Shown here in pieces: positions 1-64,000 of a stretch of 64,000 nucleotides of DNA. Each line of letters starts with the position of its first letter. Positions within the stretch are counted from its first letter, which is position 1. The stretch comes from a virus. Its lineage: Duplodnaviria > Caudoviricetes. The translations under genes and the position numbers were made by a program. The stretch covers positions 1 to 64,000 of the IMG/VR virus record IMGVR_UViG_3300028805_000096; one strand, given 5' to 3'. The notes under the pieces were generated by a model, which saw only the letters and a list, made by a program, of their open reading frames with translations, had not been told where the DNA came from and did not search any database.

Positions 1-455
1 TATAAATAATATAATATAGATAGTATAGTGAATAATAAAACATTATATAAACAATTATTAATTAATTAAAAAACTATACATAAAAGATATATACAAAAAC
101 AAGCAATAAATAATATAAAAGTTCTTTTTCTTTTATCTTTTTAAAAAGAAAAAGTAAAAGCCAAAAAGTAAAAGCCCCCAACCTGTCAATAAAATTTTTG
201 ACAGTTGAGTTTCTTCAGTTCAGCACTGGCTGTAAAAAAAATTTTTGACGGACGGAGGAGGGATACCTTCCCACTAAGGAGGGAGATAATTGCTATAGTA
301 TTCTTACGGGGGCTCTGAGTAAAAAAACAAAACGGGGTATTGTACCACGCACCACCGTGGCATTTCGTGGTAAAATCTCTTGAAAAATATAAAAAAATCA
401 TTATACAACGTGGTAATGATACCACGACATCAGTTTATACCTTAAGAAATTAATT

Positions 456-914
456 ATGAAATTTCAGACGAAAAAAGAACTTCTGAGATACCTCTGAAAA
501 AATGAGGACGATAGGAAGCTTGTAGATAGAATGGTAGCGAGATGAGAGGTTAGATTAGAATGAAGGATATATGTATTAGAGGAGAAGGAAGAAGCGGTTT
601 CCAAATCTTCTTTTGATTTAGCAAATCGTTTATCTAGTTTGAGTAACGATTTAGAATACTTAAATAAGGAGTATGAGAGGCTAGAGGGGCTATTAGATTA
701 TTCGCTTAGGAAATGCTATAATATTATGAAGAAAAAGGGGCTAGTAGGTTCTGAGGATACTTATGATGATTTTTATAATAAGATAACAGAATGATACCAA
801 GGAAAAATAGAGGTTAAAACCGAGAACGTGGTAGAATGTGGTAATGGTTGAGAGAAAGATTTAGGTTCAATTGTGAAAACATTTGGGATAATGAAAGCGT
901 CAGATTTGATTTAA
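456..914 (+). CDS. hypothetical protein upstream of terminase (paralogue of 28592-29188)
   Basis: Open with TGA=Gly; N-terminus MKFQTKKELLRYLGKNEDDRKLVDRMVARGEV. Confidence 0.75.
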
Positions 915-931
915 TTTCTTAAACATAAATA

Positions 932-1336
932 ATGGCTGAATTTTTAGATGCAAACAACAAGAATGGAGGTTGAATAATCGACATTCAGAATAAAAACAAC
1001 CACGCTGGAGTGGAGAGAAGAGAAGCTTCAGAGAGGGCTGAAGCGTTACTTAAGCTTATAAATGAATACAGAGTGTATTCGCATAGGTTTGAGAGTTTAC
1101 CTACTTGGGATGTATTAGAGTTTCTGAGCAAGTTAGAGAAGGAGTTATTTAATAGATTTGGGGGAGATGTAGAGAATGGGGAAATAGATAAGTTAAGGAA
1201 TGAGTATTTCTTAGTATTTGGGAAGAAACCCTTTATGGCTTGGGGAGTAGAAGATTTGAAGAAAAGAATAGAACAAGGTAAACCAGAGGAGATTTCAGAA
1301 AAAACTTTACATTCTAAAAAGAGTAGATGGAAGTAA
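932..1336 (+). CDS. hypothetical protein
   Basis: Extends track ORF 1010-1336 upstream through one TGA to the ATG at 932. Confidence 0.7.
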
Positions 1337-1899
1337 AAAGAGAGAACGCACCTAAACGTTGACCTAACGAAAAGACTAAGAACTTAGTAGGGACTAGAGA
1401 GATAGTTAGGGACTGAAAGCCTTGAAGCTGAAAATATAAGTGACCAGATAGATTAGCTGTAAAGAAAGGTTTAACAGAGAAGCAGAAAGCTTTTGTAGAT
1501 GAGTATTTACAGTCACATAATGCTACTGCTGCTTATAGAGCCGCTAAAGGTACTTTAGGGAATAGGGAAGAATGGATAGATAGTGATAGACCTAACTGAA
1601 TGCAGATGAAGAAAGTAGAGAAAGTTAAGGAGTATCTTATACAGAAATTAGCAGATGATGCTGAGTTATGTTTAGAGTTACAGATGGAAATGATACAGAA
1701 TGAGGATATACCAGCTGCCGTTAGGATGGACTGAATAAAAGATAGACTTAATAGATTATGAGTATGAAAGCAGAAAGAAGAGAACCAGTGATTTAGTGGA
1801 ATATGAGAGGTTACTATTACTATTAAACATAAGCAATCTACTGTTGTAGAGGGGGAAGTAGTGGAAGATTTAACTGATAAACCAGAAAACGATGGCTAA
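1327..1899 (+). CDS. terS: terminase small subunit
   Basis: LTEKQKAFVDEYLQSHNATAAYRAA motif; directly upstream of terL; open only with TGA=Gly. Confidence 0.9.
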
Positions 1900-3289
1900 A
1901 CTATTCCAACCTAACTTTGAGATGACTGAGAAACAAGCGGAGGCTTGGGCAGCTCTTACAGATAATAGATATAGGAATATCTGATACTGAGGATGAGCTG
2001 GATGAGGGAAGTCTTATATAGGAGTTATGTGGTTATGGTATATGGCTTGGAGATACCCTTGAACAAGGTGGTTTATCTGACGTAGGGAATTATCTAATCT
2101 TATGAAAACCACAGTTAATACCTACTATAAACTCTGACAAGACTACTGAATACCTAAAGAGTTTATGTGACATCTTGATAAGAAGTATAATATTATAAAG
2201 TTTAGCAACGGTTCAGAAATTCTCTTATTAGACTGTGCCACGCAGCCAGCAGACCCTTTATTCACTAGATTTGGTTCATTAGAGCTTACTGGTTGATTTA
2301 TAGATGAAGCGAATGAGATAGATGAACAAGCTGTTACTATCTTAAAAACTCGTATTGCTAGGCAGAAAAATAGAGAATATGGCTTAATACCTAAGTTATT
2401 ATGCACATTTAACCCAGACCAGTGACGAGTTAAAAGAACTTTCTATACACCACGAAAGTCTTGAACATTGCCAGAAGATACGATATTTATACCATCTTTA
2501 GCGACAGATAATGATTATATAGACCCAGAGTATATCACACAGCTTAGGAACTCAACAGATGAGATTACTAAACAAAGACTTTTATACTGAAACTTTGACT
2601 GGTCTTGAGATGCTGGAAAACTATTTAGACACGATGAGATAGAAGACTTGTTCGAAACTAATGTAGAAAAGAAAGATACAACTTATATCTCAGTGGATGT
2701 TGCTAGGCTTTGAGATGATAAGACTGTTATTTGCATTTGGAGAGGCTTAGAATGTATCAAAATTCTTCATTATGATAAGAATACTATTGATGATATAGCC
2801 AATAGAATAAAGGACTTAGAATACTCTTATTGAGTTGCTAGACATAATATAGTAGTAGATAGTGACTGAGTTTGAGGTTGATTAGCCGATTTGCTTAGAG
2901 GCTGTACAAACTTTGTTAATAATTCCAGACCTTATAGATTTGAGCCAGAGAAAAAATGATTTATCCTTAGAAACTATGCAAATCTAAAAGCTCAATGCTA
3001 CTTTAAACTTAAGGAAATGATGGAAAAGAGGCTTATAAGAGTTTATGCGGACTGAGTTATTAGAGATAAATTATCTGAAGAATTAGAAAATATCTTTATA
3101 TCTGGTATAGATACTGATGGTAAAGTAAAAATAGAGGATAAAAAAGACCTCAAAAGAAGAATAAACCGCTCTCCAGACTTTGCAGATGCTATTATGTTTA
3201 GAATGATATTCTTAGTTCAAGAAACAGAAGCAAATAGTGAGGTAATAACTGGTACTTATGAAATTGATTATGATGACTTGTTGTATTAG
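1892..3289 (+). CDS. terL: terminase large subunit
   Basis: Walker A YGGGAGGGKS (several Gly are TGA), Walker B GFIDEANE, TFNP coupling motif, nuclease ISVDVARLGDD and SPDFADA. Confidence 0.97.
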
Positions 3290-3516
3290 AATAACGATTT
3301 GTTTCAGAGAGTTGCTCTATCCTTCTTACTTAGGATAGAGTTTTTCTCATTAGGGTCAATTACTGCGTCGCTAATAACCTCTAACGCCTCCTCTGGAGAT
3401 ATAAACTTATCATATTTACCATCTATTCGCCTTCATACCATAGGGACTACTATTACATCTCTCTTGAACTTTTCTGAATATGTAGTGTACACTCACTTTA
3501 GTTTGTACTTAATCAT
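3286..3516 (-). CDS. small antisense-oriented hypothetical protein (76 aa)
   Basis: ATG..TAA open frame MIKYKLKGVYTTYSEKFKRDV..., downstream of a promoter-like motif at 3624-3651. Confidence 0.65.
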
Positions 3517-3534
3517 TATATATATAAGTAAATA

Positions 3535-3561
3535 AAAAAACACAGTTTAGAACTGTGTTTA
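3535..3561. terminator. inverted repeat AAACACAGT/ACTGTGTTT
   Basis: 9-bp perfect stem flanked by an A tract; lies in the leader of the minus-strand ORF. Confidence 0.5.
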
Positions 3562-3779
3562 TTGTGGTGCAAGAAATTTAGAATTTGCTTGCGTGTGTAA
3601 GTTTAGAGGTCTTCACAAAGAAATGTATAAACATTTTTTATAAAAAATCAAGAGCAAATTTAAAAATTCAAAAAAATTGCGAAAATTTTTACACACTATA
3701 TTATATATTATCTTATAAATCATATTCTTATATAATATTCTAAAATTGTAACATACTGCAGAACACTAGGAAACAATGG

Positions 3780-4020
3780 CTTAGATATGGTGTCAAAACC
3801 TCTTACAGAGAGAAAGAAAATTTTTGTTTTTCTTTCGGTTATGAATAAAACTGCAACTCTTTCTAAGAGAGTATCCTATTCATATCTCTGTAAGAAGTTT
3901 ACCCATAGTACTCTGGGCTACACCGTAACATCTGCGTCGCACTGAGGTGTCCATAGGATGAGTACGGAAGCGATGATGACCTCTTAACATACCGCTCGCA
4001 AGTGATTATACCACTCGTGT
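3780..4020 (-). ncRNA. putative structured non-coding RNA
   Basis: Nested stems 3802-3811/3885-3894, 3812-3820/3828-3836, 3840-3847/3877-3884, 3920-3924/3946-3950; no long ORF; promoter-like motif at 4028-4055. Confidence 0.55.
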
Positions 4021-4180
4021 CGTTCTCTTTATATCTAAAAAAAATAAAAAATCAAGAGAAAATTAACTTTTTTTATTGTTGAAATAATAATATGTCAAGA
4101 TATAAAACAAAAGGTAGCTTGAAATACACTATATTATAGATAATCAAGTGGGTAATAAAGTTTATATTTCCATATATGGT

Positions 4181-6145
4181 ATGAAAATAACAGACGTGTT
4201 AGACCAAGAAAACATAGATAAACTCTTAGCTCAAATTGACAGAGAATATCAAGAATGATTTGATTATGTTGTAAACAAAAGAAATCAATATAGAGATAGA
4301 GTTATCAGATGGAATAAACAAGCAAAAGACCCAAATAAAATCAATATCAATATGATAGCGAATGCAGAAGATGTGCTTATCGCTTCTTCTTATACAGACT
4401 GACTTACAGTTAATTTCGCATCAGCAGATGGTTGGGTATCAGCAGATAAAGCAGATAACCTTAATTATATGGCTGAGTTTGACAATAACGACCAAGACTA
4501 TCAGCAATTATACTACCAAAAAGAGCAAGATAGATACTTCTTCTGAGTAGGTATTAGATATAGATATGGTTGGGATGATGTTAAAAAGATGCCAAAATTT
4601 ATGGTTATCAACCCTCTAAGCTGGATACCAGACCCTATCCCTACACAAATGGGTAGTTTTGATGGTAGTTGATATAGATTTCACTGATTTGAGTTTACTA
4701 CATCTATTGTTGACTTAATCGCTGACTGAAGCTATGATAAAGAGCAGTTAGACAAGGTAGTTTGAGCTTACTTTAGCCCAGAAACACAGCAAAACTGGGT
4801 AGCTTATGCCTCTGCCTACAATTATGTAATGCCAACTTGCTGTGATGACCTAAAAACTAACTTCTCTTTAGATGTTTATCATCACTTTACTAACTTTGAT
4901 GGTAAAAAATATGTAGTTACTCTTACAAATGCTAGAAGAACTGTACTTAGAATAAAGGAATTAAAGCCAGTATTAGAGGAAGAAAAGAAAAACCCTAATA
5001 TGATAGAGTTCCCTATTATACTTAACTACTGGAAACCTAGAAGAAATGACCCATTTGGAGAGAGTATCTGTGACAAATTGGATGATAAACAAATCGCAAA
5101 GACAATATTATTCAACTTAAACATCATAAAAGCCAAAAAAGAAGCTCTAGGTGGAGATTTCATCTGGAACTCAAGACTTATTAAGAACAAAGACGACATC
5201 CTTAAACCTACAACAAATGGTAGAAATATCTTTGTTGACACTATGGAGAACTTATCTAATGTTGGTATGGAGTTGCCTAGAAGTCAAATCAAAGCAGATA
5301 GCATAAATATGATTACTGCTCTTGAAAATGAGGCTATGCACGATACTAATATTGATAGTCTTCAACAAGGTATCGTATCTGGAGGTAGAACTACTGCCAC
5401 AGAAAGCCAAATTGCTCAAGCTAACTCAAATATTATTGGACTTCTTAACAATAAAATCAATGCTTGGGGAGATAAGAGGTTCTGGTTTGAACGATGGAAA
5501 GGTTATCAAGAGAATTTCTCAGAAGTTGATGAGAAATCAGTTGTTATCGTTAGCAATTTCGAAGTAAAATCTTTCCCTATCAAAAAAGATGACTTCTTTA
5601 CTAAGCAAATGCCTCATATTATACTATGAACTAAGGCAGATTTGCAATCAAAGAACGAAAAAGAACAAATCTTCTGGGATAAATACTTATGAATGGTGCT
5701 AAACAACCCTACAACACCAGATGTATCAAAGAGAATAGCACAAAGAATGTGTTTCAGATGTAATGGAAAGACACCTAATGAGATAAATGTTCTTGTTCCA
5801 TTAGAAAATGATGAAACAGTAGCTGTGAACTTTGTTGAAATGATAAATCTTAACCAAGTTCCAAAGTCAATGTTCAGTTATCCACAAGAATATCTTAGAA
5901 CTTTCTGGGTATATTTCCAGAAAGCTGAGAATACAAAGGCTAAAGATGTAGTATTACAAGCATTAAGAAGTGCTATGGTAAGACTACCTTTACAACAGCA
6001 AGTAAACCCAGCCTTTACAGAGATGGCTAATAGCTCTAGCAATATTGCTATGAGCCAAGCTATGCAAAGTGCTGATAAAACTATCACATCAAGGCAAGAC
6101 TTAATACCTTGACAGTGAAGTGCTACTGCTGCATCAATTATTTAA
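4181..6145 (+). CDS. portal protein (P22-like), module 1
   Basis: About 654 codons joining track fragments 4829-5629 and 5693-6112 in one frame through TGA; FPIILNYWKPRRNDPFGESICDKL; follows terL. Confidence 0.88.
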
Positions 6146-6162
6146 CCCTTAATTAAGCAACA

Positions 6163-6330
6163 ATGTTAAAGAAAGAAGTAAAGAGAAGACAGTGGGGTAT
6201 TCCAGCTGTACAGCAAGCTCAAAGAGATGAAGTAGATTACTTTATGCCTATTGATACTGAGACAGAAACTCCAACTGAGACTGAAACAGAAACTCCAACT
6301 GAAACTCCAACAGAGACTGAAACAAATTAG
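6163..6330 (+). CDS. small protein with Thr-Glu/Pro repeat tail
   Basis: MLKKEVKRRQWG...TETETPTETETETPTETPTETETN. Confidence 0.6.
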   Translation: MLKKEVKRRQWGIPAVQQAQRDEVDYFMPIDTETETPTETETETPTETPTETETN

Positions 6331-6355
6331 TTTTTATCTACTAATTATATATAGA

Positions 6356-6871
6356 ATGAGGGAATTAATTATTAAGCTTGAAAGCTTGAAAGAAAGCAAA
6401 GAGCGAGAAAAAGCTGTTGCTAAACTAAGAGAGGCACAGGAAGAAAAAAACAAAATTCTCTTAGAATGAGAAAACAGAGAAGAATATTATGAAACGAATT
6501 ACTACTCTGAAGCTGATATGATTAGACACGAGATTAAATTCATTAGTGAGTTAATCTGAGGTCTAAAGGTAAAAGACAAAGAAACTAGAGAAGCTTTAGT
6601 TGAAGACTTAAACAAGTCAATGAACTGGAGAATAAATAGACTTCTTTGAAAAACACACGAGTATAAGTTAGATAATATAGTTTATGAAGATGCTTACACA
6701 ACTGAAGACTTATACAGAACTGAAAACCGATGGATAGAATGCTTTGATAATTTGCCACAAAAGCTTGCTGACGAACTCAAACAAAGAGAACTCCAAAAAC
6801 AAGCTACAAAAGAAGCAGAAGTCCAAGAACAATTAGACGCTCTAAGTTCATTAGAGGTCGAAGGTCTTTAA
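6356..6871 (+). CDS. hypothetical head-region protein
   Basis: Open with TGA=Gly between portal and scaffold. Confidence 0.75.
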
Positions 6872-6992
6872 TAGAGATACAAGTCGAGGGTATTATATGG
6901 GGTGTATAGTTCGCCTAAATTATGCACCTACATATAATTGTAACTCCTTCGCCCTAGTATAAGGCACATTTTATACTTTAATTGTTACGATT

Positions 6993-7670
6993 ATGCCGAC
7001 ACAAGATGAACTCATCCAAGCCGAATTGGATGGGACTATTGAGCAGTTAGAGGCTAAAGCTGACGAGCAAGAAGCCGAAGAAGTAACACAAGCTCAAGAA
7101 ACAGTAGAACAACCTACTGAGGAAGTTAAGGAAGAAGTAGTAGAACAGCCTAAGGAAGAACCTAAAGCTGATACTACAACTGAAAAACAGTCTTCCGTTA
7201 TGAAACTCCTAAAACAAAGGAACGAAGCAAGAGCAGAAGTTGAGAAACTTAAAGCTCAAGCTAAAAGTACAGCAGAACTTGAAGCTAGACTTAAAGAGCT
7301 AGAAGAAAGTATAGCTGCACAAGAACTAGAGAAGGAAGCTCAAAAAGAAAAAGCTGACTTCTATGAGAAATACCCTAGTGCCAAATGACACGAAGAAGGT
7401 ATTGAAAAGATAAGAACCGAAAAGGACTTATCGTATAGTGAGGCATTTCAATTATATGCTGCACAAAACGACCCTACATTGCTATTGGACGAGCAATATA
7501 GACACAAGTCGCAATCTTGAGCAACTCTTACTTGAGTGCCAAAGACAGAAACTAAAGTTAAAGAGCCAAAAGCCATTTCAGACTTTAATGAAATGAGTGA
7601 TGATGACTTCTTAGCTTGGAGTGACTGAATGGCAAAAACAGAAAGAGCTGCACAATGATATATAAAGTAG
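6993..7670 (+). CDS. capsid scaffolding protein
   Basis: Acidic coiled-coil protein directly before the capsid gene; track ORF extends through TGA to TAG 7670. Confidence 0.8.
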
Positions 7671-7702
7671 TCCAACTGTTTTAACCCTTTATTTAATAAA
7701 CA

Positions 7703-8863
7703 ATGGCAAACAATTTAGATGCTTTTAGTCCAGAATACTGGAGTGCGAGAACTCAAAGACTTTTGAAGAAAAAGTTGATTGCAAGAGAGATAGCTTCAAT
7801 GGAAGAACAAGCTACTCTTAGAGATGGAGATATGGTACATAGACCATATTACTCTGATGTTGTAGTAAACAACTACACTAAAGGAGTTGATGTAACTGTA
7901 CAAGATGTATCAGCTACTGACGAATATTTAGTAGTTAATAAGTCAAAAGAAGCTACTGTATATATCGATGAAATCGATGTTAAACAGAACAAATACGATG
8001 CTGCTAACAAATACATCGACCGTATGACTTATGCTTTGAAGAAAGATATCGATGGTGCTTTCTTACAAGAAGTATTGAACGCTGAATACACAATGGATGA
8101 TGGAGATATGGGTGGAACTGCTGGAAACCCAGTAACTGTATCTGTTGCTAATGTATTCAAACTATTCACTCTTACAGAAGCTAAAATGAATGCAAACGAC
8201 ATCGAAGATACTAAACCTTGGTTCTTCGTTATCACTCCAGATGTTAAAGCTAACATCCAACAAACTAACCTAGTTAATGGTTTCAACCAAGCTGATGCTG
8301 CTTTAAGAGGAACTCTTAAAGGAATGGGATACTTAGGAACTTGGGGTAACTTCAATATCTTCGTATCTAACAATGTAGCTCACTCTAACTTAGTTACAGT
8401 TTCTTCATTAGCTGCTAATGATACATTAACTATCAATGGTGCTACAATTACTTTCAAAGCTGCACCTGCTGCTGCTGGAGAATGTAAACCAACTGCTGCT
8501 GCTTTAATCGGAATGATTAACGGAGTAATGGGAACTGATGGAGATTACGTTGAATTTGCTGCTGCTGATAGAGCTAAATTACTTTCAGTAAATGCTAAAG
8601 GAGTTGCTAACGGTTCAGACGTAGAAATCGTTACTGCTGGTTCAGTTGCTTACTCTCAATCTGGAGTAACTCTAGGAGGAGAAGTAGCTCACTGCTGGGC
8701 TGGACAATATGGATGTTCTGATATGGTTATCCAAAAAGATGTTGCAGTTCAGAAGAACAAAGAACCTAAAAAGACTGGTTACAACTATCTTTGTTGGACT
8801 TTGTACGGAATTAAAACATTCACTGAAGGTGCTAAAAGATGTATTAAAGTTGATGTTGCTTAG
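7703..8863 (+). CDS. major capsid protein
   Basis: 386 aa; FSPEYWSART..., GDMVHRP, TLYGIKTF, typical of P22-coat/HK97-fold capsids; follows scaffold. Confidence 0.93.
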   Translation: MANNLDAFSPEYWSARTQRLLKKKLIAREIASMEEQATLRDGDMVHRPYYSDVVVNNYTKGVDVTVQDVSATDEYLVVNKSKEATVYIDEIDVKQNKYDAANKYIDRMTYALKKDIDGAFLQEVLNAEYTMDDGDMGGTAGNPVTVSVANVFKLFTLTEAKMNANDIEDTKPWFFVITPDVKANIQQTNLVNGFNQADAALRGTLKGMGYLGTWGNFNIFVSNNVAHSNLVTVSSLAANDTLTINGATITFKAAPAAAGECKPTAAALIGMINGVMGTDGDYVEFAAADRAKLLSVNAKGVANGSDVEIVTAGSVAYSQSGVTLGGEVAHCWAGQYGCSDMVIQKDVAVQKNKEPKKTGYNYLCWTLYGIKTFTEGAKRCIKVDVA

Positions 8864-8882
8864 TCCCTCATTCTCTTATATA

Positions 8883-8906
8883 GCTGGCTGTCTTCGGACA
8901 GCTGGC
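8883..8906 (+). terminator. C(UUCG)G hairpin after the capsid gene
   Basis: GCTGTC-TTCG-GACAGC stem-loop; no clear U tract. Confidence 0.5.
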
Positions 8907-8945
8907 GAATATAAAAGGATGGCTTTATATTCCATTAACTAATAA

Positions 8946-9632
8946 ATGAAACCAAGTGAAATAATATCATTAGCCAGAAGGCAGACTGGATGTACTGAGG
9001 ACATTGTAACCACAGAAGAAGCATATCGCTTTCTTAATTTCGTTATAGAAGACTTTGGTGCTGATATAAGGAACTCTGATAGTTGATACTGATTTGATAT
9101 AGAAACTATAAATGTAGTAGCAGGGCAAAGTTCATATACATTCACTAATATAGAATGAGATTTATCTGGTAAATTTCCATTACATAAGATACAAGCAGTA
9201 TGGTTGTATGACATAAACAATAAAAAATGGAGAGATTTGCCAGTTCATTTCGTGGACAAAGTAGATTTAAACAAGCGAGAAAGTGTTAAAGAGCCACTTG
9301 CTTGTTTTATCACAAGAGAGAGCGTTAATTTAATTCCTACTCCAAAGGAAAGCACACAAATGCAAATTCGATGATTTAACTATAATACAGAATTAACTAC
9401 AACTGATAATGAAGAAACAGATATATTTATTCCTGCAAGATGGCATTATATCTTAGTAGAATGACTAAAATACCGAATGTATGGTAATATGTGAGTAAAC
9501 TTTGAAGCCGCAAGAACTAACTCTAGGGCTTTCTATGATAATGAAAAGATTAAAGCTATACAGAACATAGTAGATAGATGACAATTGGCTGATACAGCAT
9601 ACTTTCCAGATTTAAATTACCTTAACTACTAA
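8946..9632 (+). CDS. head-tail adaptor-like protein
   Basis: Position after capsid; LIPTP and WHYILVEGLKYWMYG motifs (W from CGA). Confidence 0.7.
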
Positions 9633-11155
9633 TGGCTGACAATACTAAAATATGACCAATATTTAGATGAGCAAACGGAGGTCTAAGTGATGACCTCTTT
9701 ACTGGTATTAAAAACTCTTTCTATTACTCAAATGATATGGAGATAAGAGAAGATGCTAAAAGCATATTCCCTAAACCAGTGCCAGCTTATGCCGACGCTA
9801 TTAAATGAGTAAATGTTGGTGGAGGTACTACTTGAAATCATAAAGTAGTGTGTTCTACGTATTCTATTTCTGGAGATTGAGATTACTCTTGATGGATAAT
9901 ATGTTGTGAGAATGATATATACATATATAATTCTCAGTGAGTAACTCTATTATGCACAATGCCAGAGCAGATATGCGATATGGAGATATTTAACTGATAT
10001 GTTTATATTTCCACTCAAACTCACTTATATTATAAGAGAGACAACTGATTAAACTGGACAGAGATGGCAGAAGCTACTAATAACTCAGATGATGATTACT
10101 GAAGATGCTCAGAAGCCTTAACAAGCAACAGCTGGCATCCATTATACGCATCAGATACTTGCTTATGTGTATGAGATGTAAATAAAATGTGGAAGGTAAC
10201 TAGAGAAATCTGGAAGGATATAGATGATTGATTTGAGTTACAGAAATGATATTATATTAGATTTATTAATGAACTTTGATGATTTATTAGAGCCGTAGCT
10301 GTAAATGCACCTTATTGAAGCGAAGTATTACTATGGGATAAAGTTAGTGATGCACCAACAGAAGTTATACCATTACAATGATATACTATGCTTCAGAGCT
10401 GTATATATAACTGATATCATTACTTATTGAGTAACAAAGGTTTATGATTGTTAAACTGATACCAATACTATATATTAAAGAAAGCCGATTGAGACATAGA
10501 TAGTGATACTAAGAATTGAATGGCTGTTTATGATGATAAACTATACTTTGTAGCGAATAATTGAATTTATATATATTGAGCAAAGAACAAAAACTACAAT
10601 GATGTATTGTGATTATGGCATAAAGTAGAAGAATGATATAATCTATGAGCTATCGGAGTATATTGAAACGACATTATGATAACACGTAATTATAAGAACG
10701 TATCTGGGGCTGATAATATACCAGTTAGAGTTTGAGTAAATGAGTGATTAGCAACTACTGGAGAAGTCCAAACGATGTGCTACTTCTGAACAAGTATGTC
10801 AGAGATTAAACAAAGTATGTATCTAAGGGTTTGATATCATATCCCTAAAAATACAGTTAGTTGAACTAATTATACTTGAGATATACATATCTATTATAGA
10901 ACTGAAGCTGATGCTATTGATGATAACCCAGAGAACTGGCAATGGCATCCAGTACAGCCTAATGATGAATGATTAAAAACCACTTCAGATATGAGAAGTC
11001 CATTTGCCACTACACTTAAACTTAATTGTAGATTTCAATGGATACAGTTTAAATTTGTCTTAACTAATTGCACTTGGATGACGTGATGAGCTATGTATAG
11101 CAAAGATACGAACTTATATAGTGCAGATTTATATTATAATGCTATGTTAGACTAA
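9632..11155 (+). CDS. tail tubular / packaged-DNA stabilisation protein
   Basis: About 507 codons, beta-rich, SKRSWGGLSDD N-terminus; position in podovirus order. Confidence 0.7.
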
Positions 11156-11835
11156 TGTGAGTATTAGAAGCTCGAAAGAACGCAGAAACTGTATGATACT
11201 CTGTTATTTGAGAGAAAGAAAAAGACGCTTCAAACGTTATAGATTATAATATTCACGATGAAATCACGATAGACACTAGCTCTGTATTTAATGCAAATAA
11301 TGATACTACAACTGGTATGGCTACAGTTATACCTTGAGTAAACGCACCTAAGTTATTGATGGATACTTCTATATATGAAGTCCCAGAACCTATACCAGTT
11401 TCAGTAAATCAGACGTTTACTTGATATATCTGACCTTTCTATTTCCCAGAATGACCTACTGCGTTGTGATTATATAATTTTTACACTAATTCTTCTACTG
11501 GTACTAGAAAATTTGTGTACTATGACTGATGAAGTTGATGGCAATGAATGAAGTGTCCATATCCTTGAACATATACATTTACGTTTATCAGTGTCTGAAC
11601 TTCATCAAGGTATGCTTATGAATATGATTGGAGAATTGCAAAATGATGATACCCAGATGATATATTATTATATAACTATACAAGACCATACAATAACTCA
11701 AGAATAGAGAGGACGTTTACGGCTACGCTAAGTAAATGAGATATAGTGTACTTATGGATGAATATGTATAAGTCTGATGCGACAGCATTTGGGACATCTG
11801 AAAGCGTCCCACTCACGATAACAAAAACAGCATAA
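11155..11835 (+). CDS. hypothetical virion protein
   Basis: TAATG-coupled to previous gene; open with TGA=Gly. Confidence 0.65.
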
Positions 11836-11924
11836 AGTCAATACAAAAAACAAAAGAATTGTTGAAAAATACCTATTTACAACTAATTATACCCTCAAGG
11901 GAATTTAACCGTATAAATATATAA

Positions 11925-14861
11925 ATGGCATACGATTACGATAAAATGAAATCAGCTTATCAACAGCTTACTAAACAACAGCAACAAGACTGGGTAAACC
12001 AGAATAAAGATAATGCTAATGTCCAAAGATTTGCTAAAGAATATGCTGCTGAGATAGGATGAACAAAAACATCTACTCCATCTACTACCAGCACAACTTC
12101 TACAGCTTCTAAGACTACCCCAACTACTACTTATACATCTAAGCCAGAGTATCAAGGACAATGATGAATTACTACTAAAAACGACCCTAGTTCTAGTCCT
12201 TATGTAAACCAATGACAATGACAATACACATATAACCCTACTAGCTGATATTACGAGGTTAAATGACAAACTACTCAGACACAGTGATGAGATAAGATTA
12301 GACAATATTGGGATAGTTTATCTTATGAAGAACAACAGCAGAAGCTAAAAGAAAACCCAAATCTTAGAGCTAGTTTAGCTAAATATTGAGCTACTGAGAA
12401 GCAACAAGAGGTTAAGCCAGAGACTAAACCAGAATGATGAGAAACCCCATCAGAATGATGGGACTACCAAAGTGATAGTCCAGAAAGAATGGCTGAAATC
12501 GCTGCTAACCTAGAATGATATAAACAAACAATGCCTTATCTATTTAACGATAAGAGAGCATTTGATGATTTCTTTATTAACTGAAAAGGAAGAAGCCAAG
12601 CTCAAATAGATTTCCTTAATCAATGGTTTGAGAATAATAAAAAATACGGTAAATATGATGCTTTAACTCCAGATAGTATTTGATATTGAATAGCTTATGG
12701 GGACATTCCAGAAGACTATCTTACTATGTTAAAGACTACAGACCCAGCAAAGTATCAAGCTGCTTTACAAGCTAAGCAAGATGCTGAGGATAAGATAAAA
12801 GACAAAACTTCATTAGATACTACAAGTATATTATCTTGAGAGAGCGAAGATACAATAACTTCTAAAGCTATTGAATGGTTAAAGTCTCAATGATTATTCC
12901 TAGATAATGATGGAAACCTTATAGATGATAGAACTGAGAACTATGCTACTGATGAAGAAAAACAATATGCAAAAGATGCTGCTGATATAATAGCAAGAAA
13001 CTTAGATATAGATAATACGGTTAAACATACTTATGAAGATTTAGTAAAGAAATATCCTTGAGCTACTAAAGCTACGCTTATGGCTATGGCACAAGATACT
13101 AATGCTGATTTGCTTAGAGAAAAAGAGAACAACAATGTTGAACTCACAAGATTACAATGATATATGAACTATATGCAGACTGAAAGACAAGAAAGGAACA
13201 GAGTTTGAGAGAATGCTATAAATCAACTACAAAAGCAATATGGTATGTATTATCAATATACACCACAATGAATGTCTGAATTAGCACAAGCTCAATATGC
13301 TGCTACTAATGTTACATTAGACCAAGCTGATTATGGTACAGATACTCAGAAACAGATGGCTCTTGATAGAGTTCTTACTTCTATATACCAACAGTATGGA
13401 GACATTATTCAAAGACCTATGGCACAAGTTATTAACGATGTTATGGCTTTAGCTAAAAACAAAGGTATTAGCTTATCACAAGCTCTTGAAGAAAACTTTA
13501 TGTCTTTCCTTAGACAGAAGCCAGAATATCAACAGATGCAATCTATGCTCTCTGAACCTAATTTACAGATTATTTGATACAATAGTGACTGAAAGGCTGT
13601 TTACTGATATTGGGACAGTGCTACAAAAACTTTTAAGCAAGTAAGTGTATGAGCTGGTGGAATTTCTACTTGATGAACTACTTGAGATGGAACATCATAT
13701 ATTACTAATATACAGCCATTAAATAATTTTATAAGCGACCTTGAAACAAAATATGATATCGCATCTGAGTGATGAACTTGATGATGAAAGATAAGAGGTT
13801 GATGATGCTGAACAGTAGTAAATGACTATCTTGGAAGTGTATGAGATAACATCAAACTATCAGAGGCTAATGATATAAAGCCTTATGCTACTAGCAAAGT
13901 GCCAGCCGAATGAGCAGTAGCTTACTTTGACTGAACTCAGTCACGAGCAACTCCAGAAACTAAAAAACACGGTCACGTTTGAATAGTAGTTTCAGATAAT
14001 GGAGATACAATAACTGTGTTAGAGAGTAATGAAGGAACTTGACTTAGATATAAAGATTATAAAAAGTCTAGCGTTACTGGTTACTATGTGCCAGAATGAA
14101 TAAAGACAAATGAATATAAACAAAGTGAATATGGGGATGCTTTTATAGATGCTGCCAATATAATAAAACCAAAAATGCCTTCTAATGAGGCTAGGTCAGA
14201 TTTTATGGATACTGTACAAAAGTATTTGGATGTATGAAAATACACGACAGCTTATGAATATATAATGTCTAACGCAAGAAATGTGGCATCAGATAGTGCT
14301 ACTAGAGAAAAGCTAAATGCCGCCGAAACTGCAATGATAGATTTAGTTGCAATTAAGGATGCTCTTGAGGCGTATTATGCAGCTTGATGAGAAACTTGAA
14401 TATTACAATGAAATCTTGAAGATGTTGCCAATGCTTTAGGGAATACAACAGACCGTAGATTAGTTTGACTTACTACGAAAATAGCAGAGGCTATACAAGC
14501 ATATAGGAAGAATATATCTTGAACGGCTTTCTCAGAAAAAGAAGCAGAAGACTATGAAAAACTATTCCCTACTATAAAGGCTTGACAAGAGTATAATACA
14601 GCTAAGTTAGAAGAAGTCTTACAAAGTATGATTACTAGAGCTAACTGATTATACGGTAATTTAATTTGACCTAATGTATATAAAAACCTATTGACAGCTC
14701 ACGAAAGTGCAACGTGAAGAAAATACTCTGCATTCGAAGAACAGAGTGACTTGTACCAATACTTAAAGGATAATTGATATTTAAGCACTGATTGAAACGT
14801 TAAAGAACCACAAGACTTTGTTTCATATATGCAGAACATAAGAAAAGGGAAAAGATTTTAG
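11925..14861 (+). CDS. DNA ejection protein with CHAP-like peptidoglycan hydrolase domain (about 13790-14100)
   Basis: GGGCGTVVNDYL...AVAYFDG...HGHVGIV...TVLESN; homologous to 61114-63666. Confidence 0.8.
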
Positions 14862-14879
14862 TTTGTAATATTACAACAA

Positions 14880-17387
14880 ATGTGAATATTGAGCCAATCT
14901 CAAGAAAATAAAAGAAGGCTAAACACAGCTATACAGAATACTATGCAACAGCAAAATATTGCAGATAAAAGTATTTGAGCAGAACAACCTATTTGATATA
15001 AAAGCCTTCGTGATGATATTACTTCAGTTGATACTCTGCAAGAGAGAAATACTGCTAAGAGTGTTTCTGATTTAATTAAACACAGAGTAACGCTTAGAAA
15101 AGCGATGGCTAACTGAAATCTTACAAGCTGAAATGAGGCTGCCGATTACTTAGAGATGAGAAGATGATGACTTGTAGATATATTCGCTGATTATATGATG
15201 CAGAATAAAGAACTCATAAAAGATGATGCTTCAGCACAGTTGCTACAAGATACTATTAAAAAAGAGCCAGAAGCCATTATATGATATATGAAGAATGTTC
15301 TAAAGAACCAGTACCCAGATACTTATGAAGAAAAGAATAAGGCAATAGATGATTATATTATGAAGTGATGAAAGCTTAATGATGTTATGGACTTCATAAC
15401 AGAGAAGAACGCTACTCCATATTGAACTCCTAAAGAAGAAAAGCTAGAGTGAACTAACCCAATTCTTAACTTCTTATGAAGCACCGTAGCAACTCCTATT
15501 AGAGAGATATGATGACTTACTCAAATAGCTTGAGATAAGCTATGATTAGACAAGCAACAAGAGGAAATAGCAAGAAAGACTGCTACTGTTGAATGAGTAT
15601 CTACACAATGATATAATGAATACAAGGCAACTTGAAAGCTACCAAGTAAATTTTCAGAAGATTACGCTAACCTATATAAATGATATGATGATGCTGTAAA
15701 GGACTGATTTATAGGTAGCGTGGAAGAATATAACAATTACTTATGAGATGTAGCAGTTGCTACTGATAAAACATTTAAGCAACTTGCCGATGACTTTACA
15801 GAGAAATACTTGTTTAACCCAAATGAAGCTTGAGCAGAACCTTGACAAGTGTTCTGAGATATAATGAGTATAGTTTTAACTGAATTATCAACAGCTTGAG
15901 CCGCCACTCCAGAATTAGCTGCTACAAAACTTCCTAAATATGCTAAATATGCAAAATGGTTATATCAATGACTTAAATGATGAGCAGAGTTCCAAGCTCT
16001 TGAAGATGCTTATGAATGAGAGTTATCAGATGTACCAGAATATGCTAAATCAGCACTTACTAATATGGTACTAAAATGATGACTAGAAAGCTTATGAAAG
16101 CTTGCAAAGCGATGAATATGAAAGCTGGCTAAATCTTTCTGATGAATTACTGAAAGAGGAGAAGTCGCTTTAGCTTGAGAAACTCCTACATCATCTGCTG
16201 AAAAGATTAAGATAATTAAAGAAAGCAAATGAACCAACCCAGAGAGAACTCCAGAGAAAGAAATAATAAAAAGATTTCTTAATTTTAGGAAAAAGGTTAA
16301 GGATGATGTGACTTTGTTAAAATGAAAGCAAAGAGATATTGAAAGGGCTTACAAATGAGAAGAAGACCCATCAGATTTAGCAAGTAGATTAAATGAGAAT
16401 TTTGCTAAATCAAAGAACCCAGATATTATGTGAGAACAGACAGCTAAGGTAAGTCCAGAAATTCAGATTTGAGAAACTAGAAAAGAACAGTTGATTAGAG
16501 AAAGAGATGCCGCCGCTACATATAAAGCAGAAAAGGATGCGGCTAAAGCGGAATGAGAAAGATTATCAAAGCTATCTCCAGAACAAAGGGATAGAGAATT
16601 AGAGATAAAAGATATAGAAAAATGAGAAAAGGCTAAAAAGGCTGCCGAAGAAGAAAGAAGAAGAAAATATGAATTTAGAGTTGATAGAGAAGAACTATTA
16701 AAGAGCTGATATTGAAAAGACAATGTAGCGTTAATAGATGTTCTAAAAGAAGAATGGAATAAGATGTTTGTTAAGGAAGGTAGAGAGTTCAATGCTTCTA
16801 ACCTTTGGGAACTTACAAAGTTAGTAGAAAGCAAGTCAGCTTGAACTGAATGAACTAAAGAGATAGTTGGTGCTATTAAAGATACTATGGAACAAATATC
16901 TGAATGATTATGATGAGATTATGGTAAACTTGCTAAAGAGAGTTGGAGTAAGTCAGATATATTGCAGTGACTTGATGATGTGTTATGAAAACTCACTAGA
17001 AGGACATCTGAAGCTTGATGAGAAATTGCCGCTTCTGAGGCTTGAGAAAAGGTATTAAAATGAAATTTAAGAGAGCTATTATCTCAAGCTAAAAAATACT
17101 ATGGCGATGACCTAAATAGAGAAATTGATAGTTGGCTTATTCATTTGGCAATATATGACCCAGAAAAAGCTGCTGAACTAGCAAAGAACATATATCCATC
17201 TCTACCTTGAGTATTAGAATTGCTTATCAATGGAGGTAAGATGATTGCTACGAAGAAAGCGGCTAAAAATATAATAGAAAAGAACGCACCAGAAGTGCCA
17301 GAAAAGATAAGTGTTTGGGATGCTATATGAAGAAGTGTCCGCTGAAAAACAGCAGAGTGACTTGTAGATTTTGGACAAAGATTTTAG
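14880..17387 (+). CDS. large ejection / internal virion protein
   Basis: About 835 codons open with TGA=Gly; follows the CHAP protein. Confidence 0.7.
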
Positions 17388-17406
17388 TTAATATAAACCA
17401 TAAATT

Positions 17407-18444
17407 ATGGAACAAATTGCAGTAAACTTTACAGATGGATGAGTGCCAAAGACTTGACTAACTCCATTAGCTACGATTATAGACCTTAACGGTAATGTAA
17501 TGGTAGAGAACGGTGTATGTAAAGAACTATGATACTGATGGTATATTTACAGCTTTGATAGATACTCTCCAGAAAAAGTATATCTATACGTATTTGATGG
17601 ATGAGATACTCTTGAGAGCGATTATGATAGATATAAGTTCTGAGGTAATGAGCTTGATGCTTACTCTAATAAATATTCTTGGGGTAGAACTGCTGCACCT
17701 TACTTTACTTCTGTTAATGGTAGATTTGATAGAATAGATAAGTCTATTAAAGATGCTGTAAAGAGCAGAAAAATCTATGATGATAAAGAGGTAAGAAAAG
17801 GTTTAGCAGAAATCAAGAAAGAAATCAAAGGTAAAGGTTGATATGATGTTTATAAGAGGTTAGATAGCCTTGGAAATATTTTAGAGGAGGTTAAACAGTC
17901 AGTAGTTGACACAAGTGCCACTAATGATTGAAACAGCTCTAAGAATTTCTCTGGTATCAATGGAAAGCTTGATTTAATGGCAGAATATGTTGTTAAAATC
18001 AAAGAAGATATTGATAATCAACTTTCTAGCTTAGATGAGAATGTAGCACAAAAGATACAAGAAAGCAATGATAACATAAACCAATGAATGTCTAATAGAG
18101 TAACTATTGAACAGCTATTACAGCAAGTAGAGAGATTAGAGAATAAACTTAATGAGGTTGTAGATAGTGTAGTTTCTGAAAGACTGCCACAAGAACTTAC
18201 AGATAAATATGATGTAAATGTAAGTAGAAAAGGTTGAATGTCTGATGAAGAAATAATGGCTGCATTAGGTATCCCAGAGAATGAATGAAATCAATATTGA
18301 CTTAATCAGTGATTAAATGAATGAATGGAAATGTGAATGGAAGAAGGGTTGAGTGAGGGTTTATGAGAAGCTAGAGAACAATGAGTTAATGCACCAGTAG
18401 ATATGCAGTGAATAGCAGAACCAGAAATGCCTTTAAATTATTAA
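17407..18444 (+). CDS. hypothetical virion-region protein
   Basis: Open with TGA=Gly; coiled coil and GLNEGMEMGMEEG tail. Confidence 0.7.
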
Positions 18445-18455
18445 TTCTAAATTAG

Positions 18456-21092
18456 ATGGTACAAATCATAACTAACAGCAACTGATGAGGATGAGTTTGA
18501 TTATACAAATACAAGGGAAGCGTTGATTACTATGCAGACTTGCCTACTTCGTGATTGAAAGTATGAGATACTTATAATGTAGTTAATGCTTTCACTAAAG
18601 ATGGTAAAGATTACCCAGCTTGAACTAATGTAGCTTGGACTGGTAGTGACCGAGACCCATTATGATGAAGCATAGACCTAAGCGATTATCAAAAGAAGTT
18701 AGTTGAATGAGAATGAATAGACTTAGACCAAGATACTAATGAAATCAGTGTAGATACAACAGTTATTGCTACAAAGCAAGACTTAACTACTAAGCAAGAT
18801 GTAATATCAGACTTAGATACTATTAGAAGTTGAGCTGCATTATGAGCCACATCTATACAACCTTGAGATAATGTAAGTGAATTAGTTAATGATGCTGGTT
18901 ATCTTGTAAGTTCAGACTTAAAACAATCTGACTGGGGGCAAACTGATAGCTCTAAAATAGATTACATAAAGAATAAACCAACCATTTGAAATGGTACTTT
19001 GACGGTTAGTAGAAACTGAGTACAAATTAACACTTTTAGTGCTAATCAAACTTCTAATAGCTGAGTAGATATAAGTGTGCCTACTAAAACGTCTGATATA
19101 GAGAATGATAGCTGATATATCGATAAAACTGTTTCTAACTTAGATAATTACACATTAAGCTCTAACTTATGTGCAGTCGCTACAAGCTGAAAATATTGTG
19201 ACCTATCTGGTAGAGTTACTGATAACTCTCAAATAGCAAACGGATGTGGTTATATCACTTCTGCAGCATTAAGTCCTTATGCTAAATGTACTGATATTCC
19301 TACTGATAACTGTCAGTTAGCAAATGGATGTTGATATATTACTTGAATTAGTAGCACAGATGTAACTGACGCTCTATGATACACCCCATACAACTCTACT
19401 AACCCTAATGGTTATACGACTTGTACTGGTACATTAGTTGCATCAGATTTAACGCCTTATGCTAAAACTTGTGATATAAGCTGTGTATGAAAAACTAACC
19501 AATACTGCGACCTAACTTGACTTCCTACAATACCTTGAGTAATTGATGCTCTTAATTCTTCTTGTACTAATCAAGCATTAAGTGCAAAACAAGGTTGCGT
19601 ATTAAATAGCTGTGTATCTGCAATTAACTGAAAGATACCTAGTGCTGCTACTACTTCTAATCAATTAGCAGATAAGGCTTTTGTAAATAGTTCTATCAAC
19701 GCTTTAGCAGCTTTCTATATTACAAAGAATGCAGCTTGAGACCAATTTGATACTTATGCTGAGTTGGTTTGAGCTACAACATATTACAGTGGATGAGTAG
19801 TTAGAGTTCCTACTACTAACGATTATGCAATAGTTAAATCTGATGAAAACCATAGTGGAGAAACGACTAGATATAGTTATCAAACAAGCCAATGGGAATA
19901 CCAATATACTGTTAACGAAACTCCTTTAACTCAAAGTCAATTAGATGCTCTAAACTCTTGAATTACTAGTGGTAAAGTATCTACTTATGACTGATATGCT
20001 ACATCTAAACAAGATGTATCTAATATGGTATGTACTTTAAGTTGAGCTGATGATGCACATTATCCATCAGCAAAGGCAGTAGCAGACGCTCTAAGTTGTG
20101 CTTGAGCTTGAGATATGCTAAAGAGTGTATATGACCCTAACAACTGTAACACAGATGCTTTCAACTATAACAATCTGTACAATAAGCCTACAATACCTAC
20201 AAATAACAATCAATTAACTAATGGATGCTGATATACTACTTGTACTGGTACTCTTACAGCTTCTAATATATCTGATGCTGCTTATAGTAGTTCTTGGAAT
20301 TGAGTAACTACTGTTGCACCTTCTAAGAATGCTGTATATGATAAAATAGAAAGTGTAATATCTAGTATCCCTACAAACAATAATCAACTTTCTAACTGAT
20401 GTGGTTATACTACTTGTACTTGAACATTGGTAGCAAGCGACTTAACTCCTTATGCAAAAAGTGCAGATTTAGCTGCTGTTGCTACAAGTGGTAAATACTG
20501 TGACTTATCTTGACTTCCTACAATATGAACAGCCACTTTAACAATTCAGAAAAACGGTACTACTGTTAATACTTTCTGAGCTAATGCTACTTCAAATGTA
20601 ACAGCAAATATTACAGTTCCTACAGATACTTGAGATTTATCTAATAATGCTTGATTTATTACAGCTTCAGACTTAACCAATGGTAGCTGAATATCTATTA
20701 GTTGAACTACTATATCTAACAGTTGAGTTCTATCTGTTAATGGCAATACTTGAGCTGTAACTGTTTCAGAGTTCACGCCTTGAAGCTGAACAACTTGACA
20801 AATACTTACAAAGACTGCTACTGGATATGCTTATTGTGACGCACCAGCTACTTGAATACAATCATCTAATAATACTTATGATAATATCATACATTTATCA
20901 CAATCAGATTATGATAATCTAGGGACTTATGATGATGAAACATTATACTCTACACCAGATGGAGAGGCTTGAAGTTTTGTAGATAATACAGCTTTTTGAC
21001 CTAGTTGGGATGGAGTAGTAGATAAAGCACCTAGTATGAATGCTATATATGATGTATTAGGAGATGTTGAAACTTTACTTGCTAATATATAA
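18456..21092 (+). CDS. tail fibre protein, Cys-enriched repeats
   Basis: Fibre repeats PTKTSDIENDSGY, AVATSGKYCDL, PTNNNQLTNGCGY, VTTVAPSKNAVYDKI. Confidence 0.85.
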
Positions 21093-21097
21093 AATAG

Positions 21098-22654
21098 ATG
21101 ACAATAGCTAGTGAAATAAGCAGATTACAGAATGCTAAAGCTGATATATGTACAGCTATAGAGAATAAATGAGTAACTGTATGAGATATAACTTTAGATA
21201 AATATTCTTGTTGTATTGATGCAATAAGTAGTGGTTGATGATGACCTTATTATATAGATTATTTAGCTGTTGGTTGATGAGGTTGATGATGATATTATTG
21301 TTATAATAACCAATATTGTCCATCTTGATGATGATGATGAGGTTGAAATGTAGTAGAATGATGTTGCGAGCAAATACCAGTATCTGTGCCAGTTATTATA
21401 GGTAAATGAGGTAAATGATGAGCATTTTGTTGAGAAGAATGATGAAATACTACTATATGAAGTATAGTATATGCACAATGATGATGAGCTGGAAATCAAC
21501 GTTGTACTTCTTGCTATACTTGAGGTATTAGTTGAACTTGATGTGATTGATGATATTCTTGAAATACTGAAATGATGGGTGGCTGATGATGATGAGCGAC
21601 TTGATGTGGTAGTTGTTCTTCAGTTTATACTACAGCATCTAATTGATGAGCTTGAAAATGTTGATATTGATGATGATGATGAGGTTGATGAGTTTGTACT
21701 TATTGAGTTTGATGTGATTGATGATGAAATTGAGCTTGCAGATATAACTCATCTACTTGCCGTCCTTGTGCATATGCTACTAATGCAACTAATTGTTGAT
21801 GATGATGAGGATGAGGTTATCCTTGAGGAAATTGAGCTTGATGAATAGTTAAAATATCATACCCAGCAGATTGAAGTTATTGATTTGAAAAAGCAGAATG
21901 AGGAGTAATTACTTGTGAAGGTTGAATAATAACTCATACATTCACAGAAAGTTGAGAGTTTAGGATAGCCCACGAAGATGGTTTATGCTATGTAAATTAT
22001 ATGGTTGTGTGATGATGATGAGCACCAAGAAAAGGCTCTACTTCTATGGGTGGTGCTTGATGAGAGGTAATATTATGAAGAATATCCGTTGAGTGATGTT
22101 TAGGTATAACAATAGGATGCTGATGAAATTGTTGTACTTGATATGAAAGTTGATGAAATAGTAAATTAGATTATTGAGGATGATGTATTATAGCAACTTG
22201 AGGTAAATTTGGAAGTTTTAATAAGAATTATATATCGTGAAGTTGTTGAAGTTCACAATATATGCCTTGATGAGCTTGAGCCAGATGAAATTGATGAGAT
22301 GCTGAATTTAGCTATTCAAGATGATGAGCTTGATGACAATGATATTGATGCTATTGATGGGGATGAGATTGAGGAGGATGCCGTTGTAGAAGTCATACAG
22401 GTACTTGATGAGTTTGATGAAGTTACTATGCTAGTTATGATTGATGCGATGCCACTTGTTATTGAAGTTGATGATGAGGTAGTTATAGTAGTTGATATCC
22501 TTGAAAGTGATGTCAATGAGTAGTAGATATATGCTATCCTACAGATTGAAGTTATTGATTTATGAGTGCTACTTGATGAGATTGTTGTTATACTTGTGAT
22601 GGGATGTGCGTACATAGATTTACTTCTAACTGAACATTTACAATAGTTAGTTAA
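21098..22654 (+). CDS. Gly/Cys-rich tail protein with two glycine-rich domains
   Basis: MTIASEISRLQNAKADIC...; YLAVGGGGGGG and HTFTESG/HRFTSNGTF motifs; most Gly are TGA. Confidence 0.85.
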
Positions 22655-22677
22655 TTTAATTTATAATTAATATATAA

Positions 22678-23187
22678 ATGGCTTTATATAGATGAAGTAC
22701 AAAACTAGCTGGTATATGAGCTTGATTTAACCCTACAAATCTATGAACTCCTAACCAAGTTTTGAAAAGGAATAGTAATTGATATGGATGGGATGATGTA
22801 AACGAAGTACCTAGCTGATGAACTGAAGGACAAGTTCTAACAAAATGAGCTAGTGGTTTTTGATGGGCGGATGCTGCTTGATGATGAGATTTTACACTTT
22901 TGGCTACTTTGACACGGAAATGAAGTAAAACACTTAGTATTACTTGATACAAGGCTATTTTATTTGTGGCTACATACAGATACTGAAGTTACAGCCAATA
23001 TTACGCTAGTTCTGCCACTATTCCCACAGATGTAATAAGCACTATTATTCAATGAGGAGGAAGCTTAAAAGTTGAGATGAAAAAATTATACAACGATAAT
23101 ACTGTAGCCTATGTTGATATAAATAGCTCTTTAGTATTCTCTAATAATTCATCTGCAGACCCTATATATGTCTACTGAATTAGTTAA
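22678..23187 (+). CDS. tail-associated protein
   Basis: PSGGTEGQVLTK...GW repeats typical of fibre proteins. Confidence 0.7.
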
Positions 23188-23278
23188 TTTTAACTCTTAA
23201 TATAATAACAAATGGCTTGTGGAAGATGATGAAAAAAGAAGTAGAAAAAACAAAAATTTATCTTTTAATCAAAATAAG

Positions 23279-23518
23279 ATGAAGAACTTTCGAACTAAAC
23301 TAAGTGTAACCAAATTAGTATTAATAATTATGGTATTAATACTAGGTTTCCAAACTGTGTATCTAACCCTACAATGAGTAGAAACATCTCTATTTAACAA
23401 TGTTATGCTATCTATCATTGCTTTCTATTTCGGTCAAAAGAGTATGCAGTATTCAGAGCCAGATAGTTTAATGAAAGATTTACCTACAGAAAATGAAAAA
23501 AATGGAAGTAATATTTAA
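23279..23518 (+). CDS. putative holin
   Basis: Two hydrophobic segments, AFYFGQK motif; homologous to 42951-43199. Confidence 0.7.
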
Positions 23519-23726
23519 CTACATAACTGACCCAAATACTATAGTAACATTGATAGCTTTTATCTTTGGAGTTTGAGTTGCTTGGAGTAACTTAAATTCC
23601 AAGGTAAAGGACATAGAAAAGAGAGTAGAGAAGATAGAAGATTTAGACTTAGATAGCAGACTAACTAAAATGCAAGTTGATTTAGACCGAATAAAAACTG
23701 TACTAAGTGAAATCAAAAAGAAATAA
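23502..23726 (+). CDS. small membrane protein with coiled coil (lysis cassette)
   Basis: One TM segment then coiled coil ending MQVDLDWIK. Confidence 0.7.
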
Positions 23727-24120
23727 GTCAAGCTAAAGAAAAAATTTACTATTGATTTATCTATTTTTAGTTGCAGTATAAAGATACTTTATATCTGCCT
23801 AATCAAAAATGAAAGAAACAACACACAAATATAAAGATAACTATGTTATATTGAGATTTGATGAGAACGAGAAAGACTGGAGGACGAACTGAAGAAGCGA
23901 GTATTGGACTTGAGATGGATGGAAGCCTTGACCTGATAATGCTAAAAAATTCTTGTTTGAAGAATGGGCAGAACAAGAATTAATATCTATTAGGATAAAG
24001 AGGGCTGCTTTACTTAAATGATAAATATGGTGGACTATATTGAGTGGATAATATATAAGATAAGCAAGCTATTTACTAATGCTAGAATGAGGAAAATTAT
24101 TTCAGCATATAAAAGCAAGT

Positions 24121-24435
24121 ATGAAAAGAGAAAATAAATATAACATACATCACTGGCTTCCTAAAAGCAGATGATGAGATAACAACGATTTGAACTGTGA
24201 AATGATAAAGGTCACAACTCACGATGCTATCCACACTTTGTTTAGCAATATGATATTCCCAGAGCAGATAGAGAGTTTAACAAGTAGAACTTCTAGGGTA
24301 TTATTGCCAGAGATACAGAGGGAATTACAAGAGTGGTTAAGCATTAGAGATATACACGACCCTACACAATGGTATAAAGAATGATGTATTTTAATGCCAA
24401 AAAAACACAAATGGATAAATTTAGATACTGAGTAG
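24121..24435 (+). CDS. HNH-motif protein
   Basis: HHWLPKSRGGDNNDLN...HDAIH. Confidence 0.7.
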
Positions 24436-24592
24436 AATGAGATAAGTGCAGACAAGGGATAGGATGGAAAGAGACTTGTTGGAAATGTAGTTTTGAGTTG
24501 CTATGTTTATTTCAACAAAACCAAGAAAGAATATGAAGTGATATTCACGAAGCAAAGAAGACTTCAGACATTTAATTTATAATAAATACAAA

Positions 24593-24826
24593 ATGAGCAA
24601 AAAAGAATTAACTTATGTCTTTTGACCGGACTGTTCTAAATGCCATCAACTTAGACCATACGTAGAGAAATGGTGTAGTGAGAATGGATATAACTTTGTT
24701 CCTATGCAGTATTGAGAAGACTTATTAGATATAACTTCAATACCTACTGCTATACTTGATAGAGGAGATGGAAAGGAGATGTTAGATTTTGATGGAATTG
24801 TACAGCTTTTATCTTCTAAAAAATAA
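24593..24826 (+). CDS. thioredoxin/glutaredoxin-like CxxC protein
   Basis: FGPDCSKCHQL and SIPT cis-Pro-like motif. Confidence 0.75.
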
Positions 24827-24828
24827 CA

Positions 24829-25677
24829 ATGGCTGACATTAACTGATGTTTATGATTAGGGGAGGCTACCTCTGATTTTTTATTATCTGCCGAAGAAATA
24901 GATACTCTACCAGAGATACCTATGCAAGATACTAAGATATTTGAGTATAACCAATGAACTACTCCTCACTGTACTTTATACTCTGCTTTATGAGCTGTCT
25001 CAGACTTGTTTAACTATGAATGGAAACAAAATGAGATAGATGAGATAGTAGAAGAAAGCTATAAGAGAGGTAGAGTTAAATGAGAATGATGGTATATTAA
25101 GTTGGCTGTTAATCTTGTAGCTGACTATTGGAATGAACATCATTCAGATTTAGGTAAGGTTGTATATTATAGAGTTAGTCTATATGATACTGAATTAGTT
25201 GATAAAATCTTACAAAAGAACTATACACTATGTAGCTGATATAAATGAAATACTGCCTATAAGAATGATAGAGACGATAACTGAGTATTAAACTGAACAT
25301 CTTTCTGAGCTTCTACTTACTGACACGCTGTTAGTTGGATAGGTAGAGGGGGTAAGAGATTTATTAAGGACAATTATAAAGGAAGAAAGAAATGAAAGCT
25401 ATCTACTAATATATATGAAGTAGAGCATAAACCATCTGAATTAGTTAGTGGATGATGTTATTATGCTGATGCTTATCTATACATAAAAGTAGATAACTCT
25501 GAAGAGATAAAAAGATTAGAAACTTTGAAGACAGAATGTAATAATTGTATCAAACAGTTATGAATTATACGACATTTAGTGAATGATACGAATTTTCAGT
25601 GAATTTTACACTATACAGCAGACAAACTTAGAGCGAAAATAGCTGATGCAGATAGAGAGCTCAGTAAGTACCGTTAG
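24829..25677 (+). CDS. papain-like cysteine peptidase, probable endolysin
   Basis: YNQG...HCTLYSA (Cys), YGHAVS (His), IKDNY; lies at the end of the lysis cassette. Confidence 0.7.
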
Positions 25678-25845
25678 TGAAATGAAAATAAGACACGTAG
25701 AAATTCTGAGCTGAATAATTATTCATCTGTGAATATAAACGTGTCTTAAAATAATCAATTTACTTTACATTTATATCATAACTATATATAATATGCCTTG
25801 TGGATGAAGAGGAGGAAAGAGGAAATAAAAAATTCTTTCCAACTT

Positions 25846-25876
25846 AAAAAGAGAGAATAAACATCTCTCTTTTTTT
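25846..25876. terminator. bidirectional terminator between convergent operons
   Basis: AAAAAGAGAGA-loop-TCTCTCTTTTTT. Confidence 0.75.
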
Positions 25877-25894
25877 GGTTATGATTTTTTGTGA

Positions 25895-26255
25895 CTAGAG
25901 TAATATAATTATTAGCAACCGAAATACAATACCAAATATTATACAACCAATATTACTCTTCTCACTAATATAACTTATTAGCAATATAATCAAAGGTATT
26001 CAGAACTCTATGAATAATATTGCTCATACTATTGTCCAGAACATTTTAGCAAATAGGTCAAGAACTAAAAAACTGTATAAAATTAAATATTAAAGATATA
26101 AACAAAGCAATTCACAATCGGTATGCTCGTATATATAAATTATCGTTAAGTATATCTATTTTCCAATAAGCCTTTTCATAAGCCTCCGCTTTTTTATAGG
26201 CTTTATGCACTTCTTCCATAAGTTCTGCCTTACTATCTCGTTTTGTTACTGCCAT
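25895..26255 (-). other. two small membrane-protein genes (26046-26255, 25895-26044)
   Basis: Open hydrophobic frames; CGA/CGG fall inside TM stretches. Confidence 0.6.
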
Positions 26256-26262
26256 TGTTATA

Positions 26263-27126
26263 TTATTTATAAAGTAAATCTACATTTGAAATTACTTTAT
26301 CTAAGAATTTCTTAGTGAATTTATTAGTTCACTGATTAGATATATCAAAGTTAAAGTCATTCATTCATAATCTTAATGGCGTGTGAGCTACCATAGGATA
26401 CTCTCTCATATTTATGTTGCTTTCATATCCATATCTCTCTGCATCCGTCCCAGCCCATACTACTAATGCTTTTCTTCCAAAAGCCTTTGAGCAATGATGT
26501 AAAGAACTATCACATCATACAACTGGGTATCTAGCTGTTAGGGATACAACTAATCTTAAATCTGGAGTATCGCACATTTGACAATTCTTTAACACTGGTT
26601 GACTTCATTGTTTAATAACCTCATATAGAGTATAACCTTTCTTTGTTAGTTCATCTGCTATATACTGTGCTGCATCAACTGGTATAGAACGATAACTCTT
26701 ATCAGCTCAGTTTAATCACATTGTACTTCAGAATGGTTGATATAGAATAGGCTTCTCTCATTGTAGGAAATTGGACATCTTTTCGTGTTCTGCTAAGAAT
26801 AAACAAGGTTGTGGAATAGTATCTCACTCTATACCTAATTGTTTCTTAGCAATATATAACCAGTTCTTAGCATCATTAAAGAACTCTGGGTCAGTATAAG
26901 GTTCAAGCTCTATATAATCATTCCCTTTGATTACATCCTCAAATAAACGCCTATCATCTAATCAATGTACAGATTTGATGTAAGGGTTTCATCGGAATAC
27001 TAGAGGTCGTGATGTAACAACTTTTACTGGTCTTTTCTTTGCCACCTCCGATATAGCACCAGTCATTGCTACCACTCTACCAAGTCATCAGTCAATTCTA
27101 ACGACTAAAGTTTTTTGTTCTGTCAT
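26263..27126 (-). CDS. GT9 (heptosyltransferase-like) glycosyltransferase
   Basis: RIDGGLGRVVAMT..., ILYQPFGS, VVGCDSSLHHCSKAFGRKALVVWAGT. Confidence 0.8.
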
Positions 27127-27149
27127 ATTATATTTATTAAGGAATAAAT

Positions 27150-27612
27150 TATTTATTATGCTCTTTTCTTCGCTTGTCTTGTTGTTCTTTATAAACAATT
27201 TTACTACAAGCTAGACAATACTTTTTTGGTCATCTTCAACCTATTTCTTTTCCACATCTTTCACATTGTTTCATCCTTTATTTCTATTAGGCATATAAAA
27301 GTCGCATAGTATATGTGCTATTTCTCTCATCCTTTCTTTGTTCTGTTCTTCGAACTCTGAAAGGTCGTTTAGTTCTTCAACTAACTTATCTATTTCAGCT
27401 TTCTCCATTGTTATTAGTTAATCTCTAAACATTCTATCTAACAACATAGGGTCATATCAATCATATTCATCAGTCTCATCATAATCACTATCTGCATATT
27501 TATCCTCTATGTCGCACATAGCATTAAATAAGCACTCTCTGCAATTCTCTATCTTAACTCACATTAAGCAGTTCTTGCATTCTTCTTCTCTTACTTTATC
27601 TAGTTTGTCCAT
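27150..27612 (-). other. three short hypothetical genes, including a CxxC..CxxC zinc-finger protein
   Basis: MDKLDKVREEECKNC...; MEKAEIDKL...; MKQCERCGKEIG...YCLAC. Confidence 0.55.
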
Positions 27613-27641
27613 AACCTATAAATTAAAATATAAAAGTCTGA

Positions 27642-28013
27642 TTACTTCAAGTAGCTTATCAAATCTTCAATAGGTGTATCTGATATTGATAGTAGCATTA
27701 GCAACCTATCCTCTCATCACAATTCTCAATAGTATCAGTCATCTAACTCTATTTGTAATCTGAATTCTTTAGTTTTTTGCACTCGGTCTATCTTATCATT
27801 CTCTACTAACCATTTAATAAATCAATACTCCTTACTTATAAGTCTTGGAACTTCTAAGTACCAACTCTTCCAATCTCATTCTCAATTATCATCTCGGCTC
27901 AGCACTAAATATGAAGAGTTCCACTCTGTCGCTGGCTCTATTCTATAAGTTTCAAATGGTCAACAACTACTTGTGTGTCCATATTCGTTTATAAATCTAA
28001 TAAGTTTATCCAT
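27642..28013 (-). CDS. hypothetical protein (paralogue of 34565-34909)
   Basis: LISKEYGFIKWLVENDKI...RLLMLLSISDTP. Confidence 0.75.
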
Positions 28014-28043
28014 TTTCTTTAGATAAATAATATAAAAGTCTGA

Positions 28044-28313
28044 TTAAATCTCTTTAATATTTTCTATAGGTATTGGCTCATACACTCTTACTTGCCAACA
28101 TCAATTTTGGTAGTTATTGTATCTCCAATTCTCTCGTGGATTATACTCTACCTCTAAAACAATATCTCCATACTGCTTAGCTTCATTCTTATCTACTGCT
28201 AGATATGTACATCTACTCGGTGCATCTCTAACTCATCGTAATTTTCATTCAGATTTTATTTTTTCTCGGTTTTCTTTAGTCGTTCAATGATAGAATTTCA
28301 TTTGTCTAGTCAT
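28044..28313 (-). CDS. small ADP-ribosyltransferase-fold (Tpt1/KptA-like) protein
   Basis: FYHGTTKENWEKIKSEG...YLAVD...YGDIVLEV. Confidence 0.6.
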
Positions 28314-28491
28314 TAAATATAAATCACTTATCTGTATAGTATCAGTCTTCTGTTGAGAAGAATATAGTATATCATTTCTTCATTAGTTTAAGTCTTCTAT
28401 TCTCCTCTTTAGCATTTTTCAAATCTAGTTCGTATCTTAACCTCTCATTTTCTTTTTTTAGAAGTTCTAATTCAGATTTTTCTTTTTCCAT
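28306..28491 (-). CDS. short coiled-coil hypothetical protein
   Basis: Open frame MEKEKSELELLKKENERL... Confidence 0.6.
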
Positions 28492-28591
28492 TTCCTTTTG
28501 GTAAATAATATAAAAGTCTGATTAGTCTATACTATCAACAGTATCAATTCAGTATCAATTTTTATTTCATTGATATTGTTGGCTGTTTTTT

Positions 28592-29188
28592 TTAATTCTC
28601 GAAATAGAAACTCAACTCCTCTGGATCTATATCTATAACCCCATCTTCATACACCTCCCCATCATTATGCTCTAACTTCACTAATCTTCATTTCTCATAC
28701 CAACATAAATCTTCTACCCAATATCAATGCTTGTTCTCATGACTATATTTAAATACTTTCTTCTTTAATACAATTTTTCACGTGTATTCCATGATATTTC
28801 AATTCCATTCCCTCTTATCTCCACCTCTCATAAATTGTTGCTTCTCCTCTTTAGGTTCCGATAAAAATTTCCCAGCCGCTATCTCCCTTAACTTATCCAT
28901 ATTCGGTTTCCCCGATTCCATCTTCTCTTGAATAGGTTCTCTGTTCGGTGTCTCCTTTAACCTCTTATTCTCTTCCTCTAACTCTGCTATCCTTTTCTCT
29001 TGTTTCGCTACCTTTTCCTTTAACTCCTCTACCTCCGCCTCTACTCCTGTTTGGACTAGCCTATATCATTCATCTACTACCTCTAACTCCCCTCTCTGCT
29101 TCATCCTATCCAATAACCTCGTATCTTTCGGATTCTTCCCGAGATATTCTAGTACCTCTTTTTTACTCTGAAAAATTTTTTCTGACAT
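28592..29188 (-). CDS. hypothetical protein (paralogue of 456-914)
   Basis: MSEKIFQSKKEVLEYLGKNPKDTRLLDRMKQRGEL. Confidence 0.75.
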
Positions 29189-29399
29189 CTTTTTTGATTT
29201 GTTAGTTCTAAAGCCTTATGATGATATCATATCAACTCTTTTATATCTTTTATCTGCTGCATTGCAAGCCGAAAGTTGATATTATGTCAACCGAGAGGCG
29301 TTGATTTTCATTTTTTTACAAATTTTTGGTAGCCACTATGGCATACCGTTTCCGCCTTTCTCAATTTCTTTGTTAGCGAAGATTTGGTTTCAGAAAGAT

Positions 29400-30180
29400 T
29401 GCTTTAGCTTTGTGTTTTCTGTGTTTTTGCTGTGTGTTTTGCAGACAGTTTTCTGTTTCTTTTGTTGCTACCCCTCCCCTTTTGGTTGACATTGTGTCAT
29501 CTTCGCAGTTCTCCCCTTGCTTCTGGTGTGTTGTGCCACCTCCGCTGTTGTGTGTGTCACATTTGCACCGTGCTTGCGGTTGTACCTGGTGTTTTGCTGT
29601 GCTGTGCTGGTGCTTTTTGAGGTAGTGCTGTCGGTTTTTCTGTATTTTCTTCCTCTGTTGCCTCTGTGGTGTTGAGTTTTCCCAGTTCTCGTGGTGTGTG
29701 GTTGGTGTGTCCTGGTTTTGTGGTCTGTTGGGTGTTGTGTGGTGGGTGTGTGTCGTGCTGTGTGCTGTTCGTGTTGTCTCTGTTGTGTATTGTTTTGGTT
29801 TGGTTGTTTGGTTGTGTGGCTCTGTCCGAGATTTTGTGGTGTTGTTGCTTCGTGTGTGTCTCGTGTTGCTGGTGTGTGTTGGTGTTGTTGTTCTTCTGTC
29901 TCTGTTGGTTCTGTTTTGTTTTGGGTTGTCCGCTGTTTTGTGGTCCTCCTGGTTGCTGTTCGTCTTCTGGTTGGTTGTCGTGGTTGTGTTGCTCTGTCCG
30001 CTTTTTTGCTCCTGGTATGTTTTGCTCCTCCTGGTTGGTTCATGTTGTTGTTTTTGGTGGTAGGTCTTCTGGTGTTGCTCTCTCCGCTGTTTTGTGTGGG
30101 TTCGTGTCGTTTTGTCACGATCTGGTTCTTAACGCAGAATGCCACCCTGGTTGGGTGGCTGTGTGGTGTTGCCTGTGCGT
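29400..30180. repeat. low-complexity G/T/C tract almost lacking A on the + strand
   Basis: About 5 A in 29701-30060 by eye; no exact tandem unit. Confidence 0.9.
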
Positions 30181-30189
30181 ACTTGTGAA

Positions 30190-32982
30190 TTAGTCTAGGG
30201 TTCTTGGTCGGTTTCTGTCGTTTTCTCCGTATCTGTCGTGGAGGTAGCTGAGTTGTGCTTCCGCTCTTCTTGCGTTTTGCTCTCTCTTCTGAATGTTGCT
30301 GTCTTTTCTCAGGCTTTTTTCTCGTCCCGTTTTTATCTCGATCCGCATCTCTTCCTCCGTCTTGCTTTTTTTTGGTCGGGAGTTTGCGTAGATGGTTGGT
30401 CCGTCTTCTCTTCTTACTTCCCCTAGCCAGTACTCTTCTGGGCTACTTGGGTAGATTTTGGTTGTGAGTGTTGCGGTGAACTCTCCTCGTTGTTTTGTCA
30501 TGGTTGTTGTTTGGTTATGGCTAAATGTTTGGCTTGCAGGAGCTGTGTGTGGTAGGTTGCTCCTGCTTGCTTGTCTGTATCTTATCCCTTTTTTGGTTTT
30601 TTTGTACCGTTTTTTTGAATTATGGTATAACCATTGGTTATCAGAGTTTTCTTCTGATTCGTCCCAGCAGTCCCTCGTTTGCTCGGTGTTTCTGCTGTAC
30701 TACTTCCCTTTGCAGGTGTTGGACTTGCTCCTGGAGGTCTTGTATGGTCTCTGCTACTTGATCGGGGTTCTTCTCCCTCTGCATTTCTGTTTCCATGTAC
30801 CCTGCGACCTTGTGAGCTCGTTTCTCTCTGTCCAGCGGTATGTGCTTGCAGGTGGCTATGGCTCTTGTTACCCGTCGTTTCACTATCTCGTCGTGGTTCA
30901 TCATTGTGTGCTCTGGATTATTCGTAAAAGTTCTTGGCTTCGTATACCGCCTGTTGGAGTTCTTGTACTGCTCCGCTTATTTTGTAGTAGAAATCTTTTG
31001 CTACCTCGTCCTGCTGGTTCTCCATTTTGTCCTCCAGCATCTCCATTGTCTGGATTAGCGTTGTTGTTTCTTCCTCTCCTAGGTACGCTTCCAGTTGCTC
31101 TAGTTTGTTCATGGTTGTTGTTTGGTTTATATACTAAAAGTCTCTAATTGTGTTCAAAATGTTCTCCTGCATTTCGTCTGCGTAATCTCCTATTTTCGTG
31201 TCGATATGTTCTCGTGCTTCTTGTTGGGTTAGGTGTTCTCCTGTCTCTTCGTTGTCCCGTGTTCACTCTTCCCATCCGTTTCTAGGTGGGTAGAATGTTC
31301 GGTGTTCTTCGAAGTCCATTATGGCTTTTTGCCTCATGGTTCTTTCAATTTCTTTCATGAGATTCTGTAATCTCCCTTGCTTGTATTGGTCTGTGATTTG
31401 CATGGCTGTTGTTTGGTTAATGTTACTAAAAGTCGTCATCGTCCAGGAGTCCTTGCTCCCTTACTATCCTGATGATGTTTGCTAAGCTGAGCCACTCGTG
31501 GTTTATGTAGCATCAGCTGGTGAAGTCGTAGGAGTTCTCCTTGTCGAAGTAGATTTCTTCCTCTGTTCTTTCGTCTGTGTCGTCTCCGTTGTCTCCCTGT
31601 TCTGGGTAGTCTATCCCGTATGCGTCGCAGAGAGCTTCGACTAGTGCTTTTTCTTTTTCTGTCATGTTGTTGTTTGTATAGAATATAAATGTTGTTGCTT
31701 GGGTTTCTTCCCCTTGCTTGATTGTATGTTATTTATTTTTTGTGTTTTTGTTAGTTCTTGTTTGCATTTTCCGCTAACCTTTAGTTAGCAGAGTCCGATC
31801 GTTTTTTCTAAGATTTTTATTGTGTTCTCTATGTCGTTGTATAGTCTTCCGTATGCGTCTAGGATGTAGTTTCTTCCGTCGATTTTCTTCCAGGTGTATC
31901 TGTGTTCTGGGAGGTAGTACTCATTGCATTGTTTGAGTCTTCTCTTCATTCTTCTCTCTCGGTTTTTGTCGTTTGTTAGTTTGTTGTTTGCCATGTTGTT
32001 GTTTGGTTAATTAATAAATGTTGTGTGGTTTTGGTGCCTCCCTAGAATGGGAGGTCACCGTATTTTTCTAGTCTGTCTTCCTCGTCTGTTGCTGTTTCTG
32101 CTATTCTCTGTTCTAGTTCTCGGTTGTTTATGTCGTAGTAGCGTTTTGTTGTTTTCCCTACTGTTATTTCCGTAATGCTTCTTTCGTATCCGTCTTCCTC
32201 TATTCGTGCTTCCTTAATTTGTGCTATGGCTGGTTTTCCGTTTACCTCTGTTTCTGCTTCCTTGATCCAGCCTTGTGTTTTTGTTATTGTCTTCTGGTTC
32301 TTTACTGTTCTTTTTTTTTCGTCTTCTCTAATTAATTTGTTTGTTGTTTTTGTTAGGATGTTTGCTAGGTTGTCTCGACCTTGCTGTTCTTTTTTTGTGT
32401 CCACCATGTTGTTGTTTGGTAATAATCTAAAGGTTGCTTGCAGGGGTGTGTGGTTGAACCTTATGTTGTGTGTGGTAGGTTCTCCCTGCTTGCTTGCCTT
32501 TTATATATCTAAGATTTGCGATTTTCCTACTGTTTTTTTGAATTTTGTGATAACTTTTGGTTATCAGGTAATTTAATATTTTTCTTGAAATTTCCGTCGT
32601 ATTATTTATTTTGTATTTGTCCACAAAAATCATTTGAATTTTCTAAGTTCGTCGGTGGACGGACGAGTGATTAGTGGACACAGCCTGTGGGTTATGGCTG
32701 AAATGATGTTTGGCAGGACGGACGCTTCGGCGTTCGTTTTTCTTTTTGAAAAAAGGAGGAAGCATTGCGTCTCCACGTTTATGCTTTACCCTCCCCCGTA
32801 ATAAATTAAGTGATCTCGGGCTGTTTGTGTTTGGCACGCTCCCCTCCAAGTAGTTGTATCATCCCCTCCTTTTTCTCCTGGAGCTTTTTCTTCTCCTCTT
32901 CGGATAGGTCGTCGGGTATGTTAAGTATTCGGATCTGATATCCCTCACCTTTATGTACTCGTTCTGTGTATTTCTTCGGCAT
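30190..32982 (-). other. array of about 8 short early genes (30190-30501, 30638-30904, 30918-31112, 31134-31403, 31426-31665, 31785-31994, 32042-32407, 32806-32982)
   Basis: Each is open on the minus strand; six are preceded by the same AACCAAACAACAAC-type leader. Confidence 0.75.
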
Positions 32983-33061
32983 TTTACTTGGTTATTGACT
33001 AAATCTAGTTTTTATATAAGGATTTGTACTGTTAATTTCTATTCTATTTTTGTATTTTACG

Positions 33062-33760
33062 CTATCTATTAGTTATCACATGGACTCTTTTATTGTTTTG
33101 TTGTTCTTTTATCGTCGCTCGCCTACAATTTTCTTTGCAGTAGTGTCCGTTTACATCTATTCTATCTATGGTAGTTTGTTTCTCTCCGAATTCTTTTACA
33201 TGTTTTTCATATGCTTCCCCCATATCGTGTTTGAATTCTTCGAAGTTTCTTCGGAAGCATTTTATTCATCTGTCGTAGTAGTTTTTCTTGCCTGCATGTC
33301 ATTTTACTCTTCCCTGGATATCTAGCCGTATGGTGTAGAGTCTCATCTTTCTTGTTGGCTGATCGTATTTTCTAAATGTTTTCATTTTTTCTTGGAAATA
33401 GCATCAGCATGATACTGGATGTCAATTTGCGAGATTTGTGAGATTGCATACTGTTATTTTTCAGCAGTCGCATTTTGCTTGTACCATTCTTCTCCCATTT
33501 TTCTTTTCCACTTCTTTGATGATGGTTAGGTGTCCGTATCTCTTACCTATTATATCTTTATGGACCATGTTCGTACATCCACAACTTTTAGAGATTCATT
33601 TTATAACGTGGTATGCTCTTGTTTCAATAATTCTTCAGCATTTGTTGCATTTGCACATTAGTCGTTGATGGTATCAGACTTTTTTTCACAGTCACACTAT
33701 TGTATATCCTCCATGTATTTCTCCTATCATGGATTCATAGTTGTTTTTAATTCATCTCAT
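33062..33760 (-). CDS. HNH homing-type endonuclease with CxC/SCGC repeats
   Basis: [46 protein letters not shown]. Confidence 0.9.
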
Positions 33761-34265
33761 TTTCTAGGATAGGTTTTATAAAATCATACCGATCGCATAT
33801 GTGGGTTTGATATCGCACGATGTTATATTTTACCAATCCGTTGTCGTTTCGGTATATTTCTTCCATCTCTGGTCAAACCTTTTTATCCATATACATCTTG
33901 TAGTTTCTATAATTACCATTTTTTATCACATTGCAAGTATAACATTGAGGAAAGACCTGGTTTTCATCAAATCTATATTTCAGGCATCCTCTGGATCTGT
34001 AATGTCATGCCTGCATGTGTCTTCGGTAGTCTTCTGCGTTGCATGTGACGCATTTACAGCATCTAATTCAGTTTTTGATGTAGCTGTTCTTTATTCTAAC
34101 GTACATTGAGAAAAAGCAGTCTGCCACGTCTCTCCGTGACAGCTTGTCTTTTTTCTTTGCTTTTACGTATGATAGGATTCTGATCCGTTCCTCTATATTA
34201 TCTGGAATTGTCTTCTTTGTGAATAGTTTTTCATATTCCAGGATTTTTTCCTGTGGTGTTTTCAT
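33747..34265 (-). CDS. ninG: NinG-like recombination nuclease
   Basis: DCFFSMYVR...CVTC...AGHYRSRG...RFDENQVFPQCYTCN. Confidence 0.8.
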
Positions 34266-35825
34266 AGTATGGTTTTGTTGGGAATATAAATTTGTTGGCG
34301 TACTCTTCCACGTATCCTGACCGTGTGTTTAGCAACTTACTGGAGTTGATATGGTCTGCGTGATATAGTGCGTCTCCTAGACATTTTACGAAGCTCCCTC
34401 CGTATGTGCAGAATGCGTCAGCTATTTCTGTTTTGTGTATCCTATGCTCTTTGTCAGTTGCTGGAACTCACTCTGCGAATATTGCGTACTCTGTCAGTCA
34501 TTCGTACCTTACAAATGTGTATTGCATGTTTATTTATTATGGGTTAAATTATTTACGTTTTTCATTATTCTAGTACAGATTCTAAAACTTTTAGCGGCTC
34601 GTCCTCAATTGCCAACAGCATTAATAGTTTTTCAAATGTTCTCACTTTCTCTGGGTTGTTGAATCATGATGTTTTATCGAACAGTCTGTCGCTTATTTTT
34701 AGTATGTCTACCTTTTTATTAGTCACGAGTCGAAGTATGAATCATTCTTCTTTACTTATTATTCTACTTTCCTGTACGACTCAGCTATCACCTCAAATTG
34801 CTGGGTGTAAACATTTTATGTGTATGCTGTTGTACTCATAATAATATTCGAACATTCAAGGCAGCATTGAGTTTACTCGTTCGTTGAGTAGTGTTATAAT
34901 TTTTTCCATTAGTATCATTCTTTGGAACTAAAATTTCATGTTATTTTTGCCTGGGACATCTCATTGATTCTCTCATCCTTTATTGCGGACGCTATCCTGA
35001 TGAGTGCGTCTAGCATAGGAGTGATTTTCTTATCTATGAGAGCCTGGTTCAGGTTGTGTATGGAGATTGGTTGCTGGAGTTTTTTGTTGATTCCCTCCGA
35101 TGCTGACCTATTTGTTTTGTAATCCTCCCTTGTTATTTCTCGCAACTCTGACCTTGCTTTTTCTATGGCGTGTGCGTTGTACGCCTGTGTTTCGTTTATC
35201 TTTGCTAATTCTATGTTGATATAGAATATTGCTTTCTGGAGTTGGAACTGTTTATCATAGTCCACCATAACTTCCTCGGCTATTTTTACAGCTTTTTCTA
35301 TGTACTTTGTGATTTGGTCTAGTGGCAGTTCCTGTATCTGTACGTCCATGTTTTCGGTAGTCTTCGAAATAAAATTGAAGCGGTCTGCTTATCGCTCATT
35401 GGAGCTCTGCGTCCACGAATCTGATACACGTGTCACATCGCAGTCTTGTTTTGTCTTTTGGATCTAGTCGCTTTCCGCATTTCCTGCATCTGTGTTCTAT
35501 CATCTTTGTGCTTCTATCTAAATAGTCCTCTTCGGAATAGGTTGACGATTATTGTATCTGTGAGGTCCATGTCCTGATCTGTCTCTGCATTTATCACGCA
35601 GTTTATTATTGCTAGCTTTTCTACTACTCCTTGGTCTTCGTTGCGTAGCATGTCGTATAGCTTAACGATTAGTTCATCTCTGTGTTCCAGGCCTCTTCTT
35701 AGCTCTGCCAGTTCGTGTATGAATCTTCTGTGTTGTCTGTCCATGTCGTCGATCTGGTTTTCTGCGTCTCTGAGTTTTGCTCTGAGTTCTTCTATTACTT
35801 GTCCTCTTGGTGTGTAATGTGCCAT
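34198..35825 (-). other. five hypothetical genes (34198-34527, 34565-34909, 34909-35349, a zinc-finger ORF near 35.4-35.5 kb, 35514-35825)
   Basis: Open frames with TGA=Gly; 34198-34527 has YGGSFVKCLG...ADHIN. Confidence 0.65.
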
Positions 35826-36670
35826 TATATTTTTCATTTGAAATAAAGGAATGTTAGGTGTGCGTCTCCGAATTTCTCCTTTGCTATCATGAATGTTGTT
35901 CATGCTGGTCTTCACTTTCAGGAGAAGTCAGAGACTATGTTTAGCGATCTGCTGTATTTGTATCCGTGTGTTTCTTTCCCGTGTTCCCATATACTTTCCG
36001 ATCCGTGTCTTTGGTACTCTGGGAATAGGGATTCCAGCACGTCTATTGCAGAGATTGCGTTTATCTTCTCTATCGTATCGAGTGTGTCGTTACGTGTGAA
36101 GGTCTTTTTTGGTTGTGGTTTTATTTTTACGATTCTCCTTGGGAGTGCGTTCATGTTGAGCTTTCCCTGGAGTATTGCGTCATTTACATCCTTGCACCCA
36201 CTGAGTGCTTCTCTTACGTCGTATAGGTGGAGTTCTGTGTATGCGATTCTCTTGATTGACTCCTCCGCTGGTTCGTCTTTGTCCACCAGGATGTACACGT
36301 CGTAGATTTTCTTCAGCATTTCTATCTCCTTGATTGCGTGGGGTAGGTTACTGACTCACTTGAGTCACATGAGGTTGTAGTTTTTTGCGTATGGAATTAT
36401 GGACAGGAAGTCTATCTCTCATTCTACGATGAGTATGTCTTTGTCCTTATCCCACCCGTTCAGGAAGAAGATTCATTTTGACCCGTGGCATGTTCTGGAT
36501 TTAATTCCGTCATGGTTTTCTGGATCTATGTATCTCTCCTGTCCTCCTGTGACTCAGGCGATACTGTAGAGTGGTACGATTATGCTACATTGCGTGGTTC
36601 TACATTTTTCGTGGATGTAGTCACGGTCTAGCATTCTTCTTTTTATGTACTCCTCTACAGCATTGTTCAT
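35825..36670 (-). CDS. Toprim-domain DNA primase
   Basis: ILIVEGEIDFLS (EG with G from TGA), LVDKDE, KDVND; next to the helicase. Confidence 0.85.
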
Positions 36671-37509
36671 ACTAATAGTCAAAGTCAGAATAAAATTATA
36701 CCTAGAAGAGCTGTTCATATCATTTGCTTTGTTCTTCTTTTTTCTTCGATTTCCTTTTGGTGTAGAGTGATTGATTGTCTAATTTTTCTCTTCTTTTGGA
36801 TTTTCTCACTCATCTTTGGAGCTGATTCTAGCTTTCCTAGTCTTATTGCTAGCTTAGGTCACCAGTTTCTCATTCTCCATCTGAATGTTGTGTAGGATAC
36901 TGCATCTTTTGGATGTCTTATGCAGTGATCTGTGTACTGCTCTCGGTACTTTTTTTCAGCCATTTTGCTATTGGTTATGATATAAATGTTGTATTTTGCT
37001 TATATCCACAGTTTGGCGATTTGCAACACTTTTTTTGTATTTTCCGCTAACCTTTGGTTATCACTTCTTGATGATCCTGATGTCGTTCCTCTTTACGTTG
37101 CTTCGTTTCTTGAAGTATTTCTTTAGTCTCATACCTTAATATTACTAAGTAAAAAGTCTTCAAGTTTATCTTCATCACATAAGGCACTTTCTATTAGTCG
37201 GTATTCGTAAGCCATACAAGTCCATCAAGTAAATCAGTCGCCATAGTCCCAACCACCACTTTTATTTGTAGGCTGTAATCTATTCTCACACACGAATTGC
37301 CATAGTCAGCTTGACTTCGTACATAACATTCTATATGGCATATATTTACTTTCGCAAGTATATGTTCAGCCTTTTTCTTTTTTAAGAATAATCCATCAAG
37401 CCTCAAAATCATATCATTCTCCTGTTTCAATAAATACATCTTTTTTTCAGAAAGGACACCGTCCCCTTTCTATCAAGCTATTCAATAGCTGTTCTAATTT
37501 GTTTTCCAT
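36655..37509 (-). other. two hypothetical genes (36655-36963 with C-terminal TM; 37123-37509)
   Basis: Open frames checked codon by codon with TGA=Gly. Confidence 0.6.
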
Positions 37510-37525
37510 AGGTATAAATAATGAT

Positions 37526-38536
37526 CTAAAATGGTTTTTCTTCTTCCTCCCAGTCTTTGAATCAGCTGAATCCTAAGTCGTCTCTTATCTTTAGGTTTAC
37601 TGCTTCCGTCCAGTCTATGCGTCCCTGTGTGTCCATGAATTTGTCTGCGTTCAGTCTCCTGGCTTTGTATATTGTTATGTTGGTGTAGTAATCGTCTTCT
37701 CTCCACATTATAAGTACTGGTGATGATATTTTTTCTATTGCAGATCAGTCTGCTATGTCGTACATGCGTGGCATTCTTCACTCTCCGTCCATCTGTCTGT
37801 TGAGCTGTTGCATTGCTATTATTGCCACGTTCTTTGTTATTGCCAGCTGTTTGAGTCTTGCCATTATGTTTCTGACTCTCTCTGGTTGGCTGTTTCCTGG
37901 TGCTTCTATCATTCCGATCCAGTCCACGAATATGACCTCGCACCCTCTATTTGCCATCTCTTCTATTGCTTCGGATAGTGTCTCCAGGTTGTAGCAGTCG
38001 TAGGACCTCATGAGGTGTTCTATTGCGAATTTGATTTCGTTTGCCTTGCTCTTGATTCATTCTATCTCCCGTGGTTGGAATTTGTTTATTGTTAGTGCGG
38101 AGTGTCTCACTCTTCCTATCCTGCTGACTATCTTGTCGCAGATTTCCTCTTCCGTCATCTCCAGGGACACGAATCCTACTGCGTGTTCTTTTAGCATGTT
38201 TAGTGCTATGTTTAGTCATAGCGTTGTTTTTCCTCATCCTGTTCTTGCACAGATTGTCATGATGTTTCATTTGACCGCTCCGAAGATTCTATCATCTATG
38301 TCCTTGAATCATGTTGGGATTATGGAGTCGTTGACCTTTCCCTCTATTCTAGCTTTTAGGTCTTGGAGGTAGGTTGATGTCTCCATGATGATTTGTTTCT
38401 CCTCGTGTGGTTCTACTAGCTTTGTGAACTCTGGGAGGAGTGGTGCGATTTCGTCGTACCTGTCTTCTTTGATGAGTTCGGCGATGAGCTGTCCTAGGTT
38501 GCTCTTGTGTGCCTCTTGTTGTTCTTCTGGTGTCAT
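37526..38536 (-). CDS. dnaB: DnaB-like replicative helicase
   Basis: CARTGGGKTT Walker A, FVSLEM, IFVDWIG, AMQQLNR, DGSAIEK. Confidence 0.95.
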
Positions 38537-38561
38537 TTTTGTTTTGGGTTATGGTGTAAAA

Positions 38562-39215
38562 TTAGTGGTAGACTAATGTATTTGGTTTCTCTTCCTTTTT
38601 CTTCAGCTCCCGTTCTCTTATTGGAGTGGTTCATTGGTATCAGGATGCTATGCTTTTTTCTAATGTCATAAGCATTCCCTCTTCACAATCCAGTCCATCT
38701 TTCTTTAATTTATTTACCCGCCTGGTTAGCTGTCCCTTGTCGAATTTGCGGATCTTTGGTCATGCTTTGTACTGGTCGAATACCAATGTTAATTCTATTA
38801 CTTTTTGTGGTAGCTGATACTCTATCTCCAATTTGTTTTTTAATTCTTCCAGTTCCTTTTCTTTTATATTATTCTTATTTATAATATTATGTGGAAGATT
38901 TCTTCCACCCTCTCATGGAAGATTTTTTCCACCCTCCTGGAAGTTTTCTTCCACCCTACCAATTTTGATAGTTCTTTTGTTTCATTCTTTCAGTTCTACT
39001 GTAATGTATCCGTGGTTCTGTAGTTCTGTGATGTGTTCTCTGATTGTTCTTCCTGTCACTCCATATTGTTCTGCTATCCGATCGTTTGTTGCTCGGCAGT
39101 ATCATTTTTCTGCACATAGCGAACTTATGAAGCAGAATAGTAGTTTTGCCTTATCCGATAGTTGTTGGTCGAATAGGACTCTGTTTGGCATTATACCATA
39201 TCCCTGATCCAGCAT
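38562..39215 (-). CDS. replication initiator with N-terminal HTH
   Basis: LSDKAKLLFCFISSLCAEKGYCWATNE; contains iterons; directly upstream of DnaB. Confidence 0.88.
38840..38957. repeat. replication origin: three iterons plus AT-rich tract
   Basis: GGAAGATTTCTTCCACCCT, GGAAGATTTTTTCCACCCT, GGAAGTTTTCTTCCACCCT at 38893-38957 inside the initiator gene, as in lambda O. Confidence 0.8.
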
Positions 39216-39246
39216 GTTTTTGTTTGGTTAGTATGTAAAAGTCTGA

Positions 39247-39585
39247 TTAGTTTATTTTAGTAAGTATTAATTGTCCCACACAGTGCTTATATCACATTCT
39301 CGTTATCAATTCCTCGCAAGTTGTATATAGATTTTTACTATAATTCTTTTCATACTTTAAATCATCTTCCAATTCTCTTATCTTTTTTCTAAGTTCTGCC
39401 TTTTCTCTAGCACTTTCATTTTTCACTTTTGATTTATTGTATTTCTGATTTTCACTGAGTTTAGCCTCTAGATTAAAAATTTGTCTTTTAAGATTATCTA
39501 TCTCAGTATTTTTCTTGACTATCTCTCATTCTAAGAAATTTATCTTTTCTGCTCAGATTTTTTCTATTACTTTTGATATTTCCAT
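39247..39585 (-). CDS. coiled-coil hypothetical protein, first gene of the leftward operon
   Basis: Open frame of 113 codons. Confidence 0.7.
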
Positions 39586-39719
39586 AGCTCTAAGGTAATG
39601 ATATAAAAGTTTGATTATAGAAAAGCACCTCGCTAGGTCGAGTAGCGTGGTGCTTTCCGTGTATTTAAGTCTGACTTTAGCGTCTTACTTAACTCTGTTA
39701 TTCCATACCCTCGACCTGT

Positions 39720-39880
39720 ATGTTCGTCTCTTATATATTTATTATGTTCCTATTTGCAAGACTTTTTTTTGAATAGGTGATAACTTTTGGTTAGCGGATT
39801 TTTCATTTTTTGATTTGATTTTCTTCTACTTTCAAGTATAAGGGGGGTGTTATCATTTATTTATTATTTATTTAATTGCT
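39720..39880. promoter_or_regulatory. divergent early promoter region with palindromic operator
   Basis: Minus-strand TTGCAA..ATATAA; operator GATAAC-N5-GTTAGC at 39779-39795. Confidence 0.6.
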
Positions 39881-40123
39881 ATGAAAGACAGAAACAACAG
39901 AAGTTTACTCGTGGCTATCGACGAGTTCAGGAATTGAAACGTTGAGCCAGGAGATTTGAATTGGGACACTCTTATGTTCTTCTTCGAGGACGCATGTAGA
40001 GAGTTCGCATTGGATAAGTTTTACGAGCAAGGTTACTCTGATCCTGAAGCTCAGGAGATGGTTGACTCTCCTAAAGGTCAAGAGTACTTTGAAGAGTATC
40101 TTGCTATGTATCTCAGGGATTAG
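39881..40123 (+). CDS. hypothetical protein
   Basis: Open frame of 81 codons. Confidence 0.7.
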
Positions 40124-40144
40124 TTTTTATCTTCTTATTATATT

Positions 40145-40711
40145 ATGATCATGGATGAGAAAATGACATTAAGGCAGAAGCTATTCGAGCTTCAGAAATT
40201 ACATCTTCGTATAGGTAAGAATGCGGAGGCTGGATCTGGTTGAAAGTGGAGTTATAAGTACGCCACTTTGGACAAGATTTGGGATGAGATTCAGGACGTT
40301 ATGGATTCTCTTGGTATCCTAGAGTCGTCTTCTATTAAGTACAATGACGCAGGAGCTACATTTGTTTATACGTCGTTGTTTAATATTGACGATCCAGATG
40401 ATACTATCTGCTCTCTATTTCCTTTGGACAATACTTTGTCTCCTCAGGATATGGGAAAGGTAATCACGTATTGACGTAGGTATAATTTGGTTGCTTTGTT
40501 GAATCTCAAGATTGTTTGAGAGGATGACGACGCTCAGGGTGTTGGTGCGAAGAAAGCTTCCATCAATGGTGACAAGTTCGTTGATACTATATTGGATAGT
40601 TGAAATCTTGAAAAGGCGAAGACTTTATTGAGTAAGGTTGAAGCTGGTGAGTATTCTCTATCTCCAAAGAAGTTAGAGACTTTAGTTGCATTTATCGATT
40701 CTAATGTATAG
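40145..40711 (+). CDS. erf: ERF-family single-strand annealing protein
   Basis: YKYATLD, PQDMGKVITYGRRYNL, EDDD. Confidence 0.9.
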
Positions 40712-40712
40712 A

Positions 40713-40946
40713 ATGGATGCGTTACACGCCTCGTGTGAGAATACTGCGAGGCGTAAGATTAAGAAGCTTTGCGATAGTATATTGAGGGATGAGTGAGTTC
40801 TAGTTGGTCTTGCTGATCTCTCCTATCGTGGAGATAATGTTTGGACATTTGTCCTGGTGGATAAATTGCCAGACAAGTGATATTTACTTTGATGAAAGAA
40901 ATATAATGAACGTTGTGAAAACAGAAGAGATCCATATGTATGATAA
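40713..40946 (+). CDS. hypothetical protein
   Basis: Open frame between erf and the exonuclease. Confidence 0.5.
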
Positions 40947-41664
40947 GACTATCATGTTCTATCCCACTTCCCATCAGTACAAGCTGGTGGTGGGTGAGAA
41001 GAAATCTGATTGGCAGACGATTGACTCTGTGTCTCGTATTTGCGGGATTGTAGATAAATCGGACGCTTTATTGATTTGGGCTAGTAGGCTTTGCTCTGAG
41101 TATCTCCTATCACTTCCTGTTCAGAAGAGGACGGATGAAGAGGTGAAGATTGCTGTTAATAAGCACAAGGAGAAGAAAGAGGAAGCTGCTAACATAGGAA
41201 CGTTGGCTCATGCTTGGGCTGAGGAGTATATCAAGAAAGGGGATATTTCTTTTCCTGACGATCCACAGGTTGCTAATGCTGTGAATGGTTTCCTTGAGTG
41301 GAATTCGCAACATGATATCAAGTGGCTTGCGTCTGAACGTTTCGTGTATTCCGACGAGTACAATTACGTTGGTATCTGTGACGCTATTGCAGTTATTGAC
41401 GGGAAGAAGTATTTGGTTGACTTCAAGACTTCGAATAGGATTCGTAAGTTGGAGTACGGAATGCAAACTTCTGCGTATGTATATGCTTATGAGGAGGAGA
41501 CGGGAGAAAGGATTGATGGAGTTATAGTTGCTCGTTTCTCTAAGGACGACATGGACGTACCTTTTGAGGTGTTCGAGTTCAAGAGCGACGACATATTGTT
41601 TTTCTTCGATCTATTCAAGTCTGCTCAGAAGCTTTACAAGGCGAAGAAGCTCTACGACAAGTAG
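40906..41664 (+). CDS. PD-(D/E)xK exonuclease (RecB/Cas4-like fold), partner of ERF
   Basis: GTLAH, ERFVY, GICDAI, LVDFKTS. Confidence 0.88.
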   Translation: MNVVKTEEIHMYDKTIMFYPTSHQYKLVVGEKKSDWQTIDSVSRICGIVDKSDALLIWASRLCSEYLLSLPVQKRTDEEVKIAVNKHKEKKEEAANIGTLAHAWAEEYIKKGDISFPDDPQVANAVNGFLEWNSQHDIKWLASERFVYSDEYNYVGICDAIAVIDGKKYLVDFKTSNRIRKLEYGMQTSAYVYAYEEETGERIDGVIVARFSKDDMDVPFEVFEFKSDDILFFFDLFKSAQKLYKAKKLYDK

Positions 41665-41686
41665 ATTTTATTCTTTATTATTTCAC

Positions 41687-42022
41687 ATGAAACAAAACAT
41701 TTTGAAAATCGTGCTTAGTATCGTTGTCATTTTAATTGTGACGTTTATTATTTTTGGTGGGGTGGTTGTTGTTCGTTCTGCGTTCACTCATGACGATTTG
41801 TGAGCAATAGCAAACGAACTGAACCAGCAAAGAGACGCAAAGCAGGAGTGTTTAGATAATCTCACTTATGAGGAATCGAGACAATCTATATTATGATTCA
41901 CTAAGCCATGTGTTCAGTATGATGAGAGAATTATGGAATTGAAAGCTGAATTGGATTCGTATTTAGTAAAGGATTATATGAAACCTGCGGGTTTAGCGGA
42001 GAGCAGACAAGCTCAACAATAA
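41687..42022 (+). CDS. membrane-anchored coiled-coil protein
   Basis: N-terminal TM segment then coiled coil; ends shortly after a slippery heptamer. Confidence 0.75.
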
Positions 42023-42483
42023 ATCCAGCCACCTGATCTGTTGACCATGTTGTTGAGGTCAACGAAATGGTTGCTGTGGAGGAGGTCGAGGATGTCCTCG
42101 AACCCCTCCCTGAAGTGAAACATTTTACTGGATCTATTCGCCACACATGATATCCTGAGGATTCTCTAGCTCAGAGAGTTGTCAGTTATGCGTATGAGTT
42201 AGGTGGTTTGGATTTCGTTCTTGTGTTTGAGTGTGAGAATGGAACGTATGACATGAATCGTTTGGGTGATCATGGACACGCTCATGGATTGTGTCAGATT
42301 AACGACCATTTCCACAAGAATATTCCAGCTGAATATTTCACGGATTGGAAGTTTGCGGTAGAGTATTGTTATCAGAAATGGAAGTCGGGGACTCCTTTTT
42401 ATGGACCTACGACCAGGAGGACTTCTACCAAATGAATGATGTGCAAGGATTACGTTTTAAATAGATTTGTAATAAATGATTAA
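41908..42483 (+). CDS. lytic transglycosylase / lysozyme-like domain (in the -1 frame of the previous gene)
   Basis: FECENG...HGLCQIN...FAVEYC; start uncertain. Confidence 0.65.
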
Positions 42484-42587
42484 ATGGTTATTTATTATTG
42501 CTACAGTCGAAGTGTGTTTGTTTTGAGTCTGGATTGTATATGAGTGTAGCATTCCGTATTAGTTTTATTTCCTTATTATATATTGCA

Positions 42588-42746
42588 ATGGAAGTATTAT
42601 TAATTATTCTTGGACTAGCAATTTGGGCTGGTCAGGTTATGGCAATTATTGTTTGCTGTAAGAGTGAGTCTCCAAAGTGGTTAAGGGTTTGTGGAGCTAT
42701 TGGATCTATCTTGTTCTTATTAGCATTCTTGTGAAATTCTATGTAA
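42588..42746 (+). CDS. small two-TM membrane protein
   Basis: Hydrophobic 52-aa frame. Confidence 0.55.
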
Positions 42747-42779
42747 TTTATCTGGACCTGCATTTGTAGGTCCATCTAA

Positions 42780-42852
42780 TGCGAGGAGATGCTTTGGTAT
42801 GCATACGACTCTCATAAGGTCGTCGTTCCTGGTTCGAATCCAGGTCTCGCAA
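42780..42852 (+). tRNA. trnM: tRNA with CAT anticodon (Met, or Ile2)
   Basis: Cloverleaf: acceptor TGCGAGG/TCTCGCA, D stem ATGC/GCAT, anticodon loop CTCATAA, T loop TTCGAAT; no encoded CCA. Confidence 0.88.
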
Positions 42853-42868
42853 TGTTGTTGTTTGTAAA

Positions 42869-42901
42869 TAAAAAGCAGAGCTTTGTTGCTCCGCTTTTTT
42901 G
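42869..42901. terminator. bidirectional terminator
   Basis: AAAAGC-A-GAGC-loop-GCTC-C-GCTTTT between convergent units. Confidence 0.7.
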
Positions 42902-42950
42902 TGTAGGAATTATTTTCTCCTACCTCCTCTTTTTCATCCACAAGGCATGT

Positions 42951-43199
42951 TTATATTTGGTTAGGATCTAAATCTTTTTTCTCTTCCCTTTTTATAAGTG
43001 TGTCTGGGTATTCCTTAGGATTCTTGTCCTTGAAGTAGTAGTTGGTTATCTGCATTGCTACGGATAGGAAAGCAACTATTACTCCTGTCTTGTCTTCTAT
43101 GTTTGCGAATACATAGTATCATGTGAAGACACACAGACAGATTATAATTATTAGGAAGACGAGTTTTGTTATAGATAGTTTTTCTCGTAGATTTTTCAT
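42951..43199 (-). CDS. putative holin, module 2
   Basis: MKNLWEKLSITKLVFLII..., homologous to 23279-23518. Confidence 0.7.
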
Positions 43200-43360
43200 G
43201 GTTCTATTTGCAGAATATAAAAGTTTTCTTTTTGATAATGTTTTTATAATACCTATTTAATTTTTTGTATTTTAATGATTCCTATCACAAATAGGATTAA
43301 GAATATAAGAAGGAGAAATAATTTTAGCATATTGGATTAAAGGAAAGGATAAAAGGCTGA

Positions 43361-44938
43361 TTAGTATAACTTAGTTCGGCTTATGTCTGGTTGTACTGCT
43401 TCGTTTTTGAATGGTCTTATTGAACAAGCTCTACTTACGGGGTTATAGCCAGGTTGGTCGGCTCTATTAGCATAAGATTGTTGTCTCGCCGCATTTAATC
43501 AATAAGATAAAGCTAACGCAGTAGATGTCCAAATATATGCTGTGGTATCCCTATTCATAGTGCCTCAGCTTTCTGTAAGTCATCAACATAAAGGTATTTT
43601 AAGATATGAGAGATATTTATCTGCTCAATATCATCATTGTCAGCTACCATTTGCAAAATTCCATAATCACATACTATTTCATAAAGTACCTAGTGCAAGC
43701 ATTTCAGTTCTTGATGGGATATGCCATCATTCAGCACAAGGTCATCTTCTAGCTACTAATGTATCTGTTGTATCCCCCCAGAGATTTACATTTTTGCTGC
43801 TGTCCCAATATGTAGCAGTTATATACGTAGATGAGTTATAATAATTATTAGGTCAGTAGTTTTGTGCATTTACTTGTGTAGGACTTGTAGTGGTAGGTCA
43901 AGTAAACGGAAATCAATAGTTGTTTCATCGCTGGTAAAACTTTCAGCAATTACTTTCGCTCATCGTATCTCAACTAGAATATACAGCTGTTGCTCACAGA
44001 TTTTTATCTGCTATTGTTAGCCAAGTGTTTCAATCACTACTCAGACTTATTAAGTCTTCTGTTTTATTCCAATATATTCAAGCTGTTGTTATAGGTGTTG
44101 CACTAGGTCGTACTTTTGTTTCTCATAGATAGACTGCTTTAGCTGCTCATTCTTCTGTTGTTCATTGGCTTACTCATCATCGGAGATTTCAGTTATCTGT
44201 CGTGTCCCATCTATATGGACTTGATGATACAGTTATAAATGTGTCACTTGAATAATAATTTCAAGGTCAATATACACTAGCATCTACTTTTGTGCTAGAA
44301 GTAGTTACACTTCAAGTTCGTGGAAATCAATAATTATTTCATCGTTGATAATATTTTCAACAGTTTGCTTCTGATAAAGTATCTCAACTATTCCATACTG
44401 TAGTAGCTCATAAGTTTTTATCTGCTATTGTTATCCAAGTCTGTCAGTCACTACTTAATGAAATTAATCACTTTGAGCTATTCCAAAATATTCATCAGCT
44501 TTCTATACTCGTTCAATATAGCTTAGTCCAAGAAGACATAGGCACAACAGGGGAATTCTTGAAACAACGGACAGAGGAACCGTACGTACGGCGGTAGACA
44601 TCCTGAGGATTAAGAGTATCCGAATTGAAGTACAGGTTGTACGCGTAATTAGTATTGCTACGCGAAGAGGACCAATAGTACCCGTAGGAACCCTGACCGT
44701 AAGCACCAGCAGACGAGTTGCTACGGTAACCAGCGAAAGGCAACTTTAATGCTATTCAAAAGTTAGTTCAGTCTGAACTTCATCCACCTAAAGCTGTTCG
44801 GATATTTCTTACAGTTTGCCATTCTGTATTAAGTGGTACGTGGAACCCATCAGGACAAGGTCACTGCATATCACTTATAGTTATACTTCATCAAGCATAC
44901 AGATTTTTTATCTCTTTATCTCATATATAAATACTCAT
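43361..44938 (-). CDS. receptor-binding protein with two Fib_succ_major-like (C-type lectin fold) domains; DGR target
   Basis: GPCPDGFHVP, LPFAGYR, YWSSS, SVRCFK, TIADKNLGA, GKYYQWG. Confidence 0.88.
44569..44740 (-). repeat. DGR-type variable repeat VR-A
   Basis: Aligns to VR-B at offset 910; differences concentrated at codon positions 1-2. Confidence 0.8.
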
Positions 44939-44963
44939 TCTTTTATTTATTAAGAAATAAAGA

Positions 44964-46340
44964 TTAGTCTGTTACAATAGTTATCACATTACTAGATGTT
45001 CAACTAGCTGGTGCTGATGTGGATGTTACTATCTTGTAGAGCTGGTCTCAAACTACTAGGTTTCAAGATACTGTCTGAATTCAAGTTACTCATCACCAAA
45101 GATTTCAATTATCTGTCGTGTCCCATCTTCAATTATATTTTATGAATGTATCACTTGAGTAATAATTTCAAGGTCAATAACTACTTGCATCTACTTGAGT
45201 TGTACTTTGATTTGCTATTGTTCAAGTTCGTGGGAATCAATAATTATTTCATCGTTGATAATATTTTCAACAGTTTGCTTCTGATAATGTATCTCAACTA
45301 TTCCATACTGTTGTGGCTCATAAGTTCTTATCAGCTATTGTTATCCAAGTAGTTCAATCTGAGCTTAATGATATAAGTCAATCTGCAGAACTCCAAAATA
45401 TACCACCTGCTTCTATACTTGTTCAATATAGCTTAGTCCAAGAAGAATTAGGTATAGCTGGGGAATTCCTAAAACAACGTACAGATAAACCGCGCGCACG
45501 GGTGTCGCTATCCTGAGGACGAAGAGCAGTCGAAACGAGGAGCAGTTTGTACGCGCTATAACTATAGTAACGCGAAGAGGACCAATAGTACCCGGTGGAA
45601 CCATGTTCGCTAACACTAGCATCGCCGTAATTACGGTAACCAGCGAAAGGCAGCTTTAATGCTATTCAAAAGTTAGTTCAGTCTGAACTTCATCCACCTA
45701 ATGCTGTCCATACATCATAAACAGCTTGCCATTCAGTTGTTAAAGGTACGTGAAATCCACTAGGTGCAGGTCACTGCATAGCTGTGTAATCTTTTCACTC
45801 ATACGTACCATCCAATCAGATTTCATCATTTGTTATATCTATTCAGTTTCCTGCTGTATAGTTACCACCTGTTTGGATAGTCACATCTCCATACTGTCAG
45901 TTTACACTTGTGACTCAGGTATTTGAAATAGTGTTTCAGTTAATTCAGATTCATGTACCTGGTGTTAGTGTATTTTGTTTTCCCGCTATTGTAGTATCCA
46001 TAGAGCTGATTTTGTCGTAGACAGCGTTTTTACTTGGAGCTTGTGTTGTGTCTCAATTCCATGATGATCCATAAGCTACATCACTTATTATTTGTGGATA
46101 GTCTATATTTACCTCTGTTATGTTTGTTACTTGTCAGAGATTGTTGGTTGTGATTTGTGGAACTTTCTGTCCTGTACCTTTTGCAGTATATGCTGTTTGT
46201 GTATCCAATGTATTTTGTTTTCAGCTTAGGTCTATATTTGCTGTTCCGTTAGACATAACACTAGTTCAGTCGACTTTTACATCTTCTACGGGGAAGTTGT
46301 AATCTGTGTTATTGAATTTAAATTTTTTGAGTCTAGCCAT
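44964..46340 (-). CDS. tail fibre with Fib_succ_major-like domain; DGR target
   Basis: Fibre stalk (APSKNAVYDKI, KQNTL) plus the same lectin-like domain. Confidence 0.88.
45479..45650 (-). repeat. DGR-type variable repeat VR-B
   Basis: Counterpart of VR-A; GC-rich island with mostly A-free invariant codons. Confidence 0.8.
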
Positions 46341-46344
46341 TATA

Positions 46345-48242
46345 TTATTGTGTTATTATATAAAGCACATTTGCTTCAGTAGCTGACGCTTCACTTGAAG
46401 TAGCAACGATTCTTCCGTCTACGTATGTTTTTGTGGTTAGCTGTGTTCAAGATGTTGGAGTTAAAGTTGAAGTAGGGAGATTTGTGTTGAATGTATTTGT
46501 TCATGTGAATGCGTTTGTTCCAGCTTTTGTTGCATATCCGCTCAAATCTAGAGTTGCTCATAATGGATCTCGCTCTGTTCCGTTCCATACATAGTTTTGT
46601 CAATCTCTATCTGTTACATTCCATACATCTCATGTTTTTTGGTCTGTTAATGCCTGGAGTTGAGCTCGTGTACAGCTACCTTTTACTCTATATACAGAAC
46701 CGAGAGCTTGGATCGCATCGTATACAGCATTACTTGTTACTGCGTTTGTTGAGTTCTCTGTTACTGTGCTGTCTATTTTTACCATTCAGTATGTTGAAGC
46801 TCATGCTGATGGGAATGTGATAGTACTTGCGGAAGCTTGGTTTGTAGTGAATGTTCCAATTGTTGTAGTTGTATCTGGAGATTTCAATGTAACTGTAGTG
46901 TTTTTTATAGCTCAGTCAACATATGTTTTTGTTGTTAAATCTGCCGCATTTGTAGGAGTTTTTGTTGATGTAGGGAGAGATGTATTGAATGTGTTAGTTC
47001 CTGTAAATGCGTTCGTTCATGTTGTTGTGGCGATGTTATTCAATGCTACTGCTCATGTCTGTGGAGTTCATTCATTCAGAGACACACTTGATACTCATGT
47101 ATCTAGTGAGTTTATTGCGTCGTATACACCTCATGATGTTATGAGGTTTGTACTGTCTTCGGTTGGAGTTGTGTCTGTAGGAAGATCTAGTGTAGAGTCG
47201 CTAGTTTGGTTTGCAGTAAAAGTTACTGTGTCTATTACCGTATTTCCATTTTTACGGTTGATAGTAAGTTGTCCGTCTGGTAATGTTAAATCTACACCAC
47301 CAAATTTGAATTTTTTGATTACAGTCATTTTTTAGTCTGTTATAATATAAAGTACTGTATTGTCTGTTGCAGACGATTCGTCGTCTGTACTTACTGTCCT
47401 TGTATCCACATATCATTTTGTGACAAGGTCTTTTATATCTGTTGGTATTGCACTACTTTGTGGTAGTGTGGAGAATGTTTTTAGTCATGATATAGTTTGT
47501 GCTGATGTTAGGTCTAGATATGAAGATGTCATTCATTCGTATTCCAATTGGATTGATGACGTTGCGACAAACTGAAGGATATTCATTTTGTTTGTTTGCA
47601 TTGTTACATCTAGTCCGTTTGGATTAGAGATGTTATTTCATAGTGTCACCGTATATGCTGAGTTTCATTGATTCACTCTCAATATGTATATTTGTCATTC
47701 TTTGAGTCATGTTCATGCTGATATTGTGAAGTTTGATGTAGGGGTTGTATATGTTCTTAGGTTCTCTATCGTAACATCTCATTGTTTTAGTACCCGTCTG
47801 AAATCTGCATACTGCATATCTCACACAAGGTTGTCCCATTTGAACTCATCGTCGTTGTTATATCTAGGTCAATTTCACAGCTGTGGACTATTCACTGAAT
47901 TTATTCTCACAGGCTTGATTCTTGTTGACATTATTATTGCGTTATGAGATATAAAGTATTTGAGTCTGTTGCTATACTCTCATTTGCTGTGGGAGTTATT
48001 TTTGGAACTGTATCGATATCTGCTTTATTCGCTAGGTTTGCAGATAGCGAATTTATGCTTTGTGCTATGGCTTTATTTTGTACGGGGTTGGTAGATTCTT
48101 CACTAAGGCTTGGATCTATCACAAGTCACGCTCATCATCATTCTCAGTATCAGAACGTTGTTTCGTCTTCATATGTTACAAATTGTCATGTGATTGGATC
48201 TATATTTGCCTTTAGTCTACTTGGCTTTAGTTTTGTAACCAT
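46345..48242 (-). other. three tail/fibre genes (46345-47328, 47332-47931, 47934-48242)
   Basis: Open with TGA=Gly; TKTYVD repeats; shared C-terminal LYIIT(D/Q) motif. Confidence 0.8.
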
Positions 48243-48266
48243 GTTTTATTCAGTTAAGTAGTAAAA

Positions 48267-50348
48267 TTAGTTTGAACTTACTACTCGGATTATTGCATAT
48301 TCTGTTGCTCATAGGTTAGAGAATGTTACTACTCCGTTTGCACATGTGTAGTCTGTTGTTGGGAATAATGCAGTTCCAGAATCTGTGAACACCATTATTG
48401 AGCTATCACTAACTGGAGTATGTTGTAGAGTGTAAGTTGTTGCACCTGCAGAAGTTGTTTCTGTATAGAATCCAAGGTTTACTGCTATGTTTATGTTTCC
48501 GTTTCCGAGTATTGATTGGTTGTTTATTGTTTTGATATTTTGTCCACTTATCAATGTTTCCTGCTTTGTATTTAATGCATCCAATACAACGTGAGATGAT
48601 GGATATTTTGTTGTGCTATCCGTGATTGTAGCTGTATCTTTATTTGTGATATTTTCTGGTGTATATCATAAGCTATCTTGTTTTGCGTCTAATAGAGTTT
48701 TTACTACTGCACTTGATGGATAGTGAGTTGCGTCGTTTACTAGAGTTACAGTATCTTTATTTGCTTGGTTCTCTGGAGTATATCAGATTGCGTCCTGTTT
48801 ATTTGTCCATGTTTGGATCTGTCCTGCTGTTACGAACTTGTTTGTAGTAGCTGTATCATCTATATCGTCTGCGTCTAATACTACAGCTCATGTTTGTCCG
48901 TTTACTGATATTACTTCTCCACTAGATAACAATACCTGCCAATCTGCTAGTGTAGATGGATTGTTGTTATTTAGTTTTACGAAAGTTTTTGAGATATCTG
49001 TCCTGATTGCTCTATCTCATGTTTCTGCAGTCAATGCAAGCATTGCAGCTTCACTATCTACTACGAATGTCTGTCCTATAGCTAGTGGAGGTAGTACAGA
49101 ATCATCTAGTTTTCCTGATGCATTTAATGCTGCTACTCCATTTGCTACGTTCTTTTCATTTTGAAGTATGAACTGTGTTGCTGTCCCATTTGGTCATAGG
49201 ATGAATTGGTCGTTTACAGTTAAGTCTTGATCTATTGTTGCACTTCCTCCGATACGAGCTGATCCATCTATGTTAGCGTCCTGGTCGATATCTACAGATT
49301 TTTTGAAGTTAGCTGCTTCATCTACTGTGAGAGTTCCTCAAAGTCTAGTGTTTCATGTTGCTTCTAGCGTTCAGTTGAATGTTCAGTTATTTCAGCTGAT
49401 ATCTGCTCCACTTATATTTCCTGTAGCTGCTATAGTTCAATTCACTGAGGTATTTCCTGCTGTTAGTGTTCATTGGATTTCAGCATTTCATTCTATAGTT
49501 GCATTTCATCCGATATTTGCATCTCATTCTGATGTAATACTATCTACTGTTGTTGCACCTGCAGTTAGAGTTCATGTGATTTCTTCGTTTCAAGCTATTG
49601 TTTGATTTCATCCGATAGTTGAATTTCAGGATATGTTTTGACTATCTGCTGTGATATCTGTTGCAGTTAATGCTGCTAGTGTAGAAGCTCAAGCTACTTC
49701 GAAATCTCATGCTATTTGTGCATCTCATTCTATATTTAAAGCTTCTCTTACAGTTAAGTTTCCTGTGATTGTTACGTCTCACAAGTACCAAGCTAATGCA
49801 GAGAAGTCTCCAGTTATTTCTGTTCCGTTAGACAATACGAATGTGTAGAGTCAGTCGAATGGATCTGATTCTGGGTTTGTTTCTCTGATTGATTCTAGTC
49901 TTACGTCAGAATATTGAGGAATTGCAAGTCCTTGGTTTACTACGAATCTTACTTCGATGTAAGCGTCATTAATGTCTTGTACCATAAATTGTCCTACTGA
50001 AGCACTTTCAGTTGATAGGTCGATTTTCTGGTCTGCTGTCATTGTATAGAAGAATCCTACCTTTGGTGTTCCCTCTCATGAAACTTCCATTTTGTATGTA
50101 TTGTCCCATGCTATTGGTGTGTAGTTTACTCTATCCAATTCTTTTGTTTCGTTTGTCTCTGAGAAGACTTTTTTGTCATCACAGATTCCCCAGATAAGAG
50201 ATTCTGGTGTAGCCAGGTCTACGTACATTTGTCCTCCTGCTCATTGTACTAGAGTGAGGATGTCTCCTGGTTTACATACTAATCAGTTCTTTGCTACGTT
50301 AGAGTATGAGAAGCTGACCGTGTTGATTCTTGCTGTTTTTACTGCCAT
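48267..50348 (-). CDS. tail fibre/spike with beta-helix-like repeats
   Basis: 694 codons; GNxxIxG repeats, NGVAALNASGKL, NIKTINNQSILG. Confidence 0.8.
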
Positions 50349-50427
50349 CTTAATATTAGTAAAGGTGTAAAATTATTTTACTGCCTTGAGATTATATGGA
50401 ATTTTGCATTTTTCAAGTGCTAAAGTA

Positions 50428-50460
50428 TAAATAAAAAGAGTGCCTACACTTGTGGCACTC
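50428..50460 (-). terminator. intrinsic terminator after portal 2
   Basis: GAGTGCC/GGCACTC stem followed by a T tract on the minus strand. Confidence 0.7.
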
Positions 50461-52342
50461 ATTCTAAAGGTTTTGCTGGAGTCAGCTGTTGCATTCCTGC
50501 TTGTTGCATTGCGGATTGTCATCCCATCATTTGAGATACTGCGTCTCCTCATTCATTCATTCCTGCAAGTTGCATGATGTTTTCTTTCATCTCTGCTATT
50601 TGCTGTCTCTTCTTGTCTTTCTTTGACTCTGGGAATGTGTTGAAGTTGTAATCCCAATACAAGTCCATCAGCTTTCCTATGTTCTTTATTTCCTCTGGTG
50701 TAGCGAGTTGTGGGTTTAATTGCCACAATGCTACTTTGTTTTGTACGTATTGTGTGAGGTTGTTTTTGTCTACCATTTTCCATACTCCGTTGTTTGATAC
50801 GGTCTGTACTATTACTCTGAATCTTTGTTTGATCATGTCTTTCTTGAATTCAAAGTATCCGTAATCTCCCATATCTTCTTCCTCTATTTCTATCTTTACT
50901 CCTTTTTGCTTTATCTTCCTGTCTGGTACGACTATCTTTGGTGTCTCTACTCTTGTCTCTACCAGTTTTCCGTCAGAGTATGTTTTCTTTGTTATGTTTA
51001 TCAGCTTGTATCAGAACTGCACGATGTTATCCATTGCTGCGTTCAGACATGCTGTTAATAGATTATTCTTTCCGTCTTCCAACGATCCAAGTCTTGTGTT
51101 CCTATTGTTTTCTATTATCTCCACAGTTCCTAGCTGTGCAGCACTTGGTTCGTATGTGCTTCTTAGGTTCTCTCCTGTATCCATTGTTATCTGGTTGTCA
51201 ATGAATTGGAGTACTGCCTGGTAGTTTCCAACGTTGCTTGCTACCTGTGTGAGTTGCATGTCGTTTACTCCACCAGTCATTGATATTTTATTGATCCTGT
51301 TAGTTCTGATATTTTGTGTTCCGTCTACGTCACTTCTGTTTCAGATTAGGAGTAGAGGACTTCCTGACATTCTACTATTATCTAACAAGTTTTGAACAAT
51401 CTCTTCTTTATATACTACCATTGGTTGTATCTTCTCAGGAATTCAGATTCCGTATAGGCATGTTTCATCTGGGAAGTATTGAGCCATAGCAATTGGGAGC
51501 TGTCAGCTTATGCTTATCATCTTTCCTCTGTATATTATCGTATTGTAGTTTGCGATGATTGCCATGTCTCCTGTATCTTTGTTGTAGTATCTATGGATTA
51601 TTATTGGCTTGTTTTCGTCGTTTGTACCATTTTCTATTGATTCCAATGGATATGGTTGGTTGAAGTTATCTGTCCTTTGTGTTTTTAATAGGTTCAGATG
51701 TTTGAAGTTTGGATTATTTCCCCATCTCTTCATTACTTCCTCGTACGTCAGAGTTTCCTGGATTATGCAGTCTGTTGCGTCTGACATTCTGGCGTGGATC
51801 GCTTTGTCATCTACCCAGACGTTTCTGATAGGAATCCATTGAGGTGTGAATATGTTTTGTATCTCTACTACTTCGTCGTACTTTACATCGTATAGTCAGT
51901 CTGATTCGTCAGATGGTTTATAACTTCTTGCTGTCTTTTCCCATATTCCTGTGAAGAAGCAACACGTTCCGTATCTTCTTCTCTCTCCTAGTCCACGTTT
52001 CCATTCGTCATGGAATCCTCCAGCGTAGATTTGGTAGTCTAGCATCATCTTTGCTACTAGGATTTCGTTCTGGTCTGGCTCTCATGTTGGACGCAATGTG
52101 TAGTTTAGGTTAGTTCATTCTCTACCTGCTGACATTTCCATTACGTTGTGTTCCTCCTTTAGAGCCACAAGGTAGTTTCCGTAGGAATCATATTGTGGTT
52201 TCTTTAGCATAGTTGCGTCTATGGCGTTCCACTTTACGTCGTATGGATTACGAGCAGCTTTCATGAGATTCCATCTTTTTTGGTAGTAGGACAAGAACCT
52301 TTCGTTCTCTATCTCTACGTTGATTACTTTTTTTGGTTTCAT
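50444..52342 (-). CDS. portal protein (P22-like), module 2
   Basis: Four track fragments lie in one frame joined by TGA; YGTCCFFTG, RNVWVDD, LPIAMAQYFP..LYGIGIPE. Confidence 0.82.
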
Positions 52343-52364
52343 CCTTGATTATGTTGGATATAAA

Positions 52365-52820
52365 TTATGGATTGTATGGATCTGGTTGTTTTGGTTTTTG
52401 AGTTTGGGCATCTATTATAGCATTCAGTCAATATAGTTGTTTGTCTGTAGCTTGTTGATCCGTGATATTGAATCAATTGTATTTTTCCCGTCATCAAGAG
52501 TTTTTATTTTCGACTCTTTTTCGCATATATACAGTTATTGACGGTTGATAATTTGATGCTCATGTCGTCACTTTTACCGTTCATCATTCCTCTCACTGTG
52601 TTATATCTTGTTGAGATAGAGCAGCAGCTCATAGTTCTTTTTCTGCATCTTTTAGGTTTACATTTTGTGACGTATCATCTACACATACCAAGCACCTCCC
52701 CTTTCAGAAAGGTACTCGATATGTTCATTGCCATATTCCAGATGGTATCATTTTATCTGTTGTTATGTAGATTGCTCACACTGGGAATGGGCATTCTATA
52801 CTATATGAATTATAATCCAT
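52365..52820 (-). CDS. baseplate/tail-tip-like protein
   Basis: FPVGAIY, GTYWVPFGKGRCLV, YQPSITVYMWKR (W from CGA). Confidence 0.8.
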
Positions 52821-52834
52821 TGTGTTATTTTAGG

Positions 52835-54697
52835 TTAAATTGATTGAACGATTTTATATGGTTGTGATTTTTGATGTAATGTCTTTCCCATCCATTCTAC
52901 TCACAAATATGTCGCAAAGTATCATCATAAGTATGTTCTCACATCTCCTGATGGATCTAATGCTCATTTAAATGTGAATCAATATGGGCTTCATGCGACT
53001 CCAGGAGTATCTGTTTGTGGTCTATAATATAGAGATATCATATCTCATTCATATAGGTCTACTTCACAGTCCATTGTTAGGTCTAGCCAAGGTCATTGTA
53101 CTGTAGCATATGCTCATCCTTGTTTTGCAGTAGCAAGCCATACTGAATTATAAGATTGATCTGTATTTCTTGATGTTTGTAAATGTATGCTTCATCTTCA
53201 TAGATTGATGTACATATTCTGTGATGGTTTGTTGTTTTCTACTATTATGTGTCAGTATACTCTATAATGACCGTCTTTTATAATGTTTATTCATTGTGCT
53301 GTTACCATATCATGATTTCATGTACATTTAGTGAATGTCGCTTGTGCTGGTACACCATTTAAGTCTGAGTCAAATGATCATGTAACAGTTTGGTCATCTA
53401 CTCTAAATACCATCGCACTCCAGATATTTCCATCTCCTGCCATTCAGTCTTTTGATAGTAGTTGCCAGTATGGATTATCCTTTGGTGCGTCATCTCCTGC
53501 TGGTACTCATCCTTGCGTGATATAGTATCAGAATATTTCATTTCCCCATGGATCAAATTCTCCTGTGCTTGCTCTTACCATAGCGAGTTGAGTATATGGA
53601 GTATTTGCGTTCCATTCTCATTCATTATGTGGAGATATTCAGTCGTTTCCTTTTTCTCCAGGAGCTCCAGGAGCACCATCTTTTCCAGGTCTTCATTCTA
53701 CTGGTACTACTATTGTTCCTCCTGGTTCTCATTGCTCTCCATCTGCACCATCTACATTGAGGAGCATCCATCCGTCACTCTCTCCTGGGATATCTTGAGA
53801 ACCTGCAGGTCTTGTTTTATCATTCCATATCCAAGAACATCCTACTCCGTCCTGGTCTGGATATCTTACTATGTCTAGGTATTCGTATGTATATGCAGAG
53901 CTCCAGTCGTTTCTTGGTCTAGGAGATTTTCCATCTTCTCCATCTTCTCCTCTTGGGAGTGTTAGGTCGAGTTCTCTCATTGTTGGAGATACTGTTCTGA
54001 TATTTGCTGCAGGAGTTTGTCCTCCTGTTACTTCTCCTATTCTAAGGTCTATTGTGTCTCCATCTTCTCCTTTTGGTCCAGGTTTTCCATCTTCTCATGG
54101 CTGTCAGTTTGCTCAAGCTGGAATTTGGAACGTTAGCTCGTAGTTATTTCCTTGTGGATCTACGATTAGGTTTGCTGGTGAACCTACTGGGAGTGTTTGT
54201 ACTGGTTTGAACGTAAATGTTGGAGTTTCTCCGTCTTCTCCCTTTGGTCATTGTGGAGATAGTGAAGAATCGAAATAGTATGTGAATTCTCACTTTGTTG
54301 GAGTTATAACTTGCTCTAGTCTGAATTGTCCTCATTTCTCTGCTTTTGTTGCATAGTTGATATGTTGCAATTCTCCGATTATCAAGAACGTTTGACCTAC
54401 GTCTTCCTGTGTTATTTCTCCGTTTTGTACTTCCATTGTGAAAGTCTCCCATCTTCTTTTTGGGAAGTAGATACACATTCTATCGTGTCACTCTGTAGCA
54501 GGTTCTTTGACTTGCTCTTTGTTATAGATGTCGTTTGTTGCGATTCACTCTATAACTGTTGATGGTGTTGCAGGTATTATGTAACCATTCTCGAGAGAGA
54601 CGAATATTCCGTCTCTCAGTTCGATTCATTCCTTGATTGGTTTTTGGATGGCTACTGGGAATAATGTCTGCCTTGTTTTATTCTTTGATGTTCCCAT
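52835..54697 (-). CDS. collagen-like repeat virion protein
   Basis: GPKGEDG, GEDGKPG, GAPGAPGEKG Gly-X-Y runs. Confidence 0.8.
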
Positions 54698-54758
54698 TTA
54701 TTATGGTTTAGGAATTAAATATTAATTTGTTGTAGTTTTTTATTTTGTTTTTACAAGA

Positions 54759-57700
54759 TTAGTCTTCTGATGTTCAAGCTCATCCTGCACGATATTCGTC
54801 TCCATAGTTGTTTGAGTTAAGTATCTCTCGTTGCCTGTCTGTTAGTTCCGTACTTCATTCTTCTCTATTTTCTCGTTCTATTTGTCTTTTGAGTAGGTCT
54901 TGTAGCACTCTTAGTTCAGACAAATCTTGTGCGTATAATTTTTTTCAGTTATCTTGTCGTTTTTTCTTTAGCTCATCTATTCTTTTTTGAATTTGCTCTG
55001 TTGTATAGTCTCATAGTCCTGGTTCTTTATTTACTGTACCATCTTTTGCTACGTCTACTAGTGGAGTTCATCATGTTGGCTTATTTGGTTCTGGTTTCTT
55101 TGGAGTAGTTGGTTCTTCTGGTTTATCTCATCCTTTGTTTTTCTTGGTTCTTGGATTTACTTTATCCATATTCCATAATAGTACATAGTCGTGAGATGTT
55201 TCTACTCAGTCATATTTTGTTACATCTCTCATAGTTTCTATTACTTCTTTGTTTGATTTTCCAGATTCTCATTTTATGAAGCTTGATAGCTCAGCTAGTG
55301 GTACATATTGCCACATTTCGTTTGGTTCTATTCAGAGTTTTTCACTTATCTGTTTGATTTTTTCTTCTGAGATAGTTGTTCCCTCTTTTGCTATCAATAA
55401 TCCTTTACCGTCTATTGTGTATTGGTGCTTCTTATCTGTGTATGCATTATCTGATTTTGTACTTACGGATAGTCCTATTCAGTTTGGATCGTCCTTTGTT
55501 TTGTCTAGGTCGAATTCTTTTATATTTGAATCACTTGCGTGGTAGAATTCTTTATATGGAGACAGTGTGTTTGTGAACTCTATTTTTTCTCTATCCGTCA
55601 TTTCTCATCTTGCGTCCGTTCCTCATTTGTAGAATAGGCTGTCTTCTATTTCTTTATTTATCTGATTCAACTGCTTTCTTTCTTCCTTGGATAGTTTATC
55701 GGTTTTAGTTTCTTTTTCTCATTCTGCGACTTTTTCGGACGATACTACCTCTGTTTTCTCGTTATTTTTTTGATATTCTGGTTTATATATGTTTTCTTCT
55801 ACCCACGCCATTTGCGTTTCTGTCAATCCTTTATTTCATTGGAATGAGTCGTATTCTCATATTTTCTTTCAGTCCTTAAACACAGTCACGAATGGTGCAC
55901 CTATCTGTGTCTCTGGATCGTATCATTCTACCTCCATTGATATTCATTCTAGTTCTTTGCTTCTTTGTTCTTCAGTTATTTGTGGAGTCTCATTCTGGTC
56001 TAAGTTTTGTCTTTCTTCTTCTATCTTCTCTGCCTCCTTTATTTCTTCAGCCTCTACCTCTTTTGGTTTAGCGAATTGTCCTTGTTCTTCGTATGTTAGT
56101 TTGTCGAATTCGTCTGATATCTTATCCATCTGTTTTGTGTATTCTCTCTTATTCTCTCTGTATGGAGTTTCTGACCTCTTTTTGTCTAATCTCTTATATT
56201 CGTTTGCTAGTTCAGTTTTTTGAGCTTTGAGTTCTTCCTTTGCTTGTATCTCTACGTTTGCTTGTTCTATTATTTGGTTTAGCTGAGTTTTCTCTTCTTC
56301 GGATAATCTCTTTCTCTTGTTTAATCTTTCCTGTGCGACTCTTGCTCTTGTTTTAGGACTCTCTAATGTTGCGATTTTGTCTACAGAGCTTGTATAGGTA
56401 ATGTTCTGTGACGCTTTTTTACCCATATCTGCTCTTAGCGTATCTGTCTTTGCTTTGTCGGATCTATAGAATCCTTTATATCATTTTGCATACTTTTGAG
56501 CTTGCTCTCATTCTTCTGGAGTGATTTGGCTTTCTATTCTGTCATATTCTTCAGTAGTTTCCAGAGTATCGAAGTCTCTATTCGTTTCTCTTACCATATC
56601 TTCCCTCTGTTTTTCTCGTCTCTTGTCTCATTCACGTTCCATTTGGTTTCCTTTGTAGATTCATGCTATTTCTTTTTGTGCTTGTTGCTGGTCTGGAGAT
56701 TGCATGATTTCAGCTTGTGTGTTTTGTCTTCTAGCTTTTTCTAGTGCTGATTTTGCAGCTTCTATGTCTACGTTTGGATATTTCTTTGGATTAGCGACAA
56801 CTTCTTCAAGGTCTTTGATATCTGCACCATCATAGTTTGTTGTTTCTTCTGGAGCTCATTCCTCGATTTCCATGATGAATTCTTCTATTGAAGATGGCTC
56901 TTTTTGGATTTCTTTTGCGATGTTTTCATCTGTGAGTTCTTCTCCTTTTTCTATTACTTTATTTGTTGCATCTTCTTCTATTATGTCTGCAGTTTCGTTT
57001 AGACTCTTCTCCAATATGTCTGCCACTTTCTCTGCTTCTGGAGAATATGTTGTTTCCTCAGTCTTTCAAAGTGATGCGTCGATTATTTGTTGCTCTGCTT
57101 GATTATATCCTTGCTGTGTTTTTTCCTTGTCTTTGTATGTTTCTTTTACTCATCTATCTTCTGGTAGAGTGAATGTATCTGTAGCTTCTACTCATCCTTG
57201 TGTTGATTCTGGGAGTCTTGGAGTTGTATCTCATACTCATTGACTTCTTAGATATCTTTCCCACTCGGCTTGTTTTTGTTCTCTGATTTTTGCTGCCTGT
57301 CTATCTATCAATATTTGTGTAGCGTCATCTAGCAGTTTATCTATCTCTGCTTGTGTTTTTCACTCTGCTATTTTTGATAGCTCGTTGTATCTTTCTATTT
57401 CTCCTTTCTTGAAGCTAGCTTTTGTGTTTCAGTCTACTTTTAGAGCTTCTACGTATTGGTTATATAAATCTCGGTCTAGCTTTGTTTTAACTGCTTTGGA
57501 TTTTAGTGCGTTTCATAATCTTTCTAAAGTAGTGAATCCTAGTGATCCGAGAACGAATCCTCATCGTCATCCTACAGTTGATGCTAGCATTACTCATGCG
57601 TATCTTATCCAGTTTCCTAGCCATACACGAGTTTGTTTATACTGTGTCTTTGCTTTTATTGTACTATTTACAATGTCTGGAGAATATTTTGTAAGCTCTA

Positions 57701-60700
57701 CCAGTTTTTTTATTCCTGGTAGGATATTCTCCATCTGGTCTAGTGTTCCTTTCTCATCTCGCTTTAGTATTTGATTCTTTGCGTTATCTTTTAGCATTGA
57801 ATCTTTTCATAGTAGGTCTGATAGTACTTCAAGGTTTTCTGAAAGTTCAGCATATCCTTGGTCTATCTTGCGTAGCATTTCAGATGATCCTTGTTGCTCT
57901 AGGAATTCGTTCCATCTCTCATATAACGCTTTTTTTATTGCTTTAGGGAAATTACCAGAGCTATCCCAATCTCCTTTTGAAGTGAAGTTTGTTCTGATAT
58001 TGTGTGCGTCTTTTTCTGATATCCATGATTTTTCTGTGATTATATCTGTCATGGATTCTATATATTTTGCTACAGCTCTTTCATTTGCAGACAATACTCT
58101 ACCGTCATTTGCTACTACTGCTCTTTTTGGATTTCCTTTGTCATCTAGTCGTTCTATATATTCAAGTCCGTTTTCTCTTAATAATCTTTGGAATGGTTCA
58201 CTATATAGGAATTGTCTTGATCTTATATTCTTTTGTGTAGATAGTGCATCATATAGCTTTCATATAGCTTTCTTCATTTGTTGGATTCTATCCACGTATT
58301 TTTGCATTCTTGTGAGTCCGTCTGATAGAACTTCTCTTTGGATTTCATCATTGGACAATTTATCTTCTAGCCTTGTGTCTTTTACGTTTCATTTCTTATC
58401 TGTGATTTCAGATACAAGTCTGTCTACTATTCTAATAACAGAATCAGTGAATGGATTATTCTCCACTACTTCTATTTGCTTCTCTGTAAGTCACTCTCTT
58501 CTGAATAGCTCATCCCTTGCCTCTCTCTCTTCAATTTCTTTTCTTGTTTGTTTTTCTAGGTCTGGTTTGAATATATTATCTACTGCTTCTTTTGCGTTAT
58601 CTTCTATGTCTTTCATTAAGTCCAGTATCTTTGCAATAGTCGTCTTTACTTCTTTTGCTCATTCTGTTTCTTTTACTTCGGCTGTTCATTCTACTGTTTC
58701 TGGTGCTTCCGTTACGGCTTCTTTTACTCTGACTTCAGGATCTGGCATTGCCTCAGATTCTATAGTAGTTTCTCTCTGTGGTTCAGCAGTAGTTTTAGTT
58801 GGTTCTTGTACACTAATCTCTGTAACATCTCTTACTGTTTCTGGGATATTTTCCACTACTTCTCACTCTGCTACTCTTAATTTTTGAGAATCTTTGAATA
58901 GCTTTGATGCAGTTTCGAATAGAGTATCTAGTATTGTTTCTCATCCTGTTTCTTCTTTGATCTTTGCGGCTTCTTCCTGGAATGTTTTATGAAAATTATT
59001 TAAGGCATCTTGGAATACTGCCTTTGTTATTTGCATCTTATATTTAGCTCATTGTAGATCTACATCTACCTTAGATTTTACATCCTTTGCTTTTGATTCT
59101 ATCTTTCATGTAGTATCTCAGGCCTCTTCTGGAAGCTTTGGAGTAGTAGTTCTTCTTATTTTTTCTTTTTCTTTAAGAACATCTACCAACTTTGCACCTG
59201 CTTTGATTCTATCTGTATAGACTTTTACAGCTCTACCTATTGCTGTCTTATATTTGAGATAGTCTACTCATTTTCTACCTAGGATCTTGAGTCATTGTGC
59301 TATTTTTATTGCTGATACTGCGGATACAGCTTCTCCATATTTTTCTATTGTTTTTTCATTCCATCAGTCAGAAAATCAGATGAGATTTCATAGTCATATT
59401 GCTATATCTGCTATTCCACCCATTACGTAGTTGAATACGTTATCTATTTTAGCTCATATATATGGGAGTCCTGTCGCTGTTGTGAAAGCAACTCCTCCTG
59501 GAGTTAGAGACATTATTCCAGCGAATACTGTTGATGGGATATCGAATCAGATTCTTCATAGTTTTTCATAGTCTACGTTAATTTGGTCGAAGAAATTTCT
59601 ATCACTATCTCGATCGTTTACTGTTCTATCAATGTCATAGTCTAGGTCTGATAGTTGATTTCAAAGATTTATCCATGAATCAACCAAAGCTCTAGATATT
59701 CATTTTGAAACTTCATCTTGTTTGATTTCATTTCAATTTGTGTCATAGTATTTACCGTCTTCTTCATATGCGTTTCAGAACATTAGGGAATATAGTTTGT
59801 CTTTTATCCAAGAACTATCTCCTGTGTATGTTTCTTTTAGCATAGCATTTATTTTGCTATTGAAAGACTCACTAATGTATTTGTTTGCATAGTCTGATAG
59901 TAGTCTGTTATATTCTATTGTGTCTCATGATTCTATTGTTTTCCTCAATTCTCTTAAGCTATTCATTTGAGTATCGTATGTTTCCTGGATCTTATTCAGT
60001 TCATTTGCAGTAAGATTGAAATTAGTGTAGGTATTGAATGCGTCTTGTAGTTCTTTTATATCTGCCTCTCATTTGTTTGCAGCAAGTACGGATCTTACTA
60101 GGTTGTAGTCTGATGCTCATGATATGTTATATCCAAGCTCGTTAAACTGGTTTGCTGCGTCTTTTATTATCATTGCAGATTGGATGTATTTTGTTATTTC
60201 TTCTGGAGTTCTTCATTCAAGCTTCTCTGCTCATCAAGCGAATGCAGATATTCAATATGCGATAATATCTTCATCCGTTAATGCTTCTAGTAGGGAATCT
60301 TGTTTGTTGGCATAGTTATCATTAACTGACAGAGCACCATAAAAGTCTGCATATTGGTTTATATCTCTTCTGTTATCTGTCTCTACGTCATATAGACAGT
60401 CTTGAATAAATGCATTTATTGTATCATCTGACACGTCTTGCCATTCTGGATATGTTTCTTTGATTTGTTCCGCAGTCAGAACTCCTCAGTTTTGAGCGTA
60501 TTCATATGTTATTGAGTTATATGCGTCTCACAATGTTGATGTAGAGTCGAGTGATCTTACTATTGGCTTTGATACAATAGTATTCCCGTTTGTTAGATAT
60601 ACAGTATCTCATTCGTTATTTGTCCATCATTCGTTCAGTCATTTATCTATTCCAAGACTCTTTGCCAATACATCTATTGGAGATGTTCATGTTCTAACTC

Positions 60701-61094
60701 ATTCGAATAGTAGGTCTCCTTTGTTTCCCTTTTCTTCTACTTGTTTTGATATTTCATAATCTTCGGCTATCATCTTTGACCCTTGCTCGTATGCTGTTCC
60801 TATATCTTTTCATGCTATTTTTGATGTCACTCTTTGTACTCATTGCTTTGCTACGTCCACTATATTTCTTGGACTTTCCACGTATTCTATTTCTTTAAGC
60901 TGAGACTTTTGTTCTGGAGTCGTTTCGGATATTGTCGTAGATGGGTATTTGGGAGCTTGAGATTCTATTATATTAGAAACTCATTTAGGTATTTCTATGT
61001 CTGGTGTAGGCGTACCTGTTCATGTTGATAGCTTTTGAACTGAATTACTTCTTGCTTGCTGCTCTGCTAAGAATTTTTTTCAAGATGTTGCCAT
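54759..61094 (-). CDS. giant (about 2111 aa) ejected/polyvalent protein with C-terminal ART-like domain
   Basis: All minus-strand track fragments share one frame; FYHAS motif near 55540; continuity only spot-checked. Confidence 0.7.
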
Positions 61095-61113
61095 GTTTTA
61101 TGTTGAATTTTGG

Positions 61114-63666
61114 TTAAAAGTTCATCACAGGTTTGATTACAGTTCCTGTATTATTATTGGCTTGGTATGCTCATTGGCTACTGAAGTTTGATTTACTCAT
61201 CTCTGGGATAGCTGGTCAGTTGGTTATGGTCCTTACTTGCTCTGCCAAGATATCTATTGCAGATCTTGATTTTTCATCTAATCCCTCTTTTTTTAAGTAT
61301 CTCATGAGCTCTTGTTTATTTGCTCGGAAGTCATATGGATTACCCTTTACGCTTTCGTATGCCTTGAGTAGTTCTGTGTATGTTGTTGGTCAGATTACGT
61401 CTGCGTATTTTGTATTTATCGTTGTTAACATTCCATCTAATGCTCAGTTTATGATTGCAGTGTTAAGTTCTTTACTATTCTTTGTGCTAGGGAAGATTGA
61501 TTGATATTCTTTGGTTTCTTTTTCAGAGAATCATGCACCTGTAATAGCTTTCCTATAATTAATGATAGCTGTATTTATTTGAGTTGCAAGAGCTCTAAGT
61601 TTTGGATCTTTTACTTCTCCTATCTTTTCTGCCACATCTTCTTCTAGTCCTGCAAATAGTGATGTTTCTCATCCCATTTTTTCATATTGGTCTAATGCTA
61701 TTTGAATAGATGCAAGTTGTCCTAGTGCGTTTTGTGCTGCATTAAGTTGGTTCTTTTCGTCTTGTCCAAGTCATGATACTGATTTTGAAAGGATATACTC
61801 CAATGCACCATCATAGTTTCAGGAATCCACAAATTTCTTCACATTATCTGTGAATTGTCATTGGAATGCTACGGATCGGTTTGGATTTACTGCTAAATCT
61901 GCTGCAGTCGTAAATGCAGTATTTGCTTCTTGATTAGATGTTCCAGGAGTAGTTTGCTCTGCTGTTCAAGGAGTATAATATCATGTCACATCTGATAGCT
62001 TATATGTAGTGTATCCTAATCCCATTTTGTTTGAACCGTTACTATCGAGCAATGTTACAGTTCATTTTTTTGGATCTATGCTTACTACTATTCCTGTATG
62101 TCAGTATTTTTTTGTATTTCATGTTGCTCGGCTTTGTGTTCAGTCGAAGTATGCTATAGCTCATTCTGTAGGATATTTAGCTGTAGCGTAAGGTGCAAGG
62201 TCTTTTGCTTGGCTTATCTTTAAATTAGAACCTAAGAATCATAGATATTCATTTACTGGTTCTCCGCACCATCATTGTCTGATTGCTCATCCACTTGCTA
62301 TTAGGTCTTTATATGTTGTTACAAAGTTGTTGTATGCGGTTTGAACATTGGCTGTTCCTCATCATGTGAGTTCTGATACATCATATCCATAGTTCGCTGC
62401 GATGAAGTTTTGCATAGCTTTTTGTCTTTCATTTGCATCTTCTATTCCTTGTATATATTTTAATACAGCGTCAGACATTGCTGTTGATGTACTTCCTTGG
62501 AGTTTTGATAGAGCTTTCAAGTTATCCTCTGCTGTTAATATCTTGTTATCTATCTCTTGGAATTGTTGCAATACTGAAAGTTGTATAGATTTCACAGCAT
62601 CGTCAAAATCTTCTCATAGTCTTTGTATGTTTGTATTGTAATCTTGTATTGCTCTTATGTATGAAGCTCTTTGTTTTAGAGATGAGTATATGTAGTTATT
62701 TTCTAAGTCGTCCATGTTTTGTTGGTATCCTTTTTCTACTCTCTGAATCATATATTCTGATCCGCTTCTGTCTGCTATTGCACTCCCTACGCTTGCTGCT
62801 CGTTTTTCGTCGAACATACTTCTTTTTAGTGTTTGCATTGCAGAATTAAATTGAGCGTCTAGGTTTGTTTTGGCTAGGTTATAATCTTCCATAGTTCTTT
62901 GGAGGTTTATATCGTAGTCTTCTTCTGCTCTGAAGAAGTCTTTTAGTTGTTCTTGTGCGAATTCTTCTCCTATGGATACAAGCTCGCTTGCTTTACCTTG
63001 TTGTATTTTTCTTACAACTTCCTGGTCTACTCAAAGCTGGTTTGCTATTGTTGCAGTATCATATATTCATGCTGTGTATGCTTTTTGTATCTCTTTGATT
63101 AGGTTGTTTATATCTGCTACGTTTGTGCTTCCTGTAGTGTATTGATAGTTTTCACTTGCGAGTTTTAATGATCCCAGACCTTTTATGCTATCATTGAGTT
63201 GAGATACTGCTTTTTGGAATGTTGCGTCTGCGTTTGTATCGTCTATCTTTGGTTCGTACATATCAAAATTACCTTTTGCTTTAAGGTCCAAAGTAGAGTT
63301 TGGAGTAGTGGTTGTTGCCTTTGTTGGTTCTACTATTCAATTTTTATTGTTCTCGGAAGTGTTAGAAAGGATTTCTAGCATATTATTATAATCTACACTT
63401 CATTGTCATTGATTTTGACCTAGAGCGTATTCTTCTCTCCTTGTTGCGTTGTTTGTACTAGGAGAAGATGGATTCGCTCCATCTATTTTTGCACTACCAC
63501 CATTCATTGTTTTGCTTGGCTGTGCATTTGCTGTGGCTTCACTAGTATTTGGTGCTATAGTACCTCATTTATTTCCTCAATATACGATGTCTTCGTGTCA
63601 GAGGTATTTTCAGTTTTTATCATAGACTATACCATCTTTTACTGTGTGTCAATATTGGTTTGCCAT
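61114..63666 (-). CDS. DNA ejection protein with CHAP-like domain (about 61970-62300)
   Basis: GWCGEPVNEYL...AIAYFDG...YGHTGIV...LLDSN; homologous to 11925-14861. Confidence 0.8.
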
Positions 63667-63670
63667 TTGT

Positions 63671-64000
63671 TTAGAATTTATCGGATAAATCGAAGTTTCC
63701 TACAGGTGTTGCACGTATTGCCAATCCTGAAAGGTAAAGGTCTGCACCTGGTGTCTCAGACTTTATTTGTACTCTTATTCTCTTTCCCTTTCTCCTTACC
63801 ATTGCTTGGTCTAGGACTAAGTCTATTGGGAATAGTAAATTGTTATATTCGTTTACTACGTCTCTGTCAGTTGGATCGTATTCTGGTATTTCTGGTCCTC
63901 ATACTTCTATTTGTAGTCTCTGGTATGTATCGTATATTTGCTGTCGGTTTACTTTCTTATTGCAGATTTGTTTTCCGTCCACATAAACATTTACTTCGAA
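63671..64000 (-). CDS. C-terminal part of a tail tubular / stabilisation protein (truncated by the window)
   Basis: Open frame ending KGKRIRVQIKS...; lies upstream of the ejection protein, as in module 1. Confidence 0.6.

What the first reader, a model, noticed from the sequence alone, without database searches (positions are those of the whole stretch)
1..64000. Phage using a doubly recoded code: TGA=Gly and CGA(/CGG)=Trp
Seen: TGA fills invariant Gly positions (terL Walker A, DnaB ARTGGGKT, primase VEGE). CGA aligns with TGG between paralogues inside this window: SWTKLY (TGG 44528, 45438; CGA 43376), NLWGG (TGG 45096; CGA 44180), xWTALGG (TGG 45708; CGA 44798), and GFIxWLV (27.8 vs 34.7 kb). 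CGA also sits at family-invariant Trp sites: HNH NCRWAT (33119), VYMWKR (52521), initiator GYCWA, terL DQGWV (2426). CGG sits at the HNH RLYxIW site (33326). Known: table 25 covers SR1 and Gracilibacteria, and CGA/CGG to Trp was reported for Absconditabacteria by the Codetta screen. Inference: an Absconditabacteria phage carrying the Arg-to-Trp reassignment, which table-25 annotation would mistranslate. I know of no description of this in phages.
Basis: partly seen in the sequence, partly recalled or inferred. Interest (0 to 1): 0.85.

Follow-up and report, generated by a model that had tools for sequence, protein, structure and literature searches.

The report
Phage DNA reading CGA/CGG as tryptophan
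This phage DNA reads the stop codon TGA as glycine and the arginine codons CGA and CGG as tryptophan. That is the code predicted for Absconditabacteria (SR1) bacteria, so table-25 or table-4 annotation mistranslates about a third of its tryptophans.

Summary

Three tests support CGA/CGG = Trp:
- **Codon pairing with 38 related contigs.** 36 of 61 variable CGA/CGG sites have TGG in a relative, against 6 of 389 Arg-codon sites (p = 1.5e-30).
- **Distant homologues.** They carry Trp opposite CGA: HNH W in 114/120 and 108/120, second terminase 97/120.
- **Controls.** The same method gives CGA/CGG = Arg in standard-code relatives and in relatives from Gracilibacteria-type bins.

CGT, CGC, AGA and AGG remain Arg. 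TGA is the main Gly codon.

ARAGORN finds one tRNA gene in the phage, tRNA-Met, so decoding probably depends on the host. A genome of the same class holding a related contig has Trp-type tRNA(UCG) and tRNA(CCG). Absconditabacteria as host is inferred from the code; no CRISPR spacer link was found.

The host code was published in 2021, phages following an AGG=Met host were noted in the same paper, and this scan already found the same code in other phage DNA (e1-4462552, e1-2924734). I file it as a new member of a known kind.

Also seen: the contig holds two phage genomes, CGA/CGG is enriched in early genes, and public protein sets translate these phages with TGA = Trp.

The parts
1..64000 (.). 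Phage DNA written with TGA=Gly and CGA/CGG=Trp. It is the first 64 kb of a 77,336-bp contig.
   Evidence: 880 in-frame TGA, 73 CGA, 18 CGG and 210 TGG in the ORF set.
1892..3289 (+). Large terminase of phage A, with TGA in the Walker A motif and CGA at 2426 and 2453.
   Evidence: Pfam Terminase_6N. In relatives, 2426 pairs with CGA 17, TGG 5 and CAC/CAT 7; 2453 pairs with CGA 19, TGG 2 and Tyr/Phe codons 8.
4148..6145 (+). Portal protein of phage A, with CGA at 5492.
   Evidence: PHROG portal. Site 5492 pairs with TGG 11 and CGA 14 in relatives.
7703..8863 (+). Major head protein of phage A, with no TGA and no CGA/CGG.
   Evidence: PHROG major head protein. 0 of 30 Gly codons are TGA and 0 of 5 Trp codons are CGA/CGG; relatives show the same tendency.
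8946..9632 (+). SU10-type adaptor, with three CGA codons.
   Evidence: Pfam SU10_adaptor. Site 9369 pairs with TGG 10 of 14; site 9474 pairs with TGG 9, CGA 3 and CGG 2.
27642..28013 (-). Small early protein, paralogue of 34565-34918. The GFIxWLV motif has TGG here.
33062..33760 (-). HNH endonuclease with 3 CGA, 1 CGG and no TGG.
   Evidence: PHROG HNH. Among 120 homologues, CGA170 aligns with W in 114, CGA214 with W in 108, and CGG145 with W 75, Y 29 and F 11.
33747..34265 (-). NinG-like protein with 3 CGA, 3 CGG and no TGG.
   Evidence: Pfam NinG. CGA81 aligns with W 57; the listed R rows are mainly its nearest relatives. CGG159 aligns with Y 86, W 13 and R 13. Site 34025 pairs with TGG in 6 of 6 relatives.
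34565..34918 (-). Paralogue of 27642-28013. The GFIxWLV motif has CGA here.
35825..36718 (-). Toprim primase, with VEGE Gly encoded by TGA.
37526..38536 (-). DnaB-type helicase, with TGA inside the Walker A motif ARTGGGKT.
38562..39215 (-). Replication initiator with 1 CGA, 3 CGG and no TGG.
   Evidence: Site 39095 pairs with CGA 4 and TGG 1; site 39080 (CGG) pairs with TAT/TAC 5.
42780..42852 (+). tRNA-Met (CAT), the only tRNA gene ARAGORN finds in the 77-kb contig.
   Evidence: ARAGORN. Rfam tRNA at 43.7 bits.
43361..44938 (-). Tail-fibre-like protein with a Fib_succ_major domain, 7 CGA and 14 TGG.
   Evidence: Its paralogue has TGG where this gene has CGA. In public homologues, six of the seven CGA columns are mainly W or W plus R.
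44964..46340 (-). Paralogous tail-fibre-like protein.
52365..52820 (-). Gp10_C baseplate protein, with CGA at 52521 in VYMWKR.
   Evidence: Pfam Gp10_C and motif position. Not checked against homologues.
54759..61094 (-). 2111-aa virion protein with 79 TGA and 9 CGA.
   Evidence: No relatives were fetched for this gene.
61114..63666 (-). CHAP-domain protein with 4 CGA and 1 TGG.
   Evidence: Pfam CHAP. Site 62802 pairs with TGG 3 and CGA 2 in phage-B relatives.

Best explanation
The contig is phage DNA that is translated correctly only under the code predicted for Absconditabacteria (SR1). UGA is glycine, CGA and CGG are tryptophan, and CGU, CGC, AGA and AGG stay arginine. UAA and UAG are the only stops. 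ARAGORN finds no tRNA for UGA or CGR in the phage, only a tRNA-Met, and none of the roughly 40 proteins scanned matched a release factor or an aminoacyl-tRNA synthetase. I therefore infer that it relies on the host's tRNA-Gly(UCA), on the host's lack of RF2, and on the host's tRNA(UCG) and tRNA(CCG), which carry tryptophan identity elements. About 30% of Trp codons are CGA or CGG, ranging from 18% to 64% by gene module. The new meaning of the codons is shown here from sequence comparison. Who decodes them, and the identity of the host, are inferred.
For: (1) Site-level codon pairing against 38 related contigs: 36/61 variable CGA/CGG sites have TGG in a relative against 6/389 Arg-codon sites (p = 1.5e-30). 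44/100 variable TGG sites have CGA/CGG in a relative. Only 3 of 389 variable Arg-codon (AGR or CGY) sites pair with CGA/CGG (raw tables).
(2) Distant homologues: HNH has W in 114/120 and 108/120 opposite CGA and W/Y/F in 115/120 opposite CGG. The second terminase has W in 97/120 opposite CGA83.
(3) Paralogues inside the window interchange CGA and TGG.
(4) Controls: standard-code relatives (L041, L042, L044, L045) have no in-frame TGA, and their CGA/CGG aligns with Arg/Lys codons. Relatives from Gracilibacteria-type bins (L043, L109, L112, L115, L116) have TGA=Gly but their CGA/CGG aligns with Arg/Lys codons.
(5) TGA pairs with GGT, GGA and GGG and sits in Walker A glycines.
(6) tRNAs: genome G056, which holds a related CGR=Trp contig, has tRNA(UCA) with Gly features. 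Its tRNA(UCG) and tRNA(CCG) have G73, G1:U72 or A1:U72, and no A20. G001 and G002 have Arg-type tRNA(UCG) with A73.
(7) ARAGORN finds a single tRNA gene in the phage, tRNA-Met.
(8) The published host code matches, and its codon frequencies are in the same range (PMC8629427).
Against: There is no peptide evidence, so partial or ambiguous Arg/Trp decoding cannot be excluded. According to a 2026 preprint, the Arg-codon reassignments have still not been verified experimentally. A few CGA/CGG sites align with variable or charged columns (NinG positions 139 and 151, second terminase position 405 in distant homologues), although position 405 is TGG in 4 close relatives. Evidence for CGG rests on fewer sites (16 variable sites, 6 with TGG, 2 with Arg/Lys codons). 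No CRISPR spacer match or near-identical tRNA-Met was found in 401 sampled genomes of the class. Only window 1-20000 was used for the spacer search.
Confidence: 0.92

Rival explanations
1. Plain table 25: TGA=Gly only. CGA/CGG are still arginine, and the CGA/TGG alignments are tolerated Arg/Trp replacements.
For: Some CGA/CGG sites lie in variable columns that hold R, K or E in distant homologues. Public translations show R there by construction.
Against: CGA/CGG almost never pairs with AGA, AGG, CGT or AAA, while true Arg codons do. Near-invariant Trp columns stand opposite CGA. The same method returns Arg in relatives with other codes.
Confidence: 0.02
2. CGA/CGG are decoded ambiguously, as a mixture of Trp and Arg, or differently in different hosts or at different infection stages.
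For: No proteomic data exist. CGA/CGG is avoided in the major head protein and under-used in late genes. That would fit a codon that is costly or error-prone.
Against: Genes with no TGG at all (HNH, NinG, initiator) put CGA/CGG at conserved Trp positions. This would be hard to sustain with substantial Arg misincorporation. The CGR=Trp-type genome G056 has dedicated Trp-type tRNA(UCG) and tRNA(CCG), and no Arg-type tRNA for these codons was seen in it.
Confidence: 0.05
3. The code is as described, but the host is not Absconditabacteria. It is another lineage, for example an undescribed Gracilibacteria branch, with the same two changes.
For: No direct host link was obtained. The one bin that holds a clade member (G001) uses the standard code, so that contig is mis-binned. 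Some Gracilibacteria are predicted to read CGG as Trp (PMC8629427).
Against: CGA=Trp together with UGA=Gly is reported only for Absconditabacteria. Relatives from Gracilibacteria-type bins read CGA as Arg.
Confidence: 0.12

Closest known systems
Absconditabacteria (SR1) genetic code: UGA=Gly (Campbell 2013) plus CGA/CGG=Trp (Shulgina & Eddy 2021, PMC8629427)
   Same: The same three codon meanings. CGA is more common than CGG and both are rarer than UGG. GC content is low (35.7%). AGA is the main Arg codon. CGU and CGC remain Arg.
   Different: Described for bacterial genomes. Here it is seen in phage genomes that carry no decoding tRNA of their own.
[quoted passage not shown] 2023, PMC10746230)
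   Same: Dense in-frame TGA=Gly in nearly all genes, both early and late, and no suppressor tRNA.
   Different: Those studies analysed only table 25 against table 11. Neither arginine nor Codetta is mentioned. Under table 25 about 30% of Trp residues would be read as Arg.
Phages predicted to read AGG as Met like their recoded Bacilli hosts (Shulgina & Eddy 2021)
   Same: A phage follows a host sense-codon reassignment and lacks the decoding tRNA.
   Different: A different codon, amino acid and host phylum. Here the sense-codon change is combined with a stop-codon change.
Stop-codon-recoded phages of standard-code hosts (Lak, crAss-like; codes 4 and 15)
   Same: A phage genome unreadable under table 11.
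   Different: Those phages often carry suppressor tRNAs and sometimes release factors or synthetases, and their recoding covers fewer genes, interpreted as a mid-infection switch of code. Here no such genes were found, and TGA is used in early and late genes.

Membership tests
Absconditabacteria-type code (UGA=Gly, CGA/CGG=Trp) | In-frame UGA at glycine positions | tested here: met
   TGA pairs with GGT, GGA and GGG in relatives. It encodes Walker A glycines. It is the most used Gly codon.
Absconditabacteria-type code (UGA=Gly, CGA/CGG=Trp) | CGA at tryptophan positions | tested here: met
   30 of 45 variable CGA sites have TGG in a relative and 3 have Arg/Lys codons. W in 114/120, 108/120 and 97/120 distant homologues.
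Absconditabacteria-type code (UGA=Gly, CGA/CGG=Trp) | CGG at tryptophan positions | tested here: met
   Fewer sites. 6 of 16 variable CGG sites pair with TGG and 2 with Arg/Lys codons. CGG in relatives aligns with window TGG 28 times and with CGT 4 times. HNH CGG145 aligns with W 75, Y 29 and F 11.
Absconditabacteria-type code (UGA=Gly, CGA/CGG=Trp) | CGU, CGC, AGA and AGG remain arginine | tested here: met
   CGT pairs with AGA, AGG and CGC. AGA pairs with AGG, AAA and AAG.
Absconditabacteria-type code (UGA=Gly, CGA/CGG=Trp) | tRNA(UCA) with Gly identity, and tRNA(UCG)/tRNA(CCG) with Trp identity (G73, no A20) | tested here: inconclusive
   The phage encodes none of these. They are present in genome G056, which holds a distantly related CGR=Trp contig. 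The actual host is unknown.
Absconditabacteria-type code (UGA=Gly, CGA/CGG=Trp) | Peptide-level proof of Trp at CGA/CGG | not testable with these tools
NCBI translation table 25 | All sense codons standard apart from UGA=Gly | tested here: not met
   CGA and CGG behave as Trp.
Phages of Absconditabacteria | Host link through CRISPR spacers or a prophage site in an Absconditabacteria genome | tested here: inconclusive
   Searching 401 genomes of the class with window 1-20000 gave only short matches, mostly to promoter-like motifs and a low-complexity repeat, and no clear spacer. No tRNA-Met match was found. The bin G001 that holds clade member L040 uses the standard code.
Stop-recoded phages of standard-code hosts (codes 4 and 15) | Phage-encoded suppressor tRNA, release factor or synthetase, and recoding covering only part of the genes | tested here: not met
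   ARAGORN finds only tRNA-Met. TGA is present in nearly all ORFs on both sides of the genome.

The most novel reading that the evidence does not exclude
Use of the reassigned Trp codons is partitioned by expression programme. It is also lineage-tracking. Early and replication genes write 49-64% of their Trp as CGA/CGG, late virion genes only about 20-30%, and the major head protein avoids both TGA and CGA/CGG. This holds in two unrelated phage lineages. In addition, one terminase family spans three codes (standard; UGA=Gly; UGA=Gly with CGR=Trp), with CGR=Trp appearing in at least two branches. If real, the first pattern would mean that the new codons carry a translational cost or a timing role. 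The second would mean that phage lineages have repeatedly crossed or followed a sense-codon boundary.
Probability: 0.3. Interest if true: 0.65.

Novelty: new member of a known kind. Interest (0 to 1): 0.5.

Why it matters
**Annotation.** Every pipeline that reads these phages with table 11, 4 or 25 produces wrong proteins. The public gene calls for relatives reproduce only with TGA=Trp. In the tail-fibre family the database shows W at 64% of TGA (Gly) columns and a W/R mixture at Trp columns. That degrades homology searches, structure prediction and host prediction for a phage group abundant in these metagenome collections.

**Independent evidence for the host code.** The Arg-to-Trp reassignment in Absconditabacteria is still only a computational prediction. 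Two unrelated phage lineages place CGA/CGG at conserved Trp positions of essential enzymes. That is independent, virus-side evidence that the cell really decodes these codons as Trp.

**A host-range marker.** The contrast with relatives from Gracilibacteria-type bins, which read CGA/CGG as Arg, makes this codon pair a simple marker for assigning code-25 phages to one host group or the other.

Tried and rejected
- **PDB sequence searches** with NinG and terminase A gave nothing usable.
- **Relatives of phage B in IMG/VR.** Searches with the phage-B adaptor/portal-like protein and with the second terminase found none. A search with the methylase found two distant loci. Relatives were reached instead through the search for homologous proteins and the look-up of encoding contigs.
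- **Host link through a bin.** The GTDB bin holding clade member L040 (G001) is a standard-code genome with Arg-type tRNA(UCG), so the contig is mis-binned and gives no host.
- **CRISPR spacer search.** BLAST of window 1-20000 against 401 genomes of the class gave only short matches, mostly to promoter-like motifs and a low-complexity repeat, and no clear spacer.
- **Phage tRNA-Met** had no close copy in those genomes.
The sample type, the junction between the two phages and expression could not be examined, and read laying was not used.
- **Rfam at gathering threshold** on the whole window missed the tRNA-Met, which scores 43.7 bits when searched locally. The count of tRNA genes therefore rests on ARAGORN.
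- **Strand composition as the cause of the early/late CGR bias** was rejected. In phage B and its relatives both modules lie on the same strand.
Full report
**What the DNA is.** The window is the first 64 kb of a single 77,336-bp contig held as a virus record. GC content is 35.7%. Under table 11 the long frames are broken. With TGA read through, long ORFs cover most of the window. These ORFs hold 880 TGA, 73 CGA, 18 CGG and 210 TGG codons.

Annotated genes:
- Phage A: terminase 1892-3289, portal 4148-6145, major head protein 7703-8863, SU10-type adaptor 8946-9632.
- Minus-strand early block: HNH 33062-33760, NinG 33747-34265, primase 35825-36718, DnaB 37526-38536, initiator 38562-39215.
- Second virion module on the minus strand: tail-fibre paralogues 43361-46340, adaptor/portal-like protein 50444-52342, Gp10_C 52365-52820, a 2111-aa protein, and a CHAP-domain protein.
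- Beyond the window: a second terminase at 72594-74183 and a ParB-methylase at 75186-76526.

**Checking the observation.** The two tail-fibre paralogues show CGA in one copy where the other has TGG, at xWTALGG, NLWGG and SWTKLY. TGA encodes four of the seven Gly codons of the terminase motif GYGGGAGGGKS, one Gly of DnaB ARTGGGKT and the Gly of primase VEGE.

**Test 1: codon substitutions among relatives.**
- Terminase A retrieved 30 related IMG/VR contigs at 48-95% identity.
- Relatives of the second phage were reached through the protein database and their contigs fetched.
- I aligned every window ORF to these loci by tblastn and read off the aligned codons.
- CGA pairs with CGA 139, TGG 94, CGG 12, Tyr/Phe/His codons about 40, and AGA only 3.
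- AGA pairs with AGG, AAA, AAG and CGT. CGT pairs with AGA, AGG and CGC.
- Counting sites rather than sequences, 36 of 61 variable CGA/CGG sites have TGG in some relative, against 6 of 389 Arg-codon sites (Fisher p = 1.5e-30).
- 44 of 100 variable TGG sites have CGA/CGG in a relative. Only 3 of 389 variable Arg-codon (AGR or CGY) sites do.
- A CGA-to-TGG change needs two base changes, so this pattern is not mutational proximity.

**Test 2: distant homologues, mostly standard-code.**
- HNH protein against 120 homologues: CGA170 has W in 114, CGA214 has W in 108, and CGG145 has W 75, Y 29 and F 11.
- Second terminase: CGA83 has W in 97 of 120. The R entries are its five closest relatives plus one other.
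- At the codon level those five closest relatives carry CGA or TGG at this site.
- NinG columns are less conserved but mostly aromatic or hydrophobic. Two sites are uninformative.
- Position 405 of the second terminase aligns with R/K in distant homologues, yet it is TGG in four close relatives. Two TGG sites in the same protein also fall in R/K columns, so this is alignment noise.

**Test 3: controls with the same method.**
- Standard-code relatives of the terminase (Bacteroidia, Moraniibacteriota, Gammaproteobacteria and Cytophagaceae MAG contigs) have no in-frame TGA. Their CGA/CGG aligns with Arg or Lys codons of the window.
- A contig binned with a Gracilibacteria MAG (L043), and four further terminase relatives in genomes of that class, have in-frame TGA but CGA/CGG aligned with Arg/Lys codons.
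- Two others (L113 in G337, L114 in G056) have CGA/CGG aligned with TGG and aromatic codons.

**Decoding machinery.**
- ARAGORN finds one tRNA gene in the 77 kb, tRNA-Met(CAT) at 42780-42852.
- Genome G056 has a tRNA(UCA) with Gly-type acceptor features.
- By my reading of the sequences, its tRNA(UCG) and tRNA(CCG) carry G73, G1:U72 or A1:U72, and U rather than A at position 20. These are the Trp criteria used by Shulgina & Eddy.
- G001 and G002 have tRNA(UCG) with A73 and an Arg-type D-loop.
- In the two bins that share their phage-like contig's TGA usage, the contig's reading of CGA/CGG matches the identity of the bin's tRNA(UCG). Those bins are G002 (Arg) and G056 (Trp). The third bin, G001, is standard-code and its recoded contig is mis-binned.
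- That the phage relies on such host tRNAs is inference.

**Host.** UGA=Gly together with CGA=Trp is reported only for Absconditabacteria. The codon frequencies here are about 38 CGA, 9 CGG and 109 TGG per 10,000 codons. That is close to the published range, though those figures were measured on aligned Pfam domains. I found no direct link:
- No clear spacer match for window 1-20000 in 401 sampled genomes of the class.
- No close copy of the phage tRNA.
- The one bin holding a clade member uses the standard code, so that contig is mis-binned.

**Comparison with the literature.**
- The host code was published by Shulgina & Eddy in 2021. The same paper reports two phage assemblies that read AGG as Met like their hosts.
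- Borges et al. and Liu et al. describe code-25 phages of Absconditabacteria but consider only TGA.
- Three full-text searches found no description of CGA/CGG=Trp in phages.
- Earlier reports of this scan reached the same reading on a 42-kb phage and on an SR1 genome with a prophage-like element. I did not re-test those.

This is therefore an expected but undocumented corollary of a known code: a new member of a known kind.

**Additional observations.**
- *Two phage genomes.* The contig has two terminases. Relatives of A sit on contigs of about 41 kb, and relatives of B on contigs of 47-50 kb with the same gene order. The contig is probably a partial A joined to a complete B, either as a chimera or as a recombinant. 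Both use the same code.
- *Early/late bias.* CGA/CGG makes up 64% of Trp codons in the early block, 18% in A late genes and 30% in B late genes. The bias recurs in B relatives on one strand and in ten A relatives (124/255 against 84/414).
- *Code-neutral genes.* The major head protein has no TGA and no CGA/CGG, and this low use is conserved in relatives.
- *Tree.* A quick, midpoint-rooted terminase tree puts the 28 CGR=Trp contigs of this clade together, next to a code-25/CGR=Arg pair. The second CGR=Trp pair sits in another branch with a CGR=Arg relative. This suggests at least two changes of state. The careful tree search did not finish and several branches are long.

Noticed in passing
window 1892-3289 (+) and contig 72594-74183 (-) (L031:12594-14183): The contig has two large terminases and two virion modules. 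Relatives of the first sit on contigs of about 41 kb. Relatives of the second sit on 47-50 kb contigs with the same gene order. The 77-kb contig therefore looks like a partial phage A joined near 26-28 kb to a complete phage B, either as an assembly chimera or as a recombinant.
   Followed up: partly
window 26046-39585 (-) compared with 456-25677 (+) and 42951-64000 (-): CGA/CGG supplies 64% of Trp codons in early and replication genes, but 18% and 30% in the two late modules. The same bias appears in relatives of both phage lineages, including ones where early and late genes share a strand.
   Followed up: partly
window 7703-8863 (+) and 40804-41664 (+): The major head protein (0 of 30 Gly codons are TGA; 0 of 5 Trp codons are CGA/CGG) and a PD-(D/E)XK-type exonuclease (0 TGA, 0 CGA/CGG) are readable under the standard code. 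Low TGA use in the head protein is conserved in relatives.
   Followed up: partly
L034-L039 and proteins P0391-P0510: Public gene calls for relatives reproduce only with TGA=Trp. In the tail-fibre family, database sequences show W at 64% of TGA columns and a W/R mixture at Trp columns. These proteins are therefore doubly mistranslated in public sets.
   Followed up: yes
L041-L045 and L109-L116 (terminase relatives): One terminase family includes contigs with the standard code, contigs with TGA=Gly and CGR=Arg, and contigs with TGA=Gly and CGR=Trp. A quick tree needs at least two changes of the CGR state.
   Followed up: partly
window 4026-4077, 3622-3690 and 370-405: Short stretches of 25-45 nt match dozens of genomes of the Gracilibacteria class at 85-96% identity. 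They look like a shared promoter or leader motif.
   Followed up: no
window 21098-22654 (+): A 518-aa ORF in which 120 codons (23%) are TGA. It is an extremely glycine-rich protein written mostly with the reassigned codon.
   Followed up: no
L040 (genome G001): A 33-kb recoded phage contig sits in a 0.9-Mb bin whose other contigs use the standard code and whose tRNA(UCG) is Arg-type. The contig is probably mis-binned.
   Followed up: yes
window 42780-42852: The Rfam search of the whole window at gathering threshold returned nothing, yet the tRNA-Met scores 43.7 bits when the region is searched alone. The fast filters can lose tRNAs in this DNA.
   Followed up: yes

Follow-up and report, generated by a model that had tools for sequence, protein, structure and literature searches.

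A 77.3-kb virus record with a lasso topology, very probably a composite of two unrelated phages that share a genetic code and small early-gene cassettes

We analysed a window of 64,000 nucleotides, bases 1–64,000 of a 77,336-bp IMG/VR record (G000 among its relatives) that IMG/VR/CheckV labels as 100% complete and linear. The genes of the window are real only with TGA read as glycine; under translation table 11, no open reading frame (ORF) in the 64 kb exceeds 386 aa. One 518-aa protein has 120 TGA codons, giving poly-Gly runs. Codes in which TAG or TAA specifies glutamine were rejected because the frames stay closed, and TGA as tryptophan was rejected because it would yield poly-Trp runs and conflicts with the substitution counts in both phage lineages described below, A and B. 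In alignments of orthologues from the A lineage, TGA stands opposite GGN 263 times versus 4 times opposite TGG, and CGA or CGG stands opposite TGG 29 times versus 2 times opposite AGA. In the B lineage, TGA stands opposite GGN 269 times versus 16 times opposite TGG, and CGA or CGG stands opposite TGG 71 times. The recoded codons stand opposite codons for Gly and Trp, as expected for the Absconditabacteria code, in which UGA encodes glycine and CGA and CGG encode tryptophan (Shulgina and Eddy, 2021; PMC8629427). Code-25 phages of Absconditabacteria have been described, and the genes analysed here resemble theirs in their dense in-frame TGA; CGA is not mentioned in the main text of that study (0 occurrences), whereas here CGA and CGG align with TGG in the orthologues of both phages (Liu et al., 2023; PMC10746230). 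Both phages use this code, and they therefore probably infect the same host lineage.

The left part of the window is occupied by a late operon on the plus strand (456–25677). PHROG matches identify terS (1327–1899), terL-1 (1892–3289; phrog_2), portal-1 (4181–6145) and MCP-1 (7703–8863), and the operon also encodes a CHAP-domain protein (11925–14861; Pfam PF05257, 28.2 bits), fibres and lysis genes. A holin-like 79-aa TM protein (23279–23518, plus strand) is 37% identical to the protein encoded at 42951–43199. A simple terminator scan scored a hairpin at 25846–25874, and the distal end of an early operon follows on the minus strand (26046–27612). Beyond it lies a segment, S (27641–28548, minus strand), that contains three small genes (27642–28013, 28044–28313 and 28306–28491), each preceded by a 25-nt leader.

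To the right of S, an early operon extends over 28549–39585 on the minus strand, assigned by PHROG matches, a GC content of 0.38–0.44 and codon usage. It includes small genes with a second leader, an A/C-rich ORF (29468–30145) and, by PHROG matches, genes for an HNH protein (33062–33760), NinG/Rap (33747–34265), primase (35825–36718), DnaB (37526–38536) and an initiator (38562–39215). A rightward group on the plus strand (39881–42852) encodes an ERF recombinase (40145–40711; Pfam PF04404, E 2e-12), a PD-(D/E)XK nuclease (40837–41664; PF12705, E 1e-6), a further protein (41908–42483) and a tRNA-Met(CAT) found by ARAGORN (42780–42852). The remainder of the window (42951–64000, minus strand) is the distal part of a second late operon, which runs on to 77180. 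Within the window, this operon encodes a holin (an 82-aa TM protein; 42951–43199), fibres (43361–47931), a tail protein (48267–50348), a portal-like protein, portal-2 (50444–52342), another fibre (52835–54697), a 2111-aa protein (54759–61094) and a CHAP-domain protein (61114–63666; PF05257, 27.8 bits). Beyond the window lie a probable MCP-2 of 391 aa (69035–70210), terL-2 (72594–74183; phrog_38, E 7e-86) and a gene for a ParB-methyltransferase (75186–76526). A PDB sequence search with portal-2 returned nothing meaningful, a relaxed-threshold PHROG scan gave no match for MCP-2 or the other head genes of this operon, and Rfam gave no match at the gathering threshold on the whole window.

Self-BLAST and base-by-base comparison of the record revealed that its last 127 nt (77210–77336) are identical to positions 27667–27793 (127/127) up to the final base. 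These 127 nt are the exact end of a longer repeat of 156 bp, in which 77181–77336 matches 27638–27793. The copies differ by a SNP at 27640 and by synonymous SNPs at 27660 and 27666, and are identical from there to the end of the record. The repeat begins at the stop codon (27641) of gene 27642–28013, and its exact portion lies in the 3′ part of that gene. The top k-mer used by metaSPAdes is 127. Because the exact end repeat has this length, the record has the form of a lasso in the assembly graph: a linear tail (1–27666) enters a cycle of 49,543 bp (27667–77209) at a 127-nt node (27667–27793), and the overlap between the end of the record and this internal site is exactly one k-mer long. The same signature of k=127 is seen in relatives, where the DTR of G002 is 127 nt long and the first 127 nt of G005 recur exactly at 41852.

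Positions 1–28548 are collinear with two complete DTR genomes, G001 (41,934 bp) and G002 (41,345 bp), with 70–99% amino acid identity. Apart from distant homologues, these genomes carry no B genes. Codon usage of the tail correlates with that of their late genes at r = 0.99, and PHROG matches agree with the assignment. The complete relatives also have an early/replication region of ~13 kb with a GC content of 0.25, which is absent from the record. The start of the record abuts a tract of 11–16% GC in genomes of this type, and a likely break of the short-read assembly at that tract would explain the missing part. The tail is thus most likely about two-thirds (~66%) of a phage of ~41.5 kb, phage A, comprising its late operon and the end of its early operon.

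Relatives of terL-2 (86–98%) were present in 23 metagenome contigs; a pattern scan of IMG/VR for terL-2 found no relatives. In five independent metagenome contigs (L052, L054, L067, L071 and L072), homology to 28.47–29.05 kb lies only 0.3–0.7 kb from homology to 77,175–77,185, and no module A intervenes between the end of the early operon and the start of the late operon. One of these five is 49,774 bp long, and L052 links 28.5–35.4 kb to the terL-2 side. A contig search for the TGA-free gene 30190–30501 recovered only a 1.2-kb fragment. Judged from this gene content and these contigs, the cycle is most likely the complete circular map of a phage B unrelated to phage A, made up of an early/replication operon, an ERF recombination module that carries a tRNA, and a late operon encoding a terL of its own. 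Each type of genome exists independently elsewhere, the A type as G001 and G002 and the B type in the five contigs.

The replication region belongs to phage B, not to phage A. Its codon usage correlates with that of the B late genes at r = 0.78–0.90, versus 0.31–0.59 with A. Its GC content is 0.38–0.44 and its TGA/Gly fraction 0.10–0.47, versus 0.25–0.26 and 0.77–0.86 in genuine A-type early regions. Across 28.55 kb, GC rises from 0.31–0.34 to 0.38–0.44, TGA/Gly falls from 0.66–0.88 to 0.10–0.47, and the codon-usage correlation drops to 0.3–0.6, so that the join coincides with a compositional discontinuity. We also considered a partition in which phage A spans 1–42.9 kb and includes the replication region, because this size fits the relatives of 41–42 kb; it was rejected on the basis of codon usage, the lasso repeat, and the link in L052 between replication genes and terL-2. 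An initial annotation of the window had left the replication region unassigned to the phage of the second module, and had placed the join at 28.5–30.2 kb, ~1 kb too far to the right of the true discontinuity at 27.64–28.55 kb, without noticing the recurrence of 27638–27793 at the contig end.

That annotation had described two homologous virion modules, each with a portal, a CHAP protein, fibres and a holin, around one replication region. The genes could be located once TGA was read as sense, with the qualification that portal-2 rests on a match to phrog_332, annotated "head-tail adaptor" (E 2e-11), and on a sub-threshold match to P22_portal. Homology holds for the CHAP proteins (37% identical over 495 aa between 11925–14861 and 61114–63666), fibre fragments, the holins and one small gene, and does not extend to the terminases or head proteins: the two terL genes fall in different PHROGs, and hhalign detected no similarity between MCP-2 and MCP-1 or between portal-2 and portal-1. 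The statement that there is only one terL and one capsid was an artefact of the window edge, since looking beyond 64 kb, as had been proposed, revealed terL-2 and the probable MCP-2. PHROG and Pfam matches bear out the initiator, DnaB, primase and ERF genes. Bidirectional terminators had been reported at both convergent joins; the hairpin at 25846–25874 accounts for one, and the simple scan scored none at the 42.9-kb join. The motif TAATCAGACTTTTA does lie on either side of 29–30 kb, on the minus strand at 27631, 28033, 28511 and 39236, and the leader AACCAAACAACAAC is indeed confined to 30.5–32.4 kb and 39.2 kb. The genes called duplicated are weak paralogues (456 versus 28592, 59% over 32 aa; 27642 versus 34565, 33% over 125 aa).

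The segment S lies physically inside the B cycle, and its composition is A-like, with a GC content of 0.31, a TGA/Gly fraction of 0.88 and a codon-usage correlation of ~0.9 with A. Positions 28020–28548 are 97–98% identical to positions 610–81 of G001, where the homology ends, and this block is bracketed by two copies of the leader. In exact-pattern scans of IMG/VR, the two-gene cassette was found elsewhere only in G001, and the exact allele of 27642–28013 had no other carrier. B-type relatives have the same leader at the same site, with other genes or cassettes behind it. The leader, TAATCAGACTTTTATATTATTTACC, lies at 28500–28524 on the minus strand. A copy with one mismatch is found at 28022–28046, and copies of its 14-nt core at 27631–27644 and 39236–39249. 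About 36 other IMG/VR contigs contain the exact 25-mer, 1–11 nt 5′ of the ATG of ORFs of 20–179 aa, and arrays of the leader have a spacing of 173–300 nt. Inside the leader there is only a −10-like TATATT; one copy is preceded by a promoter-like TTGATA-N18-TAGTAT. The A–B junction falls exactly at cassette boundaries, namely a gene stop codon and the 25-nt leader. Boundaries of this kind serve as exchange points across the phage group, where the leader delimits the exchangeable cassettes.

These cassettes resemble the mobile regulatory cassettes known as PeSLs (promoter-early stem-loops) in T4-like phages (Arbiol et al., 2010; PMC2839356; Comeau et al., 2014; PMC4122927). As with PeSLs, a short conserved sequence directly precedes small, variable early ORFs in many genomes, and homology between genomes starts and stops at the motif, which thus acts as an exchange point between otherwise unrelated DNA. 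Unlike PeSLs, the leader has a different sequence, the phages are roughly 40–50 kb and have recoded CPR bacteria as hosts, and the 25-nt leader is common to two unrelated phage lineages rather than to one family only.

Taken together, these data make it very probable that the record is a composite contig whose A-to-B join was made by the assembler and corresponds to no physical molecule. The 77.3-kb record would then be a path through a de Bruijn graph, not one replicon. Phages A and B draw on a common pool of small early genes, all of them preceded by the same 25-nt leader, and in the sample one cassette set (27641–28548) would be near-identical in the two phages. With at least 127 identical bases in S, the assembler would therefore have passed from A into B, circled B once, and halted on meeting the same k-mer. 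For viromes and metagenomes sequenced with short reads, chimeric contigs between genomes have been benchmarked (Roux et al., 2017; PMC5610896). As in those contigs, two co-existing viruses with a highly similar region would have been joined by a metaSPAdes-type graph path, with an exact overlap of k-mer length at the end and each parent recoverable alone elsewhere. The case differs from them in that the shared part is a 0.9-kb mobile cassette set between unrelated lineages rather than strain-level similarity, and in that the path owes its lasso shape to one complete circular genome that it takes in. Counting against an assembler join, the de Bruijn graph is identical for two circles sharing S and for a true A::B cointegrate. 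Moreover, the assembler crossed S (~0.9 kb) without halting at a fork; there could have been no competing A-right branch in the sample.

A real cointegrate is the strongest of the alternatives, and an unlikely one. Campbell-type homologous recombination within S in a co-infected cell would have put the B circle into A, in the order A-left, S, B, S, A-right, with the contig breaking off where S recurs. B is flanked by direct repeats of S, whose alleles differ at the outer edge; B itself carries an ERF recombinase and a PD-(D/E)XK nuclease, which may catalyse cointegrate formation and could thus make such molecules; and leader-bounded cassettes serve as exchange points across the group. However, at the contig end the repeat closes with an identical stretch of exactly 127 bases, the outcome that a graph loop has by construction. 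Other assemblies contain each parent on its own; the joint form occurs nowhere else. One relative, G004, has an X-R-Y-R-Z arrangement and continues for 570 bp past the second repeat, but its repeat has an exact core of 416 nt, so that G004 is graph-ambiguous too. A cointegrate of ~91 kb would probably exceed what the head of a 41-kb or 49.5-kb phage is expected to package, and would therefore be only a minor intracellular intermediate. Were the join physical, the record would capture a phage–phage cointegrate formed in an Absconditabacteria cell, an intermediate for the trade of cassettes among unrelated phages of a recoded host.

Two prophages, side by side or nested in an Absconditabacteria chromosome with the 156-bp repeat as attL/attR, are a far less plausible source. 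The 49.5-kb unit is flanked by direct repeats, and code-25 prophages of Absconditabacteria are known (PMC10746230). However, PHROG or Pfam scans of 69 of the 83 candidate ORFs (the other 14 are all <110 aa) turned up neither an integrase nor any other site-specific recombinase, the record holds no host genes, the repeat is neither a tRNA nor an att core but the 3′ part of a cassette gene of the phage, and relatives of the A type are assembled as closed circles of 41–42 kb. Least credible of all is a single real phage, 77 kb or more in size, whose one replication region would lie between two different virion modules. The contiguity of the record, its completeness label and the common genetic code could be cited for it, but its two terL genes are unrelated (phrog_2 and phrog_38), no relative conserves the joint architecture, codon usage breaks sharply at 28.55 kb, the topology is that of a lasso, and the A half lacks the early region present in all its complete relatives. 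The initial annotation, which had offered a fused phage, two adjacent phages or a chimera, gave sound arguments against a single genome; the dual-module phage can be dropped from its options, and what remains is a contig with two different phages, which the assembler most probably joined. As for the circularisation and the comparison with related contigs that it had proposed, the record contains a cycle of 49,543 bp; both halves were found alone, and their combination in no relative.

If the join was made by the assembler, the record would hold one complete 49.5-kb phage and about 66% of another, despite its label, and the genome size, gene content, taxonomy and host predictions taken from it would be wrong. 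Behind this probable artefact lies some real biology: small early genes that follow an identical 25-nt leader are near-identical in two unrelated phage lineages, both of which use a rare code. PeSL cassettes of T4-like phages work on the same principle, seen here in phages of bacteria from the candidate phyla radiation (CPR), and the shared leader cassettes give a concrete way to follow gene flow between phages whose host is uncultivated. Among the longer relatives of the record, at least two, G004 (66.5 kb) and G005 (59.4 kb), look composite likewise.

Under translation table 11, the longest open reading frame in the 64-kb window encodes only 386 aa, and long frames appear on both strands once TGA is read as a sense codon. 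Reassignment of TAG or TAA was rejected because long frames then stay closed. The meaning of TGA was settled as glycine by the frame at 21098–22654, where 120 TGA codons among 518 translate as glycine runs. In codon substitution counts for orthologues of the module 1 lineage, TGA lies opposite GGN 263 times and opposite TGG 4 times, and CGA/CGG lie opposite TGG 29 times and opposite AGA twice. The corresponding counts for the module 2 lineage are 269 and 16 for TGA opposite GGN and TGG, respectively, and 71 for CGA/CGG opposite TGG. The resulting code, TGA as glycine with CGA/CGG as tryptophan, agrees with that predicted for Absconditabacteria (PMC8629427), and Absconditabacteria phages using code 25 are already known (PMC10746230).

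The initial annotation described two homologous but divergent virion modules flanking one replication region, and most of the genes it named are present, all in TGA-sense frames. Module 1 (+) has the head genes terS, terL (terL-1), portal and MCP. Each module has a CHAP protein (domains in 11925–14861 and 61114–63666; 37% identity over 495 aa) and a holin-like transmembrane protein (23279–23518 and 42951–43199). HNH, NinG, primase, DnaB and initiator genes lie on the minus strand at 33–39.2 kb, and ERF lies at 40.1–41.7 kb alongside a PD-(D/E)XK nuclease. The proposed duplications (456 with 28592; 27642 with 34565) are present as weak paralogies. By contrast, the single terL and single capsid reflect the edge of the window. 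The full 77,336-bp record, of which the window covers bases 1–64000 and which is labeled linear and 100% complete in IMG/VR, encodes a second terL (terL-2) at 72594–74183 (phrog_38, E 7e-86), of a different family from terL-1, with a ParB-methyltransferase gene upstream and a 391-aa probable capsid gene downstream, at 69035–70210. Nor are the modules divergent copies of each other, because their head genes have no similarity, even in profile-profile comparison, and what they have in common is limited to the CHAP protein, fibre fragments, the holin and one small gene. They resemble structural gene sets from two separate phages, between which some genes for lysis and host interaction have been exchanged.

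Self-comparison of the record revealed that its final 156 nt (77181–77336) repeat positions 27638–27793. Compared base by base, the homology starts at the stop codon of the gene at 27642–28013; there are SNPs at 27660 and 27666, both synonymous, after which the last 127 nt of the record match exactly through the final base. The top k-mer size in metaSPAdes, as run in the JGI pipeline, is 127. The complete module 1-type relative G002 has a terminal overlap of 127 nt, and the first 127 nt of a further relative, G005, are found again, exactly, at 41852–41978. The exact 127-nt end repeat therefore indicates that the record is a lasso, a de Bruijn graph path in which a linear tail (1–27666) enters a closed 49,543-bp cycle (27667–77209). 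We refer to the phage of which the tail, with module 1, is a part as phage A, and to the cycle, with the replication region and module 2, as phage B.

Phage A has relatives of its own: IMG/VR contains 30 close relatives of terL-1, and positions 932–28491 of the record are collinear with G001 (41,934 bp) and G002 (41,345 bp), both of which have direct terminal repeats, at 70–99% amino acid identity. At the DNA level, 28020–28548 matches G001 at 97%, and the identity ends abruptly beyond. Complete A-type genomes include a ~13-kb early region (GC 0.25–0.26, TGA/Gly 0.77–0.86), no part of which is in the record. Within that region, a tract of 11–16% GC adjoins the late operon and is probably a recurrent assembly breakpoint. 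The first base of the record is at the edge of this tract, with a GC of 0.21 in the opening 250 nt, and a short-read assembly break is a plausible cause of the record's start. The tract occupies ~3.5–4 kb between divergent early and late operons (34.0–37.5 kb in G001, 20–22 kb in G004, 14–18 kb in G005).

The replication region belongs to phage B. Genes at 28.6–39.6 kb have a GC of 0.38–0.44 and a TGA/Gly ratio of 0.10–0.47, and their codon usage correlates at 0.78–0.90 with that of module 2 genes, versus 0.31–0.59 with that of phage A. We found 23 relatives of terL-2 among metagenome contigs. In five of these B-type contigs (L052, L054, L067, L071 and L072), the homologue of 28.47–29.05 kb lies 0.3–0.7 kb from the homologue of 77,175–77,185, and module A is absent between the two ends of B in all five. 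L052 carries the genes of 28.5–35.4 kb, including NinG and HNH, together with terL-2, and one of the B-type contigs (Ga0310690_10001125) is 49,774 bp, near the predicted 49,543 bp. The circular map of B is coherent: a leftward early operon (initiator, DnaB, primase, NinG, HNH and small genes) leads to the cassette site, beyond which ParB-methyltransferase, terL-2, head, tail, fibre and holin genes lead to a short divergent block of ERF, nuclease and tRNA-Met.

The site at which tail and cycle meet lies in a segment, S (27641–28548), with three small genes, each behind a 25-nt leader, TAATCAGACTTTTATATTATTTACC. The previously noted motif TAATCAGACTTTTA was found at 27631, 28033, 28511 and 39236. 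The block common to the record and G001 (98%) has a leader copy on both sides; B-type relatives keep the leader at the closure site with different small genes behind it, and L067 has a gene like that at 28044 (63% identity). About 36 IMG/VR contigs contain the exact 25-mer, 1–11 nt upstream of the ATG of ORFs of 20–179 aa, at times arrayed with a spacing of 173–300 nt. Its behavior matches that of the PeSL cassettes known from T4-like phages (PMC2839356, PMC4122927), and it may have promoter or terminator activity. The composition of S is A-like, yet S is k-mer-continuous with the B early region. On the most parsimonious account, B gained the cassette set from an A-type phage in the recent past, which would have left A and B with at least 127 identical bases.

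The same de Bruijn graph would arise from two circles sharing S or from a true A::B cointegrate, so sequence alone does not separate them. Nonetheless, we consider the record very probably an assembly chimera, because the contig breaks off precisely one k-mer after re-entering S, because A and B each occur alone elsewhere and their joint form nowhere else, because A is incomplete as AT-rich dropout would predict, because sister records bear the same lasso signature, and because such chimeras are documented metaSPAdes behavior (PMC5610896). A genuine A::B recombination intermediate is unlikely: B encodes ERF and a nuclease, consistent with such an event, but a cointegrate of ~91 kb would hardly be packageable by either phage, which also favors the chimera. 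Tandem prophages are very unlikely, there being no integrase among the 69 of 83 candidate ORFs scanned against PHROGs or Pfam, and no att-like core or host flanks. Least probable is a single dual-module phage, which is contradicted by the lasso topology, by the A-type relatives of the tail, and by B's ownership of the replication region. The initial observation is thus confirmed in part. Among the three origins first offered, topology, the separate relatives of A and B, and codon usage support two phages or a chimera and not a single phage; the dual virion module does not stand as a real biological system. Two by-products, both of known kinds, are real: a pair of Absconditabacteria-type phage lineages whose code is triple-recoded, and a leader-cassette exchange system common to both.

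Two other long relatives labeled linear and 100% complete in IMG/VR also have a composite look. One, G005, is a k=127 lasso with a 41.85-kb unit and a 17-kb tail, and the other, G004, has the form X-R-Y-R-Z, where R (31176–31704 and 65402–65930) is a 529-bp repeat, 416 nt of it exact, that holds the leader and a gene like that at 37123.

Use of TGA for glycine is uneven. It is avoided in the module 1 MCP gene (7703–8863, +; 0 TGA versus 30 GGN), in the probable module 2 MCP gene (record 69035–70210, −; L005 9035–10210; 5 TGA versus 41 GGN) and in the earliest small genes of phage B (28592–32982, −), which have a TGA/Gly ratio of only 0.10 versus 0.5–0.9 elsewhere. Expression level, timing or gene origin could lie behind these differences. 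The 518-aa late protein of 21098–22654 (+) is glycine/cysteine-rich, with GGGGGGG runs; TGA encodes 120 of its 152 glycines (23% of all codons). It matches phrog_2295 (E 3e-11), and none of the five A-type relatives in the comparison has a homologue.

The two late operons share a 55-aa stretch with 51% identity (window 24381–24575, +; record 67387–67554, −) and a 60-nt element, 81% identical, just ahead of each late terminator (25769–25828 and 42910–42973). Adjacent fibre-like paralogues at 43361–44938 (−) and 44964–46340 (−) show 74% identity across 235 aa, the differences being clustered. ARAGORN placed the tRNA-Met (CAT) at 42780–42852 (+), at the end of the B rightward block; an Rfam search of the whole window gave nothing at the gathering threshold. 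Within the B early operon, a G/T-rich tract (29386–30186), nearly A-free on the plus strand, contains a minus-strand ORF (29468–30145; GTG start) for a low-complexity protein of 225 aa with no Pfam match. An intergenic element of ~60–100 nt recurs in four to five copies with 75–88% identity in the B early region (30544–30644, 32467–32567, 37001–37063, 39715–39793 and 31758–31790), one copy having the palindrome GATAAC-N5-GTTATC (32549). The element, also carried by L052, probably serves B as a promoter/operator unit of its own. The ATG of small early genes is directly preceded by a second leader, specific to B, AACCAAACAACAAC (30516, 31127, 31418, 31679, 32008, 32421 and 39229, all −); in contrast to the genes behind the 25-nt leader, it lacks a Shine-Dalgarno-like purine run.

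Follow-up and report, generated by a model that had tools for sequence, protein, structure and literature searches.

DGR-type variable repeats without template or RT in two fibre-like genes of a doubly recoded rumen phage

The window analysed here, 64,000 nucleotides long, is the first 64 kb of the 77,336-base IMG/VR record IMGVR_UViG_3300028805_000096. Its source is a sheep rumen phage with a recoded genetic code, and public metagenome runs from sheep, goat and bovine gut or rumen contain this stretch. The record is classed in IMG/VR as linear and without terminal repeats, and CheckV puts its completeness at 100%. Long open reading frames (ORFs) appear across the window only if TGA is read as a sense codon. 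Two paralogous genes on the minus strand, each carrying one variable repeat (VR), are the subject of this analysis:

43361-44938, minus strand: gene A (P0001), 525 aa with 47 TGA codons as Gly, open under table 25 only with TGA = Gly
43409-43597, minus strand: second FISUMP C-half of gene A, the internal control, not VR-like (A content 0.32, four TGA Gly codons)
44515-44563, minus strand: conserved 3' flank of VR-A (TTC AAG AAT TCC CCT ... TGG ACT AAG CTA TAT TGA)
44564-44740, minus strand: VR-A, 59 codons from CCT to TGT, 177 bases, with hypervariable codons between 44570 and 44728
44964-46340, minus strand: gene B (P0002), 458 aa with 35 TGA codons as Gly, open only with TGA = Gly
45474-45650, minus strand: VR-B, 59 codons, 177 bases, same scaffold, with signs of drift

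Both genes yield sensible proteins under table 25 (TGA = Gly). TGA makes up 47 of the 525 codons of gene A and 35 of the 458 of gene B, a count far too high for Trp. CGA aligns with TGG between the paralogues (44798-44800 versus 45708-45710), and both CGA and CGG reportedly encode Trp in Absconditabacterales (PMC13092985). In the ORF set of the record, TGA and GGA together account for about 80% of Gly codons, and 42.5% of third positions in the ORFs of the genome are A. The genes adjoining A and B match tail, minor-tail, tail-fibre and head-tail adaptor families in PHROG; from this gene context, A and B are probably fibre-like genes at the end of the tail module. Next after gene A come a gene for a small membrane protein and a tRNA, with no DGR cassette.

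Gene A consists, in order, of a FISUMP C-half with VR-A, two N-half modules and a second, ordinary FISUMP C-half, and gene B of a fibre-like N-terminus, a FISUMP C-half with VR-B and an N-half module. The VR lies mid-protein in both, as the VR-bearing C-half precedes an N-half module. Gene A matched PF09603 with 44.3 bits (cut-off 33.9) and TIGR02145 with 52 bits (cut-off 41.65), and the match runs to the last profile position, 187 of 187, which is reached at residues 127-128 in the ...SVRCF motif. Gene B scored 25.7 and 28.1 bits, under the curated cut-offs, and its region is a clear paralogue of that in gene A. The variable patch sits between LKLPFAG.R and SVRCF inside this paralogous region and closes the Fib_succ_major/FISUMP (lectin-like, CLec2) domain at the C-terminal end of the half-domain. 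A structure prediction for the gene A region (mean pLDDT 36.8, with alignment rows from databases that read TGA as W) was not used, and a PDB sequence search with the orthologous FISUMP protein of a related phage (P0004) gave no match. Fib_succ_major and DUF1566 belong to a class of domains already known as DGR targets, described as 'category d' or CLec2 repeats (PMC5758913; also PMC4159848).

A sequence-only reading of the window had proposed two DGR-diversified patches at this place on the minus strand, and the alignment confirmed them as VR-A and VR-B. Over 59 codons the two patches differ in 46 columns, 21, 18 and 7 by codon position, so that the hand count of about 40 differences at positions 1-2 and about eight at position 3 becomes 39 and 7 on recounting. 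The 47 codons of flank show 7, 4 and 11 differences by codon position (Fisher p=0.004 versus the patch). Adenine occupies 15 of the 131 columns invariant between A and B in the patch and 37 of 119 in the flank; with two further copies (C and D, below) the figures are 8 of 117 (6.8%) and 36 of 112 (32%), respectively (p=1e-6). The description of the invariant codons as largely A-free held at 6.8% A, with a few exceptions that do contain A (TAC, TAT, CAG and GAT). Codons ending in A number none of 59 in VR-A and four of 59 in VR-B (GAA, AAA, TTA and GTA).

The use of Gly codons changes sharply at the patch. All 11 Gly codons of the two patches are GGT, GGC or GGG, the six of VR-A being GGT or GGG, and neither patch holds a single TGA or GGA for Gly; the part of the same half-domain beside the patch uses TGA freely. 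Avoidance of recoded codons thus stood for Gly and was weak for Trp, which is represented by one codon and for which TGG is the main codon in the flanks too. The proposed adaptation to a doubly recoded code agrees with the A-free codon choice, which fits TGA = Gly and CGA = Trp. The shared 15-mer core ACGCGAAGAGGACCA was found exactly twice, as first reported, with zero occurrences expected by chance. The scaffold of the patch comprises the blocks CCTTTCGCTGGT ..., TATTGGTCCTCTTCGCGT ... and TCTGTNCGTTGT around some 52-60 variable sites that would correspond to template A; the invariant protein scaffold is LPFAG.R ... YWSS ... SVRCF. The ordinary second C-half of gene A, together with the non-VR-like FISUMP homologues in related phages (L005, L007, L008 and L009), which are ordinary as well, with A at ~0.33 and TGA for Gly, indicates that the FISUMP fold alone does not force A-free codons.

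Further copies of the patch were collected from other genomes. A search of metagenomes with a 21-mer of the scaffold returned copies C (L001) and D (L002), both VRs and both from other metagenomes, and protein-guided and pattern scans of IMG/VR added copies E (L003, record G001), F (L006, record G004) and G (L104, record G009); the loose scaffold pattern gave chiefly chance matches and one new VR copy (L104). In copies C-G the A content is 0.12-0.18, TGA is absent and 0-3 codons end in A. The template that they imply would be ~177 nt long with ~60 adenines, and would carry 14 AAC and 10 AAT codons among its 30 hypervariable codons, that is, 24 of 30, in line with the earlier claim that the NNC/NNT codons fit an AAC/AAT template. 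In each of six copies 26-28 of these 30 codons are NNY, and A is kept at 43-52% of the inferred template-A sites in copies A-D.

Pairwise comparison separates VR-A from VR-B. VR-A and copy D agree at all 117 non-adenine sites and differ at 27 of the 60 inferred template-adenine sites; for VR-A against copies C and D together the ranges are 0-2 of 117 and 26-32 of 60. A, C and D come from three metagenomes, and the 26-32 differences at A sites compare with ~39 expected for independent draws. VR-B, by comparison with A, C and D, has 7-8 differences at non-adenine sites, for example TCG TCT to GGC GAT. Variation confined to possible template adenines holds for VR-A against C and D and fails for VR-B. 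The 3' flank of VR-A, the expected place of a homing signal, is nearly identical in copies A, C and D, its adenines invariant.

The same pattern is visible at the protein level. Among 64 domains from a large protein database, in which TGA is written as W, the ratio G/(G+W) is 0.82 inside the VR and 0.12-0.37 outside, and K, E and M each account for <1% of residues inside the VR. Codons derived from AAY cannot encode K, E or M. The scaffold also occurs in short proteins of Peribacter (cellular CPR MAGs) and in standard-code proteins. The database homologues number 93, many of them on 50-70 kb contigs.

As a positive control we used a complete DGR in the related code-25 phage G004 (IMGVR_UViG_3300028242_000055), at locus L006:

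L006:9120-9258: VR of G004, in the adjoining tail gene P0003 (CLec1-like tail protein)
L006:9585-9723: TR of G004, matching the VR at 9120-9258
L006:9916-11130: RT of G004 (P0005), with 16 TGA = Gly codons

All 16 mismatches between this TR and its VR fall at TR adenines, and 18 of 34 adenines (53%) are kept. The proven VR has no A-ending codon among 49 and no TGA, and it bears exactly the same signature as VR-A. The adenine-mutagenesis signature on a C-type-lectin-like target, as originally proposed, is thereby upheld, as the indirect signatures all match the proven VR/TR pair of L006. A GC-rich inverted repeat with 23-nt arms follows the proven L006 VR; after VR-A and VR-B there are only 6-nt palindromes, and copy F, like these two, lacks a GC-rich hairpin behind it. 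To our knowledge, a hairpin requirement has not been shown for every DGR.

Taken together, these data make DGR-type adenine mutagenesis the very probable origin of the patches. The same variability could in principle arise with no retroelement at all, through diversifying selection on binding loops combined with transfer of a segment from a standard-code, GC-richer organism. Phage receptor-binding proteins commonly evolve fast and the scaffold is indeed present in standard-code proteins, but this explanation seems very improbable. In all members of the family the switch in codon usage falls at the edges of the 59-codon patch, and TGA is common in the adjacent stretch of the half-domain. Each of the six copies has NNY codons at 26-28 of the 30 hypervariable positions, residues K, E and M hardly occur, invariant sites lack A at silent positions, and A retention matches that of the proven VR/TR pair.

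We then looked for the machinery that would have written the patches. The sequence-only reading had found no RT in the window, which was borne out and extends to the whole 77,336-base record: the RT profile PF00078 gave no match at E<=10, and tblastn with P0005 reached a best E of 1.3, while the same search detected the RT of G004 at 9.5e-20. The Avd profile TIGR02436 likewise had no match at E<=10 in the record; about a quarter of known DGRs are without avd (PMC5758913). By blastn with the patch, the whole record holds no third copy that could serve as template. The suggestion that TR and RT lie elsewhere on the genome was accordingly not supported, the record (CheckV 100%) being without RT, Avd and template. 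In a phage that has neither template nor enzyme, the patches would have been written from outside.

A wider search for the A-rich TR beside an RT that had been envisaged was equally negative. The cognate template is absent from the near-complete relatives G001 (95%), G004 (100%) and G009 (96%), all of which bear the patch; no FISUMP-type template occurs among 80 loci around related RTs; TR-compatible patterns found no template in IMG/VR or, in strict form, in GTDB genomes; and INPHARED phages gave no DNA match. The metagenome 21-mer search returned only the VRs C and D, and the 21-mer includes a TAC codon that may be AAC in the template, so that a template could escape it. Two candidates were rejected. 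L010 matched in the VR part alone and proved to be an unremarkable protein of 155 aa in the standard code, ending in a FISUMP-like stretch. In the second case, a Logan contig of 1.75 kb, the alignment was confined to 44550-44740; it shows a joint to 44245, which points to a further fibre gene in which the domain order is canonical.

The template and RT might nevertheless be the phage's own and be missing from an incomplete contig, or from one that joins two related phages as a chimera. The linear class without terminal repeats would allow this, as would the arrangement in G004, where the DGR cassette comes immediately after P0004, the orthologous FISUMP gene. We consider it very unlikely, marginally more so than an origin with no retroelement. 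CheckV rates the record 100% complete, the small membrane-protein gene and tRNA after gene A occupy the place of a cassette, and the G004 template, which serves P0003, does not match G004's own FISUMP repeat (copy F).

The two patches of the phage do not share a recent origin in one template. VR-B's 7-8 non-adenine changes and its GAA, AAA, TTA and GTA codons mean that a single template cannot have recently written both, which contradicts the proposal of one multi-target DGR for the two repeats. VR-B looks unmaintained and drifting towards the A-rich codon usage of the genome. Two observations speak for recent writing. The immediate flanks of VR-A differ from those of copy D by ~6% (counted from the alignment), whereas the 117 non-adenine sites show no difference, indicating that VR-A, copy D or both were rewritten from a shared template once the two had diverged. 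At silent sites, 3 of 29 vary in the scaffold and 33 of 86 in the wider flanks (p=0.005); the immediate flanks vary at 8 of 35, and the contrast is significant only against the wider flanks. A first claim of much stronger silent-site conservation in the scaffold than around it was weakened accordingly, as the immediate flanks are conserved as well.

Two readings of when and from where the patches were written bear on these data. The one we prefer, at about even chances, is that VR-A and VR-B are finished, orphan DGR products that the phage itself cannot rewrite and that are now fixed. Consistent with fixation, the F lineage comprises five protein variants (at least 11 contig records) with an identical VR and differences in the rest of the protein. 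In the source sample, Logan contigs over VR-A and VR-B are identical to the reference at flank-like depth; contigs hide rare variants, and from the contigs the sample looks clonal. The drift of VR-B and the lack of a hairpin after either patch point the same way. Against the finished-product reading, writing after the split of the copies would require many independent losses of the element, for which a source in trans is simpler. The A-free scaffold is kept across the diverged family, which counts against it as well.

The other reading, appreciably less probable yet a serious contender, is live diversification in trans. A DGR with its TR, RT and accessory protein would sit on the chromosome of the Absconditabacterales host, or on a mobile element resident in the same cell, and would rewrite VR-A in the course of infection; for VR-B another template would be required. 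Four near-complete VR-bearing phage genomes are each without a cognate TR and yet have only 0-4 A-ending codons among 59, which speaks for such a source, as do the identical scaffolds of A, C and D with near-saturated A-site differences (26-32 of 60 against ~39 expected) and the short proteins with the same scaffold in Peribacter CPR MAGs. Avd, TR and RT can also function in trans from a plasmid (cited in PMC5758913). Opposing it are the failure of the TR-compatible pattern to find a template in GTDB genomes, the frozen VR of the F lineage, the clonal-looking contigs of the source sample, the lack of a hairpin after the repeat, the fact that VR-A and VR-B have no possible common template, and the expectation that phage-associated DGRs keep their targets within the phage (PMC5758913). 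The papers on phages of CPR bacteria that were found do not mention DGRs, and the literature searches yielded no described case of a host template that serves a phage VR.

For the finished-product reading we propose the following course, in which the time of writing and the place of the template are what we infer. An RNA template (~177 nt, ~60 adenines) would have been reverse-transcribed with errors at adenines, and the cDNA would have replaced the tip of the FISUMP lectin-like domain in a receptor-binding fibre. Template and RT would lie, or would have lain, outside the phage genome, and VR-A and copies C and D, from other rumen samples, may derive from a common template sequence. Module shuffling could have spread the VR-bearing half-domain among fibre genes. 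In the phage population both patches would now behave as fixed alleles, with VR-B decaying.

Should the source instead act in trans, a whole family of phage receptor-binding genes would be using a hypermutation machine encoded elsewhere, and a common template would explain the identical scaffolds in diverged phages from different samples. Whichever holds, a DGR patch free of TGA in a genome with TGA and GGA as its main Gly codons and 42% A-ending codons shows directly how adenine mutagenesis limits codon choice. The contrast provides a simple detection rule for such patches in recoded phages, even where databases translate TGA as W. Several near-complete phages with the patch and without the template also offer a system in which to ask whether the retroelement resides in another genome or finished modules circulate.

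In their affiliation, the patches are DGR-written repeats and belong to the known CLec2/FISUMP class; in this rumen phage with its doubly recoded code they are orphans. [quoted passage not shown] They differ in that TR, RT and Avd are missing from the same genome, the repeat lies mid-protein, and a phage that reads TGA as Gly and CGA as Trp carries it rather than a cellular lipoprotein gene. The DGR of G004 shares the phage group, the code, the VR composition and the orthologous FISUMP gene P0004; its template, however, serves P0003 and not the FISUMP repeat, and its VR has a GC-rich hairpin that VR-A and VR-B lack. With the Bordetella phage BPP-1 DGR (mtd VR, avd, TR and brt) the patches share diversification of a receptor-binding tip at template adenines, although BPP-1 has all parts beside the target, with a defined IMH and hairpin, and only the targets are present here; supplied on a plasmid, the BPP-1 avd, TR and brt can also work in trans (cited in PMC5758913). 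The TvpA family of Treponema denticola (Wu et al. 2018, PMC5758913) is alike in having several targets far from RT and TR. Remote targets are not expected for phage DGRs according to the same work (Wu et al. 2018, PMC5758913), and the TvpA targets lie on one chromosome with their template, whereas the template of VR-A and VR-B is absent from the whole replicon.

The assignment of CGA to Trp in this phage is supported by comparisons within the window and with related proteins. Between the paralogous genes A and B, a CGA codon in one gene lies opposite TGG in the other at two places (motifs xWTALGG and NLWGG), window positions 44798-44800 against 45708-45710 and 44180-44182 against 45096-45098. 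Consistently, alignment matched YYQ-CGA-GNNYGF of the phage to YYQWGNNYGF in relatives. The sole tRNA found in the window was tRNA-Met (CAT), at 42780-42852, with no sign of a suppressor or recoding tRNA; the phage therefore presumably depends on its host for reading TGA as Gly and CGA as Trp. In public protein collections, homologues of the phage's lectin-like FISUMP proteins (P0006-P0098) are translated with TGA as Trp, so that most of their glycines appear as W, which probably lowers profile matches and impairs structure prediction across the whole family.

A complete diversity-generating retroelement (DGR) was found in a related TGA=Gly phage, IMGVR_UViG_3300028242_000055, at positions 9120-11130 of the stretch L006, and comprises the following features:

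L006:9120-9258, variable repeat (VR), inside the tail protein P0003
L006:9278-9328, GC-rich inverted repeat, 3' of the VR
L006:9585-9723, template repeat, whose mismatches to the VR all fall at template adenines (16/16)
L006:9916-11130, reverse transcriptase gene, with 16 in-frame TGA codons

An 86-aa open reading frame at L006:9278-9538 could encode an accessory protein. The FISUMP protein of this phage, P0004, belongs to a lineage whose phage has a DGR, but one serving another gene. The 59-codon DGR-type patch at the end of the FISUMP C-half is identical in five protein variants of this lineage (P0004, P0039 and P0113-P0115), and their N-halves differ at about 12 residues. Two proteins of 102-114 aa from a Candidatus Peribacter metagenome-assembled genome (P0106 and P0107; NCBI MDR2416010.1 and MDR2415404.1) contain little beyond the VR scaffold of this FISUMP patch, LPFAGYR...GYYWSSSP...GFSVRCFKD, indicating that this type of cassette is present in cellular CPR relatives.

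Different versions of the FISUMP VR were found in the source sample, on other contigs at depths of 10-28. The borders of the paralogous repeats (window 44348-44354, 44752-44768, 45321 and 45683) coincide with breaks in contigs from this sample, and several contig joints in its runs connect positions in gene A with positions in gene B; assemblies of this locus may thus be error-prone.

Three copies of the FISUMP N-half are present in the window, at 43866-44080, 44280-44494 and 45190-45404. In both gene A and gene B (window 43361-46340), the VR-bearing C-half precedes an N-half module, an arrangement suggestive of shuffled half-domains or of a circular permutation. This order is the reverse of that in the related P0004 (L006:7235-8047), in which the N-half is canonically followed by the C-half and the VR lies at the end of the protein.
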